Shown: positions 1 through 64,000 of the stretch, in pieces
Numbering within the stretch: position 1 is the stretch's first letter
How the letters are laid out: every line of letters starts with the position of its first letter
Assembly: GCA_964016885.1 (NCBI GenBank)
Contig: OZ024763.1
Location: 19,592,001-19,656,000, forward strand
Length of the DNA stretch: 64,000 nt
DNA from: Eledone cirrhosa
Lineage: Eukaryota
Direction: 5' to 3'
Notes under the pieces: generated by a model
The model's input: only the letters and a program-made list of their open reading frames with translations
What the model was told of the DNA's origin: nothing
Databases searched by the model: none
Made by a program: the position numbers and the translations under genes

Positions 1-2
1 AT

Positions 3-1547
3 CTTGTACGTCACAAAAGAATACACACAGGAGAAAAACCTTATTCATGTGAAATATGTGAGAAATCTTTTTCTGATGGTTCTGACCTTGTAAAACACAA
101 AAGAATACACACTGGAGAAAAACCCTTTCATTGTGAAATATGTGGGAAATCTTTTTCTTGTGGTTCTTATGTTGTACGTCACAAAAGAATACACACAGGA
201 GAAAAACCTTATTCGTGTGAAATATGTGGGAAATCATTTGTCTCCAACAGTGACTTGAGAAGACATACCACAACACACACAGGAGAAAAACCTTATTCAT
301 GTGAAATATGTGAGAAATCTTTTTCTAATGGTTCTGATCTTGTAAAACACAAAAGAATACACACTGGAGAAAAACCCTTTCATTGTGAAATATGTGGGAA
401 ATCTTTTTCTTGTGGTTCTTATGTTGTACGTCACAAAAGAATACACACAGGAGAAAAACCTTATTCGTGTGAAATATGTGGGAAATCATTTGTCTCCAAC
501 AGTGACTTGAGAAGACATACCACAACACACACAGGAGAAAAACCTTATTCATGTGAAATATGTGGGAAATCTTTTTCTCATAGTTCTGTTCTTGTAGGTC
601 ACAAAAGAATACACACAGGAGAAAACCCTTATTCATGTGAAATATGTGGGAAATCTTTTTCTCATAGTTCTCATCTTGTACGTCACAAAAGAATACACAC
701 AGGAGAAAAACCTTATTCATGTGAAATATGTGAGAAATCTTTTTCTGATGGTTCTGACCTTGTAAAACACAAAAGAATACACACTGGTGAAAAACCGTTC
801 CATTGTGAAATATGTGGGAAATCTTTTTCTCAAGGTTCTATACTTGTACATCACAAAAGAATACACACAGGAGAAAAACCTTATTCATGTAAAATATGTG
901 GGAAATCTATTTCACATGGTTCTACACTTGTACATCACAAAAGAATACACACAGGAAAAAAACCTTATTCATGTGAAATATGTGGGAAATCTTTTTCTCT
1001 GGCTTCTCATCTTGTAGATCACAAAAGAATACACACAGGAGAAAAACCTTATTCATGTGAAATATGTGGGAAATCTTTTTCTCGAGGTTCTTATCTTGTA
1101 TATCACAAAAGAATACACACAGGAGAAAACCCTTATTCATGTGAAATATGTGGGAAATCTTTTTCTCATAGTTCTCATCTTGTACGTCACAAAAGAATAC
1201 ACACAGGAGAAAAACCTTATTCATGTGAAATATGTGAGAAATCTTTTTCTGATGGTTCTGACCTTGTAAAACACAAAAGAATACATACAGGGGAAAAACC
1301 CTTTCATTGTGAAATATGTGGGAAATCTTTTTCTCAAGGTTCTTATGTTGTAAGTCACAAAAGAATACACACAGGAGAAAAGCCTTATTCGTGTGAAATA
1401 TGTGGGAAATCATTTGCCTACAACAGTGACTTGAAAAGACATACCACAACACACACAGGAGAAAAATCTTATTCATGTGAAATATGTGGGAAATCTTTTT
1501 CTCAACGTTCTACACTTGTACGTCACAAAAGAATACACACTGCATAA
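3..1547 (+). CDS. C2H2 zinc-finger protein ZNF-A copy 1 (5' part outside the window)
   Basis: Open frame from base 3 with tandem CxxC-x12-HxxxH fingers and TGEKPY linkers, matching the 3' part of copy 2. The track start at 255 is a TTG, not a real start. Confidence 0.9.
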   Translation, partial: LVRHKRIHTGEKPYSCEICEKSFSDGSDLVKHKRIHTGEKPFHCEICGKSFSCGSYVVRHKRIHTGEKPYSCEICGKSFVSNSDLRRHTTTHTGEKPYSCEICEKSFSNGSDLVKHKRIHTGEKPFHCEICGKSFSCGSYVVRHKRIHTGEKPYSCEICGKSFVSNSDLRRHTTTHTGEKPYSCEICGKSFSHSSVLVGHKRIHTGENPYSCEICGKSFSHSSHLVRHKRIHTGEKPYSCEICEKSFSDGSDLVKHKRIHTGEKPFHCEICGKSFSQGSILVHHKRIHTGEKPYSCKICGKSISHGSTLVHHKRIHTGKKPYSCEICGKSFSLASHLVDHKRIHTGEKPYSCEICGKSFSRGSYLVYHKRIHTGENPYSCEICGKSFSHSSHLVRHKRIHTGEKPYSCEICEKSFSDGSDLVKHKRIHTGEKPFHCEICGKSFSQGSYVVSHKRIHTGEKPYSCEICGKSFAYNSDLKRHTTTHTGEKSYSCEICGKSFSQRSTLVRHKRIHTA

Positions 1548-1797
1548 AAACCTTATACATGTGACATATGTGGGAAACTTTTCACTAAGAGTTCTGATCT
1601 TGTAGTTCACAAAAGAATACACACTGGTCAAAAATCCTTGCAATGTGAAATATGTGGGAAATCCTTTGCCTCTAACAGTAAATGGAAAAGACATACAACA
1701 ATACACACTGGAGAAAAAACCTTATTCATGTGAAGTTTGTGGGAAATCTTTCCCTCAGAACTCTTCACGAGTTGTTCACAAACGTAGTCAACACTAG
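1548..1797 (+). pseudogene. Three degenerate C2H2 fingers downstream of the ZNF-A stop (copies at 17636-17885, 33711-33960, 49865-50114)
   Basis: After ACT GCA TAA the frame continues [57 protein letters not shown], then a +1 frameshift, then [25 protein letters not shown], which resembles the ZNF-B C-terminus. Confidence 0.9.
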
Positions 1798-1904
1798 TGT
1801 TAAACCCCATTACTGGGAAATATGAAACATTAATAAACACACAAACAGTTGGAGTAAGAATATGAAATGTGATAAATGTTACTGTTACACATTGAAGCAT
1901 ATAT

Positions 1905-1934
1905 ATACACACATACACACACACACACACACAC
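1905..1934. repeat. (CA)n microsatellite, one per unit
   Basis: acacacacatacacacacacacacacacac. Confidence 0.9.
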
Positions 1935-2559
1935 AATCTTGACTCACAAACGTAATTCATTCCTGAAGGCCGATCGTCAGCCAAATTGTTTGTAAAGCAA
2001 AACTATTTTTCCCATATGAAATTTTAAGAGAGAAATACAGGGAGAGAGGCAGTGTAAAAGACTGATAGATATCACCATAGTAACTAACTATGCAGCAAGT
2101 GACACTTTCCTGCTGATACTCCCAGCTTGTTGCCAACCTTTGTTGCTGGCTTGTGTGTTCATTACTTGAGACACCGTTCATCAATGAAGATGTTTTATGT
2201 ACAGATTTGTTTTTAATGAGAGGAGTTTGTGATTTGAGGTTCCACTGTATATATATCAGTGTTGTAGTTTGATTGAAGCATTGTTGATAGGAAACACATT
2301 TAAATAATTTTGAAAACCATACATTACGCTAGAAAATTAAAATTTCCAAAATATAGAATCTTTACCTTGGCAAATTTACCAAATATTCTAGTGTTTTAAA
2401 ACCTATTATTGATCCTTTAAGTCTCTCACAGGGATACTCGCTTGTATGGGTTTCAAAATTATTTAAATTTGTGTTTCATATATATATGTATATATATATG
2501 TACTTCTCTATCAATTGTAAGAAATAAACTGCCATATATCAAAGATTACCACAAAAACT

Positions 2560-2810
2560 AGGCAGTAGAGTACAAGATATGCTGGACACTGCTACTGAAG
2601 CAAGGATGACCTGATGAGCTGGCTGCTGTTGTGGATACCTAAACATAGTAAGAACCTAGTGCGATGACCAAGATTGACTTACATAGATCAGATGTCTCTG
2701 GATGTCCAGCTAGAGATTAATGATCTCAGAAATGCCAGACATCTAAAAGAGAAGAGTAGAGTTGTTCCGGCCAATCCACCTGACCTAATAAATGATAATG
2801 ATAATATATA
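2560..2810 (+). mobile_element. 3' fragment of an RTE-like LINE (related copies 13265-13490 and 60225-60460, and in each unit)
   Basis: Translates to RYAGHCY..DDLMSWLLLWIPKH..PRLTYIDQM, an RTE C-terminal-like motif, and ends in an aat/gat microsatellite tail. Confidence 0.65.
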
Positions 2811-2919
2811 TTGATGAAAATTAATTATGGTGAAATATGTTGGAAATTATTCTCAGAGGTTTTGTATTGTAATCCACAAATACACCGTGGAAAGTTCTAC
2901 TTCATATTATTTGTCATTG

Positions 2920-3200
2920 CCATTCTGAGTTCAAATCCCGCCAAAGTTAACTTTGCTTTTCATCCTTATGGGGTCGATAAAATAAAGTACCAGTAATGCA
3001 CTGGGTAACTGCTGGCATTGTGCCAAAAGTAGAAACAATTATTTGTCATGTTGAGGGTGGTGGATTTACAGAATCTAGTGTCAGATGATATGCTGCTGAG
3101 GTTAGCTTTACTTTTCTTCCTCAGGTTCAGTAAAATAAAGTACCAGTAATCCACTGGAGTTGATTTAATCAGCTTTCTCCTTCCCTTCCAATAGCTGGCG
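2920..3200 (+). mobile_element. tRNA-type SINE fragments (two partial copies)
   Basis: B-box gagttcaaatccc followed by core aactttgcttttcatccttatggggtcgataaaataaagtaccagt; many related copies in the window. Confidence 0.7.
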
Positions 3201-3849
3201 TTGATAAAAAACAATACCAGTCTAATACTGGGGTCTGTTTTTCCTCTCTATTTCTTCCACTCTCTCATTCTCTTTCCTTCTCTGGAAGAAATCAACTGTT
3301 CAAACTTGGTGAGTGAAGGGCTCCACCAAGCTTCAAATATCCACAGTGGCACCCTTATGACTACATCATTTACAAAAACAAAACTAAAGATTTATTCTTT
3401 ATTTTATAAATCTTACCTGGTTTATATTTATATTTATGACAAAATATCCATGTGTATTATGTGTAAATAAAACCGATTTTATAACTAATATTTGTTGGAT
3501 GGTACTTTCATGACAGTTCAAATTATTAACATTTGAAAATACTTTAAAACTCTCTCTTTTTCTTCACCCATTTATTCCTGGGAGGGTTGTAGGAGGTAGA
3601 GTCCTCACCCGTTTATAGGTCCTATATGTGTAAAGTTTCCACAACAGATACACAACACATCCAAACCAGGTAGTTATACCTACCCAGTATTTTGATTTTA
3701 GTGATTTTTTTTGTAACAAATCTCAACATCCGAGACCTTACTAAGTGGAGTGCAACTCATCAGATTGGACCAAGGAAACAAAGTTTCCATTGGTCTTTCC
3801 AATTGATGATATAATCTATAATCTACCAGTTGTAACTCCGGTAAGTAGA

Positions 3850-3955
3850 ACAAGGGGAAATAAAGTGTCCTGCTGAAGAACTTAACACATCACCTAGTCT
3901 AGGAATTGAACTCAGAACCTCATGATTGTCAATCCAACTCTCTTACTACTAAGTG
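3850..3955 (-). mobile_element. tRNA-type SINE head, second family
   Basis: ggaattgaactc is a reverse-strand B box; it is the reverse complement of the plus-strand copy at 4110-4230. Confidence 0.55.
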
Positions 3956-4109
3956 ACATATCTTCCTAAGTTTCAGTGATAGTGGACAGTAAATAACGTG
4001 ATGGTGGTCATTTTATTTGATAGATTGACCAGTTGATCATCTCAATGGTGTATTATTGCCTTTTTTTCACAGCGTCTCTTGAAGTCGATGAGAAAAAGGT
4101 AATAGAGTA

Positions 4110-4230
4110 TTGGTTAGGGTGTTGGACTCAATGATAAACTTGTGAGTTCAATTCCTGCGATTGGCAACATGTTCTGTCGTACCAGAAGACAATTTATTTC
4201 ATGTTTCTTCAGTCCAATCAGCTGGAAAAA
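4110..4230 (+). mobile_element. tRNA-type SINE head, second family (another remnant at ~8235-8345)
   Basis: tggttagggtgttggactc ... gagttcaattcc (A/B-box-like) followed by cagtccaatcagctg. Confidence 0.55.
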
Positions 4231-4379
4231 AATTAGTTGTGACAACTCTGGTTCCAAGCTATATCAGGCTGTGACTTTCCTTTGGACAACATCATATAGT
4301 CTATATATAGTGATAACATGGGATGTATAGCTCTTTAGTTCTTAGTCCAGATTGTTCCATCAGGAATATATGTCAACTA

Positions 4380-4810
4380 ATTGTCTCCAATGATTTCAGT
4401 TGGTGACAGATTGTTAACATCCATGGCAGCTGATGTTGACAGTTTGTGGGTCATTTTGGAATGTGTTCCACCAGGTTATCTTCGGCTGGCCTCTTTTCCA
4501 CATGGCTTCAGGGTGTATCCATGTCATCGCTGTTTTAGACAGGTGGTCTTTTGGAGGGTGCAGAATGTGACACACAAAATGGAACCAACATTCTATGATG
4601 ATCTCCTGTAGTGTATGTGACCCTGCTCTCCACAGGATCTCACCAGCTGACCTTTAGAATCTTATGCAGGCACCTTTGTTAGAAAATGTTTAGAGACCTA
4701 TCCATCTTCACAGTGCGTTTCCATGTTTCACAGTCATAGATGGTCATGGGAAGCACAATGCTAGTGTACAAGCGGAGCTTGAGATACATGCTGAGGGCTC
4801 TGTTTGACCA
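4380..4810 (-). mobile_element. RTE-like LINE fragment, C-terminal region (copies ~20468-20898, ~36543-36973, longer copy ~52760-53260)
   Basis: Minus-strand translation of the 52.8-53.3 kb copy gives WHF/FAGHILHLPKDHLSKTAITW..KRGQPKITW and KLRLYTSIVLPMAIY, typical of RTE ORF ends. Confidence 0.7.
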
Positions 4811-4812
4811 GA

Positions 4813-5510
4813 ACCGAGATCCCCTCAGGGAAATAGCCTTCTCCAGTATATAGGAAAGGCGGTAGAAATTCCATCCTCTGCTCCATATGCAAAATGTCGG
4901 TATGCAAGAGATGTGATGGGATCTCAGGAAGTTTAGCTCTGAATGTAGGCTCTATGTGTGGCAGTTGCACTGGAACAGTAAACAGCAAATGAGGGCTACC
5001 AAATTCTCAGACGGGTCTGTAGAAACAGTAGATAGCTCCTGCTACTTAGGTGCCCGAAATAGCAGTGGTGCTGGGTGTACTGATGGTACAGGAGCCAGAG
5101 TAAGAACGGGATGGAGGAAGTTCAGGGAACTACTGGCTACATAAGGCTTCTCAAAATGAAAGGCAGATTATCTGATGCATGTGAACGTTCAGCAAGGCTA
5201 CATGGTACTGAGACTTGGGCGCTGCATGCAGAAGTCTTGTGTAGATTGGAAAGAAATGAAGCATAAATCAACTGAGAAAGAAACTAGGCATAAAAGGAAT
5301 CAAATTCTGTATGCAGGAGAGGAGATTGCTTTGGTGTGGACATGTGTTGCGTATGAAGGAAGACAGCTGCATAAAAAGCGCTGAAAGTCTTTGGAATCCT
5401 TGGAGTGGGGTGACCCAGGAAAACCTGGGATGAGGTGATTAAAGCCTACCTTGCCCAATTTCACCTCTCAGAAGAGATGACACATGACCAAGATCTCTGG
5501 CGATGTGCAG
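4813..5510 (+). mobile_element. RTE (BovB-like) LINE 3' fragment (copies ~20901-21583, ~36976-37658, ~53385-54130)
   Basis: IPSGKWPCPIC..GRNSILC cysteine cluster, CYLG, ARVRTGWRKFRELL, LHGSETWA and ERRLLWCGHVLRM, interrupted by stops and frameshifts. Confidence 0.8.
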
Positions 5511-5579
5511 TAATACAACAGTAATACGAACACAAGCTGAAGCATATGTACAGTATGCTCCGCTCCCAACAGCCCGCCT

Positions 5580-5781
5580 AGCCCACACACTAAAGTGGAC
5601 GTGTAAAAGACACGACAAGAAGCACCCAGCCCACACTGTGAATGTGGTTGGCATTAGGAAGGGCAACCAGCCAGAAACACCCCTATATGTGTGGTCACGG
5701 TCACCCGACACAACTTGCCTCAAAATAGGATCCATCCAACCCATGCTAGCATCGAAGATGGACATTAATCAATGATGATGA
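5580..5781 (+). mobile_element. Short retroposon with RTE-type (GAT)n tail (copies per unit, ~54180-54378 and 62340-62790)
   Basis: gtggttggcattaggaagggcaaccagc ... ccatccaacccatgctagcatcgaagatggacatt ... gatgatgat. Confidence 0.65.
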
Positions 5782-5924
5782 TATATATGTAGTGTACACA
5801 TAGTATAGTATAGTGCATATATATATATATATGATAAATGCTGGGGTCAAGCTGATTCAGCCATTCCTCTGGACAACATTATATATAGTGTATGTATGTA
5901 GTATATATATATATACATATACCA

Positions 5925-7912
5925 GTTGCAACACTAACTTCAAGAAGCCTACCAACCACCTAATAACCTACCAATCAAGCGAGCACATAAGCCAGATTGA
6001 CTTCTTGCTAGTTAGGCAATGAGACAGACAGATGGTGTCAAATACTAAGGCATACCCCGGGGAAGAATGTATCCAGTGACATCTCAATAAACAAGAGACA
6101 TACAGGAAGGTGTGGAAAAGGAACACCTGGAAGCTAAAAGACCTTTCACTAAAATATGAATTTAGGAAAGCCTTCAAGATGTGTATGACGCAAAAGAAGA
6201 CGATTCAGAATCGTGTGACATAGATGATAACTGGAATTTCTTACTTGACAACTTACTGTAGGCTACTGAAGACACTTATGGCTGGAGCAGAGCTCCGACC
6301 AGACAAAGAGTGACCTGGTGGTGGAACAGCATGGTAGATAGGGCCATTAGCGACGAAACGCTAGCATGGGATGCTTGGAAAAAATGGTGGGAGTAGAGAC
6401 CGATACACAGCCGCTAAGAGAGAAGCTAGACGTCAGGTGTACTTAGCAGGCAGGGAGGCTGAGAGTAAGAGGTTTGCCAATGTTCTGTGATGGGAAGATC
6501 AGAGACGTGCAGTATTTTGCATTTCAAGGCAGTGTGTCAGTGTAAATCAGGATGTTGTTGGAGATAAGTGTGAAATGATGCTGCTGTACTTAGTGTCACT
6601 AATGATCAGAAAAGGGAGGCCTAGAAATGTCATTATGACAGACTAATTGGAGAAAGTATCAAATTAGATGAGATGCAGTTTGGTTTTGTGCCTTGGAAAA
6701 GTACAACAGATGCCCTCTTCTTAGTAAGACAACTACAAGAGAGGTTCTTAAAGAAGAATAAGCCACTATACTTAGCTTTTGTTGACCTAGAGAAGGTCTT
6801 TGATAGGGTACCCTGATCTGTCATCATAATGGAGTTTACTGAGGAATTCCAGATACAAGTAGGAGTACATCAGGGTTCGGTCCTCAGCCCGCTGTTGTTC
6901 ATTATAGTCCTCCAAGCCATAACAGAGTAGTTTAAGACTGGCTGCTCATGGGAACTTCTCTATGCTGACAATCTGGTAATTATAGCAGAATCAGTAGAGG
7001 AGCTAGAGAATAAATTCTGGCAATGGAAACAGCAGTTGGAATCAAGAGGACTAAGAGTGAACCTAGCTAAGACAAAAGTGTTGATAAGTAGAAAAAGAGA
7101 CAAAACCATGATTCCATCATAAATTCTATAAAATGTACACAATGCAGATCTTGGATACACAAGAGATGTAGTGGGATAGGAGGCAAACTTACAGGTAGGG
7201 AAAACCATGTATGCAGTAGATGTACAGGTAAATTTTTGACAGTAGAAGTCGAAGTGACAGATACATTTTTCAAATGCAGGTGGGTTCTATAGAAGTGGTT
7301 CACAGCTTCCGGTACCTAGGTGATCAGATTAGCATGGGAGGAGATGTTCCGAGGCCATAGTATCTAGAATAAGGACAGGTTGGAAGAAGTTTAGGGAGCT
7401 GCTTACTCTGTTGACCTAGAAGGGTTTCTCCCTACGAACGAAAGGCCGGTTATATGATGCCTGTGTGAGATGCGCAATGCTGGATGGTAGTGAGACATGG
7501 GCAGCAACTGCAATGGATATGCGACGGCTGGAGAGGAATGAAGCAAGCATGCTCTGTTGGATGTGCTATGCCAGTGTGCGTGAACAACCAAGCATAGATG
7601 AGTTGAGAGAGAAACTGTGTAGAAGAGGGATAAGTTGTAGTGTGCGGGAGAGAAGACTTTAATCGTATGGACGTGTGATGCGCATGGAGGATGACCACTG
7701 GGTAAATAAGTGCCAAGAAATGTCAGTAGAAGGAAGACGCAGTAGAGGAAGACCACAAAAACATGGATGGAGGTGGTGAGAGCAGACCTCAGATCGCTGA
7801 AGCTCACAGAGGAGATGACAGAGGTCAGTGAGAAGTGAAGAAATGTTGAGCTGAATAGGACCCATCCCACCATTGCAAGCAGAGAAAAGTGGATGTAAAA
7901 TAGTGATGATGA
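5925..7912 (+). mobile_element. Degraded RTE LINE (end of endonuclease, RT, 3' tail), unit 1
   Basis: CNTNFKK..HLITYQS..SQIDFLL (APE C-terminus), TWWWN, QFGFVP..STTDALF..AFVDLEKVFDRVP, GVHQGSVLSPLLF, LLYADN (YADD), VNLAKTKV, GSETWA and a gatgatgat tail. Confidence 0.9.
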
Positions 7913-8629
7913 TATATGTAGTGTATATAATAGTTGTAATGTCACCAGTGCCAATCTATATCAGCTTTTCTCTTGGTCAACATGATATATAGTCTGTATA
8001 TATTGGACAATATTATATATAGAGTATATGTGGTGTAAATAATAGTTGTTATGACGACATTCTATATACATATGTACACACACACTGACAAACATGTATT
8101 TACATATCGAAGGATTTATGAGTATTTCATAGGCTAACCAAGTTACTCTCATGGAATGAAACGATGTATACACATATATACTTATACATATGTATACAAA
8201 CACATATTTTATAGTAAAGACATACATCATATTGTAATATCATGTTTTCAATTCTTAGCGAGGTAGGTACATTGTGTCCTTAAGCAAGACACATCATTCC
8301 ACATGTCTCTCATCTCCACAGCTGAAAAACACAAGTAGCAGAATTTGGAGGTTTAGCATGGGCTGGAATATTCTCTGCCTCCAACCTTTTCACTTCGGCC
8401 ACAAACCCAGACTTTGCTACCTGCTGTAGAGAGAAGAAGAAGGAATTAGAATGACAACAGTCCACTTGAGGAAGGAGTCCCATGGGATGGAATGGATGTT
8501 GTAGTGGGTACCTCTGGCTATTCTCCATGGTAACACCTTTGCCATTTTGTCTGTAGGGTGGGGCTGAATCACAGCTCAGACTGAAATATAATGTCTGTCC
8601 CTTTGCCTCTCCCATTATTTTCGTTGCTT

Positions 8630-8850
8630 GGGCGGTGGATTGGCAGTATCGGTAGAGGCTCAGACGCCATATTTTGACGCATAGAGTTACGGCCTTGCCG
8701 TTCTGCCTTCAAATCCCGCCGCAGTTAACTTTACCTTTCATCCTTACAGGGTCGATAAAATAAAGTGCCAGTCACGCACTGGGGTCGATTTAATGTACAC
8801 CCCCCCCCCAAAAAAAAAAATTACTGGCCTTGTGCCTAAATAAGAAACCA
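8630..8850 (+). mobile_element. tRNA-type SINE (tandem pair of the same family at ~13808-14190; other copies ~57510-57690 and ~60610-60780)
   Basis: A-box-like tggcagtatcggtagag, B-box-like ttcaaatccc, and core tttcatccttacagggtcgataaaataaag..cactggggtcgattta. Confidence 0.75.
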
Positions 8851-9130
8851 TTATTTATACAAATCTGATTAAAGAACTAGCATATTGATTGAACGTGTGA
8901 ATTAACATAACTGAAGGTCTTTCTGAATGTATTAAATTATGTAGGGGACTCTTAAGCCATGGCACCGACTTCAAGTAGCCATTAGAAAATTATCATCTAC
9001 CTCGGCTCCATCGTTACCACTTGTTACCGTCGTTACCACATAAAATGTGAAGATTGAGAAATCCTTCTCTTATACATCTCAACATATAAGCGTGTGTATA
9101 TATATATGTTTTTATTTAATATTTATATAT
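8850..9130 (+). other. Deletion scar: ZNF upstream flank fused to ZNF downstream flank (copies at ~24925-25205 and ~41000-41280)
   Basis: 8850-9024 matches 14300-14473 and 57803-57975 (upstream of ZNF starts). 9040-9100 matches 60058-60110 (downstream of the ZNF-B stop). Confidence 0.8.
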
Positions 9131-9626
9131 ATATATATACAGCGGTGGTACCCGGCGTTGCACGGGATAAGGTATTTTGGAATGCGGGCTGCCAGCAGAC
9201 CTAATCGTGGAAAAACTGCATGCCTGGACAATATGTAAAGAAAATAAACCGAATACTCTGATGGCTGGATAATCTAAGATTAAACCTGCCTTTTCCTGAA
9301 GCAGGAAAAGGCAAGTTTTCACCTAATTCGATCTAAAGGGGACCCACCAATTCCATACACTCATTTCCATTGGCTGCAAGGAAATATGTTCATACACGCA
9401 TATAGAATAGGTAATAATTTATGATAGAGTAGACAGCATCATAGATGACAGAGTTAGCATGTTCCGTGAAAACTTTATTAACTGCGAAGACGGTGGTCTA
9501 TCTTCAGAAAAAAAACAACATCCAATAAAACTAGTTTTGCAATCGATTATTCACCAACAAAAATTCGTATGTACAACAAATCGTCCATCTAAAACTTTAC
9601 TTTCACATTCGAGCACATCACTTGTT

Positions 9627-12137
9627 CTACAGTTCTAATTTGCGATGTTTTAGTTTAGAAATTTTTCAATCACGATGCTGAAGTCAATTTTTTCAGCCAG
9701 TTCTCGCTCTATGTACATCATTGCCAGAGCATTCAACCGCTCTTCACTCATGGTACTACGCAAATAATTCTTTCGAATACTCGTCGAAGATAGTGTCATT
9801 TTCGATGTCACCCTCGTAGAATTTCACAAGATTATCGATTCTCTCTCTATTGCATGTGTCGTCGTCGTCGAAGTGCGCCGGTATCAAGCACGAAAAATCC
9901 TTCACTAGATCGTGCAAGTCGGCAAAACGTTCGTTAAAGCTACTAATGATTCTATCTAAGATAGTGAAATAAACGTCCCGTTTAAAATGCTGACTCATCG
10001 TCTCATGAGGTTCGTCATGAAAACGCTTCTTTTTTCTTTTCCGTTTTTCTGTTGTAAACTCTGGTTCAACTTGACATTGCCCGGCGAGAATTTTAGCGTC
10101 TGATAATGTTCGGTCAAAATATTCATTTGAGCGGATATCTTCAATTTCTTTTACTACATTTTTAATCATGACGTCCGCGGAATATAAGTCGATAGCCTCC
10201 TTCTGCAAATATTGTGAAACAGAATGCAGCTTTTTAAGTAAATTCTGAAACTTCAACATGAAAATGAATTCAAACTTGCTCACATTTAGTAGCAAACCTC
10301 TGGCCTCGGCTAATACTTTTGGAGCAGTGTTGTGAACATCCCCACTTATTATCCTCTCTAGTGCACTTATTACTGCCGGTAAGTTGTTAATGGTAGCCTC
10401 TACAGCCTGAATGTGACTAAACCAGCGCGTATCTGAGAGTCTTTTTAATGTTAATACCGTTGAAATCAATAGTTTTTCTTGTTCTTCTTCGAGGATTTTC
10501 AGCGGTGGCAAGCTTGATGTTAAGAAAACATACAGGCTCTCCAATATACCAAAAAATAATTTACCATCCACTGACGATTGGCTAGCATCGATTAACACCA
10601 GGTTCAGGTTATGAGCGCAACAATGGACGTAAACAGCTTTCGAAGAGCATCTCTCTTTAACTCTAGCCTGAAGCCCAGAAATATGGCCAGACATATTCGA
10701 CACTCCGTCGTAAGCTTGTCCCCTAATATATTGAGCATCCAAGGATAGATCCTGGAAAAGAACTTTCACAAGCGAATCGTAAAATGATTCAGTGGCTGCT
10801 GATTCTAGTTCACAAAACGACAGGAAATGCTCCTGTGCGTGGCCACTTTTCGATACATATTGCAGTGACAGAGCATTGATCCTGATGCGAAATATCTATT
10901 GTGGAATCGATGATGACTGAATAGTATTTTACCGCTTTCACTTCCGTGATTATTTGTTGAGTACATTCGTTTGCCAGGCATTCTATGAATTCGTTTTGTA
11001 ATTTTGGACTTAAGTACATAGGCTGTCCTTTAGTGCGCCCAGGCGAGAATAAATGGCTTTCCAAGATCGTATCATACTTAGCCATCAATTTCAACAATTC
11101 AATAAAGTTTCTTTCATTTTTTGATTTGGCGCCAAGTCCAGCATATTCCCTGTGACCTCTGAAGGGGAGGCCTTGTTTTGCGAGAAATAACGTACAATCA
11201 AGCAATCGCCTCAATATCTGGCGATTTCGTTCAATTCGCTTCTTCTCTTCATGGATGAGGTTATCGATCACTGTTTTATCTGCGTCCAAACGATATTTTG
11301 TCATGAAGTATTACTTTTGTGAATTGACGTGAATGGCACTTTTCTCATGCTTGGCAATTTTTTAGAATCCCCATTTTGAAGTTTGCCATCCCACACTCTG
11401 GATTACCCCAAGTCTTCGAGTAAGATTCGGCATTTTTATCAGCAAACAGCCAACAACAAAAGCAATATAGTCTGTTGGATTCAGGAGAGTATACTAACCA
11501 GTGTCGGTCAACTTTATGGATTCCAGCACACTTTCTCTTGTACCAACTGATATTGAATTTTCTGTGGTTCGAGTCGAGAGGGAAATCAGCAAAATTATCT
11601 TTCAATCCTGGCTGACAAGGACCAACGGCCATGAGGGCGCGAATTAAAGGTGTCGTCAATGGTCTGTCCTTGAAATGTTTTCGGTCGCCTGGATACTTCT
11701 CTTGTAAATTCAACATGCATTCTACTGGCTCATACTCTGCGATTTGTTTTGCCAGTGTAGTTTCCTCTGAATCATTTTCATTTTCAGATTCCGATATAGC
11801 CATTTTTCCCTCTATTGAGTTCGGATCCCCAGTTGGAACTACATCTTCAGTGACTACGACGGTTGTTGAGATAGTCGATGGACCTGAGGCATCTTCGACA
11901 TCAGGTTCTCATGACCCTCCAGTGCTTTTCTGTTTCTCCAGTTCATCTGACCAGACTGACTCGCCAAATATTCCGGCAGTTACGTTTCTTTGGGATGCGT
12001 CACTACTTGTTGACGAAGACTGTTGACTTTTCAGAAAACTTGTGATTAGATGACATTTTGCAGATTCTTCTGTGGCAGCTTGTCTAGCTTCTCTCCTCTT
12101 TGTTGCTCCAGTTTAGTAAGTTTTTTTTAGGCAGCAT
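9627..12137 (-). pseudogene. hAT transposase pseudogene (TTF-type Zn finger, DUF4371-like region, RNase H-like core, partial dimerisation domain)
   Basis: Fragments: WLVYSPESNRLYCFCCWLF; LAKQGLPFRGH..NFIELL..YLSPKLQNE..IIDSTIDISH; RGQAYDGVSNMSG, YVHCCAHNLNL, DTRW; out-of-frame KNYLRSTMSEERLNALAMMYIE. Several frameshifts and stops. Confidence 0.92.
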
Positions 12138-12289
12138 TGTTAATGAGCACTATATTGACACTGTTTTCCAGTGGCTTTGTCTTTAAAAAAAATTCTTCCA
12201 TTTTCCTGTTTCTCTTTTTTTTTTCTATAAGTCTTTAAGTGCCGAAATAGCTTGTGATTAGAAAGCCACTTCACTTACCGCATTTCTCT

Positions 12290-12530
12290 GGTCGTGGCAA
12301 GTCGTTGGCTGGTTTTCCTCTCTTCCACGTGTGTACAATCCAGCTCGCCGATCGCAGCCTCAAATCGCACGTCTGTCTCAGTCCGATGACCGCCGTAGAA
12401 AAGAAGGGGCCTCTCAAGCTGACGTCACATCTGCTCGACTTTCCGGTCGAGCACGCTTCCGGTCAAGCACGCCCAGCCTCCGGCCACTACACACCACACC
12501 ATTCCCACAATGTGCATTATATTGACGCAC
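12290..12530. promoter_or_regulatory. CpG-rich putative promoter inside the hAT 5' region (copies ~28365-28605, ~44440-44680)
   Basis: GC/CpG-rich patch with CACGTG (~12326), TGACGTCA (12420-12427), CTTCCGG (12456-12462) and TTCCCACAATG (~12502). A minus-strand donor CG|GTAAGT lies at ~12273-12280, upstream of the transposase ATG at 12137. Confidence 0.45.
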
Positions 12531-15436
12531 TTGGAATAATGCAATTTGCTTGATTTGATATTCAACACCGAAGAATGTAAAACATGTCAAATAATCGACG
12601 AAAAGCAAATACCAAGTTGTTCTAAAATGTGACTAATGATAAAAAGTAACAACATAAATAAAAATATTATATATATATTTTCTATATAATCACACAATAT
12701 ATAGATATATATATTTGTGTGAATATACTCATGCATAATTATACTTTTAATTAAATATTAGGTTAAAAACCTGAGTATAGAGAATAACATAAGCATGTAT
12801 TACAACATTTCAAACAAATAAAATAATATACAATTTAGATATCAAATCATTTATTTATATTTACAAATCAAAGAATATAATAATCGGTTTTTAATGAGAT
12901 CCCTGTGATTGATGCAAGGCTACTAGTTTGTCAATGTTTAGTGTGAAAGCCGTTAGAGAGAGTCCTAAATCACATCTTCTTTCTATATCAAGGCGATTTT
13001 GACTTTTTGAAAGCAGATGCATCACCTGACTCAACTAAATAAGATGTGGGGAAAGCAAGTGAAAAAAATTTAGCGTTTTTATTTGACGGAATATTGTCTA
13101 CACAGATTAAGCGTTTTCTTTACGTTGTTGTAGTTAAGGATTCGTAATTACATGTGTAATAAGTTATGTGTTTAGAATTATAGCCTAGGGGTCCCACCTA
13201 GACCGACAGGAAAGCTAGGTGGGCGGCAGCCCCCCCCCCCCCCTGTTAGTTACGCCACTGGCTGAGAGTAGGATGACCTGATGAGCTGGCTCCTGTGGTG
13301 GATACCTAAACATAGTAAGACCCTAGCGGGATGACTGAGATTGACCTACATAGATCAAATGTCTCTGGATGTCCAGCTGGAGATTAATGATCTCAGGAAT
13401 GCCATGGAAGATCGTGATATCTAAAAGAGAAAAGTAGAATTGTTCTGGCCAATCCACCTGATCTAATTAATAATAATAATAATAATATATATTGATGAAA
13501 ATTAATTACAGTGAAATATGTTGGAAATCATTCTCAGATACATCCTGTAGAGAGTTCCACTTTATATTATTTGTCATTAAGGTTTCTTACAGAGACACAA
13601 TCTCATTTCATTGTTGAGGGTGGTGGATAGGCAGAATCAGTAGAGCATTCGACAACATACTTTCTGTCATATAGTTACATCCCTTTACATTCTGCTGATT
13701 TCCTCCTCAAAATTAGAAAGACAACAGCCCACATGAGGAAGGAGTTCCACGAAGTGGAGTGGATGTTGCAGTAGGTGACAGGAGTATAACGCCTGTCCCT
13801 CTCTCATTGGTGGATTGGCAGTATTGGTAGAGGGTCAGACACTATGCTTTGACGCATAGATTTACGGCCCTTTCCATTCTGAGTTCAAATCCCGCCGAGG
13901 TCAACTTTGCCTTTCATCCTTACATGGTCGATAAAATAAAGTACCAGTAATGTACTGGGTAATTGCTGGCCTTGTGACAAAATTAAAAAAACAATTATTT
14001 TAGTTGCTTGGGCAGTGGATTGGAAGTATCGGTAGAGGGACGCCTTGCAGCAAAGAGTTACGGCCTTTTATGGTCTGAGTTCAAATCCCGCCGAGGTTAA
14101 CTTTGCCTTTCATCCTTACGAGGTCTATAAAATAAAGTACCAGTAATGGCATAATTGCTGGCCTTGTGCCAAAAGTAGAAAAAATTATTTTAGTTGCTTG
14201 ATTCGTTTTCGTTTTTCTTCTTTACATTTCAGTTTTTTTTTTATGAACTTTAATAATGTGTTTTGTTTTAATATGAACAGTGATGTAAAATTCGTGATAT
14301 TATTTATACAAATCTGAATAAAGAACTAGCATATTGATAGAAAGTGTGAATTAATATAACTGAAGGTTTTTCTGAATTTATTAAATTAAGTAGGGGACTT
14401 TTAAGTCATGACACCGACTTCAAGTAGCCATTAGAAAATTATCATCTACATCGGCTCCAACGTTACCACTTGTACTTAATCTAATTTTATCTTTTGTGGT
14501 GATTATTTCATATTAAGGTAGACATTAATGTTTATATATAACATAAGGTGATTTATGTTCCTTATAGTTGTTGTTTTATCACCTGTATTATTAAATATTT
14601 CATTTCATCACAAACAACACCCAACATCGTGAAGTTGGTTGTTCAACATTTTACAGAACAGGAAAATATTATTTTAGTCAGAAATCAGTGAACATTTAGT
14701 TTTTACTAAATTTTCTTGACATTATATTTGGTCTTCAAAACTGAAGTACGTATTATTTCGTTTTCCATCACAGCACAAACATTGTGAACTTTTCTACTAT
14801 CTGTAGTGAAATATCTTGATTTATTACAACACGTACACACACACGTCTATTTATTTCTCTTTCTCATACGTACACACTGTATGTCTGTATATATATATTA
14901 ACCTTCATCTTATGTAATTATGAATATTAATTCTTTTGTGACCTGAATTGTCGTCAATAACAAGGACCTTTGTTTCGAAGACATATTCGTCTGTTTTATG
15001 AGCTGAAGATTTTAGTGTGCCTACTGCTTCTCTCACTATAACAAAAATAATAGTGGAATACTCCAGAATAATTTCTCTCTCTCTTCATCCAAGATCAGTT
15101 TTACGCTGCCATGCGTCTTATTACTTATACCGAGTGCTACATTACAACTTTGTAGAAGAAGAAAGCCATGCCCTGCAGTCTTTTATGGACACTGTTGTAT
15201 ATTAGACTACATAGTATCTATTAACGATTTCTACATTTCTTAATATATGAGTAAAAGTGATGAGAATCCTTTATGTAAAGATCACTAGCTAGAAATATGT
15301 CCGAATATAGCTGTGAGATTTGCAGGAAAACTTTCCCTTCAAAACTGAAATTATCCTCACACGAGAAAAACACTTCCACTGTGAAATATCTGGGAAGTCT
15401 TTTGTCTTAAGCTGTGACTTGAAAAGACATATAAGA

Positions 15437-17635
15437 ATGCACCCAGGAGAAAAACCTTATGCATGTGAAATATGTGGGAAATCTTTTTCTCTGGCTTCTC
15501 ATCTTGTACCTCACAAAAGAATACACACAGGAGAAAAACCTTATTCATGTGAAATATGTGGGAAATCTTTTTCTCGAGGTTCTTATCTTGTATATCACAA
15601 AAGAATACACACAGGAGAAAAACCTTATTCATGTGAAATATGTGGGAAATCTTTTTCTCGAGGTTCTCATCTTGTACGTCACAAAAGAATACACACAGGA
15701 GAAAAACCTTATTCATGTGAAATATGTGGGAAATCTTTTTCTGATGGTTCTGACCTTATAAAACACAAAAGACTACACACTGGTGAAAAACCGTTCCATT
15801 GTGAAATATGTGGGAAATCTTTTTCTCAAGGTTCTATACTTGTACATCACAAAAGAATACACACAGGAGAAAAACCTTATTCATGTGAAATATGTGGGAA
15901 ACCTTTTTCTGAAAGTTCTCATCTTGTAGATCACAAAAGAATACACACAGGAGAAAAACCTTATTCATGTGAAATATGTGGGAAATCTTTTTCTCATAGT
16001 TCTGTTCTTGTAGGTCACAAAAGAATACACACAGGAGAAAACCCTTATTCATGTGAAATATGTGGGAAATCTTTTTCTCATAGTTCTCATCTTGTACGTC
16101 ACAAAAGAATACACACAGGAGAAAAACCTTATTCATGTGAAATATGTGAGAAATCTTTTTCTGATGGTTCTGACCTTGTAAAACACAAAAGAATACACAC
16201 TGGAGAAAAACCCTTTCATTGTGAAATATGTGGGAAATCTTTTTCTTGTGGTTCTTATGTTGTACGTCACAAAAGAATACACACAGGAGAAAAACCTTAT
16301 TCGTGTGAAATATGTGGGAAATCATTTGTCTCCAACAGTGACTTGAGAAGACATACCACAACACACACAGGAGAAAAACCTTATTCATGTGAAATATGTG
16401 AGAAATCTTTTTCTAATGGTTCTGATCTTGTAAAACACAAAAGAATACACACTGGAGAAAAACCCTTTCATTGTGAAATATGTGGGAAATCTTTTTCTTG
16501 TGGTTCTTATGTTGTACGTCACAAAAGAATACACACAGGAGAAAAACCTTATTCGTGTGAAATATGTGGGAAATCATTTGTCTCCAACAGTGACTTGAGA
16601 AGACATACCACAACACACACAGGAGAAAAACCTTATTCATGTGAAATATGTGGGAAATCTTTTTCTCATAGTTCTGTTCTTGTAGGTCACAAAAGAATAC
16701 ACACAGGAGAAAACCCTTATTCATGTGAAATATGTGGGAAATCTTTTTCTCATAGTTCTCATCTTGTACGTCACAAAAGAATACACACAGGAGAAAAACC
16801 TTATTCATGTGAAATATGTGAGAAATCTTTTTCTGATGGTTCTGACCTTGTAAAACACAAAAGAATACACACTGGTGAAAAACCGTTCCATTGTGAAATA
16901 TGTGGGAAATCTTTTTCTCAAGGTTCTATACTTGTACATCACAAAAGAATACACACAGGAGAAAAACCTTATTCATGTAAAATATGTGGGAAATCTATTT
17001 CACATGGTTCTACACTTGTACATCACAAAAGAATACACACAGGAAAAAAACCTTATTCATGTGAAATATGTGGGAAATCTTTTTCTCTGGCTTCTCATCT
17101 TGTAGATCACAAAAGAATACACACAGGAGAAAAACCTTATTCATGTGAAATATGTGGGAAATCTTTTTCTCGAGGTTCTTATCTTGTATATCACAAAAGA
17201 ATACACACAGGAGAAAACCCTTATTCATGTGAAATATGTGGGAAATCTTTTTCTCATAGTTCTCATCTTGTACGTCACAAAAGAATACACACAGGAGAAA
17301 AACCTTATTCATGTGAAATATGTGAGAAATCTTTTTCTGATGGTTCTGACCTTGTAAAACACAAAAGAATACATACAGGGGAAAAACCCTTTCATTGTGA
17401 AATATGTGGGAAATCTTTTTCTCAAGGTTCTTATGTTGTAAGTCACAAAAGAATACACACAGGAGAAAAGCCTTATTCGTGTGAAATATGTGGGAAATCA
17501 TTTGCCTACAACAGTGACTTGAAAAGACATACCACAACACACACAGGAGAAAAATCTTATTCATGTGAAATATGTGGGAAATCTTTTTCTCAACGTTCTA
17601 CACTTGTACGTCACAAAAGAATACACACTGCATAA
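15437..17635 (+). CDS. C2H2 zinc-finger protein ZNF-A copy 2, 26 intact fingers (732 aa from the first in-frame ATG); may be a pseudogene
   Basis: Uninterrupted finger array. The track start at 15320 is TTG, the ancestral ATG at 15297 is out of frame, and the first in-frame ATG is 15437. No KRAB/ZAD/SCAN/BTB domain is visible. Confidence 0.8.
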
Positions 17636-20600
17636 AAACCTTATACATGTGACATATGTGGGAAACTTTTCACTAAGAGTTCTGATCTTGTAGTTCACAA
17701 AAGAATACACACTGGTCAAAAATCCTTGCAATGTGAAATATGTGGGAAATCCTTTGCCTCTAACAGTAAATGGAAAAGACATACAACAATACACACTGGA
17801 GAAAAAACCTTATTCATGTGAAGTTTGTGGGAAATCTTTCCCTCAGAACTCTTCACGAGTTGTTCACAAACGTAGTCAACACTAGTGTTAAACCCCATTA
17901 CTGGGAAATATGAAACATTAATAAACACACAAACAGTTGGAGTAAGAATATGAAATGTGATAAATGTTACTGTTACACATTGAAGCATATATATACACAC
18001 ATACACACACACACACACACACAATCTTGACTCACAAACGTAATTCATTCCTGAAGGCCGATCGTCAGCCAAATTGTTTGTAAAGCAAAACTATTTTTCC
18101 CATATGAAATTTTAAGAGAGAAATACAGGGAGAGAGGCAGTGTAAAAGACTGATAGATATCACCATAGTAACTAACTATGCAGCAAGTGACACTTTCCTG
18201 CTGATACTCCCAGCTTGTTGCCAACCTTTGTTGCTGGCTTGTGTGTTCATTACTTGAGACACCGTTCATCAATGAAGATGTTTTATGTACAGATTTGTTT
18301 TTAATGAGAGGAGTTTGTGATTTGAGGTTCCACTGTATATATATCAGTGTTGTAGTTTGATTGAAGCATTGTTGATAGGAAACACATTTAAATAATTTTG
18401 AAAACCATACATTACGCTAGAAAATTAAAATTTCCAAAATATAGAATCTTTACCTTGGCAAATTTACCAAATATTCTAGTGTTTTAAAACCTATTATTGA
18501 TCCTTTAAGTCTCTCACAGGGATACTCGCTTGTATGGGTTTCAAAATTATTTAAATTTGTGTTTCATATATATATGTATATATATATGTACTTCTCTATC
18601 AATTGTAAGAAATAAACTGCCATATATCAAAGATTACCACAAAAACTAGGCAGTAGAGTACAAGATATGCTGGACACTGCTACTGAAGCAAGGATGACCT
18701 GATGAGCTGGCTGCTGTTGTGGATACCTAAACATAGTAAGAACCTAGTGCGATGACCAAGATTGACTTACATAGATCAGATGTCTCTGGATGTCCAGCTA
18801 GAGATTAATGATCTCAGAAATGCCAGACATCTAAAAGAGAAGAGTAGAGTTGTTCCGGCCAATCCACCTGACCTAATAAATGATAATGATAATATATATT
18901 GATGAAAATTAATTATGGTGAAATATGTTGGAAATTATTCTCAGAGGTTTTGTATTGTAATCCACAAATACACCGTGGAAAGTTCTACTTCATATTATTT
19001 GTCATTGCCATTCTGAGTTCAAATCCCGCCAAAGTTAACTTTGCTTTTCATCCTTATGGGGTCGATAAAATAAAGTACCAGTAATGCACTGGGTAACTGC
19101 TGGCATTGTGCCAAAAGTAGAAACAATTATTTGTCATGTTGAGGGTGGTGGATTTACAGAATCTAGTGTCAGATGATATGCTGCTGAGGTTAGCTTTACT
19201 TTTCTTCCTCAGGTTCAGTAAAATAAAGTACCAGTAATCCACTGGAGTTGATTTAATCAGCTTTCTCCTTCCCTTCCAATAGCTGGCGTTGATAAAAAAC
19301 AATACCAGTCTAATACTGGGGTCTGTTTTTCCTCTCTATTTCTTCCACTCTCTCATTCTCTTTCCTTCTCTGGAAGAAATCAACTGTTCAAACTTGGTGA
19401 GTGAAGGGCTCCACCAAGCTTCAAATATCCACAGTGGCACCCTTATGACTACATCATTTACAAAAACAAAACTAAAGATTTATTCTTTATTTTATAAATC
19501 TTACCTGGTTTATATTTATATTTATGACAAAATATCCATGTGTATTATGTGTAAATAAAACCGATTTTATAACTAATATTTGTTGGATGGTACTTTCATG
19601 ACAGTTCAAATTATTAACATTTGAAAATACTTTAAAACTCTCTCTTTTTCTTCACCCATTTATTCCTGGGAGGGTTGTAGGAGGTAGAGTCCTCACCCGT
19701 TTATAGGTCCTATATGTGTAAAGTTTCCACAACAGATACACAACACATCCAAACCAGGTAGTTATACCTACCCAGTATTTTGATTTTAGTGATTTTTTTT
19801 GTAACAAATCTCAACATCCGAGACCTTACTAAGTGGAGTGCAACTCATCAGATTGGACCAAGGAAACAAAGTTTCCATTGGTCTTTCCAATTGATGATAT
19901 AATCTATAATCTACCAGTTGTAACTCCGGTAAGTAGAACAAGGGGAAATAAAGTGTCCTGCTGAAGAACTTAACACATCACCTAGTCTAGGAATTGAACT
20001 CAGAACCTCATGATTGTCAATCCAACTCTCTTACTACTAAGTGACATATCTTCCTAAGTTTCAGTGATAGTGGACAGTAAATAACGTGATGGTGGTCATT
20101 TTATTTGATAGATTGACCAGTTGATCATCTCAATGGTGTATTATTGCCTTTTTTTCACAGCGTCTCTTGAAGTCGATGAGAAAAAGGTAATAGAGTATTG
20201 GTTAGGGTGTTGGACTCAATGATAAACTTGTGAGTTCAATTCCTGCGATTGGCAACATGTTCTGTCGTACCAGAAGACAATTTATTTCATGTTTCTTCAG
20301 TCCAATCAGCTGGAAAAAAATTAGTTGTGACAACTCTGGTTCCAAGCTATATCAGGCTGTGACTTTCCTTTGGACAACATCATATAGTCTATATATAGTG
20401 ATAACATGGGATGTATAGCTCTTTAGTTCTTAGTCCAGATTGTTCCATCAGGAATATATGTCAACTAATTGTCTCCAATGATTTCAGTTGGTGACAGATT
20501 GTTAACATCCATGGCAGCTGATGTTGACAGTTTGTGGGTCATTTTGGAATGTGTTCCACCAGGTTATCTTCGGCTGGCCTCTTTTCCACATGGCTTCAGG

Positions 20601-21997
20601 GTGTATCCATGTCATCGCTGTTTTAGACAGGTGGTCTTTTGGAGGGTGCAGAATGTGACACACAAAATGGAACCAACATTCTATGATGATCTCCTGTAGT
20701 GTATGTGACCCTGCTCTCCACAGGATCTCACCAGCTGACCTTTAGAATCTTATGCAGGCACCTTTGTTAGAAAATGTTTAGAGACCTATCCATCTTCACA
20801 GTGCGTTTCCATGTTTCACAGTCATAGATGGTCATGGGAAGCACAATGCTAGTGTACAAGCGGAGCTTGAGATACATGCTGAGGGCTCTGTTTGACCAGA
20901 ACCGAGATCCCCTCAGGGAAATAGCCTTCTCCAGTATATAGGAAAGGCGGTAGAAATTCCATCCTCTGCTCCATATGCAAGAGATGTGATGGGATCTCAG
21001 GAAGTTTAGCTCTGAATGTAGGCTCTATGTGTGGCAGTTGCACTGGAACAGTAAACAGCAAATGAGGGCTACCAAATTCTCAGACGGGTCTGTAGAAACA
21101 GTAGATAGCTCCTGCTACTTAGGTGCCCGAAATAGCAGTGGTGCTGGGTGTACTGATGGTACAGGAGCCAGAGTAAGAACGGGATGGAGGAAGTTCAGGG
21201 AACTACTGGCTACATAAGGCTTCTCAAAATGAAAGGCAGATTATCTGATGCATGTGAACGTTCAGCAAGGCTACATGGTACTGAGACTTGGGCGCTGCAT
21301 GCAGAAGTCTTGTGTAGATTGGAAAGAAATGAAGCATAAATCAACTGAGAAAGAAACTAGGCATAAAAGGAATCAAATTCTGTATGCAGGAGAGGAGATT
21401 GCTTTGGTGTGGACATGTGTTGCGTATGAAGGAAGACAGCTGCATAAAAAGCGCTGAAAGTCTTTGGAATCCTTGGAGTGGGGTGACCCAGGAAAACCTG
21501 GGATGAGGTGATTAAAGCCTACCTTGCCCAATTTCACCTCTCAGAAGAGATGACACATGACCAAGATCTCTGGCGATGTGCAGTAATACAACAGTAATAC
21601 GAACACAAGCTGAAGCATATGTACAGTATGCTCCGCTCCCAACAGCCCGCCTAGCCCACACACTAAAGTGGACGTGTAAAAGACACGACAAGAAGCACCC
21701 AGCCCACACTGTGAATGTGGTTGGCATTAGGAAGGGCAACCAGCCAGAAACACCCCTATATGTGTGGTCACGGTCACCCGACACAACTTGCCTCAAAATA
21801 GGATCCATCCAACCCATGCTAGCATCGAAGATGGACATTAATCAATGATGATGATATATATGTAGTGTACACATAGTATAGTATAGTGCATATATATATA
21901 TATATGATAAATGCTGGGGTCAAGCTGATTCAGCCATTCCTCTGGACAACATTATATATAGTGTATGTATGTAGTATATATATATATACATATACCA

Positions 21998-23985
21998 GTT
22001 GCAACACTAACTTCAAGAAGCCTACCAACCACCTAATAACCTACCAATCAAGCGAGCACATAAGCCAGATTGACTTCTTGCTAGTTAGGCAATGAGACAG
22101 ACAGATGGTGTCAAATACTAAGGCATACCCCGGGGAAGAATGTATCCAGTGACATCTCAATAAACAAGAGACATACAGGAAGGTGTGGAAAAGGAACACC
22201 TGGAAGCTAAAAGACCTTTCACTAAAATATGAATTTAGGAAAGCCTTCAAGATGTGTATGACGCAAAAGAAGACGATTCAGAATCGTGTGACATAGATGA
22301 TAACTGGAATTTCTTACTTGACAACTTACTGTAGGCTACTGAAGACACTTATGGCTGGAGCAGAGCTCCGACCAGACAAAGAGTGACCTGGTGGTGGAAC
22401 AGCATGGTAGATAGGGCCATTAGCGACGAAACGCTAGCATGGGATGCTTGGAAAAAATGGTGGGAGTAGAGACCGATACACAGCCGCTAAGAGAGAAGCT
22501 AGACGTCAGGTGTACTTAGCAGGCAGGGAGGCTGAGAGTAAGAGGTTTGCCAATGTTCTGTGATGGGAAGATCAGAGACGTGCAGTATTTTGCATTTCAA
22601 GGCAGTGTGTCAGTGTAAATCAGGATGTTGTTGGAGATAAGTGTGAAATGATGCTGCTGTACTTAGTGTCACTAATGATCAGAAAAGGGAGGCCTAGAAA
22701 TGTCATTATGACAGACTAATTGGAGAAAGTATCAAATTAGATGAGATGCAGTTTGGTTTTGTGCCTTGGAAAAGTACAACAGATGCCCTCTTCTTAGTAA
22801 GACAACTACAAGAGAGGTTCTTAAAGAAGAATAAGCCACTATACTTAGCTTTTGTTGACCTAGAGAAGGTCTTTGATAGGGTACCCTGATCTGTCATCAT
22901 AATGGAGTTTACTGAGGAATTCCAGATACAAGTAGGAGTACATCAGGGTTCGGTCCTCAGCCCGCTGTTGTTCATTATAGTCCTCCAAGCCATAACAGAG
23001 TAGTTTAAGACTGGCTGCTCATGGGAACTTCTCTATGCTGACAATCTGGTAATTATAGCAGAATCAGTAGAGGAGCTAGAGAATAAATTCTGGCAATGGA
23101 AACAGCAGTTGGAATCAAGAGGACTAAGAGTGAACCTAGCTAAGACAAAAGTGTTGATAAGTAGAAAAAGAGACAAAACCATGATTCCATCATAAATTCT
23201 ATAAAATGTACACAATGCAGATCTTGGATACACAAGAGATGTAGTGGGATAGGAGGCAAACTTACAGGTAGGGAAAACCATGTATGCAGTAGATGTACAG
23301 GTAAATTTTTGACAGTAGAAGTCGAAGTGACAGATACATTTTTCAAATGCAGGTGGGTTCTATAGAAGTGGTTCACAGCTTCCGGTACCTAGGTGATCAG
23401 ATTAGCATGGGAGGAGATGTTCCGAGGCCATAGTATCTAGAATAAGGACAGGTTGGAAGAAGTTTAGGGAGCTGCTTACTCTGTTGACCTAGAAGGGTTT
23501 CTCCCTACGAACGAAAGGCCGGTTATATGATGCCTGTGTGAGATGCGCAATGCTGGATGGTAGTGAGACATGGGCAGCAACTGCAATGGATATGCGACGG
23601 CTGGAGAGGAATGAAGCAAGCATGCTCTGTTGGATGTGCTATGCCAGTGTGCGTGAACAACCAAGCATAGATGAGTTGAGAGAGAAACTGTGTAGAAGAG
23701 GGATAAGTTGTAGTGTGCGGGAGAGAAGACTTTAATCGTATGGACGTGTGATGCGCATGGAGGATGACCACTGGGTAAATAAGTGCCAAGAAATGTCAGT
23801 AGAAGGAAGACGCAGTAGAGGAAGACCACAAAAACATGGATGGAGGTGGTGAGAGCAGACCTCAGATCGCTGAAGCTCACAGAGGAGATGACAGAGGTCA
23901 GTGAGAAGTGAAGAAATGTTGAGCTGAATAGGACCCATCCCACCATTGCAAGCAGAGAAAAGTGGATGTAAAATAGTGATGATGA
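21998..23985 (+). mobile_element. Degraded RTE LINE, unit 2
   Basis: Copy of 5925-7912 at offset 16073. Confidence 0.9.
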
Positions 23986-25214
23986 TATATGTAGTGTATA
24001 TAATAGTTGTAATGTCACCAGTGCCAATCTATATCAGCTTTTCTCTTGGTCAACATGATATATAGTCTGTATATATTGGACAATATTATATATAGAGTAT
24101 ATGTGGTGTAAATAATAGTTGTTATGACGACATTCTATATACATATGTACACACACACTGACAAACATGTATTTACATATCGAAGGATTTATGAGTATTT
24201 CATAGGCTAACCAAGTTACTCTCATGGAATGAAACGATGTATACACATATATACTTATACATATGTATACAAACACATATTTTATAGTAAAGACATACAT
24301 CATATTGTAATATCATGTTTTCAATTCTTAGCGAGGTAGGTACATTGTGTCCTTAAGCAAGACACATCATTCCACATGTCTCTCATCTCCACAGCTGAAA
24401 AACACAAGTAGCAGAATTTGGAGGTTTAGCATGGGCTGGAATATTCTCTGCCTCCAACCTTTTCACTTCGGCCACAAACCCAGACTTTGCTACCTGCTGT
24501 AGAGAGAAGAAGAAGGAATTAGAATGACAACAGTCCACTTGAGGAAGGAGTCCCATGGGATGGAATGGATGTTGTAGTGGGTACCTCTGGCTATTCTCCA
24601 TGGTAACACCTTTGCCATTTTGTCTGTAGGGTGGGGCTGAATCACAGCTCAGACTGAAATATAATGTCTGTCCCTTTGCCTCTCCCATTATTTTCGTTGC
24701 TTGGGCGGTGGATTGGCAGTATCGGTAGAGGGTCAGACGCCATATTTTGACGCATAGAGTTACGGCCTTGCCGTTCTGCCTTCAAATCCCGCCGCAGTTA
24801 ACTTTACCTTTCATCCTTACAGGGTCGATAAAATAAAGTGCCAGTCACGCACTGGGGTCGATTTAATGTACACCCCCCCCCCCCAAAAAAAAAAATTACT
24901 GGCCTTGTGCCTAAATAAGAAACCATTATTTATACAAATCTGATTAAAGAACTAGCATATTGATTGAACGTGTGAATTAACATAACTGAAGGTCTTTCTG
25001 AATGTATTAAATTATGTAGGGGACTCTTAAGCCATGGCACCGACTTCAAGTAGCCATTAGAAAATTATCATCTACCTCGGCTCCATCGTTACCACTTGTT
25101 ACCGTCGTTACCACATAAAATGTGAAGATTGAGAAATCCTTCTCTTATACATATCAACATATAAGCGTGTGTATATATATATGTTTTTATTTAATATTTA
25201 TATATATATATATA

Positions 25215-28200
25215 CAGCGGTGGTACCCGGCGTTGCACGGGATAAGGTATTTTGGAATGCGGGCTGCCAGCAGACCTAATCGTGGAAAAACTGCATGCCT
25301 GGACAATATGTAAAGAAAATAAACCGAATACTCTGATGGCTGGATAATCTAAGATTAAACCTGCCTTTTCCTGAAGCAGGAAAAGGCAAGTTTTCACCTA
25401 ATTCGATCTAAAGGGGACCCACCAATTCAATACACTCATTTCCATTGGCTGCAAGGAAAAATGTTCATACACGCATATAGAATAGGTAATAATTTATGAT
25501 AGAGTAGACAGCATCATAGATGACAGAGTTAGCATGTTCCGTGAAAACTTTATTAACTGCGAAGACGGTGGTCTATCTTCAGAAAAAAAACAACATCCAA
25601 TAAAACTAGTTTTGCAATCGATTATTCACCAACAAAAATTCGTATGTACAACAAATCGTCCATCTAAAACTTTACTTTCACATTCGAGCACATCACTTGT
25701 TCTACAGTTCTAATTTGCGATGTTTTAGTTTAGAAATTTTTCAATCACGATGCTGAAGTCAATTTTTTCAGCCAGTTCTCGCTCTATGTACATCATTGCC
25801 AGAGCATTCAACCGCTCTTCACTCATGGTACTACGCAAATAATTCTTTCGAATACTCGTCGAAGATAGTGTCATTTTCGATGTCACCCTCGTAGAATTTC
25901 ACAAGATTATCGATTCTCTCTCTATTGCATGTGTCGTCGTCGTCGAAGTGCGCCGGTATCAAGCACGAAAAATCCTTCACTAGATCGTGCAAGTCGGCAA
26001 AACGTTCGTTAAAGCTACTAATGATTCTATCTAAGATAGTGAAATAAACGTCCCGTTTAAAATGCTGACTCATCGTCTCATGAGGTTCGTCATGAAAACG
26101 CTTCTTTTTTCTTTTCCGTTTTTCTGTTGTAAACTCTGGTTCAACTTGACATTGCCCGGCGAGAATTTTAGCGTCTGATAATGTTCGGTCAAAATATTCA
26201 TTTGAGCGGATATCTTCAATTTCTTTTACTACATTTTTAATCATGACGTCCGCGGAATATAAGTCGATAGCCTCCTTCTGCAAATATTGTGAAACAGAAT
26301 GCAGCTTTTTAAGTAAATTCTGAAACTTCAACATGAAAATGAATTCAAACTTGCTCACATTTAGTAGCAAACCTCTGGCCTCGGCTAATACTTTTGGAGC
26401 AGTGTTGTGAACATCCCCACTTATTATCCTCTCTAGTGCACTTATTACTGCCGGTAAGTTGTTAATGGTAGCCTCTACAGCCTGAATGTGACTAAACCAG
26501 CGCGTATCTGAGAGTCTTTTTAATGTTAATACCGTTGAAATCAATAGTTTTTCTTGTTCTTCTTCGAGGATTTTCAGCGGTGGCAAGCTTGATGTTAAGA
26601 AAACATACAGGCTCTCCAATATACCAAAAAATAATTTACCATCCACTGACGATTGGCTAGCATCGATTAACACCAGGTTCAGGTTATGAGCGCAACAATG
26701 GACGTAAACAGCTTTCGAAGAGCATCTCTCTTTAACTCTAGCCTGAAGCCCAGAAATATGGCCAGACATATTCGACACTCCGTCGTAAGCTTGTCCCCTA
26801 ATATATTGAGCATCCAAGGATAGATCCTGGAAAAGAACTTTCACAAGCGAATCGTAAAATGATTCAGTGGCTGCTGATTCTAGTTCACAAAACGACAGGA
26901 AATGCTCCTGTGCGTGGCCACTTTTCGATACATATTGCAGTGACAGAGCATTGATCCTGATGCGAAATATCTATTGTGGAATCGATGATGACTGAATAGT
27001 ATTTTACCGCTTTCACTTCCGTGATTATTTGTTGAGTACATTCGTTTGCCAGGCATTCTATGAATTCGTTTTGTAATTTTGGACTTAAGTACATAGGCTG
27101 TCCTTTAGTGCGCCCAGGCGAGAATAAATGGCTTTCCAAGATCGTATCATACTTAGCCATCAATTTCAACAATTCAATAAAGTTTCTTTCATTTTTTGAT
27201 TTGGCGCCAAGTCCAGCATATTCCCTGTGACCTCTGAAGGGGAGGCCTTGTTTTGCGAGAAATAACGTACAATCAAGCAATCGCCTCAATATCTGGCGAT
27301 TTCGTTCAATTCGCTTCTTCTCTTCATGGATGAGGTTATCGATCACTGTTTTATCTGCGTCCAAACGATATTTTGTCATGAAGTATTACTTTTGTGAATT
27401 GACGTGAATGGCACTTTTCTCATGCTTGGCAATTTTTTAGAATCCCCATTTTGAAGTTTGCCATCCCACACTCTGGATTACCCCAAGTCTTCGAGTAAGA
27501 TTCGGCATTTTTATCAGCAAACAGCCAACAACAAAAGCAATATAGTCTGTTGGATTCAGGAGAGTATACTAACCAGTGTCGGTCAACTTTATGGATTCCA
27601 GCACACTTTCTCTTGTACCAACTGATATTGAATTTTCTGTGGTTCGAGTCGAGAGGGAAATCAGCAAAATTATCTTTCAATCCTGGCTGACAAGGACCAA
27701 CGGCCATGAGGGCGCGAATTAAAGGTGTCGTCAATGGTCTGTCCTTGAAATGTTTTCGGTCGCCTGGATACTTCTCTTGTAAATTCAACATGCATTCTAC
27801 TGGCTCATACTCTGCGATTTGTTTTGCCAGTGTAGTTTCCTCTGAATCATTTTCATTTTCAGATTCCGATATAGCCATTTTTCCCTCTATTGAGTTCGGA
27901 TCCCCAGTTGGAACTACATCTTCAGTGACTACGACGGTTGTTGAGATAGTCGATGGACCTGAGGCATCTTCGACATCAGGTTCTCATGACCCTCCAGTGC
28001 TTTTCTGTTTCTCCAGTTCATCTGACCAGACTGACTCGCCAAATATTCCGGCAGTTACGTTTCTTTGGGATGCGTCACTACTTGTTGACGAAGACTGTTG
28101 ACTTTTCAGAAAACTTGTGATTAGATGACATTTTGCAGATTCTTCTGTGGCAGCTTGTCTAGCTTCTCTCCTCTTTGTTGCTCCAGTTTAGTAAGTTTTT

Positions 28201-29335
28201 TTTAGGCAGCATTGTTAATGAGCACTATATTGACACTGTTTTCCAGTGGCTTTGTCTTTAAAAAAAATTCTTCCATTTTCCTGTTTCTCTTTTTTTTTTC
28301 TATAAGTCTTTAAGTGCCGAAATAGCTTGTGATTAGAAAGCCACTTCACTTACCGCATTTCTCTGGTCGTGGCAAGTCGTTGGCTGGTTTTCCTCTCTTC
28401 CACGTGTGTACAATCCAGCTCGCCGATCGCAGCCTCAAATCGCACGTCTGTCTCAGTCCGATGACCGCCGTAGAAAAGAAGGGGCCTCTCAAGCTGACGT
28501 CACATCTGCTCGACTTTCCGGTCGAGCACGCTTCCGGTCAAGCACGCCCAGCCTCCGGCCACTACACACCACACCATTCCCACAATGTGCATTATATTGA
28601 CGCACTTGGAATAATGCAATTTGCTTGATTTGATATTCAACACCGAAGAATGTAAAACATGTCAAATAATCGACGAAAAGCAAATACCAAGTTGTTCTAA
28701 AATGTGACTAATGATAAAAAGTAACAACATAAATAAAAATATTATATATATATTTTCTATATAATCACACAATATATAGATATATATATTTGTGTGAATA
28801 TACTCATGCATAATTATACTTTTAATTAAATATTAGGTTAAAAACCTGAGTATAGAGAATAACATAAGCATGTATTACAACATTTCAAACAAATAAAATA
28901 ATATACAATTTAGATATCAAATCATTTATTTATATTTACAAATCAAAGAATATAATAATCGGTTTTTAATGAGATCCCTGTGATTGATGCAAGGCTACTA
29001 GTTTGTCAATGTTTAGTGTGAAAGCCGTTAGAGAGAGTCCTAAATCACATCTTCTTTCTATATCAAGGCGATTTTGACTTTTTGAAAGCAGATGCATCAC
29101 CTGACTCAACTAAATAAGATGTGGGGAAAGCAAGTGAAAAAAATTTAGCGTTTTTATTTGACGGAATATTGTCTACACAGATTAAGCGTTTTCTTTACGT
29201 TGTTGTAGTTAAGGATTCGTAATTACATGTGTAATAAGTTATGTGTTTAGAATTATAGCCTAGGGGTCCCACCTAGACCGACAGGAAAGCTAGGTGGGCG
29301 GCAGCCCCCCCCCCCCCCTGTTAGTTACGCCACTG
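25215..29335 (-). mobile_element. Defective hAT transposon, unit 2
   Basis: Copy of 9140-13260 at offset 16075; ends tacgccactg at 29335. Confidence 0.85.
25702..28212 (-). pseudogene. hAT transposase pseudogene, unit 2
   Basis: ORF fragments 25831-26844, 26885-27379 and 27420-27878 translate identically to unit 1. Confidence 0.92.
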
Positions 29336-31511
29336 GCTGAGAGTAGGATGACCTGATGAGCTGGCTCCTGTGGTGGATACCTAAACATAGTAAGACCCTA
29401 GCGGGATGACTGAGATTGACCTACATAGATCAAATGTCTCTGGATGTCCAGCTGGAGATTAATGATCTCAGGAATGCCATGGAAGATCGTGATATCTAAA
29501 AGAGAAAAGTAGAATTGTTCTGGCCAATCCACCTGATCTAATTAATAATAATAATAATAATATATATTGATGAAAATTAATTACAGTGAAATATGTTGGA
29601 AATCATTCTCAGATACATCCTGTAGAGAGTTCCACTTTATATTATTTGTCATTAAGGTTTCTTACAGAGACACAATCTCATTTCATTGTTGAGGGTGGTG
29701 GATAGGCAGAATCAGTAGAGCATTCGACAACATACTTTCTGTCATATAGTTACATCCCTTTACATTCTGCTGATTTCCTCCTCAAAATTAGAAAGACAAC
29801 AGCCCACATGAGGAAGGAGTTCCACGAAGTGGAGTGGATGTTGCAGTAGGTGACAGGAGTATAACGCCTGTCCCTCTCTCATTGGTGGATTGGCAGTATT
29901 GGTAGAGGGTCAGACACTATGCTTTGACGCATAGATTTACGGCCCTTTCCATTCTGAGTTCAAATCCCGCCGAGGTCAACTTTGCCTTTCATCCTTACAT
30001 GGTCGATAAAATAAAGTACCAGTAATGTACTGGGTAATTGCTGGCCTTGTGACAAAATTAAAAAAACAATTATTTTAGTTGCTTGGGCAGTGGATTGGAA
30101 GTATCGGTAGAGGGACGCCTTGCAGCAAAGAGTTACGGCCTTTTATGGTCTGAGTTCAAATCCCGCCGAGGTTAACTTTGCCTTTCATCCTTACGAGGTC
30201 TATAAAATAAAGTACCAGTAATGGCATAATTGCTGGCCTTGTGCCAAAAGTAGAAAAAATTATTTTAGTTGCTTGATTCGTTTTCGTTTTTCTTCTTTAC
30301 ATTTCAGTTTTTTTTTTATGAACTTTAATAATGTGTTTTGTTTTAATATGAACAGTGATGTAAAATTCGTGATATTATTTATACAAATCTGAATAAAGAA
30401 CTAGCATATTGATAGAAAGTGTGAATTAATATAACTGAAGGTTTTTCTGAATTTATTAAATTAAGTAGGGGACTTTTAAGTCATGACACCGACTTCAAGT
30501 AGCCATTAGAAAATTATCATCTACATCGGCTCCAACGTTACCACTTGTACTTAATCTAATTTTATCTTTTGTGGTGATTATTTCATATTAAGGTAGACAT
30601 TAATGTTTATATATAACATAAGGTGATTTATGTTCCTTATAGTTGTTGTTTTATCACCTGTATTATTAAATATTTCATTTCATCACAAACAACACCCAAC
30701 ATCGTGAAGTTGGTTGTTCAACATTTTACAGAACAGGAAAATATTATTTTAGTCAGAAATCAGTGAACATTTAGTTTTTACTAAATTTTCTTGACATTAT
30801 ATTTGGTCTTCAAAACTGAAGTACGTATTATTTCGTTTTCCATCACAGCACAAACATTGTGAACTTTTCTACTATCTGTAGTGAAATATCTTGATTTATT
30901 ACAACACGTACACACACACGTCTATTTATTTCTCTTTCTCATACGTACACACTGTATGTCTGTATATATATATTAACCTTCATCTTATGTAATTATGAAT
31001 ATTAATTCTTTTGTGACCTGAATTGTCGTCAATAACAAGGACCTTTGTTTCGAAGACATATTCGTCTGTTTTATGAGCTGAAGATTTTAGTGTGCCTACT
31101 GCTTCTCTCACTATAACAAAAATAATAGTGGAATACTCCAGAATAATTTCTCTCTCTCTTCATCCAAGATCAGTTTTACGCTGCCATGCGTCTTATTACT
31201 TATACCGAGTGCTACATTACAACTTTGTAGAAGAAGAAAGCCATGCCCTGCAGTCTTTTATGGACACTGTTGTATATTAGACTACATAGTATCTATTAAC
31301 GATTTCTACATTTCTTAATATATGAGTAAAAGTGATGAGAATCCTTTATGTAAAGATCACTAGCTAGAAATATGTCCGAATATAGCTGTGAGATTTGCAG
31401 GAAAACTTTCCCTTCAAAACTGAAATTATCCTCACACGAGAAAAACACTTCCACTGTGAAATATCTGGGAAGTCTTTTGTCTTAAGCTGTGACTTGAAAA
31501 GACATATAAGA

Positions 31512-33710
31512 ATGCACCCAGGAGAAAAACCTTATGCATGTGAAATATGTGGGAAATCTTTTTCTCTGGCTTCTCATCTTGTACCTCACAAAAGAATACA
31601 CACAGGAGAAAAACCTTATTCATGTGAAATATGTGGGAAATCTTTTTCTCGAGGTTCTTATCTTGTATATCACAAAAGAATACACACAGGAGAAAAACCT
31701 TATTCATGTGAAATATGTGGGAAATCTTTTTCTCGAGGTTCTCATCTTGTACGTCACAAAAGAATACACACAGGAGAAAAACCTTATTCATGTGAAATAT
31801 GTGGGAAATCTTTTTCTGATGGTTCTGACCTTATAAAACACAAAAGACTACACACTGGTGAAAAACCGTTCCATTGTGAAATATGTGGGAAATCTTTTTC
31901 TCAAGGTTCTATACTTGTACATCACAAAAGAATACACACAGGAGAAAAACCTTATTCATGTGAAATATGTGGGAAACCTTTTTCTGAAAGTTCTCATCTT
32001 GTAGATCACAAAAGAATACACACAGGAGAAAAACCTTATTCATGTGAAATATGTGGGAAATCTTTTTCTCATAGTTCTGTTCTTGTAGGTCACAAAAGAA
32101 TACACACAGGAGAAAACCCTTATTCATGTGAAATATGTGGGAAATCTTTTTCTCATAGTTCTCATCTTGTACGTCACAAAAGAATACACACAGGAGAAAA
32201 ACCTTATTCATGTGAAATATGTGAGAAATCTTTTTCTGATGGTTCTGACCTTGTAAAACACAAAAGAATACACACTGGAGAAAAACCCTTTCATTGTGAA
32301 ATATGTGGGAAATCTTTTTCTTGTGGTTCTTATGTTGTACGTCACAAAAGAATACACACAGGAGAAAAACCTTATTCGTGTGAAATATGTGGGAAATCAT
32401 TTGTCTCCAACAGTGACTTGAGAAGACATACCACAACACACACAGGAGAAAAACCTTATTCATGTGAAATATGTGAGAAATCTTTTTCTAATGGTTCTGA
32501 TCTTGTAAAACACAAAAGAATACACACTGGAGAAAAACCCTTTCATTGTGAAATATGTGGGAAATCTTTTTCTTGTGGTTCTTATGTTGTACGTCACAAA
32601 AGAATACACACAGGAGAAAAACCTTATTCGTGTGAAATATGTGGGAAATCATTTGTCTCCAACAGTGACTTGAGAAGACATACCACAACACACACAGGAG
32701 AAAAACCTTATTCATGTGAAATATGTGGGAAATCTTTTTCTCATAGTTCTGTTCTTGTAGGTCACAAAAGAATACACACAGGAGAAAACCCTTATTCATG
32801 TGAAATATGTGGGAAATCTTTTTCTCATAGTTCTCATCTTGTACGTCACAAAAGAATACACACAGGAGAAAAACCTTATTCATGTGAAATATGTGAGAAA
32901 TCTTTTTCTGATGGTTCTGACCTTGTAAAACACAAAAGAATACACACTGGTGAAAAACCGTTCCATTGTGAAATATGTGGGAAATCTTTTTCTCAAGGTT
33001 CTATACTTGTACATCACAAAAGAATACACACAGGAGAAAAACCTTATTCATGTAAAATATGTGGGAAATCTATTTCACATGGTTCTACACTTGTACATCA
33101 CAAAAGAATACACACAGGAAAAAAACCTTATTCATGTGAAATATGTGGGAAATCTTTTTCTCTGGCTTCTCATCTTGTAGATCACAAAAGAATACACACA
33201 GGAGAAAAACCTTATTCATGTGAAATATGTGGGAAATCTTTTTCTCGAGGTTCTTATCTTGTATATCACAAAAGAATACACACAGGAGAAAACCCTTATT
33301 CATGTGAAATATGTGGGAAATCTTTTTCTCATAGTTCTCATCTTGTACGTCACAAAAGAATACACACAGGAGAAAAACCTTATTCATGTGAAATATGTGA
33401 GAAATCTTTTTCTGATGGTTCTGACCTTGTAAAACACAAAAGAATACATACAGGGGAAAAACCCTTTCATTGTGAAATATGTGGGAAATCTTTTTCTCAA
33501 GGTTCTTATGTTGTAAGTCACAAAAGAATACACACAGGAGAAAAGCCTTATTCGTGTGAAATATGTGGGAAATCATTTGCCTACAACAGTGACTTGAAAA
33601 GACATACCACAACACACACAGGAGAAAAATCTTATTCATGTGAAATATGTGGGAAATCTTTTTCTCAACGTTCTACACTTGTACGTCACAAAAGAATACA
33701 CACTGCATAA
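31512..33710 (+). CDS. C2H2 zinc-finger protein ZNF-A copy 3, 26 intact fingers; may be a pseudogene
   Basis: Same translation as copy 2; ancestral ATG at 31372 is out of frame. Confidence 0.8.
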
Positions 33711-36700
33711 AAACCTTATACATGTGACATATGTGGGAAACTTTTCACTAAGAGTTCTGATCTTGTAGTTCACAAAAGAATACACACTGGTCAAAAATCC
33801 TTGCAATGTGAAATATGTGGGAAATCCTTTGCCTCTAACAGTAAATGGAAAAGACATACAACAATACACACTGGAGAAAAAACCTTATTCATGTGAAGTT
33901 TGTGGGAAATCTTTCCCTCAGAACTCTTCACGAGTTGTTCACAAACGTAGTCAACACTAGTGTTAAACCCCATTACTGGGAAATATGAAACATTAATAAA
34001 CACACAAACAGTTGGAGTAAGAATATGAAATGTGATAAATGTTACTGTTACACATTGAAGCATATATATACACACATACACACACACACACACACACAAT
34101 CTTGACTCACAAACGTAATTCATTCCTGAAGGCCGATCGTCAGCCAAATTGTTTGTAAAGCAAAACTATTTTTCCCATATGAAATTTTAAGAGAGAAATA
34201 CAGGGAGAGAGGCAGTGTAAAAGACTGATAGATATCACCATAGTAACTAACTATGCAGCAAGTGACACTTTCCTGCTGATACTCCCAGCTTGTTGCCAAC
34301 CTTTGTTGCTGGCTTGTGTGTTCATTACTTGAGACACCGTTCATCAATGAAGATGTTTTATGTACAGATTTGTTTTTAATGAGAGGAGTTTGTGATTTGA
34401 GGTTCCACTGTATATATATCAGTGTTGTAGTTTGATTGAAGCATTGTTGATAGGAAACACATTTAAATAATTTTGAAAACCATACATTACGCTAGAAAAT
34501 TAAAATTTCCAAAATATAGAATCTTTACCTTGGCAAATTTACCAAATATTCTAGTGTTTTAAAACCTATTATTGATCCTTTAAGTCTCTCACAGGGATAC
34601 TCGCTTGTATGGGTTTCAAAATTATTTAAATTTGTGTTTCATATATATATGTATATATATATGTACTTCTCTATCAATTGTAAGAAATAAACTGCCATAT
34701 ATCAAAGATTACCACAAAAACTAGGCAGTAGAGTACAAGATATGCTGGACACTGCTACTGAAGCAAGGATGACCTGATGAGCTGGCTGCTGTTGTGGATA
34801 CCTAAACATAGTAAGAACCTAGTGCGATGACCAAGATTGACTTACATAGATCAGATGTCTCTGGATGTCCAGCTAGAGATTAATGATCTCAGAAATGCCA
34901 GACATCTAAAAGAGAAGAGTAGAGTTGTTCCGGCCAATCCACCTGACCTAATAAATGATAATGATAATATATATTGATGAAAATTAATTATGGTGAAATA
35001 TGTTGGAAATTATTCTCAGAGGTTTTGTATTGTAATCCACAAATACACCGTGGAAAGTTCTACTTCATATTATTTGTCATTGCCATTCTGAGTTCAAATC
35101 CCGCCAAAGTTAACTTTGCTTTTCATCCTTATGGGGTCGATAAAATAAAGTACCAGTAATGCACTGGGTAACTGCTGGCATTGTGCCAAAAGTAGAAACA
35201 ATTATTTGTCATGTTGAGGGTGGTGGATTTACAGAATCTAGTGTCAGATGATATGCTGCTGAGGTTAGCTTTACTTTTCTTCCTCAGGTTCAGTAAAATA
35301 AAGTACCAGTAATCCACTGGAGTTGATTTAATCAGCTTTCTCCTTCCCTTCCAATAGCTGGCGTTGATAAAAAACAATACCAGTCTAATACTGGGGTCTG
35401 TTTTTCCTCTCTATTTCTTCCACTCTCTCATTCTCTTTCCTTCTCTGGAAGAAATCAACTGTTCAAACTTGGTGAGTGAAGGGCTCCACCAAGCTTCAAA
35501 TATCCACAGTGGCACCCTTATGACTACATCATTTACAAAAACAAAACTAAAGATTTATTCTTTATTTTATAAATCTTACCTGGTTTATATTTATATTTAT
35601 GACAAAATATCCATGTGTATTATGTGTAAATAAAACCGATTTTATAACTAATATTTGTTGGATGGTACTTTCATGACAGTTCAAATTATTAACATTTGAA
35701 AATACTTTAAAACTCTCTCTTTTTCTTCACCCATTTATTCCTGGGAGGGTTGTAGGAGGTAGAGTCCTCACCCGTTTATAGGTCCTATATGTGTAAAGTT
35801 TCCACAACAGATACACAACACATCCAAACCAGGTAGTTATACCTACCCAGTATTTTGATTTTAGTGATTTTTTTTGTAACAAATCTCAACATCCGAGACC
35901 TTACTAAGTGGAGTGCAACTCATCAGATTGGACCAAGGAAACAAAGTTTCCATTGGTCTTTCCAATTGATGATATAATCTATAATCTACCAGTTGTAACT
36001 CCGGTAAGTAGAACAAGGGGAAATAAAGTGTCCTGCTGAAGAACTTAACACATCACCTAGTCTAGGAATTGAACTCAGAACCTCATGATTGTCAATCCAA
36101 CTCTCTTACTACTAAGTGACATATCTTCCTAAGTTTCAGTGATAGTGGACAGTAAATAACGTGATGGTGGTCATTTTATTTGATAGATTGACCAGTTGAT
36201 CATCTCAATGGTGTATTATTGCCTTTTTTTCACAGCGTCTCTTGAAGTCGATGAGAAAAAGGTAATAGAGTATTGGTTAGGGTGTTGGACTCAATGATAA
36301 ACTTGTGAGTTCAATTCCTGCGATTGGCAACATGTTCTGTCGTACCAGAAGACAATTTATTTCATGTTTCTTCAGTCCAATCAGCTGGAAAAAAATTAGT
36401 TGTGACAACTCTGGTTCCAAGCTATATCAGGCTGTGACTTTCCTTTGGACAACATCATATAGTCTATATATAGTGATAACATGGGATGTATAGCTCTTTA
36501 GTTCTTAGTCCAGATTGTTCCATCAGGAATATATGTCAACTAATTGTCTCCAATGATTTCAGTTGGTGACAGATTGTTAACATCCATGGCAGCTGATGTT
36601 GACAGTTTGTGGGTCATTTTGGAATGTGTTCCACCAGGTTATCTTCGGCTGGCCTCTTTTCCACATGGCTTCAGGGTGTATCCATGTCATCGCTGTTTTA

Positions 36701-38072
36701 GACAGGTGGTCTTTTGGAGGGTGCAGAATGTGACACACAAAATGGAACCAACATTCTATGATGATCTCCTGTAGTGTATGTGACCCTGCTCTCCACAGGA
36801 TCTCACCAGCTGACCTTTAGAATCTTATGCAGGCACCTTTGTTAGAAAATGTTTAGAGACCTATCCATCTTCACAGTGCGTTTCCATGTTTCACAGTCAT
36901 AGATGGTCATGGGAAGCACAATGCTAGTGTACAAGCGGAGCTTGAGATACATGCTGAGGGCTCTGTTTGACCAGAACCGAGATCCCCTCAGGGAAATAGC
37001 CTTCTCCAGTATATAGGAAAGGCGGTAGAAATTCCATCCTCTGCTCCATATGCAAGAGATGTGATGGGATCTCAGGAAGTTTAGCTCTGAATGTAGGCTC
37101 TATGTGTGGCAGTTGCACTGGAACAGTAAACAGCAAATGAGGGCTACCAAATTCTCAGACGGGTCTGTAGAAACAGTAGATAGCTCCTGCTACTTAGGTG
37201 CCCGAAATAGCAGTGGTGCTGGGTGTACTGATGGTACAGGAGCCAGAGTAAGAACGGGATGGAGGAAGTTCAGGGAACTACTGGCTACATAAGGCTTCTC
37301 AAAATGAAAGGCAGATTATCTGATGCATGTGAACGTTCAGCAAGGCTACATGGTACTGAGACTTGGGCGCTGCATGCAGAAGTCTTGTGTAGATTGGAAA
37401 GAAATGAAGCATAAATCAACTGAGAAAGAAACTAGGCATAAAAGGAATCAAATTCTGTATGCAGGAGAGGAGATTGCTTTGGTGTGGACATGTGTTGCGT
37501 ATGAAGGAAGACAGCTGCATAAAAAGCGCTGAAAGTCTTTGGAATCCTTGGAGTGGGGTGACCCAGGAAAACCTGGGATGAGGTGATTAAAGCCTACCTT
37601 GCCCAATTTCACCTCTCAGAAGAGATGACACATGACCAAGATCTCTGGCGATGTGCAGTAATACAACAGTAATACGAACACAAGCTGAAGCATATGTACA
37701 GTATGCTCCGCTCCCAACAGCCCGCCTAGCCCACACACTAAAGTGGACGTGTAAAAGACACGACAAGAAGCACCCAGCCCACACTGTGAATGTGGTTGGC
37801 ATTAGGAAGGGCAACCAGCCAGAAACACCCCTATATGTGTGGTCACGGTCACCCGACACAACTTGCCTCAAAATAGGATCCATCCAACCCATGCTAGCAT
37901 CGAAGATGGACATTAATCAATGATGATGATATATATGTAGTGTACACATAGTATAGTATAGTGCATATATATATATATATGATAAATGCTGGGGTCAAGC
38001 TGATTCAGCCATTCCTCTGGACAACATTATATATAGTGTATGTATGTAGTATATATATATATACATATACCA

Positions 38073-40060
38073 GTTGCAACACTAACTTCAAGAAGCCTAC
38101 CAACCACCTAATAACCTACCAATCAAGCGAGCACATAAGCCAGATTGACTTCTTGCTAGTTAGGCAATGAGACAGACAGATGGTGTCAAATACTAAGGCA
38201 TACCCCGGGGAAGAATGTATCCAGTGACATCTCAATAAACAAGAGACATACAGGAAGGTGTGGAAAAGGAACACCTGGAAGCTAAAAGACCTTTCACTAA
38301 AATATGAATTTAGGAAAGCCTTCAAGATGTGTATGACGCAAAAGAAGACGATTCAGAATCGTGTGACATAGATGATAACTGGAATTTCTTACTTGACAAC
38401 TTACTGTAGGCTACTGAAGACACTTATGGCTGGAGCAGAGCTCCGACCAGACAAAGAGTGACCTGGTGGTGGAACAGCATGGTAGATAGGGCCATTAGCG
38501 ACGAAACGCTAGCATGGGATGCTTGGAAAAAATGGTGGGAGTAGAGACCGATACACAGCCGCTAAGAGAGAAGCTAGACGTCAGGTGTACTTAGCAGGCA
38601 GGGAGGCTGAGAGTAAGAGGTTTGCCAATGTTCTGTGATGGGAAGATCAGAGACGTGCAGTATTTTGCATTTCAAGGCAGTGTGTCAGTGTAAATCAGGA
38701 TGTTGTTGGAGATAAGTGTGAAATGATGCTGCTGTACTTAGTGTCACTAATGATCAGAAAAGGGAGGCCTAGAAATGTCATTATGACAGACTAATTGGAG
38801 AAAGTATCAAATTAGATGAGATGCAGTTTGGTTTTGTGCCTTGGAAAAGTACAACAGATGCCCTCTTCTTAGTAAGACAACTACAAGAGAGGTTCTTAAA
38901 GAAGAATAAGCCACTATACTTAGCTTTTGTTGACCTAGAGAAGGTCTTTGATAGGGTACCCTGATCTGTCATCATAATGGAGTTTACTGAGGAATTCCAG
39001 ATACAAGTAGGAGTACATCAGGGTTCGGTCCTCAGCCCGCTGTTGTTCATTATAGTCCTCCAAGCCATAACAGAGTAGTTTAAGACTGGCTGCTCATGGG
39101 AACTTCTCTATGCTGACAATCTGGTAATTATAGCAGAATCAGTAGAGGAGCTAGAGAATAAATTCTGGCAATGGAAACAGCAGTTGGAATCAAGAGGACT
39201 AAGAGTGAACCTAGCTAAGACAAAAGTGTTGATAAGTAGAAAAAGAGACAAAACCATGATTCCATCATAAATTCTATAAAATGTACACAATGCAGATCTT
39301 GGATACACAAGAGATGTAGTGGGATAGGAGGCAAACTTACAGGTAGGGAAAACCATGTATGCAGTAGATGTACAGGTAAATTTTTGACAGTAGAAGTCGA
39401 AGTGACAGATACATTTTTCAAATGCAGGTGGGTTCTATAGAAGTGGTTCACAGCTTCCGGTACCTAGGTGATCAGATTAGCATGGGAGGAGATGTTCCGA
39501 GGCCATAGTATCTAGAATAAGGACAGGTTGGAAGAAGTTTAGGGAGCTGCTTACTCTGTTGACCTAGAAGGGTTTCTCCCTACGAACGAAAGGCCGGTTA
39601 TATGATGCCTGTGTGAGATGCGCAATGCTGGATGGTAGTGAGACATGGGCAGCAACTGCAATGGATATGCGACGGCTGGAGAGGAATGAAGCAAGCATGC
39701 TCTGTTGGATGTGCTATGCCAGTGTGCGTGAACAACCAAGCATAGATGAGTTGAGAGAGAAACTGTGTAGAAGAGGGATAAGTTGTAGTGTGCGGGAGAG
39801 AAGACTTTAATCGTATGGACGTGTGATGCGCATGGAGGATGACCACTGGGTAAATAAGTGCCAAGAAATGTCAGTAGAAGGAAGACGCAGTAGAGGAAGA
39901 CCACAAAAACATGGATGGAGGTGGTGAGAGCAGACCTCAGATCGCTGAAGCTCACAGAGGAGATGACAGAGGTCAGTGAGAAGTGAAGAAATGTTGAGCT
40001 GAATAGGACCCATCCCACCATTGCAAGCAGAGAAAAGTGGATGTAAAATAGTGATGATGA
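38073..40060 (+). mobile_element. Degraded RTE LINE, unit 3
   Basis: Copy of the unit-2 element at offset 16075. Confidence 0.9.
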
Positions 40061-41289
40061 TATATGTAGTGTATATAATAGTTGTAATGTCACCAGTGCC
40101 AATCTATATCAGCTTTTCTCTTGGTCAACATGATATATAGTCTGTATATATTGGACAATATTATATATAGAGTATATGTGGTGTAAATAATAGTTGTTAT
40201 GACGACATTCTATATACATATGTACACACACACTGACAAACATGTATTTACATATCGAAGGATTTATGAGTATTTCATAGGCTAACCAAGTTACTCTCAT
40301 GGAATGAAACGATGTATACACATATATACTTATACATATGTATACAAACACATATTTTATAGTAAAGACATACATCATATTGTAATATCATGTTTTCAAT
40401 TCTTAGCGAGGTAGGTACATTGTGTCCTTAAGCAAGACACATCATTCCACATGTCTCTCATCTCCACAGCTGAAAAACACAAGTAGCAGAATTTGGAGGT
40501 TTAGCATGGGCTGGAATATTCTCTGCCTCCAACCTTTTCACTTCGGCCACAAACCCAGACTTTGCTACCTGCTGTAGAGAGAAGAAGAAGGAATTAGAAT
40601 GACAACAGTCCACTTGAGGAAGGAGTCCCATGGGATGGAATGGATGTTGTAGTGGGTACCTCTGGCTATTCTCCATGGTAACACCTTTGCCATTTTGTCT
40701 GTAGGGTGGGGCTGAATCACAGCTCAGACTGAAATATAATGTCTGTCCCTTTGCCTCTCCCATTATTTTCGTTGCTTGGGCGGTGGATTGGCAGTATCGG
40801 TAGAGGGTCAGACGCCATATTTTGACGCATAGAGTTACGGCCTTGCCGTTCTGCCTTCAAATCCCGCCGCAGTTAACTTTACCTTTCATCCTTACAGGGT
40901 CGATAAAATAAAGTGCCAGTCACGCACTGGGGTCGATTTAATGTACACCCCCCCCCCCCAAAAAAAAAAATTACTGGCCTTGTGCCTAAATAAGAAACCA
41001 TTATTTATACAAATCTGATTAAAGAACTAGCATATTGATTGAACGTGTGAATTAACATAACTGAAGGTCTTTCTGAATGTATTAAATTATGTAGGGGACT
41101 CTTAAGCCATGGCACCGACTTCAAGTAGCCATTAGAAAATTATCATCTACCTCGGCTCCATCGTTACCACTTGTTACCGTCGTTACCACATAAAATGTGA
41201 AGATTGAGAAATCCTTCTCTTATACATATCAACATATAAGCGTGTGTATATATATATGTTTTTATTTAATATTTATATATATATATATA

Positions 41290-44200
41290 CAGCGGTGGTA
41301 CCCGGCGTTGCACGGGATAAGGTATTTTGGAATGCGGGCTGCCAGCAGACCTAATCGTGGAAAAACTGCATGCCTGGACAATATGTAAAGAAAATAAACC
41401 GAATACTCTGATGGCTGGATAATCTAAGATTAAACCTGCCTTTTCCTGAAGCAGGAAAAGGCAAGTTTTCACCTAATTCGATCTAAAGGGGACCCACCAA
41501 TTCAATACACTCATTTCCATTGGCTGCAAGGAAAAATGTTCATACACGCATATAGAATAGGTAATAATTTATGATAGAGTAGACAGCATCATAGATGACA
41601 GAGTTAGCATGTTCCGTGAAAACTTTATTAACTGCGAAGACGGTGGTCTATCTTCAGAAAAAAAACAACATCCAATAAAACTAGTTTTGCAATCGATTAT
41701 TCACCAACAAAAATTCGTATGTACAACAAATCGTCCATCTAAAACTTTACTTTCACATTCGAGCACATCACTTGTTCTACAGTTCTAATTTGCGATGTTT
41801 TAGTTTAGAAATTTTTCAATCACGATGCTGAAGTCAATTTTTTCAGCCAGTTCTCGCTCTATGTACATCATTGCCAGAGCATTCAACCGCTCTTCACTCA
41901 TGGTACTACGCAAATAATTCTTTCGAATACTCGTCGAAGATAGTGTCATTTTCGATGTCACCCTCGTAGAATTTCACAAGATTATCGATTCTCTCTCTAT
42001 TGCATGTGTCGTCGTCGTCGAAGTGCGCCGGTATCAAGCACGAAAAATCCTTCACTAGATCGTGCAAGTCGGCAAAACGTTCGTTAAAGCTACTAATGAT
42101 TCTATCTAAGATAGTGAAATAAACGTCCCGTTTAAAATGCTGACTCATCGTCTCATGAGGTTCGTCATGAAAACGCTTCTTTTTTCTTTTCCGTTTTTCT
42201 GTTGTAAACTCTGGTTCAACTTGACATTGCCCGGCGAGAATTTTAGCGTCTGATAATGTTCGGTCAAAATATTCATTTGAGCGGATATCTTCAATTTCTT
42301 TTACTACATTTTTAATCATGACGTCCGCGGAATATAAGTCGATAGCCTCCTTCTGCAAATATTGTGAAACAGAATGCAGCTTTTTAAGTAAATTCTGAAA
42401 CTTCAACATGAAAATGAATTCAAACTTGCTCACATTTAGTAGCAAACCTCTGGCCTCGGCTAATACTTTTGGAGCAGTGTTGTGAACATCCCCACTTATT
42501 ATCCTCTCTAGTGCACTTATTACTGCCGGTAAGTTGTTAATGGTAGCCTCTACAGCCTGAATGTGACTAAACCAGCGCGTATCTGAGAGTCTTTTTAATG
42601 TTAATACCGTTGAAATCAATAGTTTTTCTTGTTCTTCTTCGAGGATTTTCAGCGGTGGCAAGCTTGATGTTAAGAAAACATACAGGCTCTCCAATATACC
42701 AAAAAATAATTTACCATCCACTGACGATTGGCTAGCATCGATTAACACCAGGTTCAGGTTATGAGCGCAACAATGGACGTAAACAGCTTTCGAAGAGCAT
42801 CTCTCTTTAACTCTAGCCTGAAGCCCAGAAATATGGCCAGACATATTCGACACTCCGTCGTAAGCTTGTCCCCTAATATATTGAGCATCCAAGGATAGAT
42901 CCTGGAAAAGAACTTTCACAAGCGAATCGTAAAATGATTCAGTGGCTGCTGATTCTAGTTCACAAAACGACAGGAAATGCTCCTGTGCGTGGCCACTTTT
43001 CGATACATATTGCAGTGACAGAGCATTGATCCTGATGCGAAATATCTATTGTGGAATCGATGATGACTGAATAGTATTTTACCGCTTTCACTTCCGTGAT
43101 TATTTGTTGAGTACATTCGTTTGCCAGGCATTCTATGAATTCGTTTTGTAATTTTGGACTTAAGTACATAGGCTGTCCTTTAGTGCGCCCAGGCGAGAAT
43201 AAATGGCTTTCCAAGATCGTATCATACTTAGCCATCAATTTCAACAATTCAATAAAGTTTCTTTCATTTTTTGATTTGGCGCCAAGTCCAGCATATTCCC
43301 TGTGACCTCTGAAGGGGAGGCCTTGTTTTGCGAGAAATAACGTACAATCAAGCAATCGCCTCAATATCTGGCGATTTCGTTCAATTCGCTTCTTCTCTTC
43401 ATGGATGAGGTTATCGATCACTGTTTTATCTGCGTCCAAACGATATTTTGTCATGAAGTATTACTTTTGTGAATTGACGTGAATGGCACTTTTCTCATGC
43501 TTGGCAATTTTTTAGAATCCCCATTTTGAAGTTTGCCATCCCACACTCTGGATTACCCCAAGTCTTCGAGTAAGATTCGGCATTTTTATCAGCAAACAGC
43601 CAACAACAAAAGCAATATAGTCTGTTGGATTCAGGAGAGTATACTAACCAGTGTCGGTCAACTTTATGGATTCCAGCACACTTTCTCTTGTACCAACTGA
43701 TATTGAATTTTCTGTGGTTCGAGTCGAGAGGGAAATCAGCAAAATTATCTTTCAATCCTGGCTGACAAGGACCAACGGCCATGAGGGCGCGAATTAAAGG
43801 TGTCGTCAATGGTCTGTCCTTGAAATGTTTTCGGTCGCCTGGATACTTCTCTTGTAAATTCAACATGCATTCTACTGGCTCATACTCTGCGATTTGTTTT
43901 GCCAGTGTAGTTTCCTCTGAATCATTTTCATTTTCAGATTCCGATATAGCCATTTTTCCCTCTATTGAGTTCGGATCCCCAGTTGGAACTACATCTTCAG
44001 TGACTACGACGGTTGTTGAGATAGTCGATGGACCTGAGGCATCTTCGACATCAGGTTCTCATGACCCTCCAGTGCTTTTCTGTTTCTCCAGTTCATCTGA
44101 CCAGACTGACTCGCCAAATATTCCGGCAGTTACGTTTCTTTGGGATGCGTCACTACTTGTTGACGAAGACTGTTGACTTTTCAGAAAACTTGTGATTAGA

Positions 44201-45408
44201 TGACATTTTGCAGATTCTTCTGTGGCAGCTTGTCTAGCTTCTCTCCTCTTTGTTGCTCCAGTTTAGTAAGTTTTTTTTAGGCAGCATTGTTAATGAGCAC
44301 TATATTGACACTGTTTTCCAGTGGCTTTGTCTTTAAAAAAAATTCTTCCATTTTCCTGTTTCTCTTTTTTTTTTCTATAAGTCTTTAAGTGCCGAAATAG
44401 CTTGTGATTAGAAAGCCACTTCACTTACCGCATTTCTCTGGTCGTGGCAAGTCGTTGGCTGGTTTTCCTCTCTTCCACGTGTGTACAATCCAGCTCGCCG
44501 ATCGCAGCCTCAAATCGCACGTCTGTCTCAGTCCGATGACCGCCGTAGAAAAGAAGGGGCCTCTCAAGCTGACGTCACATCTGCTCGACTTTCCGGTCGA
44601 GCACGCTTCCGGTCAAGCACGCCCAGCCTCCGGCCACTACACACCACACCATTCCCACAATGTGCATTATATTGACGCACTTGGAATAATGCAATTTGCT
44701 TGATTTGATATTCAACACCGAAGAATGTAAAACATGTCAAATAATCGACGAAAAGCAAATACCAAGTTGTTCTAAAATGTGACTAATGATAAAAAGTAAC
44801 AACATAAATAAAAATATTATATATATATTTTCTATATAATCACACAATATATAGATATATATATTTGTGTGAATATACTCATGCATAATTATACTTTTAA
44901 TTAAATATTAGGTTAAAAACCTGAGTATAGAGAATAACATAAGCATGTATTACAACATTTCAAACAAATAAAATAATATACAATTTAGATATCAAATCAT
45001 TTATTTATATTTACAAATCAAAGAATATAATAATCGGTTTTTAATGAGATCCCTGTGATTGATGCAAGGCTACTAGTTTGTCAATGTTTAGTGTGAAAGC
45101 CGTTAGAGAGAGTCCTAAATCACATCTTCTTTCTATATCAAGGCGATTTTGACTTTTTGAAAGCAGATGCATCACCTGACTCAACTAAATAAGATGTGGG
45201 GAAAGCAAGTGAAAAAAATTTAGCGTTTTTATTTGACGGAATATTGTCTACACAGATTAAGCGTTTTCTTTACGTTGTTGTAGTTAAGGATTCGTAATTA
45301 CATGTGTAATAAGTTATGTGTTTAGAATTATAGCCTAGGGGTCCCACCTAGACCGACAGGAAAGCTAGGTGGGCGGCAGCCCCCCCCCCCCTGTTAGTTA
45401 CGCCACTG
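41290..45408 (-). mobile_element. Defective hAT transposon, unit 3
   Basis: Copy of the unit-2 element; the poly-C tract near the TIR is 2 nt shorter. Confidence 0.85.
41777..44287 (-). pseudogene. hAT transposase pseudogene, unit 3
   Basis: ORF fragments 41906-42919, 42960-43454 and 43495-43953 translate identically to units 1-2. Confidence 0.92.
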
Positions 45409-47441
45409 GCTGAGAGTAGGATGACCTGATGAGCTGGCTCCTGTGGTGGATACCTAAACATAGTAAGACCCTAGCGGGATGACTGAGATTGACCTACATA
45501 GATCAAATGTCTCTGGATGTCCAGCTGGAGATTAATGATCTCAGGAATGCCATGGAAGATCGTGATATCTAAAAGAGAAAAGTAGAATTGTTCTGGCCAA
45601 TCCACCTGATCTAATTAATAATAATAATAATAATATATATTGATGAAAATTAATTACAGTGAAATATGTTGGAAATCATTCTCAGATACATCCTGTAGAG
45701 AGTTCCACTTTATATTATTTGTCATTAAGGTTTCTTACAGAGACACAATCTCATTTCATTGTTGAGGGTGGTGGATAGGCAGAATCAGTAGAGCATTCGA
45801 CAACATACTTTCTGTCATATAGTTACATCCCTTTACATTCTGCTGATTTCCTCCTCAAAATTAGAAAGACAACAGCCCACATGAGGAAGGAGTTCCACGA
45901 AGTGGAGTGGATGTTGCAGTAGGTGACAGGAGTATAACGCCTGTCCCTCTCTCATTGGTGGATTGGCAGTATTGGTAGAGGGTCAGACACTATGCTTTGA
46001 CGCATAGATTTACGGCCCTTTCCATTCTGAGTTCAAATCCCGCCGAGGTCAACTTTGCCTTTCATCCTTACATGGTCGATAAAATAAAGTACCAGTAATG
46101 TACTGGGTAATTGCTGGCCTTGTGACAAAATTAAAAAAACAATTATTTTAGTTGCTTGGGCAGTGGATTGGAAGTATCGGTAGAGGGACGCCTTGCAGCA
46201 AAGAGTTACGGCCTTTTATGGTCTGAGTTCAAATCCCGCCGAGGTTAACTTTGCCTTTCATCCTTACGAGGTCTATAAAATAAAGTACCAGTAATGGCAT
46301 AATTGCTGGCCTTGTGCCAAAAGTAGAAAAAATTATTTTAGTTGCTTGATTCGTTTTCGTTTTTCTTCTTTACATTTCAGTTTTTTTTTTATGAACTTTA
46401 ATAATGTGTTTTGTTTTAATATGAACAGTGATGTAAAATTCGTGATATTATTTATACAAATCTGAATAAAGAACTAGCATATTGATAGAAAGTGTGAATT
46501 AATATAACTGAAGGTTTTTCTGAATTTATTAAATTAAGTAGGGGACTTTTAAGTCATGACACCGACTTCAAGTAGCCATTAGAAAATTATCATCTACATC
46601 GGCTCCAACGTTACCACTTGTACTTAATCTAATTTTATCTTTTGTGGTGATTATTTCATATTAAGGTAGACATTAATGTTTATATATAACATAAGGTGAT
46701 TTATGTTCCTTATAGTTGTTGTTTTATCACCTGTATTATTAAATATTTCATTTCATCACAAACAACCCCCATCGTGAAGTTGGTTGTTCAACATTTTACA
46801 GAACAGGAAAATATTATTTTAGTCAGAAATCAGTGAACATTTAGTTTTTACTAAATTTTCTTGACATTATATTTGGTCTTCAAAACTGAAGTACGTATTA
46901 TTTCGTTTTCCATCACAGCACAAACATTGTGAACTTTTCTACTATCTGTAGTGAAATATCTTGATTTATTACAACACGTACACACACACGTCTATTTATT
47001 TCTCTCTCTCATACGTACACACTGTATGTCTGTATATATATATTAACCTTCATCTTATGTAATTATGAATATTAATTCTCTTGTGACCTGAATTGTCGTC
47101 AATAACAAGGACCTTTGTTTCGAAGACATATTCGTCTGTTTTATGAGCTGAAGATTTTAGTGTGCCTACTGCTTCTCTCACTATAACAAAAATAATAGTG
47201 GAATACTCCAGAATAATTTCTCTCTCTCTTCATCCAAGATCAGTTTTACGCTGCCATGCGTCTTATTACTTATACCGAGTGCTACATTACAACTTTGTAG
47301 AAGAAGAAAGCCGTGTCCTGCAGTCTTTTATGGACACTGTTGTATATTAGACTACATAGTATCTATTGACGATTTCTACATTTCTTAATATATGAGTAAA
47401 AGTGATGAGAATCCTTTATGTAAAGATCACTAGCTAGAAAT

Positions 47442-49864
<2,423 letters not shown>

Positions 49865-51499
49865 AAACCTTATACATGTGACATATGTGGGAAACTTTTC
49901 ACTAAGAGTTCTGATCTTGTAGTTCACAAAAGAATACACACTGGTCAAAAATCCTTGCAATGTGAAATATGTGGGAAATCCTTTGCCTCTAACAGTAAAT
50001 GGAAAAGACATACAACAATACACACTGGAGAAAAAACCTTATTCATGTGAAGTTTGTGGGAAATCTTTCCCTCAGAACTCTTCACGAGTTGTTCACAAAC
50101 GTAGTCAACACTAGTGTTAAACCCCATTACTGGGAAATATGAAACATTAATAAACACACAAACAGTTGGAGTAAGAATATGAAATGTGATAAATGTTACT
50201 GTTACACATTGAAGCATATATATACACACATACACACACACACACACACACAATCTTGACTCACAAACGTAATTCATTCCTGAAGGCCGATCGTCAGCCA
50301 AATTGTTTGTAAACCAAAACTATTTTTCCCATATGAAATTTTAAGAGAGAAATACAGGGAGAGAGGGAGTGTAAAAGACTGATAGATATCACCATAGTAA
50401 CTAACTACGCAGCAAGTGACACTTTCCTGCTGATACTCCCAGCTTGTTGCCAACCTTTGTTGCTGGCTTGTGTGTTCATTACTTGAGACACCGTTCATCA
50501 ATGAAGATGTTTTATGTACAGATTTGTTTTTAATGAGAGGAGTTTGTGATTTGAGGTTCCACTGTATATATATCAGTGTTGTAGTTTGATTGAAGCATTG
50601 TTGATAGGAAACACATTTAAATAATTTTGAAAACCATACATTACGCTAGAAAATTAAAATTTCCAAAATATAGAATCTTTACCTTGGCAAATTTACCAAA
50701 TATTTTAGTGTTTTAAAACCTATTATTGATCCTTTAAGTCTCTCACAGGGATACTCGCTTGTATGGGTTTCAAAATTATTTAAATTTGTGTTTCATATAT
50801 ATATGTATATATATATGTACTTCTCTATCAATTGTAAGAAATAAACTGCCATATATCAAAGATTACCACAAAAACTAGGCAGTAGAGTACAAGATATGCT
50901 GGACACTGCTACTGAAGCAAGGATGACCTGATGAGCTGGCTACTGTTGTGGATACCTAAACATAGTAAGAACCTAGTGCGATGACCAAGATTGACTTACA
51001 TAGATCAGATGTCTCTGGATGTCCAGCTAGAGATTAATGATCTCAGAAATGCCAGACATCTAAAAGAGAAGAGTAGAGTTGTTCCTGCCAATCCACCTGA
51101 CCTAATAAATGATAATGATAATAATATATATTGATGAAAATTAATTATGGTGAAATATGTTGGAAATTATTCTCAGAGGTTTTGTATTGTAATCCACAAA
51201 TACACCGTGGAAAGTTCTACTTCATATTATTTGTCATTGCCATTCTGAATTCAAATCCCGCCGAGGTTAACTTTGCTTTTCATCCTTACGGGGTCGATAA
51301 AATAAAGTACCAGTAATGCACTGGGTAATTGCTGCCCTTGTGCCAAAAGTAGAAACAATTATTTGTCATGTTGAGGGTGGTGGATTTACAGAATCTAGTG
51401 TCAGATGATATGCTGCTGAGGTTAGCTTTACTTTTCTTCCTCAGGTTCAGTAAAATAAAGTACCAGTAATCCACTGGGGTTGATTTAATCAACTTTCTC

Positions 51500-54400
51500 C
51501 TTCCCTCCCAATTGCTGGCCTTGAGTTAAAAGTAGAAACATTTATTTAAAGTCTCTAAAACAATGGATAGAATGCTTTCTGCCATATTTCTTCTGGTTTT
51601 CCGCTCTCTGAGTTTAAATCCTGCTGAGGTCAAATTTGTCTTGCATCTATTCAAGGTTGATAAAAAACAATACCAGTCTAATACTGGGGTCTGTTTTTCC
51701 TTTATATTTCTTCCACTCTCTCATTCTCTTTCCTTCTCTGGAAGAAATCAACTGTTCTAACCTGGTGAGTGATGGGCTCCACCAAGCTTCAAATATCCAC
51801 AGTGGCACCCTTATGACTACATCATTTAAAAAAACAAAAACTAAAGATTTAGGTCTTCATTTTATAAATCTTACCTGGTTTATATTTATGACAAAATATC
51901 CATGTGTATTATGTGTAAATAAAACCAATTTTATAACTAATATTTGTTGGATGGTACTTTCATGACAGTTCAAATTATTAACATTTGAAAATACTTTAAA
52001 ACTCTCTCTTTTTCTTCACCCATTTATTCCTGGGAGGGTTGTAGGAGGTAGAGTCCTCACCCGTTTATAGGTCCTATATGTGTAAAGTTTCCACAACAGA
52101 TACACACCACATACCACAACACATCCAGACCAGGTAGTTATACCTACCCAGTATCTTGATTTTAGTAATTTTTTTTTGTAACAAATCTCAACATCCGAGA
52201 CCTTACTAAGTGGAGTTGATTTCATCAGATTGGACCAAGGAAACAATGTTTCCATTGGTCTTTCCAATTGATGATATAATCTACAATCTACTAGTTGTAA
52301 CTCCGGGTAGGTAGAAGAAAGTGAAATAAAGTGTCTTGCTGAAGGACTTAACACATCACCTAGTCTAGGTATTGTACTCAGGACCTCATGATTGTCAATC
52401 CAACTCTCTTACCACTAAGCCACATGTCTTCCTAAGTTTCAGTGGGTCCCTTGAAGTCGATGAGTAAAAAGGTAATAGAATATTGGTTAGGGTGGTGGAT
52501 AAACTTGTGAGTTCAATTCCTGCGATTGGCAGCATGTTCTGTCATACAATAAGAAAATTTATTGCATGTTGCTTCAGTCAAATCAGCTGGAAAAAATTAG
52601 TTGTGACAATTCTGGTTCTAAGGTATGACTTTTCTTTGGACAACATCATATAGACTATATATATATTGTGTGTACTGAATATATATATATATAGTGATAA
52701 CCTGGTATGTATAGCCCTTTAATTCTTAGTCCAGATTGTTCCATCAGCAATATATGTCAACTAATGTGTCTACAATGATTTCAGTTGGTGAAAGGTTGTT
52801 GACATCCATGCCAGATGATGTTGTCAGTTTGTGGGTCATTTTGGAATGTGTTCCACCAGGTTATCTTCGGCTGGCCTCTTTTCCACGTGGCTTCAGGGAG
52901 TATCCATGTTATTGCTGTTTTAGACAGGTGGTCTTTTGGGAGGTGCAGAATGTGACCCGCAAAATGGAACCAACATTCCATGATGATCTCCTGCAGTGTA
53001 TGTGACCCTGCTCTCCACAGCTGACCTTTAGTTTCTTATGCAGGCACCTTTGATGGAAAGTTTTTAGAGACCTATTCATCTTCACAGTCATAGATGGCCA
53101 TGGGAAGTACAATGCTAGTGTATAAGCGCAGCTTGAAATACATGCTGAGGGCTCTGTTTGACCAAATCGAGTGCATCCATTGGAACACCACAGTCACCTT
53201 TACAAACCTGCAGTTGATTTCCACCTCAAAGTTGCCACTGTTGATCAGAACACTGCCCAGTATATATAGAGGATATTTATATAGTGTATATATTAGTTGT
53301 GATGACACTGGCACCAAGTTATATCAGCCATTGACCTCACTTTGGATAACATCATATAGTGTGTGTATAGAATATATATTTATTGGTAGAAATTCCAGAA
53401 AAAAGAACGAAGATCCCCTCAGGGAAATGGCCTTGTCCAATATGTAGGATAGTTGTTGGTAGAAATTCCATCCTCTGCCCCATATACAAAATGTCGGTAC
53501 GCAGGAGATGTAATGGGATCTCAGGAAGTTTAGCTCTGAATGTAGGCTCTATGTGTGGCAGTTGCACTGGAACAGTAAACAGCAAATAAGGGCTACCAAA
53601 TTCTCAGACGGGTCTGTAGAAACAGTAGATAGCTCCTGCTACTTAGGTGCCCGAAGTAGCAGTGGTGTTGGGTGTACTGAAGCTACAGTAGCCAGAGTAA
53701 GAACGGGATGGAGGAAGTTCAGGGAACTGCTGGCTACGAAAGGCTTCTCCCTCAGAATGAAAGGCACACTTTATGATGCGTGCATACATATAGCTATGCT
53801 ACATGGTAGTGAGACTTGGGCGCTGTGTACTGAAGACTTGTGTAGATTGGAAAGAAATGAAGCATAAATCAACTGAGAAAGAAACTAGGCATAAGAGGAA
53901 TCAAATGCCGTATGCAGGAGAGGAGATTGCTTTGGTGTGGACATGTGTTGCGTATGATGGAAGACAGCTGTATAAAAGTGTGCAGAGCGCTGAAAGTCAT
54001 TGAAATCTTTGGAGTGGGGAGACACAGGAAGACCTGGGATGAGGTAATGAAATCCGACCTTGCCCAATTTCACCTCTCAGAAGAGATGACACATGACCAG
54101 GATCTCTGGAGATGTGCAGTAATACAGAAGACCCGACTTCCCACGAGCACAAGCTGAAGCATATGTACAGTATGCCCCCCAACCACACTAAGGTGGACGT
54201 GTAAAAGACACGATAAAAAGCGCCCAGCCCACACTGTCAATGTGGTTGGTATTAGGAAGGGCATCCAGCTAGAAACACCCCTATATGAGCAGACAGTCAC
54301 CCAACACAGCTTGCCGCAAAATAGGACCCATCCAACCCATGCTAGCATCGAAGATGGACATTAATCAATGATGATGATATATATGTAGTGTACACAGTAT

Positions 54401-57400
54401 GTATAGTGCATATATATATATATATGATAAATGCTGGGGTCAAGCTGATTCAGCCATTCCTCTGGACAACATTATATATAGTGTATGTATGTAGTATATA
54501 TATATATACATATACCAGTTGCAACACTAACTTCAAGAAGCCTACCAACCACCTAATAACCTACCAATCAGGCGAGCACATAAGCCAGATTGACTTCTTG
54601 CTAGTTAGGCAATGAGACAGACAGATGGTGTCAAATACTAAGGCATACCTCGGGGAAGAATGTACCCAGTGACATCTCAATAAACAAGAGACATACAGGA
54701 AGGTCTGGAAGCTAAAAGACCTTTCATAAAATATAAATTTAGGAAAGCCTTCAAGATGTGTATGACGAAAAAGAAGACGATTCAGAATCGTATGACATAG
54801 ATGATAACTGGAATTTCTTACTTGACAACTTACTGAAGACACTTGTGGCTGGAGCAGAACTCTGACCAGATGGAGAGTGACCTGGTGGTGGAACAGCATG
54901 GTAGATAGGGTCATTAGAGACAAAAGACTAGCATGGGATGCTTGGAAAAAATGGTGGGAGTAGAGACTGATGCACAGCCGCTAAGAGAGAAGTTAGACAT
55001 CAGGTGTACTTAGCAGAGAGGGAAGCTGAGAGTAGGAGGTTTGCCAATGTTTTGTGATGGGAATATCAGAGATGTGCGGTGTTCCACATTTCAAGACCGT
55101 GTGTCAGTATAAATCAGGATGTTGTTGGAGATAAGTGTGAAATGATGCTGGTGTACTTAGTGTCACTAATGATCAGAAAAGGGAGGCCTGGAAGTCTCAT
55201 TATGAGAGACTGATGAATGTGGAGAGCGAATGAGAGGGAGAGAAATTACCCTTAGTAGATCCGACAGAGGGACCAGCTATTGAGATTGACGACTATAGAG
55301 TCCAAGAGGCAATTAAGAAAATGAAAAATAGTAAGGCTGCTGGATGATCAGAGATAGTTGCTGAGATGCTGAAGGCAATAGGAGAAGTAGGAACTAAACT
55401 GGTTGCACGCATCGTCAACCAAGTTATATATGGCGGAGTCATACCCAAAGACTGGTGCAGGCGTGTTCTCATAAATTGCTACAAAGGTAAAGGGGATGCT
55501 CTGGAGAGGAGCAATTATAGGGGCATAAAACTGATGGATCATGTTATGAAAGTGGCAGAAAGAATATTAGCGCAACTAATTGGAGAAAGTGATCTTGGGT
55601 ACACAAGTGATATAGTGGGATAGGAGGCAAACCATGTATTCAGTAGATGTACAAGGTAAATTTTTGAGGGTAGAAGTCGAAATTCAGGTGGGTTCTATAG
55701 AAGTGGTTGACAGCTTCCGGTCCCTAGGTGATCAGATTAGCATGGGAGGGGGTGTTCCGATCTGTCATTAGGTGGCCCCTAAGGAAACTAGGTGAATAGG
55801 AATGGCTTGTGATGACAGTGCAAGCTATGTACAGGTGTGCTGTCAGTAAAGTGAGAGTAGGAATGGAGTTTAGTGAGGAATTCCAGATACAAGTAGGAGT
55901 ACATCAGGGTTCGGTCCTCAGCCCGCTGTTGTTCATTATAGTCCTCCAAGCCATAACAGAGCAGTTTAAGACTGGCTACCCATGGGAACTTCTCTATGCT
56001 GACAATTCTAAAAAATGTACACAATGCAGATCTTGGGAACACAAGAGATGTAGTGGGATAGGAGGCAAACTTACAGGTAGGGAAAACCATGTATGCAGTA
56101 GATGTACAGGTACATTTTTGACAGTAGAAGTCGAAGTGACAGATACATTTTTCAAATGCAGGTGGGTTCTATAGAAGTGGTTCACAGCTTCCAGTGCCTA
56201 GGTGATCAGATTAGCATGGGAGGAGGTGTTCCGAGGCCATAGTATCTAGAATAAGGACAGGTTGGAAGAAGTTTAGGGAGCCGCTTACTCTGTTGACAAA
56301 GAAGGATTTCTCCCTACAAACGAAAGGCCGGTTATATAATGCCTGTGTGAGATGCACGATGCTGCATGGTAGTGAGACATGGGCAGCAACGGCGAGAGAG
56401 AGAAATGAAGCATGCTCTGTTGGATGTGCCTGAACGACCAAGCATAGATGAGTTGAGAGAGAAACTGTGTATAAGAGGGATAAGTTGTCATGTGCGGGAG
56501 AGAAGACTGATGGTATGGACATATGATGTGCATGGAGGATGACCGCTGAGTAAAGAAATGCCTAGAAATCCCAGTAGAAGGAAGACCTCGAAAAACAAGG
56601 ACGGAGGTGGTGAGAGCAGAGCTCACGGAGATGACGAAGGACCATGACAAGTGGAGAGATGCTGGGCTGAATAAGACCCATCCCACACTTGCAAGCAGGG
56701 AAAAGCGGACGTAAAATGATGATGATCATCATCATATATCTACTGTATATAATAGTTGTAATGTCACTGGTGCCAATCTATATCAATATATATATTGATA
56801 TATATTCTATATATATAGTGTATATGTGGTGTAAATAATAGTTATGACAATATTCTACATGCACATGTACACACACACTGACAAACGTGTATATACATAT
56901 AGAAGGGTCGGATGAGGAGTTCATAGGCTGATCAAGTTACTCCCATGGAATATGACAATATATACACACAAATATATACTTATACGTATGTATACAAACA
57001 CACATATATTTTATAGTGAAGTCAGCATATTGTAATATCAGGTTTTCAATTCTCAGCCAGGGAGGTACATTGTGTCCTTAAGCAAGACACATCATTTCAC
57101 ATGTCTCTAATCTCCACAAGTGAAAAAGACAAGTAGCAGAATTAGTTGGAAGTTTAGCATGGGTTGGATCATTCACTGCAGCCACAAACCCAGGCTTTAC
57201 TACCTGTAGTAGAGAGAAGAGGAAGATAGTTAAATACCGGGGCCTGACTAACCACTTCCTCTTTGTCCCCACATTACTGATTTCCACCTCAAAATTAGAA
57301 AGACAACAGCTCACTTGAGGGAGGAGTTCCATGAGGTGGAGTGGCTGTTGCAGTGTTGTCTCTGGCTATTCTCCATGATAACGCCATTTTGTCTGTAAGC

Positions 57401-58000
57401 TGGGGCTGAATCACAGCTCAGACCGGAATATAGTGCCTGTCCCTCTCCCTCTCTCCCATTATTTTCGTTGCTTCATACGTTTTCGTTTTTCTTCTTTACA
57501 TTTCCAGAGATTGGCAGTATCGGTCGGACGCCATGCCTTGCAGCAAAGAGTTACGGCCCTTTATGGTCTGAGTTCAAATTCCCCCGAGGTTAACTTTGCC
57601 TTTCATCCTTACGGGGTCGATAAAATAGAGTACCAGTAATACACTGTTATATTTGATGGCCTTGTGCCAAAAGGAGAAAAAATTATGTTCGCTGCTTGAT
57701 TCGTTTTCGTTTTTCTTCTTTACATTTCCATTTCTTAAATATTTGTTTACCTTTAATAATGTGTTTTGTTTCAATATGAACAGTCATGTAAATTTCGTAA
57801 TGTTATTTATACAAATCGGAATAAATTACTCGCATATTGATTAAACGTGGGAAGTAGTATAACGGAAGTTGTTTCTGACTGTATTAAATTATGTAGGGGA
57901 TTTTTAAGTCATGACACCGGCTTCAAGTAGCCAATAGAAAATTATCATCTACATCGGCTCCATTGAGACAACTTATACCTAATCTAATTTTATCTTTTAT
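51500..58000 (+). repeat. Older diverged paralogue of the unit's 3.2-9.0 kb segment
   Basis: Same order of SINE, minus-strand RTE, plus-strand RTE, short retroposon, RTE and SINE, with frequent substitutions and different indels. Confidence 0.9.
54518..56725 (+). mobile_element. Degraded RTE LINE, diverged copy
   Basis: KMKNSKAAG..EMLK..IPKDW..YKGKGDALERSNYRGIKLMDHVMKVAERI, GVHQGSVLSPLLF, WELLYAD and a gatgat tail. Confidence 0.92.
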
Positions 58001-58647
58001 GGTGATTATTTCATGTTAAGGTGAACGTTATTGTTTGTAAATAATATAAAGTGACTTATTTACCGTATAGTTGTTGTTTTATCACCTGTATTATTAAATA
58101 TTTCATTTCATTACAAACAACGTCGTGAAGTGGTTGTTCAACATTTCTTCCTAACCTCTCCTGACTTTATATTTGGTCTTGCAAACTGAAGTACGTATTA
58201 TTTCGTTTTCCATCACAACACAAACGTTGTCTATATATATTAACCTTCATCTTTTGGATTATGAATATTAATTCTCTTGTGACCTGAATTGTCCTCAATA
58301 ACAAGGACATTAACTTTCGAAGACATATTCGTCTGTTTTATGAGCCGAGGATTTTAGTGTGCCTAGTGCTTCTCTCACTATAACAAAAATAATAGTGGAA
58401 TACTCCAGAATAATCTCACACACACTCTTTTTCTTCATCCAAGCCCAGTCTTACACTGTGATACATCTTATTACTTGTACCAACTGAATGCTACATTACA
58501 ACTTTGTAGAAGAAGAAAGCCGTGTTCTGCAGTCTTTTATGGACACTGTATATTAGACTACACTGCATCTATTAACGATATCTACATTTCTTAATATATG
58601 AGTAAAAGTGGTGAGAATCCTTTATGTAAATATCACTAGCTAGAAAT

Positions 58648-59997
58648 ATGTCTGAATATAGCTGTGAGATTTGCAGGAAAACTTTCTCTTCAAAATGTAA
58701 AATGTCCTCACATGAGAAAATACACAGTGCAGAAAAACTCTTTAACTGTGAAACATGTGATAAATCTTTCACTAATAAATCAAATCTTGTCATCCACATG
58801 CGACGTCACACTGGAGAAAAACCCTACCATTGTGAAATATGTGGTAAATCCTTCGTATCCAGGAGTGATTTGGAAAAACATAGAACACGACACACTGGAA
58901 AAAAACCTTATTCATGTGAAATATGTGGGAAATCTTTCACTGCTAATTCTAATCTTGTCATCCACATGCAGAGTCACACAGGAGAAAAACCCTTCCACTG
59001 TGAAGCCTGTGGGAAATCTTTCGTCTGTAATTCTAGATTAACAGCACACAGATCAATTCACACCCGAGAAAGACCGTTTGAATGCAGAATATGTGGCAAA
59101 TATTTTCTAGCTAATTCTCATCTTGTCATCCACATGCGCAGTCACACTGGAGAAAAACCGTTTGACTGTGAAATATGTGGGAAATCTTTTGTCTGTAGCG
59201 TTAGTTTAACAAGACACAGATTAATACACACTGGGGAAAAACCCTACCACTGTGAAATATGTGGGAAATATTTTGTCTCCAACAGTGCCTTGAAAATACA
59301 TAGAACAACTCACACTGGAGAAACGCTCTTCCACTGTGAAACATGTGGGAAATCTTTCTGCAATAATTCTGCACTTGTCATCCACATACGAAGTCACACT
59401 GGAGAAAAACCCTTCCACTGTGAAATATGTGGGAAATCTTTTGTCTCCAACAGTGTCTTGAAAACACATAGAAGAACACACACTGGAGAAAAACCTTATT
59501 CATGTGAAATATGTGGGAAATCTTTTTCTCAGAAGGTCCAACTTGGAGATCACAAAAGAATACACACTGGTGAAAAACCCTTCCATTGTGAAATATGTGG
59601 GAAATCTTTTACTACTAAATCTAATCTTGTCATCCACATACGAAGTCACACTGGAGAAAAACCCTTCCACTGTGAAATATGTGGGAAATCTTTTCTCTCC
59701 AACAGTGTCATGAAAACACATAGAACAACACACACTGGTGAAAAACCTTATTCATGTGAAATATGTGGGAAATCTTTCACTCAGAAGGTTCATCTTGTAC
59801 TTCACAAAAGGATGCACACTGGTGAAAAATCTTTTCATTGTGAAATATGTGGGAAATCTTTTTCACATGTTTCTAATCTTGTGAAACACAAAAGAATACA
59901 CACAGGAGAAAAACCTTATTCATGCGAAATATGTGGGAAATCTTTCACACAGAATTATTCAGTGGTTGTTCACAAACGTAATCAACACTTGAGATAA
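58648..59997 (+). CDS. C2H2 zinc-finger protein ZNF-B, 16 fingers, intact single coding exon (449 aa)
   Basis: True ATG (MSEYSCEIC), 16 CxxC-x12-H-x3/4-H fingers with TGEKP linkers, TAA stop, no effector domain. Confidence 0.93.
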   Translation: MSEYSCEICRKTFSSKCKMSSHEKIHSAEKLFNCETCDKSFTNKSNLVIHMRRHTGEKPYHCEICGKSFVSRSDLEKHRTRHTGKKPYSCEICGKSFTANSNLVIHMQSHTGEKPFHCEACGKSFVCNSRLTAHRSIHTRERPFECRICGKYFLANSHLVIHMRSHTGEKPFDCEICGKSFVCSVSLTRHRLIHTGEKPYHCEICGKYFVSNSALKIHRTTHTGETLFHCETCGKSFCNNSALVIHIRSHTGEKPFHCEICGKSFVSNSVLKTHRRTHTGEKPYSCEICGKSFSQKVQLGDHKRIHTGEKPFHCEICGKSFTTKSNLVIHIRSHTGEKPFHCEICGKSFLSNSVMKTHRTTHTGEKPYSCEICGKSFTQKVHLVLHKRMHTGEKSFHCEICGKSFSHVSNLVKHKRIHTGEKPYSCEICGKSFTQNYSVVVHKRNQHLR

Positions 59998-60104
59998 ACT
60001 CCATCACTGTGAAATGTGAAACAGACAAATATACAGGCACACTCTGGAAAGAAGAATATAAAATGTCTCACTTGAGAAATCCTTCTCTTATACATCTCAA
60101 CATA

Positions 60105-60155
<51 letters not shown>
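60105..60155. repeat. (TG)n(TA)n compound microsatellite
   Basis: Read directly from the sequence. Confidence 0.95.
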
Positions 60156-60159
<4 letters not shown>

Positions 60160-61689
60160 TTTTTAATATAGTAAACAAAGGGAAGAAATATACTGACATA
60201 TATCAAAGTTTACCACAGTAACTAGGGAGCGGAGGTCAGGATATGCTGGACATTGCTACCGAAGAATGGATGACCTGATGATCTGACTCCTGTGGTGGAT
60301 ACTTAAACATAGTAAGACCCTAGTGGGATGACCAAGGTTGACCTACAAAGATCAGATGTCCAGCTGGAGATAAATGATCTCTGGAATGCCATGGAAGATT
60401 GTGATATCGAAATGAGGAGTAGAATTGTTCTGGCCAATACACCTGACCTAATAAATGATGAAAATTAATTATGGTGAAATATATTAGAAATCATTCTCAG
60501 AGGTTTTGTATTGTAATCCACAAATACAAATTGTAGAAAGTTCTACTTCATATTATTTGTCATTAAAGTTTCTTATAGAAACACAATCCTATTTTATTGT
60601 AGAGGATTGTGGGTTGGCAGAATTGGTAGAGTGTCATACGTTTTGTGTCATATAGTTACAGCCCTTTACATTCTGACTTGAAATCCTGTACCGGTTAGCT
60701 TTGCCTTTCATCCTTGTGTGAGTCATTAAAATAAATATCTAATGCACTGGGGTTGATTTAATCGACTTTCCTCTTGCCTTCAAATTGGTTCTGTTCTTTC
60801 TCCCTTCATCTCTCTCATTCTTTCTCTTTCTCTGGAAGAAATCTCAACTGTTCAAACCTGGAAAGGAAAGGACTCCACCAAGCTTTAAATGTCCACTGTG
60901 GCACCCCCTATGACTCCATCAGTTCAAAACAAAAGTAAAGATTGATGTGTTCTTCTCTAATTGATTTATATTTATATTTGTGACAAAATAGCCACATCTA
61001 TGTGTAAATAAAAACAATTTTATAACTTTAATATTTGTTGGATGGTACTTTCATGACAGTTCATATGACTTTTAAAAAAAATAACATTTGAAAATAGTTT
61101 ACAACTTTCTTCTTTTTCTCCACCCATTTATTCCTGAGAGGGTTGTAGGGGGTAGAATCCTCACACGCCCCTTCTAGTATGTCCTTGAAAAACCAAACCA
61201 CCTGCGACCCATTGAGTCACGTTCGCTTCAAAATATTTTGTTTAAAACATGTTCACTTAAAAATAATCTTTAAATAATTAAAATATACACAGATAAGTAT
61301 ATAATGTGAAATGAAACTGGAAGGCCTATATCTATACGTGTGTGTATGTATATATATAAATGTGTGTCTGTATACATATATATGTGGGTGTCTGATCTAT
61401 ATACACTGGTCATAGACACACACCACCACCACCACCAGCTCTCTCTTCCATTCTCCTGTCTCCTCTCCCTCTATGTCTCTCTTTCAATCTACTCTCCCAA
61501 CCACTATCTCTTGCTCTGTTTATGAAGGTACCCGGAAAAACGCCATATCTCGAGAACTCGCGGTCCAATTTACGTGAAACTTGTTTTCTATTTGTATTCC
61601 TATTTCAGGGGCAACTTCACTTCCAAAGTATTTTCCCATTATGCGCCCTTTTGGTTGTATTACATTACACACAAGCAAGCATATAGATA

Positions 61690-61990
61690 GATCATCATCC
61701 TCATCATTTTACGTCCGCTTTTCCCTGCTTGCAAGGGTGGGACGAGTGCTATTTAGCACAGCATCTCTCCACTTGTCACGGTCCTTTGTCATTTCCACCG
61801 TGAGCTTCAGCGATCTGAGGTCTGCTCTCACCACCTCCATCCATGTTTTTCATGGTCTTCCTCTATTGCGTCTTCCTTCAACTGTCATTTCTTGGCACTT
61901 CTTTACCCAGCAGTCATCCTCCATGCGTATCACATGTCCATACCATTTTAGTCTTCTCTCCTGCACACTACAACTTATTCCTCTTAAACA
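61690..61990 (-). mobile_element. RTE LINE 3' end, minus strand
   Basis: Reverse complement of the 7620-7912 and 56470-56725 tails (catcatc..ttttacgtccgcttttccctgcttgcaag..gtctgctctcaccacctcc). Confidence 0.85.
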
Positions 61991-62339
61991 GATGTTAACG
62001 TAAAACTTTCTCTATACACTACTCACATATACACACACATTTCTATGAGAATGTTAGATATGTAGAATAAAAACACTTCTCTCTGATCTCACAAAGCCTA
62101 TTGTACCGGCACCATAACTACACTCCAACTATTTTTATACTGACTCTTGAAGCCACTGATTTGCTGTTATTTTTTTAAATGTTTTTTTTTTAAAGGACTC
62201 TTATTCAGTTTTTTGTGAAGATAACACCTTCAACATTCTCCCCTCCCATACACCTCCCTTTGCGGTAACCATCCCTCCTCTATTATCTCCTTCCACAATT
62301 TTTCAAAGCCGCCTCCTCACTCCCTAGTTCGAAGAAAAA

Positions 62340-62790
62340 ACGTGCCCAGTCCACACTAATGTGGTCGTGTAGGTGTCACAACAAAAATTACCCAGTCCAC
62401 ACTGTAAAGTGGTCATGTAGGTGTCACGACAAAAATTGCCCAGTCCACACTAATGTGGTTGTGTAGGTGAAAAGACAAATTGCCCAGTCCTCACTGTAAA
62501 CTGGTCGTGTAGGTGACACAACAAAAAGCACCCAGTCCACTCTGTAAAGTGGTTGTGTAGGAGTCGCGACAAAAATTACCCAGTCCACACTGTAATGTGG
62601 TCGTATAGGTGTCACAACAAAAGGGACCCAGCACATACTGTAAATGTGGTTGGCATTAGGAAGGCCATCCAGCTGTAGAAACCAAGCCTAATCTGTCCTG
62701 GGTGAGCTGAACATGATCCACTGACCTGTTCTCTCCCTAAGGGTCAACCCATCCTACCCAAGCTAGTGTGGAAGATGGACGTATGATGAT
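62340..62790 (+). mobile_element. RTE-tailed short retroposon with an internal ~44-48-bp tandem array (~6.5 units, 62345-62650)
   Basis: cccag starts at about 62345, 62391, 62439, 62483, 62531, 62579 and 62627, followed by gtggttggcattaggaagg..ggacgtatgatgat as at 5580-5781. Confidence 0.8.
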
Positions 62791-63454
62791 TGTCTAAAGA
62801 TTTGGGAGATTTCTCGAAATCTTGAATTTTCTTCAGTATTCTTGCAATCTTATGTTATTGTAAATGATATGAGTAAAGAACTGTCAACCAATGTGAAGTA
62901 TTGATATGCAGAAATGAACTCTGATGATGCCAACCTTGAACAATTTAAAATCTTGAGTTTTTTTTAACGGTAATTCTATGACCCTGGGAGGAAGTTTAGG
63001 TCGGCAGAAACACATCAGTTTGACAATGCCTTAAATCTTCAGTGATTTTAGAATTAGTAAATATATATACAGTGTACCCACTGGCATTGGCGGTCGTAAT
63101 TATTCGTGGAATTTTCCTTAGAACCTAACTAATAATTATTAGCTGGATCGTAAATATCTTCCGTGATTTTTTAATGACCTTTTTCATAGCAATATATATT
63201 TTTTCACGCTTTTTAACACTAAATTATTAATAATATACTATAATTTACGTTGTTTTGACGTTTATAGGGATTTTTATGGACCACATCCAATATTCGTAGT
63301 TTTTAACTCTTCGCAGGTGCTCGAAGAAAGTAACCCCAGTGAATACCAGAGAACAACAGTATATAATCGTTTTTCTGTGCACATGGCTTGGATGAATCCT
63401 TTTCAACACAGGATCTCCATTTGTCACATTCCGTTGTCTGTCTATACCAATGTG

Positions 63455-63994
63455 GTCTTCTCTCTTGCACATCACTTCAGATTCCTCTTAAACCCAGTTT
63501 CTCTCTCAGTTTATCCAAGCTCTGCTTTTCTCTCACATTTACATTGCATATCCAGTGAGGTATGGTAGCTTCATTTCTCTCCATTCTACACATGTACCAA
63601 CCGCAGTCTTCTCTCTTGTACACCACTTCGGATTCCTCTTAACCCTTTAGCATTTAAACCGGTTGTATCTGGCCAGAATTCTCTCACCACTTTCAGTTCA
63701 AACCGGCTGTGACCGACCAATCATACTGATGTTAAGGTATTGTTCTCAAAATAAATAACATCAAAATCTCATAGTTTTGATACTATGTGAGATATTATGT
63801 AGGATAAAGCCTTTACCATGAAAATACAATAGTAAATATTGAGTAATGTAAATGCTGAAGGGTTAAACCCAGTTTCTCTCTCAGTTCATCCAAGCTCTGC
63901 TTTTCTCTCACATTTACATTGCATATCCAGTGAAACATGGTAGCTTCATTTCTCTCTATCCTACACATGTACCAACTACAGTCTTCTCTCTTAC
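63455..63994 (-). repeat. 151-bp tandem duplication of an RTE fragment
   Basis: gtcttctctctt occurs at 63455, 63606 and 63981 (151-bp period after removing the MITE). The minus strand reads like ELREKLGLRGI..QERR. Confidence 0.8.
63643..63862. mobile_element. piggyBac-type MITE, 220 bp, TTAA target-site duplication
   Basis: TTAA|CCCTTTAGCATTT ... AAATGCTGAAGGG|TTAA (13-bp TIR, 1 mismatch). The empty site cctcTTAAacccag is present in the neighbouring repeat at ~63484-63497. Confidence 0.9.
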
Positions 63995-64000
63995 TCCCTA

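What the first reader, a model, noticed from the sequence alone, without database searches (positions are those of the whole stretch)
1..51500. Very young 16-kb macrosatellite co-amplifying a long zinc-finger gene and a hAT transposon
Seen: three-plus head-to-tail copies of a ~16.08-kb unit; I found no difference between units 2 and 3 apart from a poly-C length, and each carries ZNF-A plus a hAT on the opposite strand. Known: C2H2-ZNF genes expand in tandem clusters, notably in coleoid cephalopods. Inference: this is a nested amplification system caught in action (84-bp finger, 2-3-finger blocks, ~11-kb gene cassette, 16-kb higher-order unit) that could generate both dosage and DNA-binding variation.
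Basis: partly seen in the sequence, partly recalled or inferred. Interest (0 to 1): 0.75.

Follow-up and report, generated by a model that had tools for sequence, protein, structure and literature searches.

The report
Young tandem duplication of damaged zinc-finger
A 16-kb block holding a zinc-finger gene with a broken start and a dead transposon is repeated head to tail in what is likely an octopus gene cluster, likely through unequal crossing-over, so it looks like ordinary gene-cluster turnover rather than a system that boosts a working gene.

Summary
The repeat is present: period 16,075 bp, with 19,931 bp identical between neighbouring units. It begins about 14 kb upstream of the window and holds four spacers and four long ZNF copies, after a shorter paralog, A0. 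The founding junction maps to 136 bp (18577-18712) in the 3' flank shared by two paralogous ZNF cassettes, 6.7 kb from the hAT. Spacer 2 is an exact left/right mosaic of spacers 3 and 1. Both fit unequal crossing-over. The cargo is damaged. All four long copies have a frameshift after finger 1, giving 37 aa from the family start codon, and the fourth also has a stop. The hAT lacks one terminal repeat and 190 bp and is frameshifted. A new in-frame ATG could still give a 26-finger protein; no RNA test was possible. One unit could be an assembly error, or further units could be collapsed; read depth was not testable. This scan noted similar ZNF arrays elsewhere in this genome (unchecked), and mouse KZFP clusters behave alike (PMC12575710). 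Verdict: a new member of a known kind.

The parts
1..1547 (+). ZNF-A1, 3' part (family ATG at -791, upstream of the window); long frame identical in protein to A2 and A3
   Evidence: one synonymous base differs from A2
1792..15294 (.). Spacer 1 (13,503 bp); differs from spacer 2 by 4 substitutions and 2 indels, one of 15 bp
9325..13260 (-). Dead hAT copy in unit 1
   Evidence: offset from the unit-2 copy
9386..29316 (.). First copy of the 19,931-bp exact repeat (second copy 25461-45391)
15297..15410 (+). ZNF-A2 family start codon frame: finger 1, then a frameshifting deletion (16 bp against full-length paralogs, 13 bp against A0); 37 aa
15437..17635 (+). ZNF-A2 long frame from a derived ATG 26 nt after the short frame's stop: 732 aa, 26 C2H2 fingers; no family other than zinc-finger-type matches seen in the 25 rows shown; translation untested
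17636..17879 (+). Degenerate fingers behind the stop codon, shared with A0
17880..31369 (.). Spacer 2 (13,490 bp): left alleles of spacer 3, right alleles of spacer 1; switch between 25460 and 29305/30694
18577..18712 (.). Founding junction interval: A4-type flank to the left, A0-type flank to the right (homologous intervals in units 1 and 3)
   Evidence: 22:0 against 0:17 informative sites; P=4e-9 without the microsatellite sites
20480..24000 (.). Decayed LINE-like fragments (class inferred from the sequence, not tested with a family library)
24925..25405 (+). Remnant of a second ZNF cassette: upstream flank (24925-25099) joined to downstream flank (25115-25405), gene deleted
   Evidence: 93% to 30374-30548; 91% to the flank behind the ZNF at -20226
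25400..29335 (-). Dead hAT: one terminal repeat (29322-29335), the other end lost, 190-bp deletion at 25848/25851, transposase in 4 pieces over 3 frames with stops
31372..33710 (+). ZNF-A3, identical in DNA to A2, same frameshift
33955..47439 (.). Spacer 3 (13,485 bp) with the third dead hAT at about 41475-45408
47442..49864 (+). ZNF-A4: same frameshift, 27 fingers (one finger lost, a two-finger block gained, three contact-residue changes against A2), stop codon at 48851-48853
50109..51531 (.). A4 3' flank, last part of the array (98.4% to the unit)
51656..58645 (.). Older paralog of the spacer (74-93%) without the 5.2-kb remnant-plus-hAT block; defines the 11-kb cassette
58648..59997 (+). ZNF-B, intact single-copy paralog, 449 aa, 15 fingers

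Best explanation
This is a young four-spacer tandem duplication inside a C2H2 zinc-finger cluster, likely of an octopod, likely made by repeated unequal crossing-over, and it copies a frameshifted, likely decaying ZNF gene and a dead hAT as passengers. Shown: the founding junction lies in a 136-bp interval of the 3' flank shared by paralogs A0 and A4; the copied gene is A4-type; spacers 1 and 3 differ by 0.07%; spacer 2 is an exact mosaic of the two; the hAT lesions are in every spacer. Inferred order: (1) an older two-cassette block lost one ZNF and took a hAT insertion, making the unit 16 kb rather than 11 kb; (2) finger blocks duplicated inside ZNF-A and a short-repeat slip frameshifted its start; (3) A0 and A4 flanks mispaired and crossed over; (4) the now near-identical units mispaired again at least twice. 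Inferred, untested: no selection for dosage; copy number likely varies between individuals.
For: Clean switch of informative sites at 18577-18712, 22:0 then 0:17. Spacer 2 carries spacer-3 alleles at all left diagnostic sites and spacer-1 alleles at all right ones. Four distinguishable spacers, a 15-bp indel, and no N in 264 kb do not fit two haplotypes joined at a gap, the pattern described in PMC9516828 (passages). The frameshift junction occurs exactly only in the four copies; a similar deletion arose at a C9 paralog; 7 of 29 sampled paralogs also break within 33 aa and only 14 of 29 keep 5 or more fingers in frame. The hAT differs by 2.4-3.7% from 8 of 8 dispersed copies compared, far more than the spacers differ from each other (0.03-0.6%). 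Mouse KZFP clusters grow by segmental duplication carrying earlier TE insertions along (PMC12575710, passages).
Against: No read depth or long reads from the source individual. Copy number across a 19.9-kb exact repeat (21.3 kb if poly-C is ignored) cannot be fixed by shorter reads. The 26-finger frame is open in A1-A3 and starts at a derived ATG in a position where only 3 of 315 sampled fingers have Met (15 of 315 anywhere in the finger), which hints at a rescued gene. Near-identical multi-kb duplications were found in only 1 of 7 other ZNF regions sampled, so such young events are not everywhere. Diagnostic sites cluster at the right end of the spacers, which a simple crossover series does not fully explain; conversion or allelic tracts are needed.
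Confidence: 0.72

Rival explanations
1. Three spacers are real, but unit 2 is an assembly over-expansion: the assembler went round the loop once too often across the identical stretch shared by spacers 1 and 3.
For: 0 differences in 19,931 bp. Spacer 2 has no private allele and is a pure mosaic, which a mis-join would also give. False duplications persist in long-read assemblies, mostly on the same scaffold (PMC9516828, passages).
Against: The sites that define spacer 2 lie 5,234 bp apart, within one long read (read lengths are general knowledge; the technology is not known here). No gap. Collapse is the more usual error for identical repeats (own knowledge), so the true number could also be higher.
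Confidence: 0.13
2. The amplified gene works: the short frame acts as an upstream ORF, ribosomes re-initiate at the derived ATG, and the duplication triples the dose of a 26-finger DNA-binding protein, possibly under selection.
For: 732-aa open frame with 26 intact fingers in A1-A3. Derived ATG 26 nt behind the short frame's stop with A at -3. Met is rare there, 3 of 315 fingers. The finger just upstream of the new ATG has lost a cysteine while those downstream have not. 41% of amino-acid diversity sits at positions -1, 2, 3, 6, against 27-36% in five neighbours.
Against: A4 has a nonsense codon. The divergence is too small for an open frame to show selection (inference). Early frameshifts are common decay in this subfamily, 7 of 29. 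The Met test is post hoc. Finger-to-finger conversion alone concentrates change at contact positions (inference).
Confidence: 0.11
3. The whole array is two haplotypes joined in tandem.
For: Spacer 0 differs from the others by 0.45-0.6%, within the 0.08-1.1% heterozygosity reported for octopods (PMC9795677, passage).
Against: Four spacer versions cannot come from two haplotypes. The junction at 18577-18712 joins flanks about 3% apart. No gap. A real crossover between homologs would give the same allelic-level difference, so 0.45% is only an upper bound on age.
Confidence: 0.02
4. The hAT drove the amplification by transposition or as the founding recombination substrate.
For: It sits in every unit, and the latest crossover window (25461-29304/30693) overlaps it. 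The family has at least 36 dispersed copies, one with an open frame over the part fetched.
Against: One terminal repeat and 190 bp are missing and the frame is broken in all spacers. The founding junction is 6.7 kb away. The latest window is simply where spacers 1 and 3 have no differences.
Confidence: 0.02

Closest known systems
Young mouse KRAB-ZNF clusters, e.g. Chr4 (PMC12575710; passages seen)
   Same: Growth by segmental duplications that span genes and earlier TE insertions; non-allelic homologous recombination proposed; coding genes mixed with pseudogenes; shared and reshuffled fingerprint arrays.
   Different: No KRAB match among the Pfam rows shown. The founding junction is in paralogous cassette flank, not an ERV. 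Copies are strictly head to tail and 99.9-100% identical. Mollusc, not mammal.
Coleoid C2H2-ZNF expansion in chromosomal clusters (PMC9068888, PMC9795677, PMC12513265; passages seen)
   Same: Clustered multi-finger C2H2 genes in a genome with coleoid-type hemocyanin; 211 matches to this subfamily's start motif genome-wide; tandem duplication named as the mode in PMC9795677.
   Different: The passages seen treat counts, trees, dates and expression, not breakpoints of single events. Here one event is mapped to 136 bp and the copied gene is frameshifted.
Gene-bearing macrosatellites such as D4Z4/DUX4 and RS447/USP17 (recalled, no call)
   Same: Multi-kb head-to-tail units with a gene and near-identical copies.
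   Different: Only four spacers in the assembly; ends grade into older paralogs; no evidence of population copy-number variation or array-level silencing.
PRDM9-type minisatellite finger arrays (recalled, no call)
   Same: 84-bp units with exact internal duplicates (7 of 300 finger pairs identical) and diversity enriched at contact positions.
   Different: Mean finger identity is only 84%; no PR/SET, KRAB or SSXRD match among the Pfam rows shown.

Membership tests
Tandem duplication by non-allelic homologous recombination | Directly oriented paralogous sequence at both ends of the duplicated segment | tested here: met
   A0 and A4 share their last fingers, the stop codon and a 3' flank about 97% alike
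Tandem duplication by non-allelic homologous recombination | Chimeric junction with a single switch of paralog-specific alleles | tested here: met
   22:0 then 0:17 sites, switch at 18577-18712; spacer 2 mosaic
Tandem duplication by non-allelic homologous recombination | Confirmed by reads or in other individuals | not testable with these tools
   no run matched the window's alleles in the low-copy parts shown
Macrosatellite (definition recalled) | Multi-kb units head to tail with high identity | tested here: met
Macrosatellite (definition recalled) | Long array, typically ten or more units | tested here: not met
   four spacers in 264 kb examined; a genome search with spacer DNA found four full-length places among 40 scored; collapse cannot be excluded
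Macrosatellite (definition recalled) | Copy number varies between individuals | not testable with these tools
   no suitable reads
Coleoid C2H2-ZNF cluster gene | Tandem C2H2 fingers with TGEKP linkers | tested here: met
   Pfam zf-C2H2 and zf-H2C2_2 far above cut-off
Coleoid C2H2-ZNF cluster gene | Located in a cluster of paralogs in a coleoid genome | tested here: met
   nine further starts in the 84 kb upstream; hemocyanin unit scores 650-659 bits to 1js8, 4yd9 and 6r83 against 507 to 3j32 (the species of these entries are recalled); seven strong units per gene (seven as the octopod number is recalled)
Coleoid C2H2-ZNF cluster gene | Intact frame from the subfamily start codon | tested here: not met
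   37 aa in 4 of 4 long copies; A0 and B are intact
Coleoid C2H2-ZNF cluster gene | Expressed and translated | not testable with these tools
   no RNA data available
hAT DNA transposon | Transposase homologous to hAT proteins (DUF4371 plus C-terminal dimerisation domain) | tested here: met
   45-49% identity to PF14291/PF05699 proteins; DUF4371 hits
hAT DNA transposon | Terminal inverted repeats at both ends | tested here: not met
   only the 5' one is present; 5 of 8 dispersed copies show the repeat at the end where the window lacks it
hAT DNA transposon | Intact transposase frame (autonomous element) | tested here: not met
   4 pieces in 3 frames, stops, about 70 residues deleted
hAT DNA transposon | 8-bp target-site duplication | tested here: inconclusive
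   one end is deleted, so the second flank is gone
False duplication (PMC9516828 criteria) | Assembly gap between copies | tested here: not met
   0 N in 264,000 bases
False duplication (PMC9516828 criteria) | Haploid-level or lower read depth, discordant reads | not testable with these tools
   no reads of the source individual

The most novel reading that the evidence does not exclude
The array is a real, copy-number-variable amplification of a ZNF that was rewired at its start: a slip turned the family's conserved first finger into an upstream ORF, a new ATG rescued a 26-finger protein whose finger blocks shuffle like a minisatellite, and unequal crossing-over is now multiplying it, perhaps to more copies than the assembly shows. 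It would be a breakpoint-mapped case of new ZNF dose and specificity arising within one octopod lineage.
Probability: 0.12. Interest if true: 0.55.

Novelty: new member of a known kind. Interest (0 to 1): 0.27.

Why it matters
Cephalopod C2H2 expansions are usually described by counts and trees. This locus shows one birth event at base resolution: the substrate was paralogous cassette flank, the transposon was cargo, and the copied gene was already damaged. That supports largely neutral birth-and-death turnover and warns that ZNF counts include near-identical broken copies. It is a handy test locus for copy-number polymorphism, but the mechanism is established in mammals and similar arrays have been noted elsewhere in this genome.

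Tried and rejected
Read-based tests: no RNA holder listed, so expression is open. The one lay that ran (4 of 20 listed runs) was dominated by other repeat copies. At low-copy sites 20165 and 20504 all contig depth showed other letters, so these runs are not the source individual and give no copy number. A depth comparison between single-copy flank and spacer was not obtained. Protein search with the first 60 aa of ZNF-B returned 57 generic ZNFs, mostly amphibian, at 61% identity or less, and did not help with taxon or start codon. Search with an open hAT frame found nothing above 52% identity among the 120 rows listed of 275, so no donor or recipient could be named. The long-period arrays on C10, C8, C6 and C11 that shared a 280-bp element with the unit proved not to be ZNF arrays. 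The bracketed contact labels were mis-indexed and were recomputed; a linker pattern returned nothing and was not used. No absolute age is given, because the paper consulted gave a formula but no rate in the passage seen. Minus-strand ORFs over the finger arrays were rejected as shadows of the repeat. Structure prediction was not run because the fold is known. Literature: 'cephalopod' + 'macrosatellite' gave 1 paper, a general review (listing only); one search listed 15 of 24 papers, none on single octopus ZNF duplication events by title or abstract start; one search listed 7, none on this hAT by title or abstract start. Supplements were not read and may hold such cases.
Full report
Observation. 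The window is dominated by one long-period repeat. The commonest 25-mer offset is 16,075 and a self-alignment covers 1-33919 against 16089-49989 at 98.9%. The longest exact match is 19,931 bp, 9386-29316 against 25461-45391, longer than one period. I fetched 100 kb on each side. The array starts upstream, at about -14,300, and ends at about 51,531; there is no N in the 264 kb. It reads: ZNF-A0 (ATG -15578), spacer 0, A1 (-791), spacer 1, A2 (15297), spacer 2, A3 (31372), spacer 3, A4 (47442), 1.4 kb of shared flank, an older paralog of the spacer, then ZNF-B (58648). A genome search with 601 bp of spacer found four full-length places, all here, among 40 scored.

Organism. The genome holds hemocyanin genes with seven strong functional-unit hits each. 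One unit scores 650-659 bits against PDB 1js8, 4yd9 and 6r83 and 507 against 3j32. From recall, the first three are cephalopod, the last is gastropod, and seven units is the octopod number. I therefore call it a likely octopod. The ZNF subfamily start motif has 211 matches genome-wide, in clusters.

Differences between units. Spacer 0 differs from the others by about 0.6% (0.45% behind the junction). Spacers 1 and 2 differ by 4 substitutions and 2 indels, one of 15 bp. Spacers 2 and 3 differ by 6 substitutions and 2 indels, all in the last 2.1 kb. Spacers 1 and 3 differ by 10 and 4. A2 and A3 are identical; A1 differs by one synonymous base. Spacer 2 has no allele of its own: it matches spacer 3 at every left diagnostic site and spacer 1 at every right one.

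Mechanism. In the 1.4 kb behind the finger arrays, three versions can be compared. Up to 18576 the unit sides with A4 against A0 at 22 of 22 such sites; from 18713 it sides with A0 against A4 at 17 of 17; four sites are private to the unit (P=4e-9 after dropping 8 microsatellite sites). The founding exchange therefore lies in 136 bp of flank shared by two paralogous cassettes, and the copied gene is A4-type. This is the signature of non-allelic homologous recombination. The event itself is inferred. If it took place between homologous chromosomes, the 0.45% may be allelic difference (octopod heterozygosity 0.08-1.1%, PMC9795677, passage), so it is only an upper bound on age. The mosaic spacer 2 is what a later unequal exchange between spacers 3 and 1 would give. 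With 0 differences in 19,931 bp, divergence is below about 0.015%. The clustering of differences at the right end of the spacers needs some conversion or allelic tracts as well.

Nesting. The 16-kb unit is an 11-kb cassette plus about 5 kb. The stretch 51656-58676 matches the spacer at 74-93% but skips 24855-30090. The extra part is a second cassette whose gene was deleted (upstream flank 24925-25099 joined to downstream flank 25115-25405) with the hAT inside. Within ZNF-A, fingers average 84% DNA identity with 7 of 300 pairs identical, against 67-74% and 0-1 identical pairs in five neighbours. A4 lacks one finger of A2, has an extra two-finger block and three changed contact residues.

The gene is damaged. 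All sampled paralogs begin with the same first finger. In A1-A4 a deletion between short direct repeats just after finger 1 shifts the frame, giving 37 aa. The junction occurs exactly only in these four copies; a similar deletion arose at a decayed C9 paralog. A4 also has a stop at 48851-48853. Among 29 other subfamily genes in seven regions, chosen for close spacing and not at random, 7 break within 33 aa and 14 keep five or more fingers in frame, so early frameshifts are common here. Against simple decay: a derived ATG at 15437, 26 nt behind the short frame's stop, opens 732 aa with 26 intact fingers, and Met stands at that finger position in only 3 of 315 sampled fingers. This is a post hoc hint. 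No RNA data were available, so translation is open.

The hAT is cargo. It spans 25400-29335 on the minus strand and is 45-49% identical to hAT-type proteins. It keeps one terminal repeat; 5 of 8 dispersed copies show the repeat at the other end, where the window has lost it. It lacks 190 bp present in dispersed copies and aligns to an intact homolog in four pieces over three frames with stops. Spacer 0 matches across the deletion and the lost end, so the damage predates all duplications. It is 2.4-3.7% from 8 of at least 36 dispersed copies and 6.7 kb from the founding junction.

Real or artefact. Four spacer versions, a 15-bp indel, a chimeric junction between flanks 3% apart, and no gap argue against joined haplotypes as described in PMC9516828 (passages). 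At least three spacers are very likely real. Unit 2 is less sure: its defining sites are 5.2 kb apart, within one long read, but its number cannot be fixed by reads under about 21 kb, so one false unit or several collapsed units are both possible. The public runs laid were not from this individual and gave no copy number.

Comparison. The pattern matches young mouse KZFP clusters: segmental duplication, earlier TE insertions carried along, pseudogenes and reshuffled fingerprints (PMC12575710, passages). Clustered C2H2 expansion in coleoids is established (PMC9068888, PMC9795677, PMC12513265; passages), and a link of ZNF families to TE control is proposed across animals, octopus included (PMC10547256, passages); what ZNF-A would bind is untested. 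In this genome I found one more young ZNF tandem, a 2.2-kb triplication at 99.5% of another frameshifted copy, in 1 of 7 regions sampled, and several non-ZNF arrays with 5.8-21.7-kb periods. Earlier notes of this scan describe larger ZNF arrays on other pieces (AI notes, unchecked; one named PMC12575710 before my own search listed it). None was listed near this window. It fails the long-array feature of a macrosatellite in this assembly but works like one in its latest step.

Verdict. Observation partly confirmed, interpretation partly supported. It is a well-resolved, very young tandem duplication of largely broken cargo by a known mechanism: a new member of a known kind, interest 0.27. The bolder reading, a rescued 26-finger gene gaining dose, has about 12% odds.

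Noticed in passing
window 25449-29144; run X9: The hAT is about 97.5% alike (79 other letters in 3,139 bases of 8 listed contig pieces) and deeply covered in organism F, whose contigs barely cover the SINE- and LINE-rich bins that are very deep in organism A. X1 and X9 share most listed other letters. This may be a horizontally spread hAT family; a protein search found no near-identical relative to name a host.
   Followed up: partly
L021-L040 (G000 C10 54.98-55.06 Mb, C8 0.235-0.295 Mb, C6 102.33-102.37 Mb, C11 35.00-35.02 Mb): One family of young tandem arrays with 5.8-5.9, 9.8, 15.7 and 21.6-kb periods, exact matches up to 8.3 kb, reverse-transcriptase-like ORFs and no ZNF; those on C10, C8 and C6 lie within about 0.3 Mb of contig ends.
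   Followed up: partly
window 18581-18966 and 29336-29613: A 280-400-bp element sits behind ZNF cassettes, begins at the founding junction interval, and recurs in every unit of the end-of-contig arrays at 83-93%. Its class is unknown.
   Followed up: partly
L058 (G000:C18:11906496-11913282): Three-copy 2.2-kb tandem at 99.5% of another ZNF with an early frameshift, 32 aa.
   Followed up: partly
L050:1166-3466 (G000:C2): A dispersed hAT copy with an open transposase frame and no stop over the 767 codons fetched; the family may have been active recently.
   Followed up: partly
L077 (G000:C9:17714958) and paralogs at -33900, -26022, -20226: Deletions and insertions recur at the linker after finger 1 in this subfamily, some in frame and some not: a likely slippage hotspot.
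   Followed up: partly
G000 C26 21.93-22.02 Mb and C1 173.74-173.91 Mb: At least five hemocyanin gene copies; the two on C26 are inverted and score almost identically unit by unit, possibly a young inverted duplication or an assembly duplicate.
   Followed up: no
window 25215-25400: A short, high-copy element abutting the hAT's deleted end; its start resembles non-autonomous Helitron ends (recalled, not tested). It also follows two upstream ZNF paralogs.
   Followed up: no
window 62345-62650: 48-bp minisatellite, 6.5 copies.
   Followed up: no

What the first reader, a model, noticed from the sequence alone, without database searches (positions are those of the whole stretch)
15437..17635. ZNF-A is a PRDM9-style coding minisatellite: constant scaffold, variable recognition codons
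Seen: the 84-bp units are almost identical at DNA level, including synonymous sites (cacaaaagaatacacacaggagaaaaaccttattcatgtgaaatatgtgggaaatctttttct). Helix positions -1/3/6 vary widely ([84 protein letters not shown]) while position 2 is always Ser. Blocks recur: HSSV-HSSH-DGSD twice and (D/N)GSD-CGSY-SNSD twice. Known: PRDM9 arrays show this pattern of concerted evolution with diversification at contact residues. Inference: a fast-evolving DNA reader without KRAB or SET domains, possibly tracking repeats or transposons.
Basis: partly seen in the sequence, partly recalled or inferred. Interest (0 to 1): 0.72.

Follow-up and report, generated by a model that had tools for sequence, protein, structure and literature searches.

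The report
Start-damaged octopod zinc-finger repeat gene
This is the longest member sampled of a large family of zinc-finger-only genes in a likely octopod: its 26 fingers vary mainly at the DNA-contacting positions and were likely reshuffled by unequal crossing-over, but the whole family shares that variety and this copy has lost the family's normal reading start, so it is likely a damaged ordinary family member rather than a PRDM9-like special case.

Summary
The array is real: 26 C2H2 fingers at an exact 84-bp step, Ser at position 2 throughout, and both repeated blocks. 'Almost identical' holds only for 22 fingers (94% outside codons -1/1/3/6, 54% inside); the mean over 25 units is 84%. Contact codons show a nonsynonymous excess (about 3.5-fold, nominal P 3e-4). 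The pattern is family-wide: at least 123 start motifs exist in this likely octopod genome, the contact-diversity share is unremarkable (0.39-0.40 against a median of 0.36), and 28 of 31 variable codons occur in paralogs. Only length, scaffold homogeneity and block duplication stand out. The 15437 ATG is a new Met inside a decayed finger, behind a 37-codon upstream ORF. Copy A3 has an internal stop, and its contact changes are explained by recombination between fingers. No KRAB or SET domain was found; a separate PR/SET gene on contig C22 shows the stronger PRDM9 pattern (93%, 0.54). The scan noted finger shuffling on other pieces of this genome before. Verdict: new member of a known kind, function doubtful.

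The parts
15297..15410 (+). Family start codon and leader finger, now a 37-codon upstream ORF out of frame with the array; it stops 26 nt before the 15437 ATG
15361..15362 (+). Junction of a 13-nt deletion relative to the upstream neighbour gene (16 nt relative to the usual family form); present in all four copies
15380..15442 (+). Decayed second finger (second Cys now Ser) that carries the new ATG at 15437, where the neighbour gene has a Thr codon; this in-finger Met motif occurs in 4 of 110 family genes, all four being ZNF-A copies
15437..17635 (+). ZNF-A (copy A1) ORF, 732 aa, zinc fingers only
15464..17626 (+). 26 C2H2 fingers at an 84-bp step, all four zinc ligands intact; 19 distinct DNA units among the 25 full units
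15943..16203 (+). 261-nt exact repeat of 16615-16875 (offset of 8 fingers)
16175..16400 (+). 226-nt exact repeat of 16427-16652 (offset of 3 fingers)
17633..17880 (+). Stop codon shared with the upstream neighbour gene, then two untranslated fingers and a frameshifted last finger
1..1547 (+). 3' part of copy A0 (starts upstream of the window); differs from A1 at 1 of 2701 bases, a synonymous change
31512..33710 (+). Copy A2, identical to A1 over the 2701 bases compared
47582..49864 (+). Copy A3: rearranged array with an internal stop at 48851-48853 after 15 fingers
1760..15290 (.). Spacer of the 16-kb tandem unit, 98.8-99.9% identical between copies; holds a broken hAT-like transposase (9756-11908, minus strand) and reverse-transcriptase fragments (6625-7119)
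58648..59997 (+). Paralog ZNF-B with an intact family start and 15 more divergent fingers (identity 0.69); used as a reference

Best explanation
ZNF-A is a 5'-frameshifted, four-times duplicated member of a large family of zinc-finger-only genes in a likely octopod, whose array likely grew and reshuffled by unequal crossing-over and conversion between misaligned 84-bp units, using contact codons that were likely diversified earlier by selection on the whole family. Shown: the family membership, the out-of-frame start, the new internal ATG, the block duplications, and chimeric helices between copies A1 and A3. Inferred: (1) recombination is the source of the new helices; (2) the contact-codon excess reflects older, family-wide diversifying selection, probably for binding repeats or transposons as proposed for other animals; (3) this copy makes little or no useful protein, since the long ORF could only be reached by leaky scanning, re-initiation after a 37-codon ORF, or an unseen splice. 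I put the odds at about 55:45 against productive translation. If made, the protein would be a finger-only DNA binder without an effector domain.
For: 123 exact start-motif matches genome-wide, 0 for the control pattern. 110 family starts analysed. Contact share P is 0.385-0.403 against a median of 0.364 in 48 paralogs; 172 distinct main-class paralog fingers show the same split, 0.895 outside and 0.504 inside codons -1/1/3/6; 28 of 31 ZNF-A codons at these positions occur among 426 paralog units, but only 4 of 17 whole helices do. The three contact differences between A1 and A3 each match a residue of another finger in the array, and A3 also lost one unit and gained two. The three point differences among the four arrays are one stop, one missense and one synonymous change, none altering a contact residue. 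13 of 69 other family genes with four or more fingers also have a broken start ORF. In the 22 main-class fingers: 20 nonsynonymous steps at -1/3/6 against 14 synonymous steps overall, ratio 3.46, scaffold 0.28; third positions of codons 1, 2, 4 and 5 are invariant in 22 of 22.
Against: All 26 fingers keep four ligands with no stop or frameshift in 3 of 4 copies, while lesions cluster outside the ORF. The new ATG is unique to ZNF-A. The array is the longest sampled (26 fingers against at most 17 in 106 others) and its scaffold is more uniform than every random family draw and than 14 of 15 comparable paralogs, so something gene-specific did happen. A contig from a second sample matches 15340-15489 exactly (library type not on record). 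The selection test has no single tree and non-independent units, so its P value is nominal. The family-wide excess among close finger pairs is only 1.4-fold, and 17 of 109 contact changes are CpG-type.
Confidence: 0.62

Rival explanations
1. Rescued and currently selected gene. After the frameshift a new ATG restored the frame, and the gene was then lengthened and quadruplicated because it binds a young repeat or transposon.
For: New in-frame Met in 4 of 110 family genes, all ZNF-A; 26 of 26 fingers intact; longest array sampled; most uniform scaffold but one; exact contig over the new start in a second sample; zinc fingers of octopus and other animals are predicted to bind transposons (PMC10547256, passages).
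Against: Seven ATGs lie in 15094-15436, including the family start. A3 took a stop among only three point changes. No new contact-residue point mutation between copies. The contact share is ordinary for the family.
Confidence: 0.25
2. The contact-codon variety is mutational or neutral (CpG decay, relaxed constraint), not selected.
For: 17 of 109 contact changes against 13 of 285 changes in the remaining scaffold codons are CpG-type in close family pairs, and the excess there is only 1.4-fold. ZNF-B shows a ratio of 1.03.
Against: In ZNF-A only 2-3 of 20 nonsynonymous contact steps look CpG-type (my reading). Third positions lying between the contact codons are invariant in 22 of 22. Pairwise contact pN of 0.52 exceeds scaffold pS of 0.16.
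Confidence: 0.07
3. The array is a detached PRDM9 module that directs recombination hotspots.
For: Same qualitative pattern; P of 0.40 overlaps the low end of complete PRDM9 genes (0.33-1.0 in Table 1 of PMC5519329).
Against: No PR/SET hit on contig C24 among 14 in the genome. The family ORFs begin at the first finger. A PR/SET gene whose best solved-structure match is PRDM9 lies on C22, with a different finger scaffold, identity 0.93 and P 0.54.
Confidence: 0.03
4. The frameshift or the four copies are assembly artefacts.
For: A1 and A2 are identical over the array and 1.1 kb upstream. The deep run X1 lists no contig over 15394-15437 (a hole proves nothing).
Against: The deletion is in all four copies, whose spacers differ by 0.1-1.2%. 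A contig of another sample carries the junction exactly, though with only 22 letters on its left side, under the tool's 31-letter rule. The exact copy number may still be off.
Confidence: 0.03

Closest known systems
Lineage-specific poly-zinc-finger expansions (Emerson and Thomas 2009, PMC2604467, passages seen; Wells et al. 2023, PMC10547256, passages seen)
   Same: Tandem C-X2-C-X12-H-X3-H fingers with 7-residue linkers, clustered paralogs, diversification at -1/3/6, gain and loss of fingers, members without an N-terminal domain.
   Different: No KRAB or other effector found; a very uniform scaffold shared across contigs; this member has lost the family start.
Octopus-specific C2H2 expansions (Holzinger et al. 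2025, PMC12513265, passages seen)
   Same: Large lineage-specific clusters (104-495 sequences in that paper); the host is octopod-like (a PRDM14 exon is 100% identical to Octopus bimaculoides).
   Different: I could not place this family in one of their clusters; no octopus protein appeared among the hits listed. The passages seen do not treat finger-level turnover.
Mouse KRAB-ZFP cluster paralogs (PMC5363842, passages seen)
   Same: Blocks of 2-7 fingers repeated within one gene or pseudogene; new finger sets either fixed or decaying.
   Different: Those genes carry KRAB and recruit KAP1; no KRAB match was found here.
PRDM9 zinc-finger minisatellite (Baker et al. 2017, PMC5519329, passages and section 10 part 1 seen)
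   Same: 84-bp coding repeat, diversity concentrated at contact residues, turnover by duplication and conversion.
   Different: No KRAB, SSXRD or PR/SET; not top-ranked among finger genes of its genome; lower identity (0.84 against 0.93 for the C22 gene); distinct scaffold classes persist in multi-finger blocks.

Membership tests
PRDM9 | PR/SET domain upstream of the array | tested here: not met
   No PR/SET in the ORF or in the spacer ORFs scanned; 0 of 14 genome hits on contig C24.
PRDM9 | KRAB and SSXRD domains | tested here: inconclusive
   No match over cut-off in the genome, but the KRAB search rang in no control genome and a divergent domain could be missed; none in the 46 spacer ORFs.
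PRDM9 | [quoted passage not shown] | tested here: not met
   P 0.385-0.403; 15 and 6 of 48 family paralogs reach these values; the C22 gene has 0.539. I used positions -1, 2, 3, 6.
PRDM9 | High DNA identity between fingers from turnover inside the array | tested here: inconclusive
   0.84 overall, with 4 of 48 paralogs at 0.833 or more; scaffold above all random draws; below the C22 gene (0.93).
PRDM9 | Meiotic expression, hotspot binding, high allelic diversity | not testable with these tools
   No population-scale or functional data for the array.
Lineage-specific poly-zinc-finger gene family | Tandem canonical C2H2 fingers with conserved linkers | tested here: met
   26 fingers; Pfam zf-H2C2_2 E 1.5e-228.
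Lineage-specific poly-zinc-finger gene family | Many clustered recent paralogs, with birth and death | tested here: met
   19 starts in 264 kb; 123 exact motifs genome-wide; many truncated members.
Lineage-specific poly-zinc-finger gene family | Nonsynonymous excess at -1/3/6 | tested here: met
   Ratio 3.46 (main class) and 2.32 (25 units), nominal P 3e-4 and 0.004; 1.4 among close family pairs. Counting test only, no codon model.
Lineage-specific poly-zinc-finger gene family | Intact, expressed protein-coding gene | tested here: inconclusive
   Family start out of frame; internal ATG available; translation not testable.
KRAB-ZFP (transposon repressors) | N-terminal KRAB domain | tested here: not met
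   Family ORFs begin at the first finger; no KRAB in the ZNF-A ORF; no KRAB match in the genome search (a weak search).
KRAB-ZFP (transposon repressors) | Binding to transposon sequences | not testable with these tools
   No validated finger-to-motif predictor or repeat library available.

The most novel reading that the evidence does not exclude
ZNF-A is a gene that lost its start, regained one through a new ATG inside a dead finger, and then became the longest and one of the most homogenised arrays of its family and was copied four times: a young, effector-less DNA reader that tracks a repeat, varies between individuals, and runs PRDM9-like finger turnover beside a true PRDM9-like gene in an invertebrate.
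Probability: 0.2. Interest if true: 0.55.

Novelty: new member of a known kind. Interest (0 to 1): 0.3.

Why it matters
It shows at single-base resolution how an invertebrate, KRAB-less finger family makes new recognition helices by crossing over inside the helix. It also warns that a PRDM9-like look does not imply a working or PRDM9-like gene: here the look is inherited from the family and sits on a copy with a broken start. If the new ATG is used, this would be a dated case of gene rescue followed by array growth. The control found on C22, a PRDM9-like PR/SET gene with a 36-plus finger array in a likely octopod, may matter more than the finding itself.

Tried and rejected
Homolog searches with ZNF-B residues 1-60 and with ZNF-A gave only generic finger proteins, at most 61% and 59% identical, with no octopus name among the rows listed; the profile-library search was swamped by long finger proteins. 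They neither place nor exclude the family in other octopods. Sequencing runs: no RNA holder listed; this is no evidence on expression. Run X3 has no library record. Its depth relative to X1 varies from 0 to about 0.16 across multi-copy stretches, which looks unlike plain genomic DNA, but I could not establish that it is RNA, and its piece at 15143-15259 has three differences, as many as copy A3 has there, one of them listed and matching A3. RAD-seq runs X4-X6 gave no usable cover of the gene. No terminal inverted repeats were found around the hAT-like remnant in the stretches tried. A KRAB-like exon of the C22 gene, spotted by recalled resemblance, was not confirmed by Pfam, solved structures or a 3-sequence profile. 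An upstream coding exon was sought among spacer ORFs of 60 aa or more and not found; short exons would be missed. No structure prediction was run, since a finger array fold would not discriminate the rivals. Literature searches; one search found 0 papers and one unrelated paper, so these searches showed no report of this array or of an octopus PRDM9, in a library that lacks most subscription papers. PMC4795812 was not held. No supplements were read; Baker's supplementary file 3B (finger identities) would refine the PRDM9 comparison.

Full report
Observation. The window is G000:C24:19592001-19656000 of a 3.0-Gb assembly. A PRDM14 exon of this genome is 100% identical over 90 aa to Octopus bimaculoides, so the host is likely an octopod. 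The ORF 15437-17635 holds 26 C2H2 fingers at an exact 84-bp step with all zinc ligands intact. Heterozygosity is 0.86 at -1, 0.61 at 1, 0 at 2, 0.77 at 3 and 0.79 at 6. Mean identity of the 25 full units is 0.84. The 22 main-class units are 0.94 identical outside codons -1/1/3/6 and 0.54 inside; three units belong to a different scaffold class. Both repeated three-finger blocks differ at 2 of 252 bases.

Selection. For each codon I counted the fewest steps linking the observed codons, resolving ambiguous paths towards synonymous. In the main class there are 20 nonsynonymous steps at -1/3/6 and 14 synonymous steps overall: a rate ratio of 3.46 (nominal P 3e-4), against 0.28 in the scaffold. All 25 units give 2.32 (P 0.004); ZNF-B gives 1.03. 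Third positions of codons 1, 2, 4 and 5 are invariant in 22 of 22 units, which argues against a local mutation hot spot. These P values are nominal, because conversion leaves no single tree (the same caveat is made in PMC5519329, passages). Against strong recent selection: among 194 close finger pairs from 383 distinct family units the excess is only 1.4-fold (P 0.008), and 17 of 109 contact changes are CpG-type.

Family context. The gene belongs to a family that starts with a Met directly before its first finger. There are 19 starts in 264 kb around the window and 123 exact motif matches in the genome, of which 100 were listed. I analysed 110 starts; identical duplicates outside the C24 region were collapsed and the 23 unlisted matches were not fetched. 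Among 48 other genes with four or more in-register units, the share of diversity at -1/2/3/6 has a median of 0.364. ZNF-A has 0.385 (with one post-stop unit) or 0.403, reached by 15 and 6 of 48. Identity of 0.833 is reached by 4 of 48. The 172 distinct main-class paralog fingers already show 0.895 outside and 0.504 inside the variable codons. 28 of 31 ZNF-A codons at -1/1/3/6 occur among 426 paralog units (18-37 distinct codons per position in that pool), but only 4 of 17 helices do, or 5 counting the last finger shared with the neighbour gene. Against random draws of paralog fingers, the ZNF-A scaffold is more uniform (0.937 against 0.895 +/- 0.012; 0 of 2000 draws reach it), while its contact share is not unusual (11% of draws reach it). 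So homogenisation and length (26 fingers against at most 17 in 106 others) are particular to this gene, and the contact variety is a family trait.

The broken start. The family ATG is at 15297. A 13-nt deletion relative to the upstream neighbour shifts it out of frame after about 22 codons, giving a 37-codon ORF that ends 26 nt before 15437. The ATG at 15437 lies where the neighbour has a Thr codon, in a finger that has lost a Cys; this motif occurs in 4 of 110 genes, all ZNF-A copies. The stop at 17633 is shared with the neighbour and cuts off three more fingers. The 5' flank is closest to another cluster gene (94.0%, against 91.6% for the neighbour), the 3' flank to the neighbour (92.7%), so ZNF-A is probably a recombinant (inference). 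Broken starts are common: 13 of 69 other genes with four or more fingers. A contig from a second sample matches 15340-15489 exactly, so the junction is unlikely to be an assembly error; its library type is not on record.

The four copies. ZNF-A lies in a 16-kb unit repeated four times, with spacers 98.8-99.9% identical. A2 equals A1 and A0 differs by one synonymous base in 2701. A3 differs at three contact residues, each matching another finger of the array (finger 1 position 6; finger 3 position 3; a fusion of fingers 5 and 6 that removes one unit), has a two-finger duplication, one scaffold missense change and an internal stop. The recent change in recognition is thus explained by recombination, and the three point changes show no sign of constraint, on a very small count.

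PRDM9 comparison. None of 14 PR-domain hits lies on C24; no KRAB or SSXRD match passes cut-off in the genome (weak searches); 52 spacer ORFs were listed, 50 scanned, giving only transposon-type and sub-threshold hits. A PR/SET exon on C22 matches PRDM9 structures best (E 2.5e-24 against 1.2e-15 for the next family member) and is followed by an array with 36 pattern-matching fingers, identity 0.93 and P 0.54 over 33 units. Complete PRDM9 genes in Table 1 of PMC5519329 range from 0.33 to 1.0, human 0.687, and usually rank first in their genome. ZNF-A works like such an array in its mode of turnover but is not a member.

What is known. Selection at -1/3/6 in lineage-specific poly-finger families is established for mammals, fish and frog (PMC2604467, passages). 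Repeated finger blocks within genes and pseudogenes are described in mouse clusters (PMC5363842, passages). Octopus-specific C2H2 expansions are described (PMC12513265, passages; PMC12988792, passages), and octopus fingers are predicted to bind transposons (PMC10547256, passages). PRDM9 outside vertebrates was studied in cnidarians, with no mention of molluscs in the main text (bioRxiv 10.64898/2026.09.07.749791, passages). Earlier notes of this scan report finger shuffling on other pieces of this genome; none lies near this window.

Verdict. Best reading (0.62): a start-damaged family member whose array turns over by unequal exchange, with inherited contact diversity and doubtful function. 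Main rival (0.25): a rescued, selected gene. Novelty: new member of a known kind. Interest 0.3.

Noticed in passing
G000:C22:11546185-11554100 (L022, L031, L032): PRDM9-like gene: zinc-knuckle-like and PR/SET exons (best solved-structure match PRDM9) followed by a 1164-codon open frame with 36 pattern-matching fingers, identity 0.93, P 0.54, contact ratio 2.9. My searches showed no report of an octopus PRDM9.
   Followed up: partly
G000:C22:11539626-11544280 (L033, L031): Short ORFs upstream of that gene resemble, from recall only, the KRAB and SSXRD exons of PRDM9; not confirmed by Pfam, solved structures or a small profile.
   Followed up: partly
window 9756-11908 (minus strand) and copies at +16 kb steps: Broken hAT-like transposase (DUF4371 matches) in three frames, carried in each ZNF-A unit.
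   Followed up: partly
window 6625-7289: Reverse-transcriptase fragments and a PHD-like fragment, all under Pfam cut-off: likely a decayed non-LTR element.
   Followed up: no
window 13770-14241: Very high-copy repeat pair in inverted orientation (about 13810-14010 and 14015-14200) upstream of the gene.
   Followed up: no
window 14918-15161: Run X1 holds only a 98%-identical variant here whose listed differences are in none of the four assembled copies: a hint of haplotype variation between individuals.
   Followed up: no
window 15397-15410 and 15070-15093: Two pyrimidine-rich stretches ending in AG that could be splice acceptors; the first ends exactly at the upstream ORF's stop and would bypass it.
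   Followed up: no
G000:C24 and other family loci: Several unrelated family members have frame-breaking indels near the end of the leader finger, suggesting a deletion-prone spot with short repeats.
   Followed up: partly
L066, L071, L078, L085, L090, L110, L113, L119, L126: Nine family members share an 83-codon, two-finger ORF length: possibly a separate short subfamily.
   Followed up: no
G000:C1132:436392-447107 (L023, L024): Two near-identical PR-domain exons in inverted orientation, 10 kb apart.
   Followed up: no
window 62345-62650: 48-bp tandem repeat, 6.5 copies.
   Followed up: no
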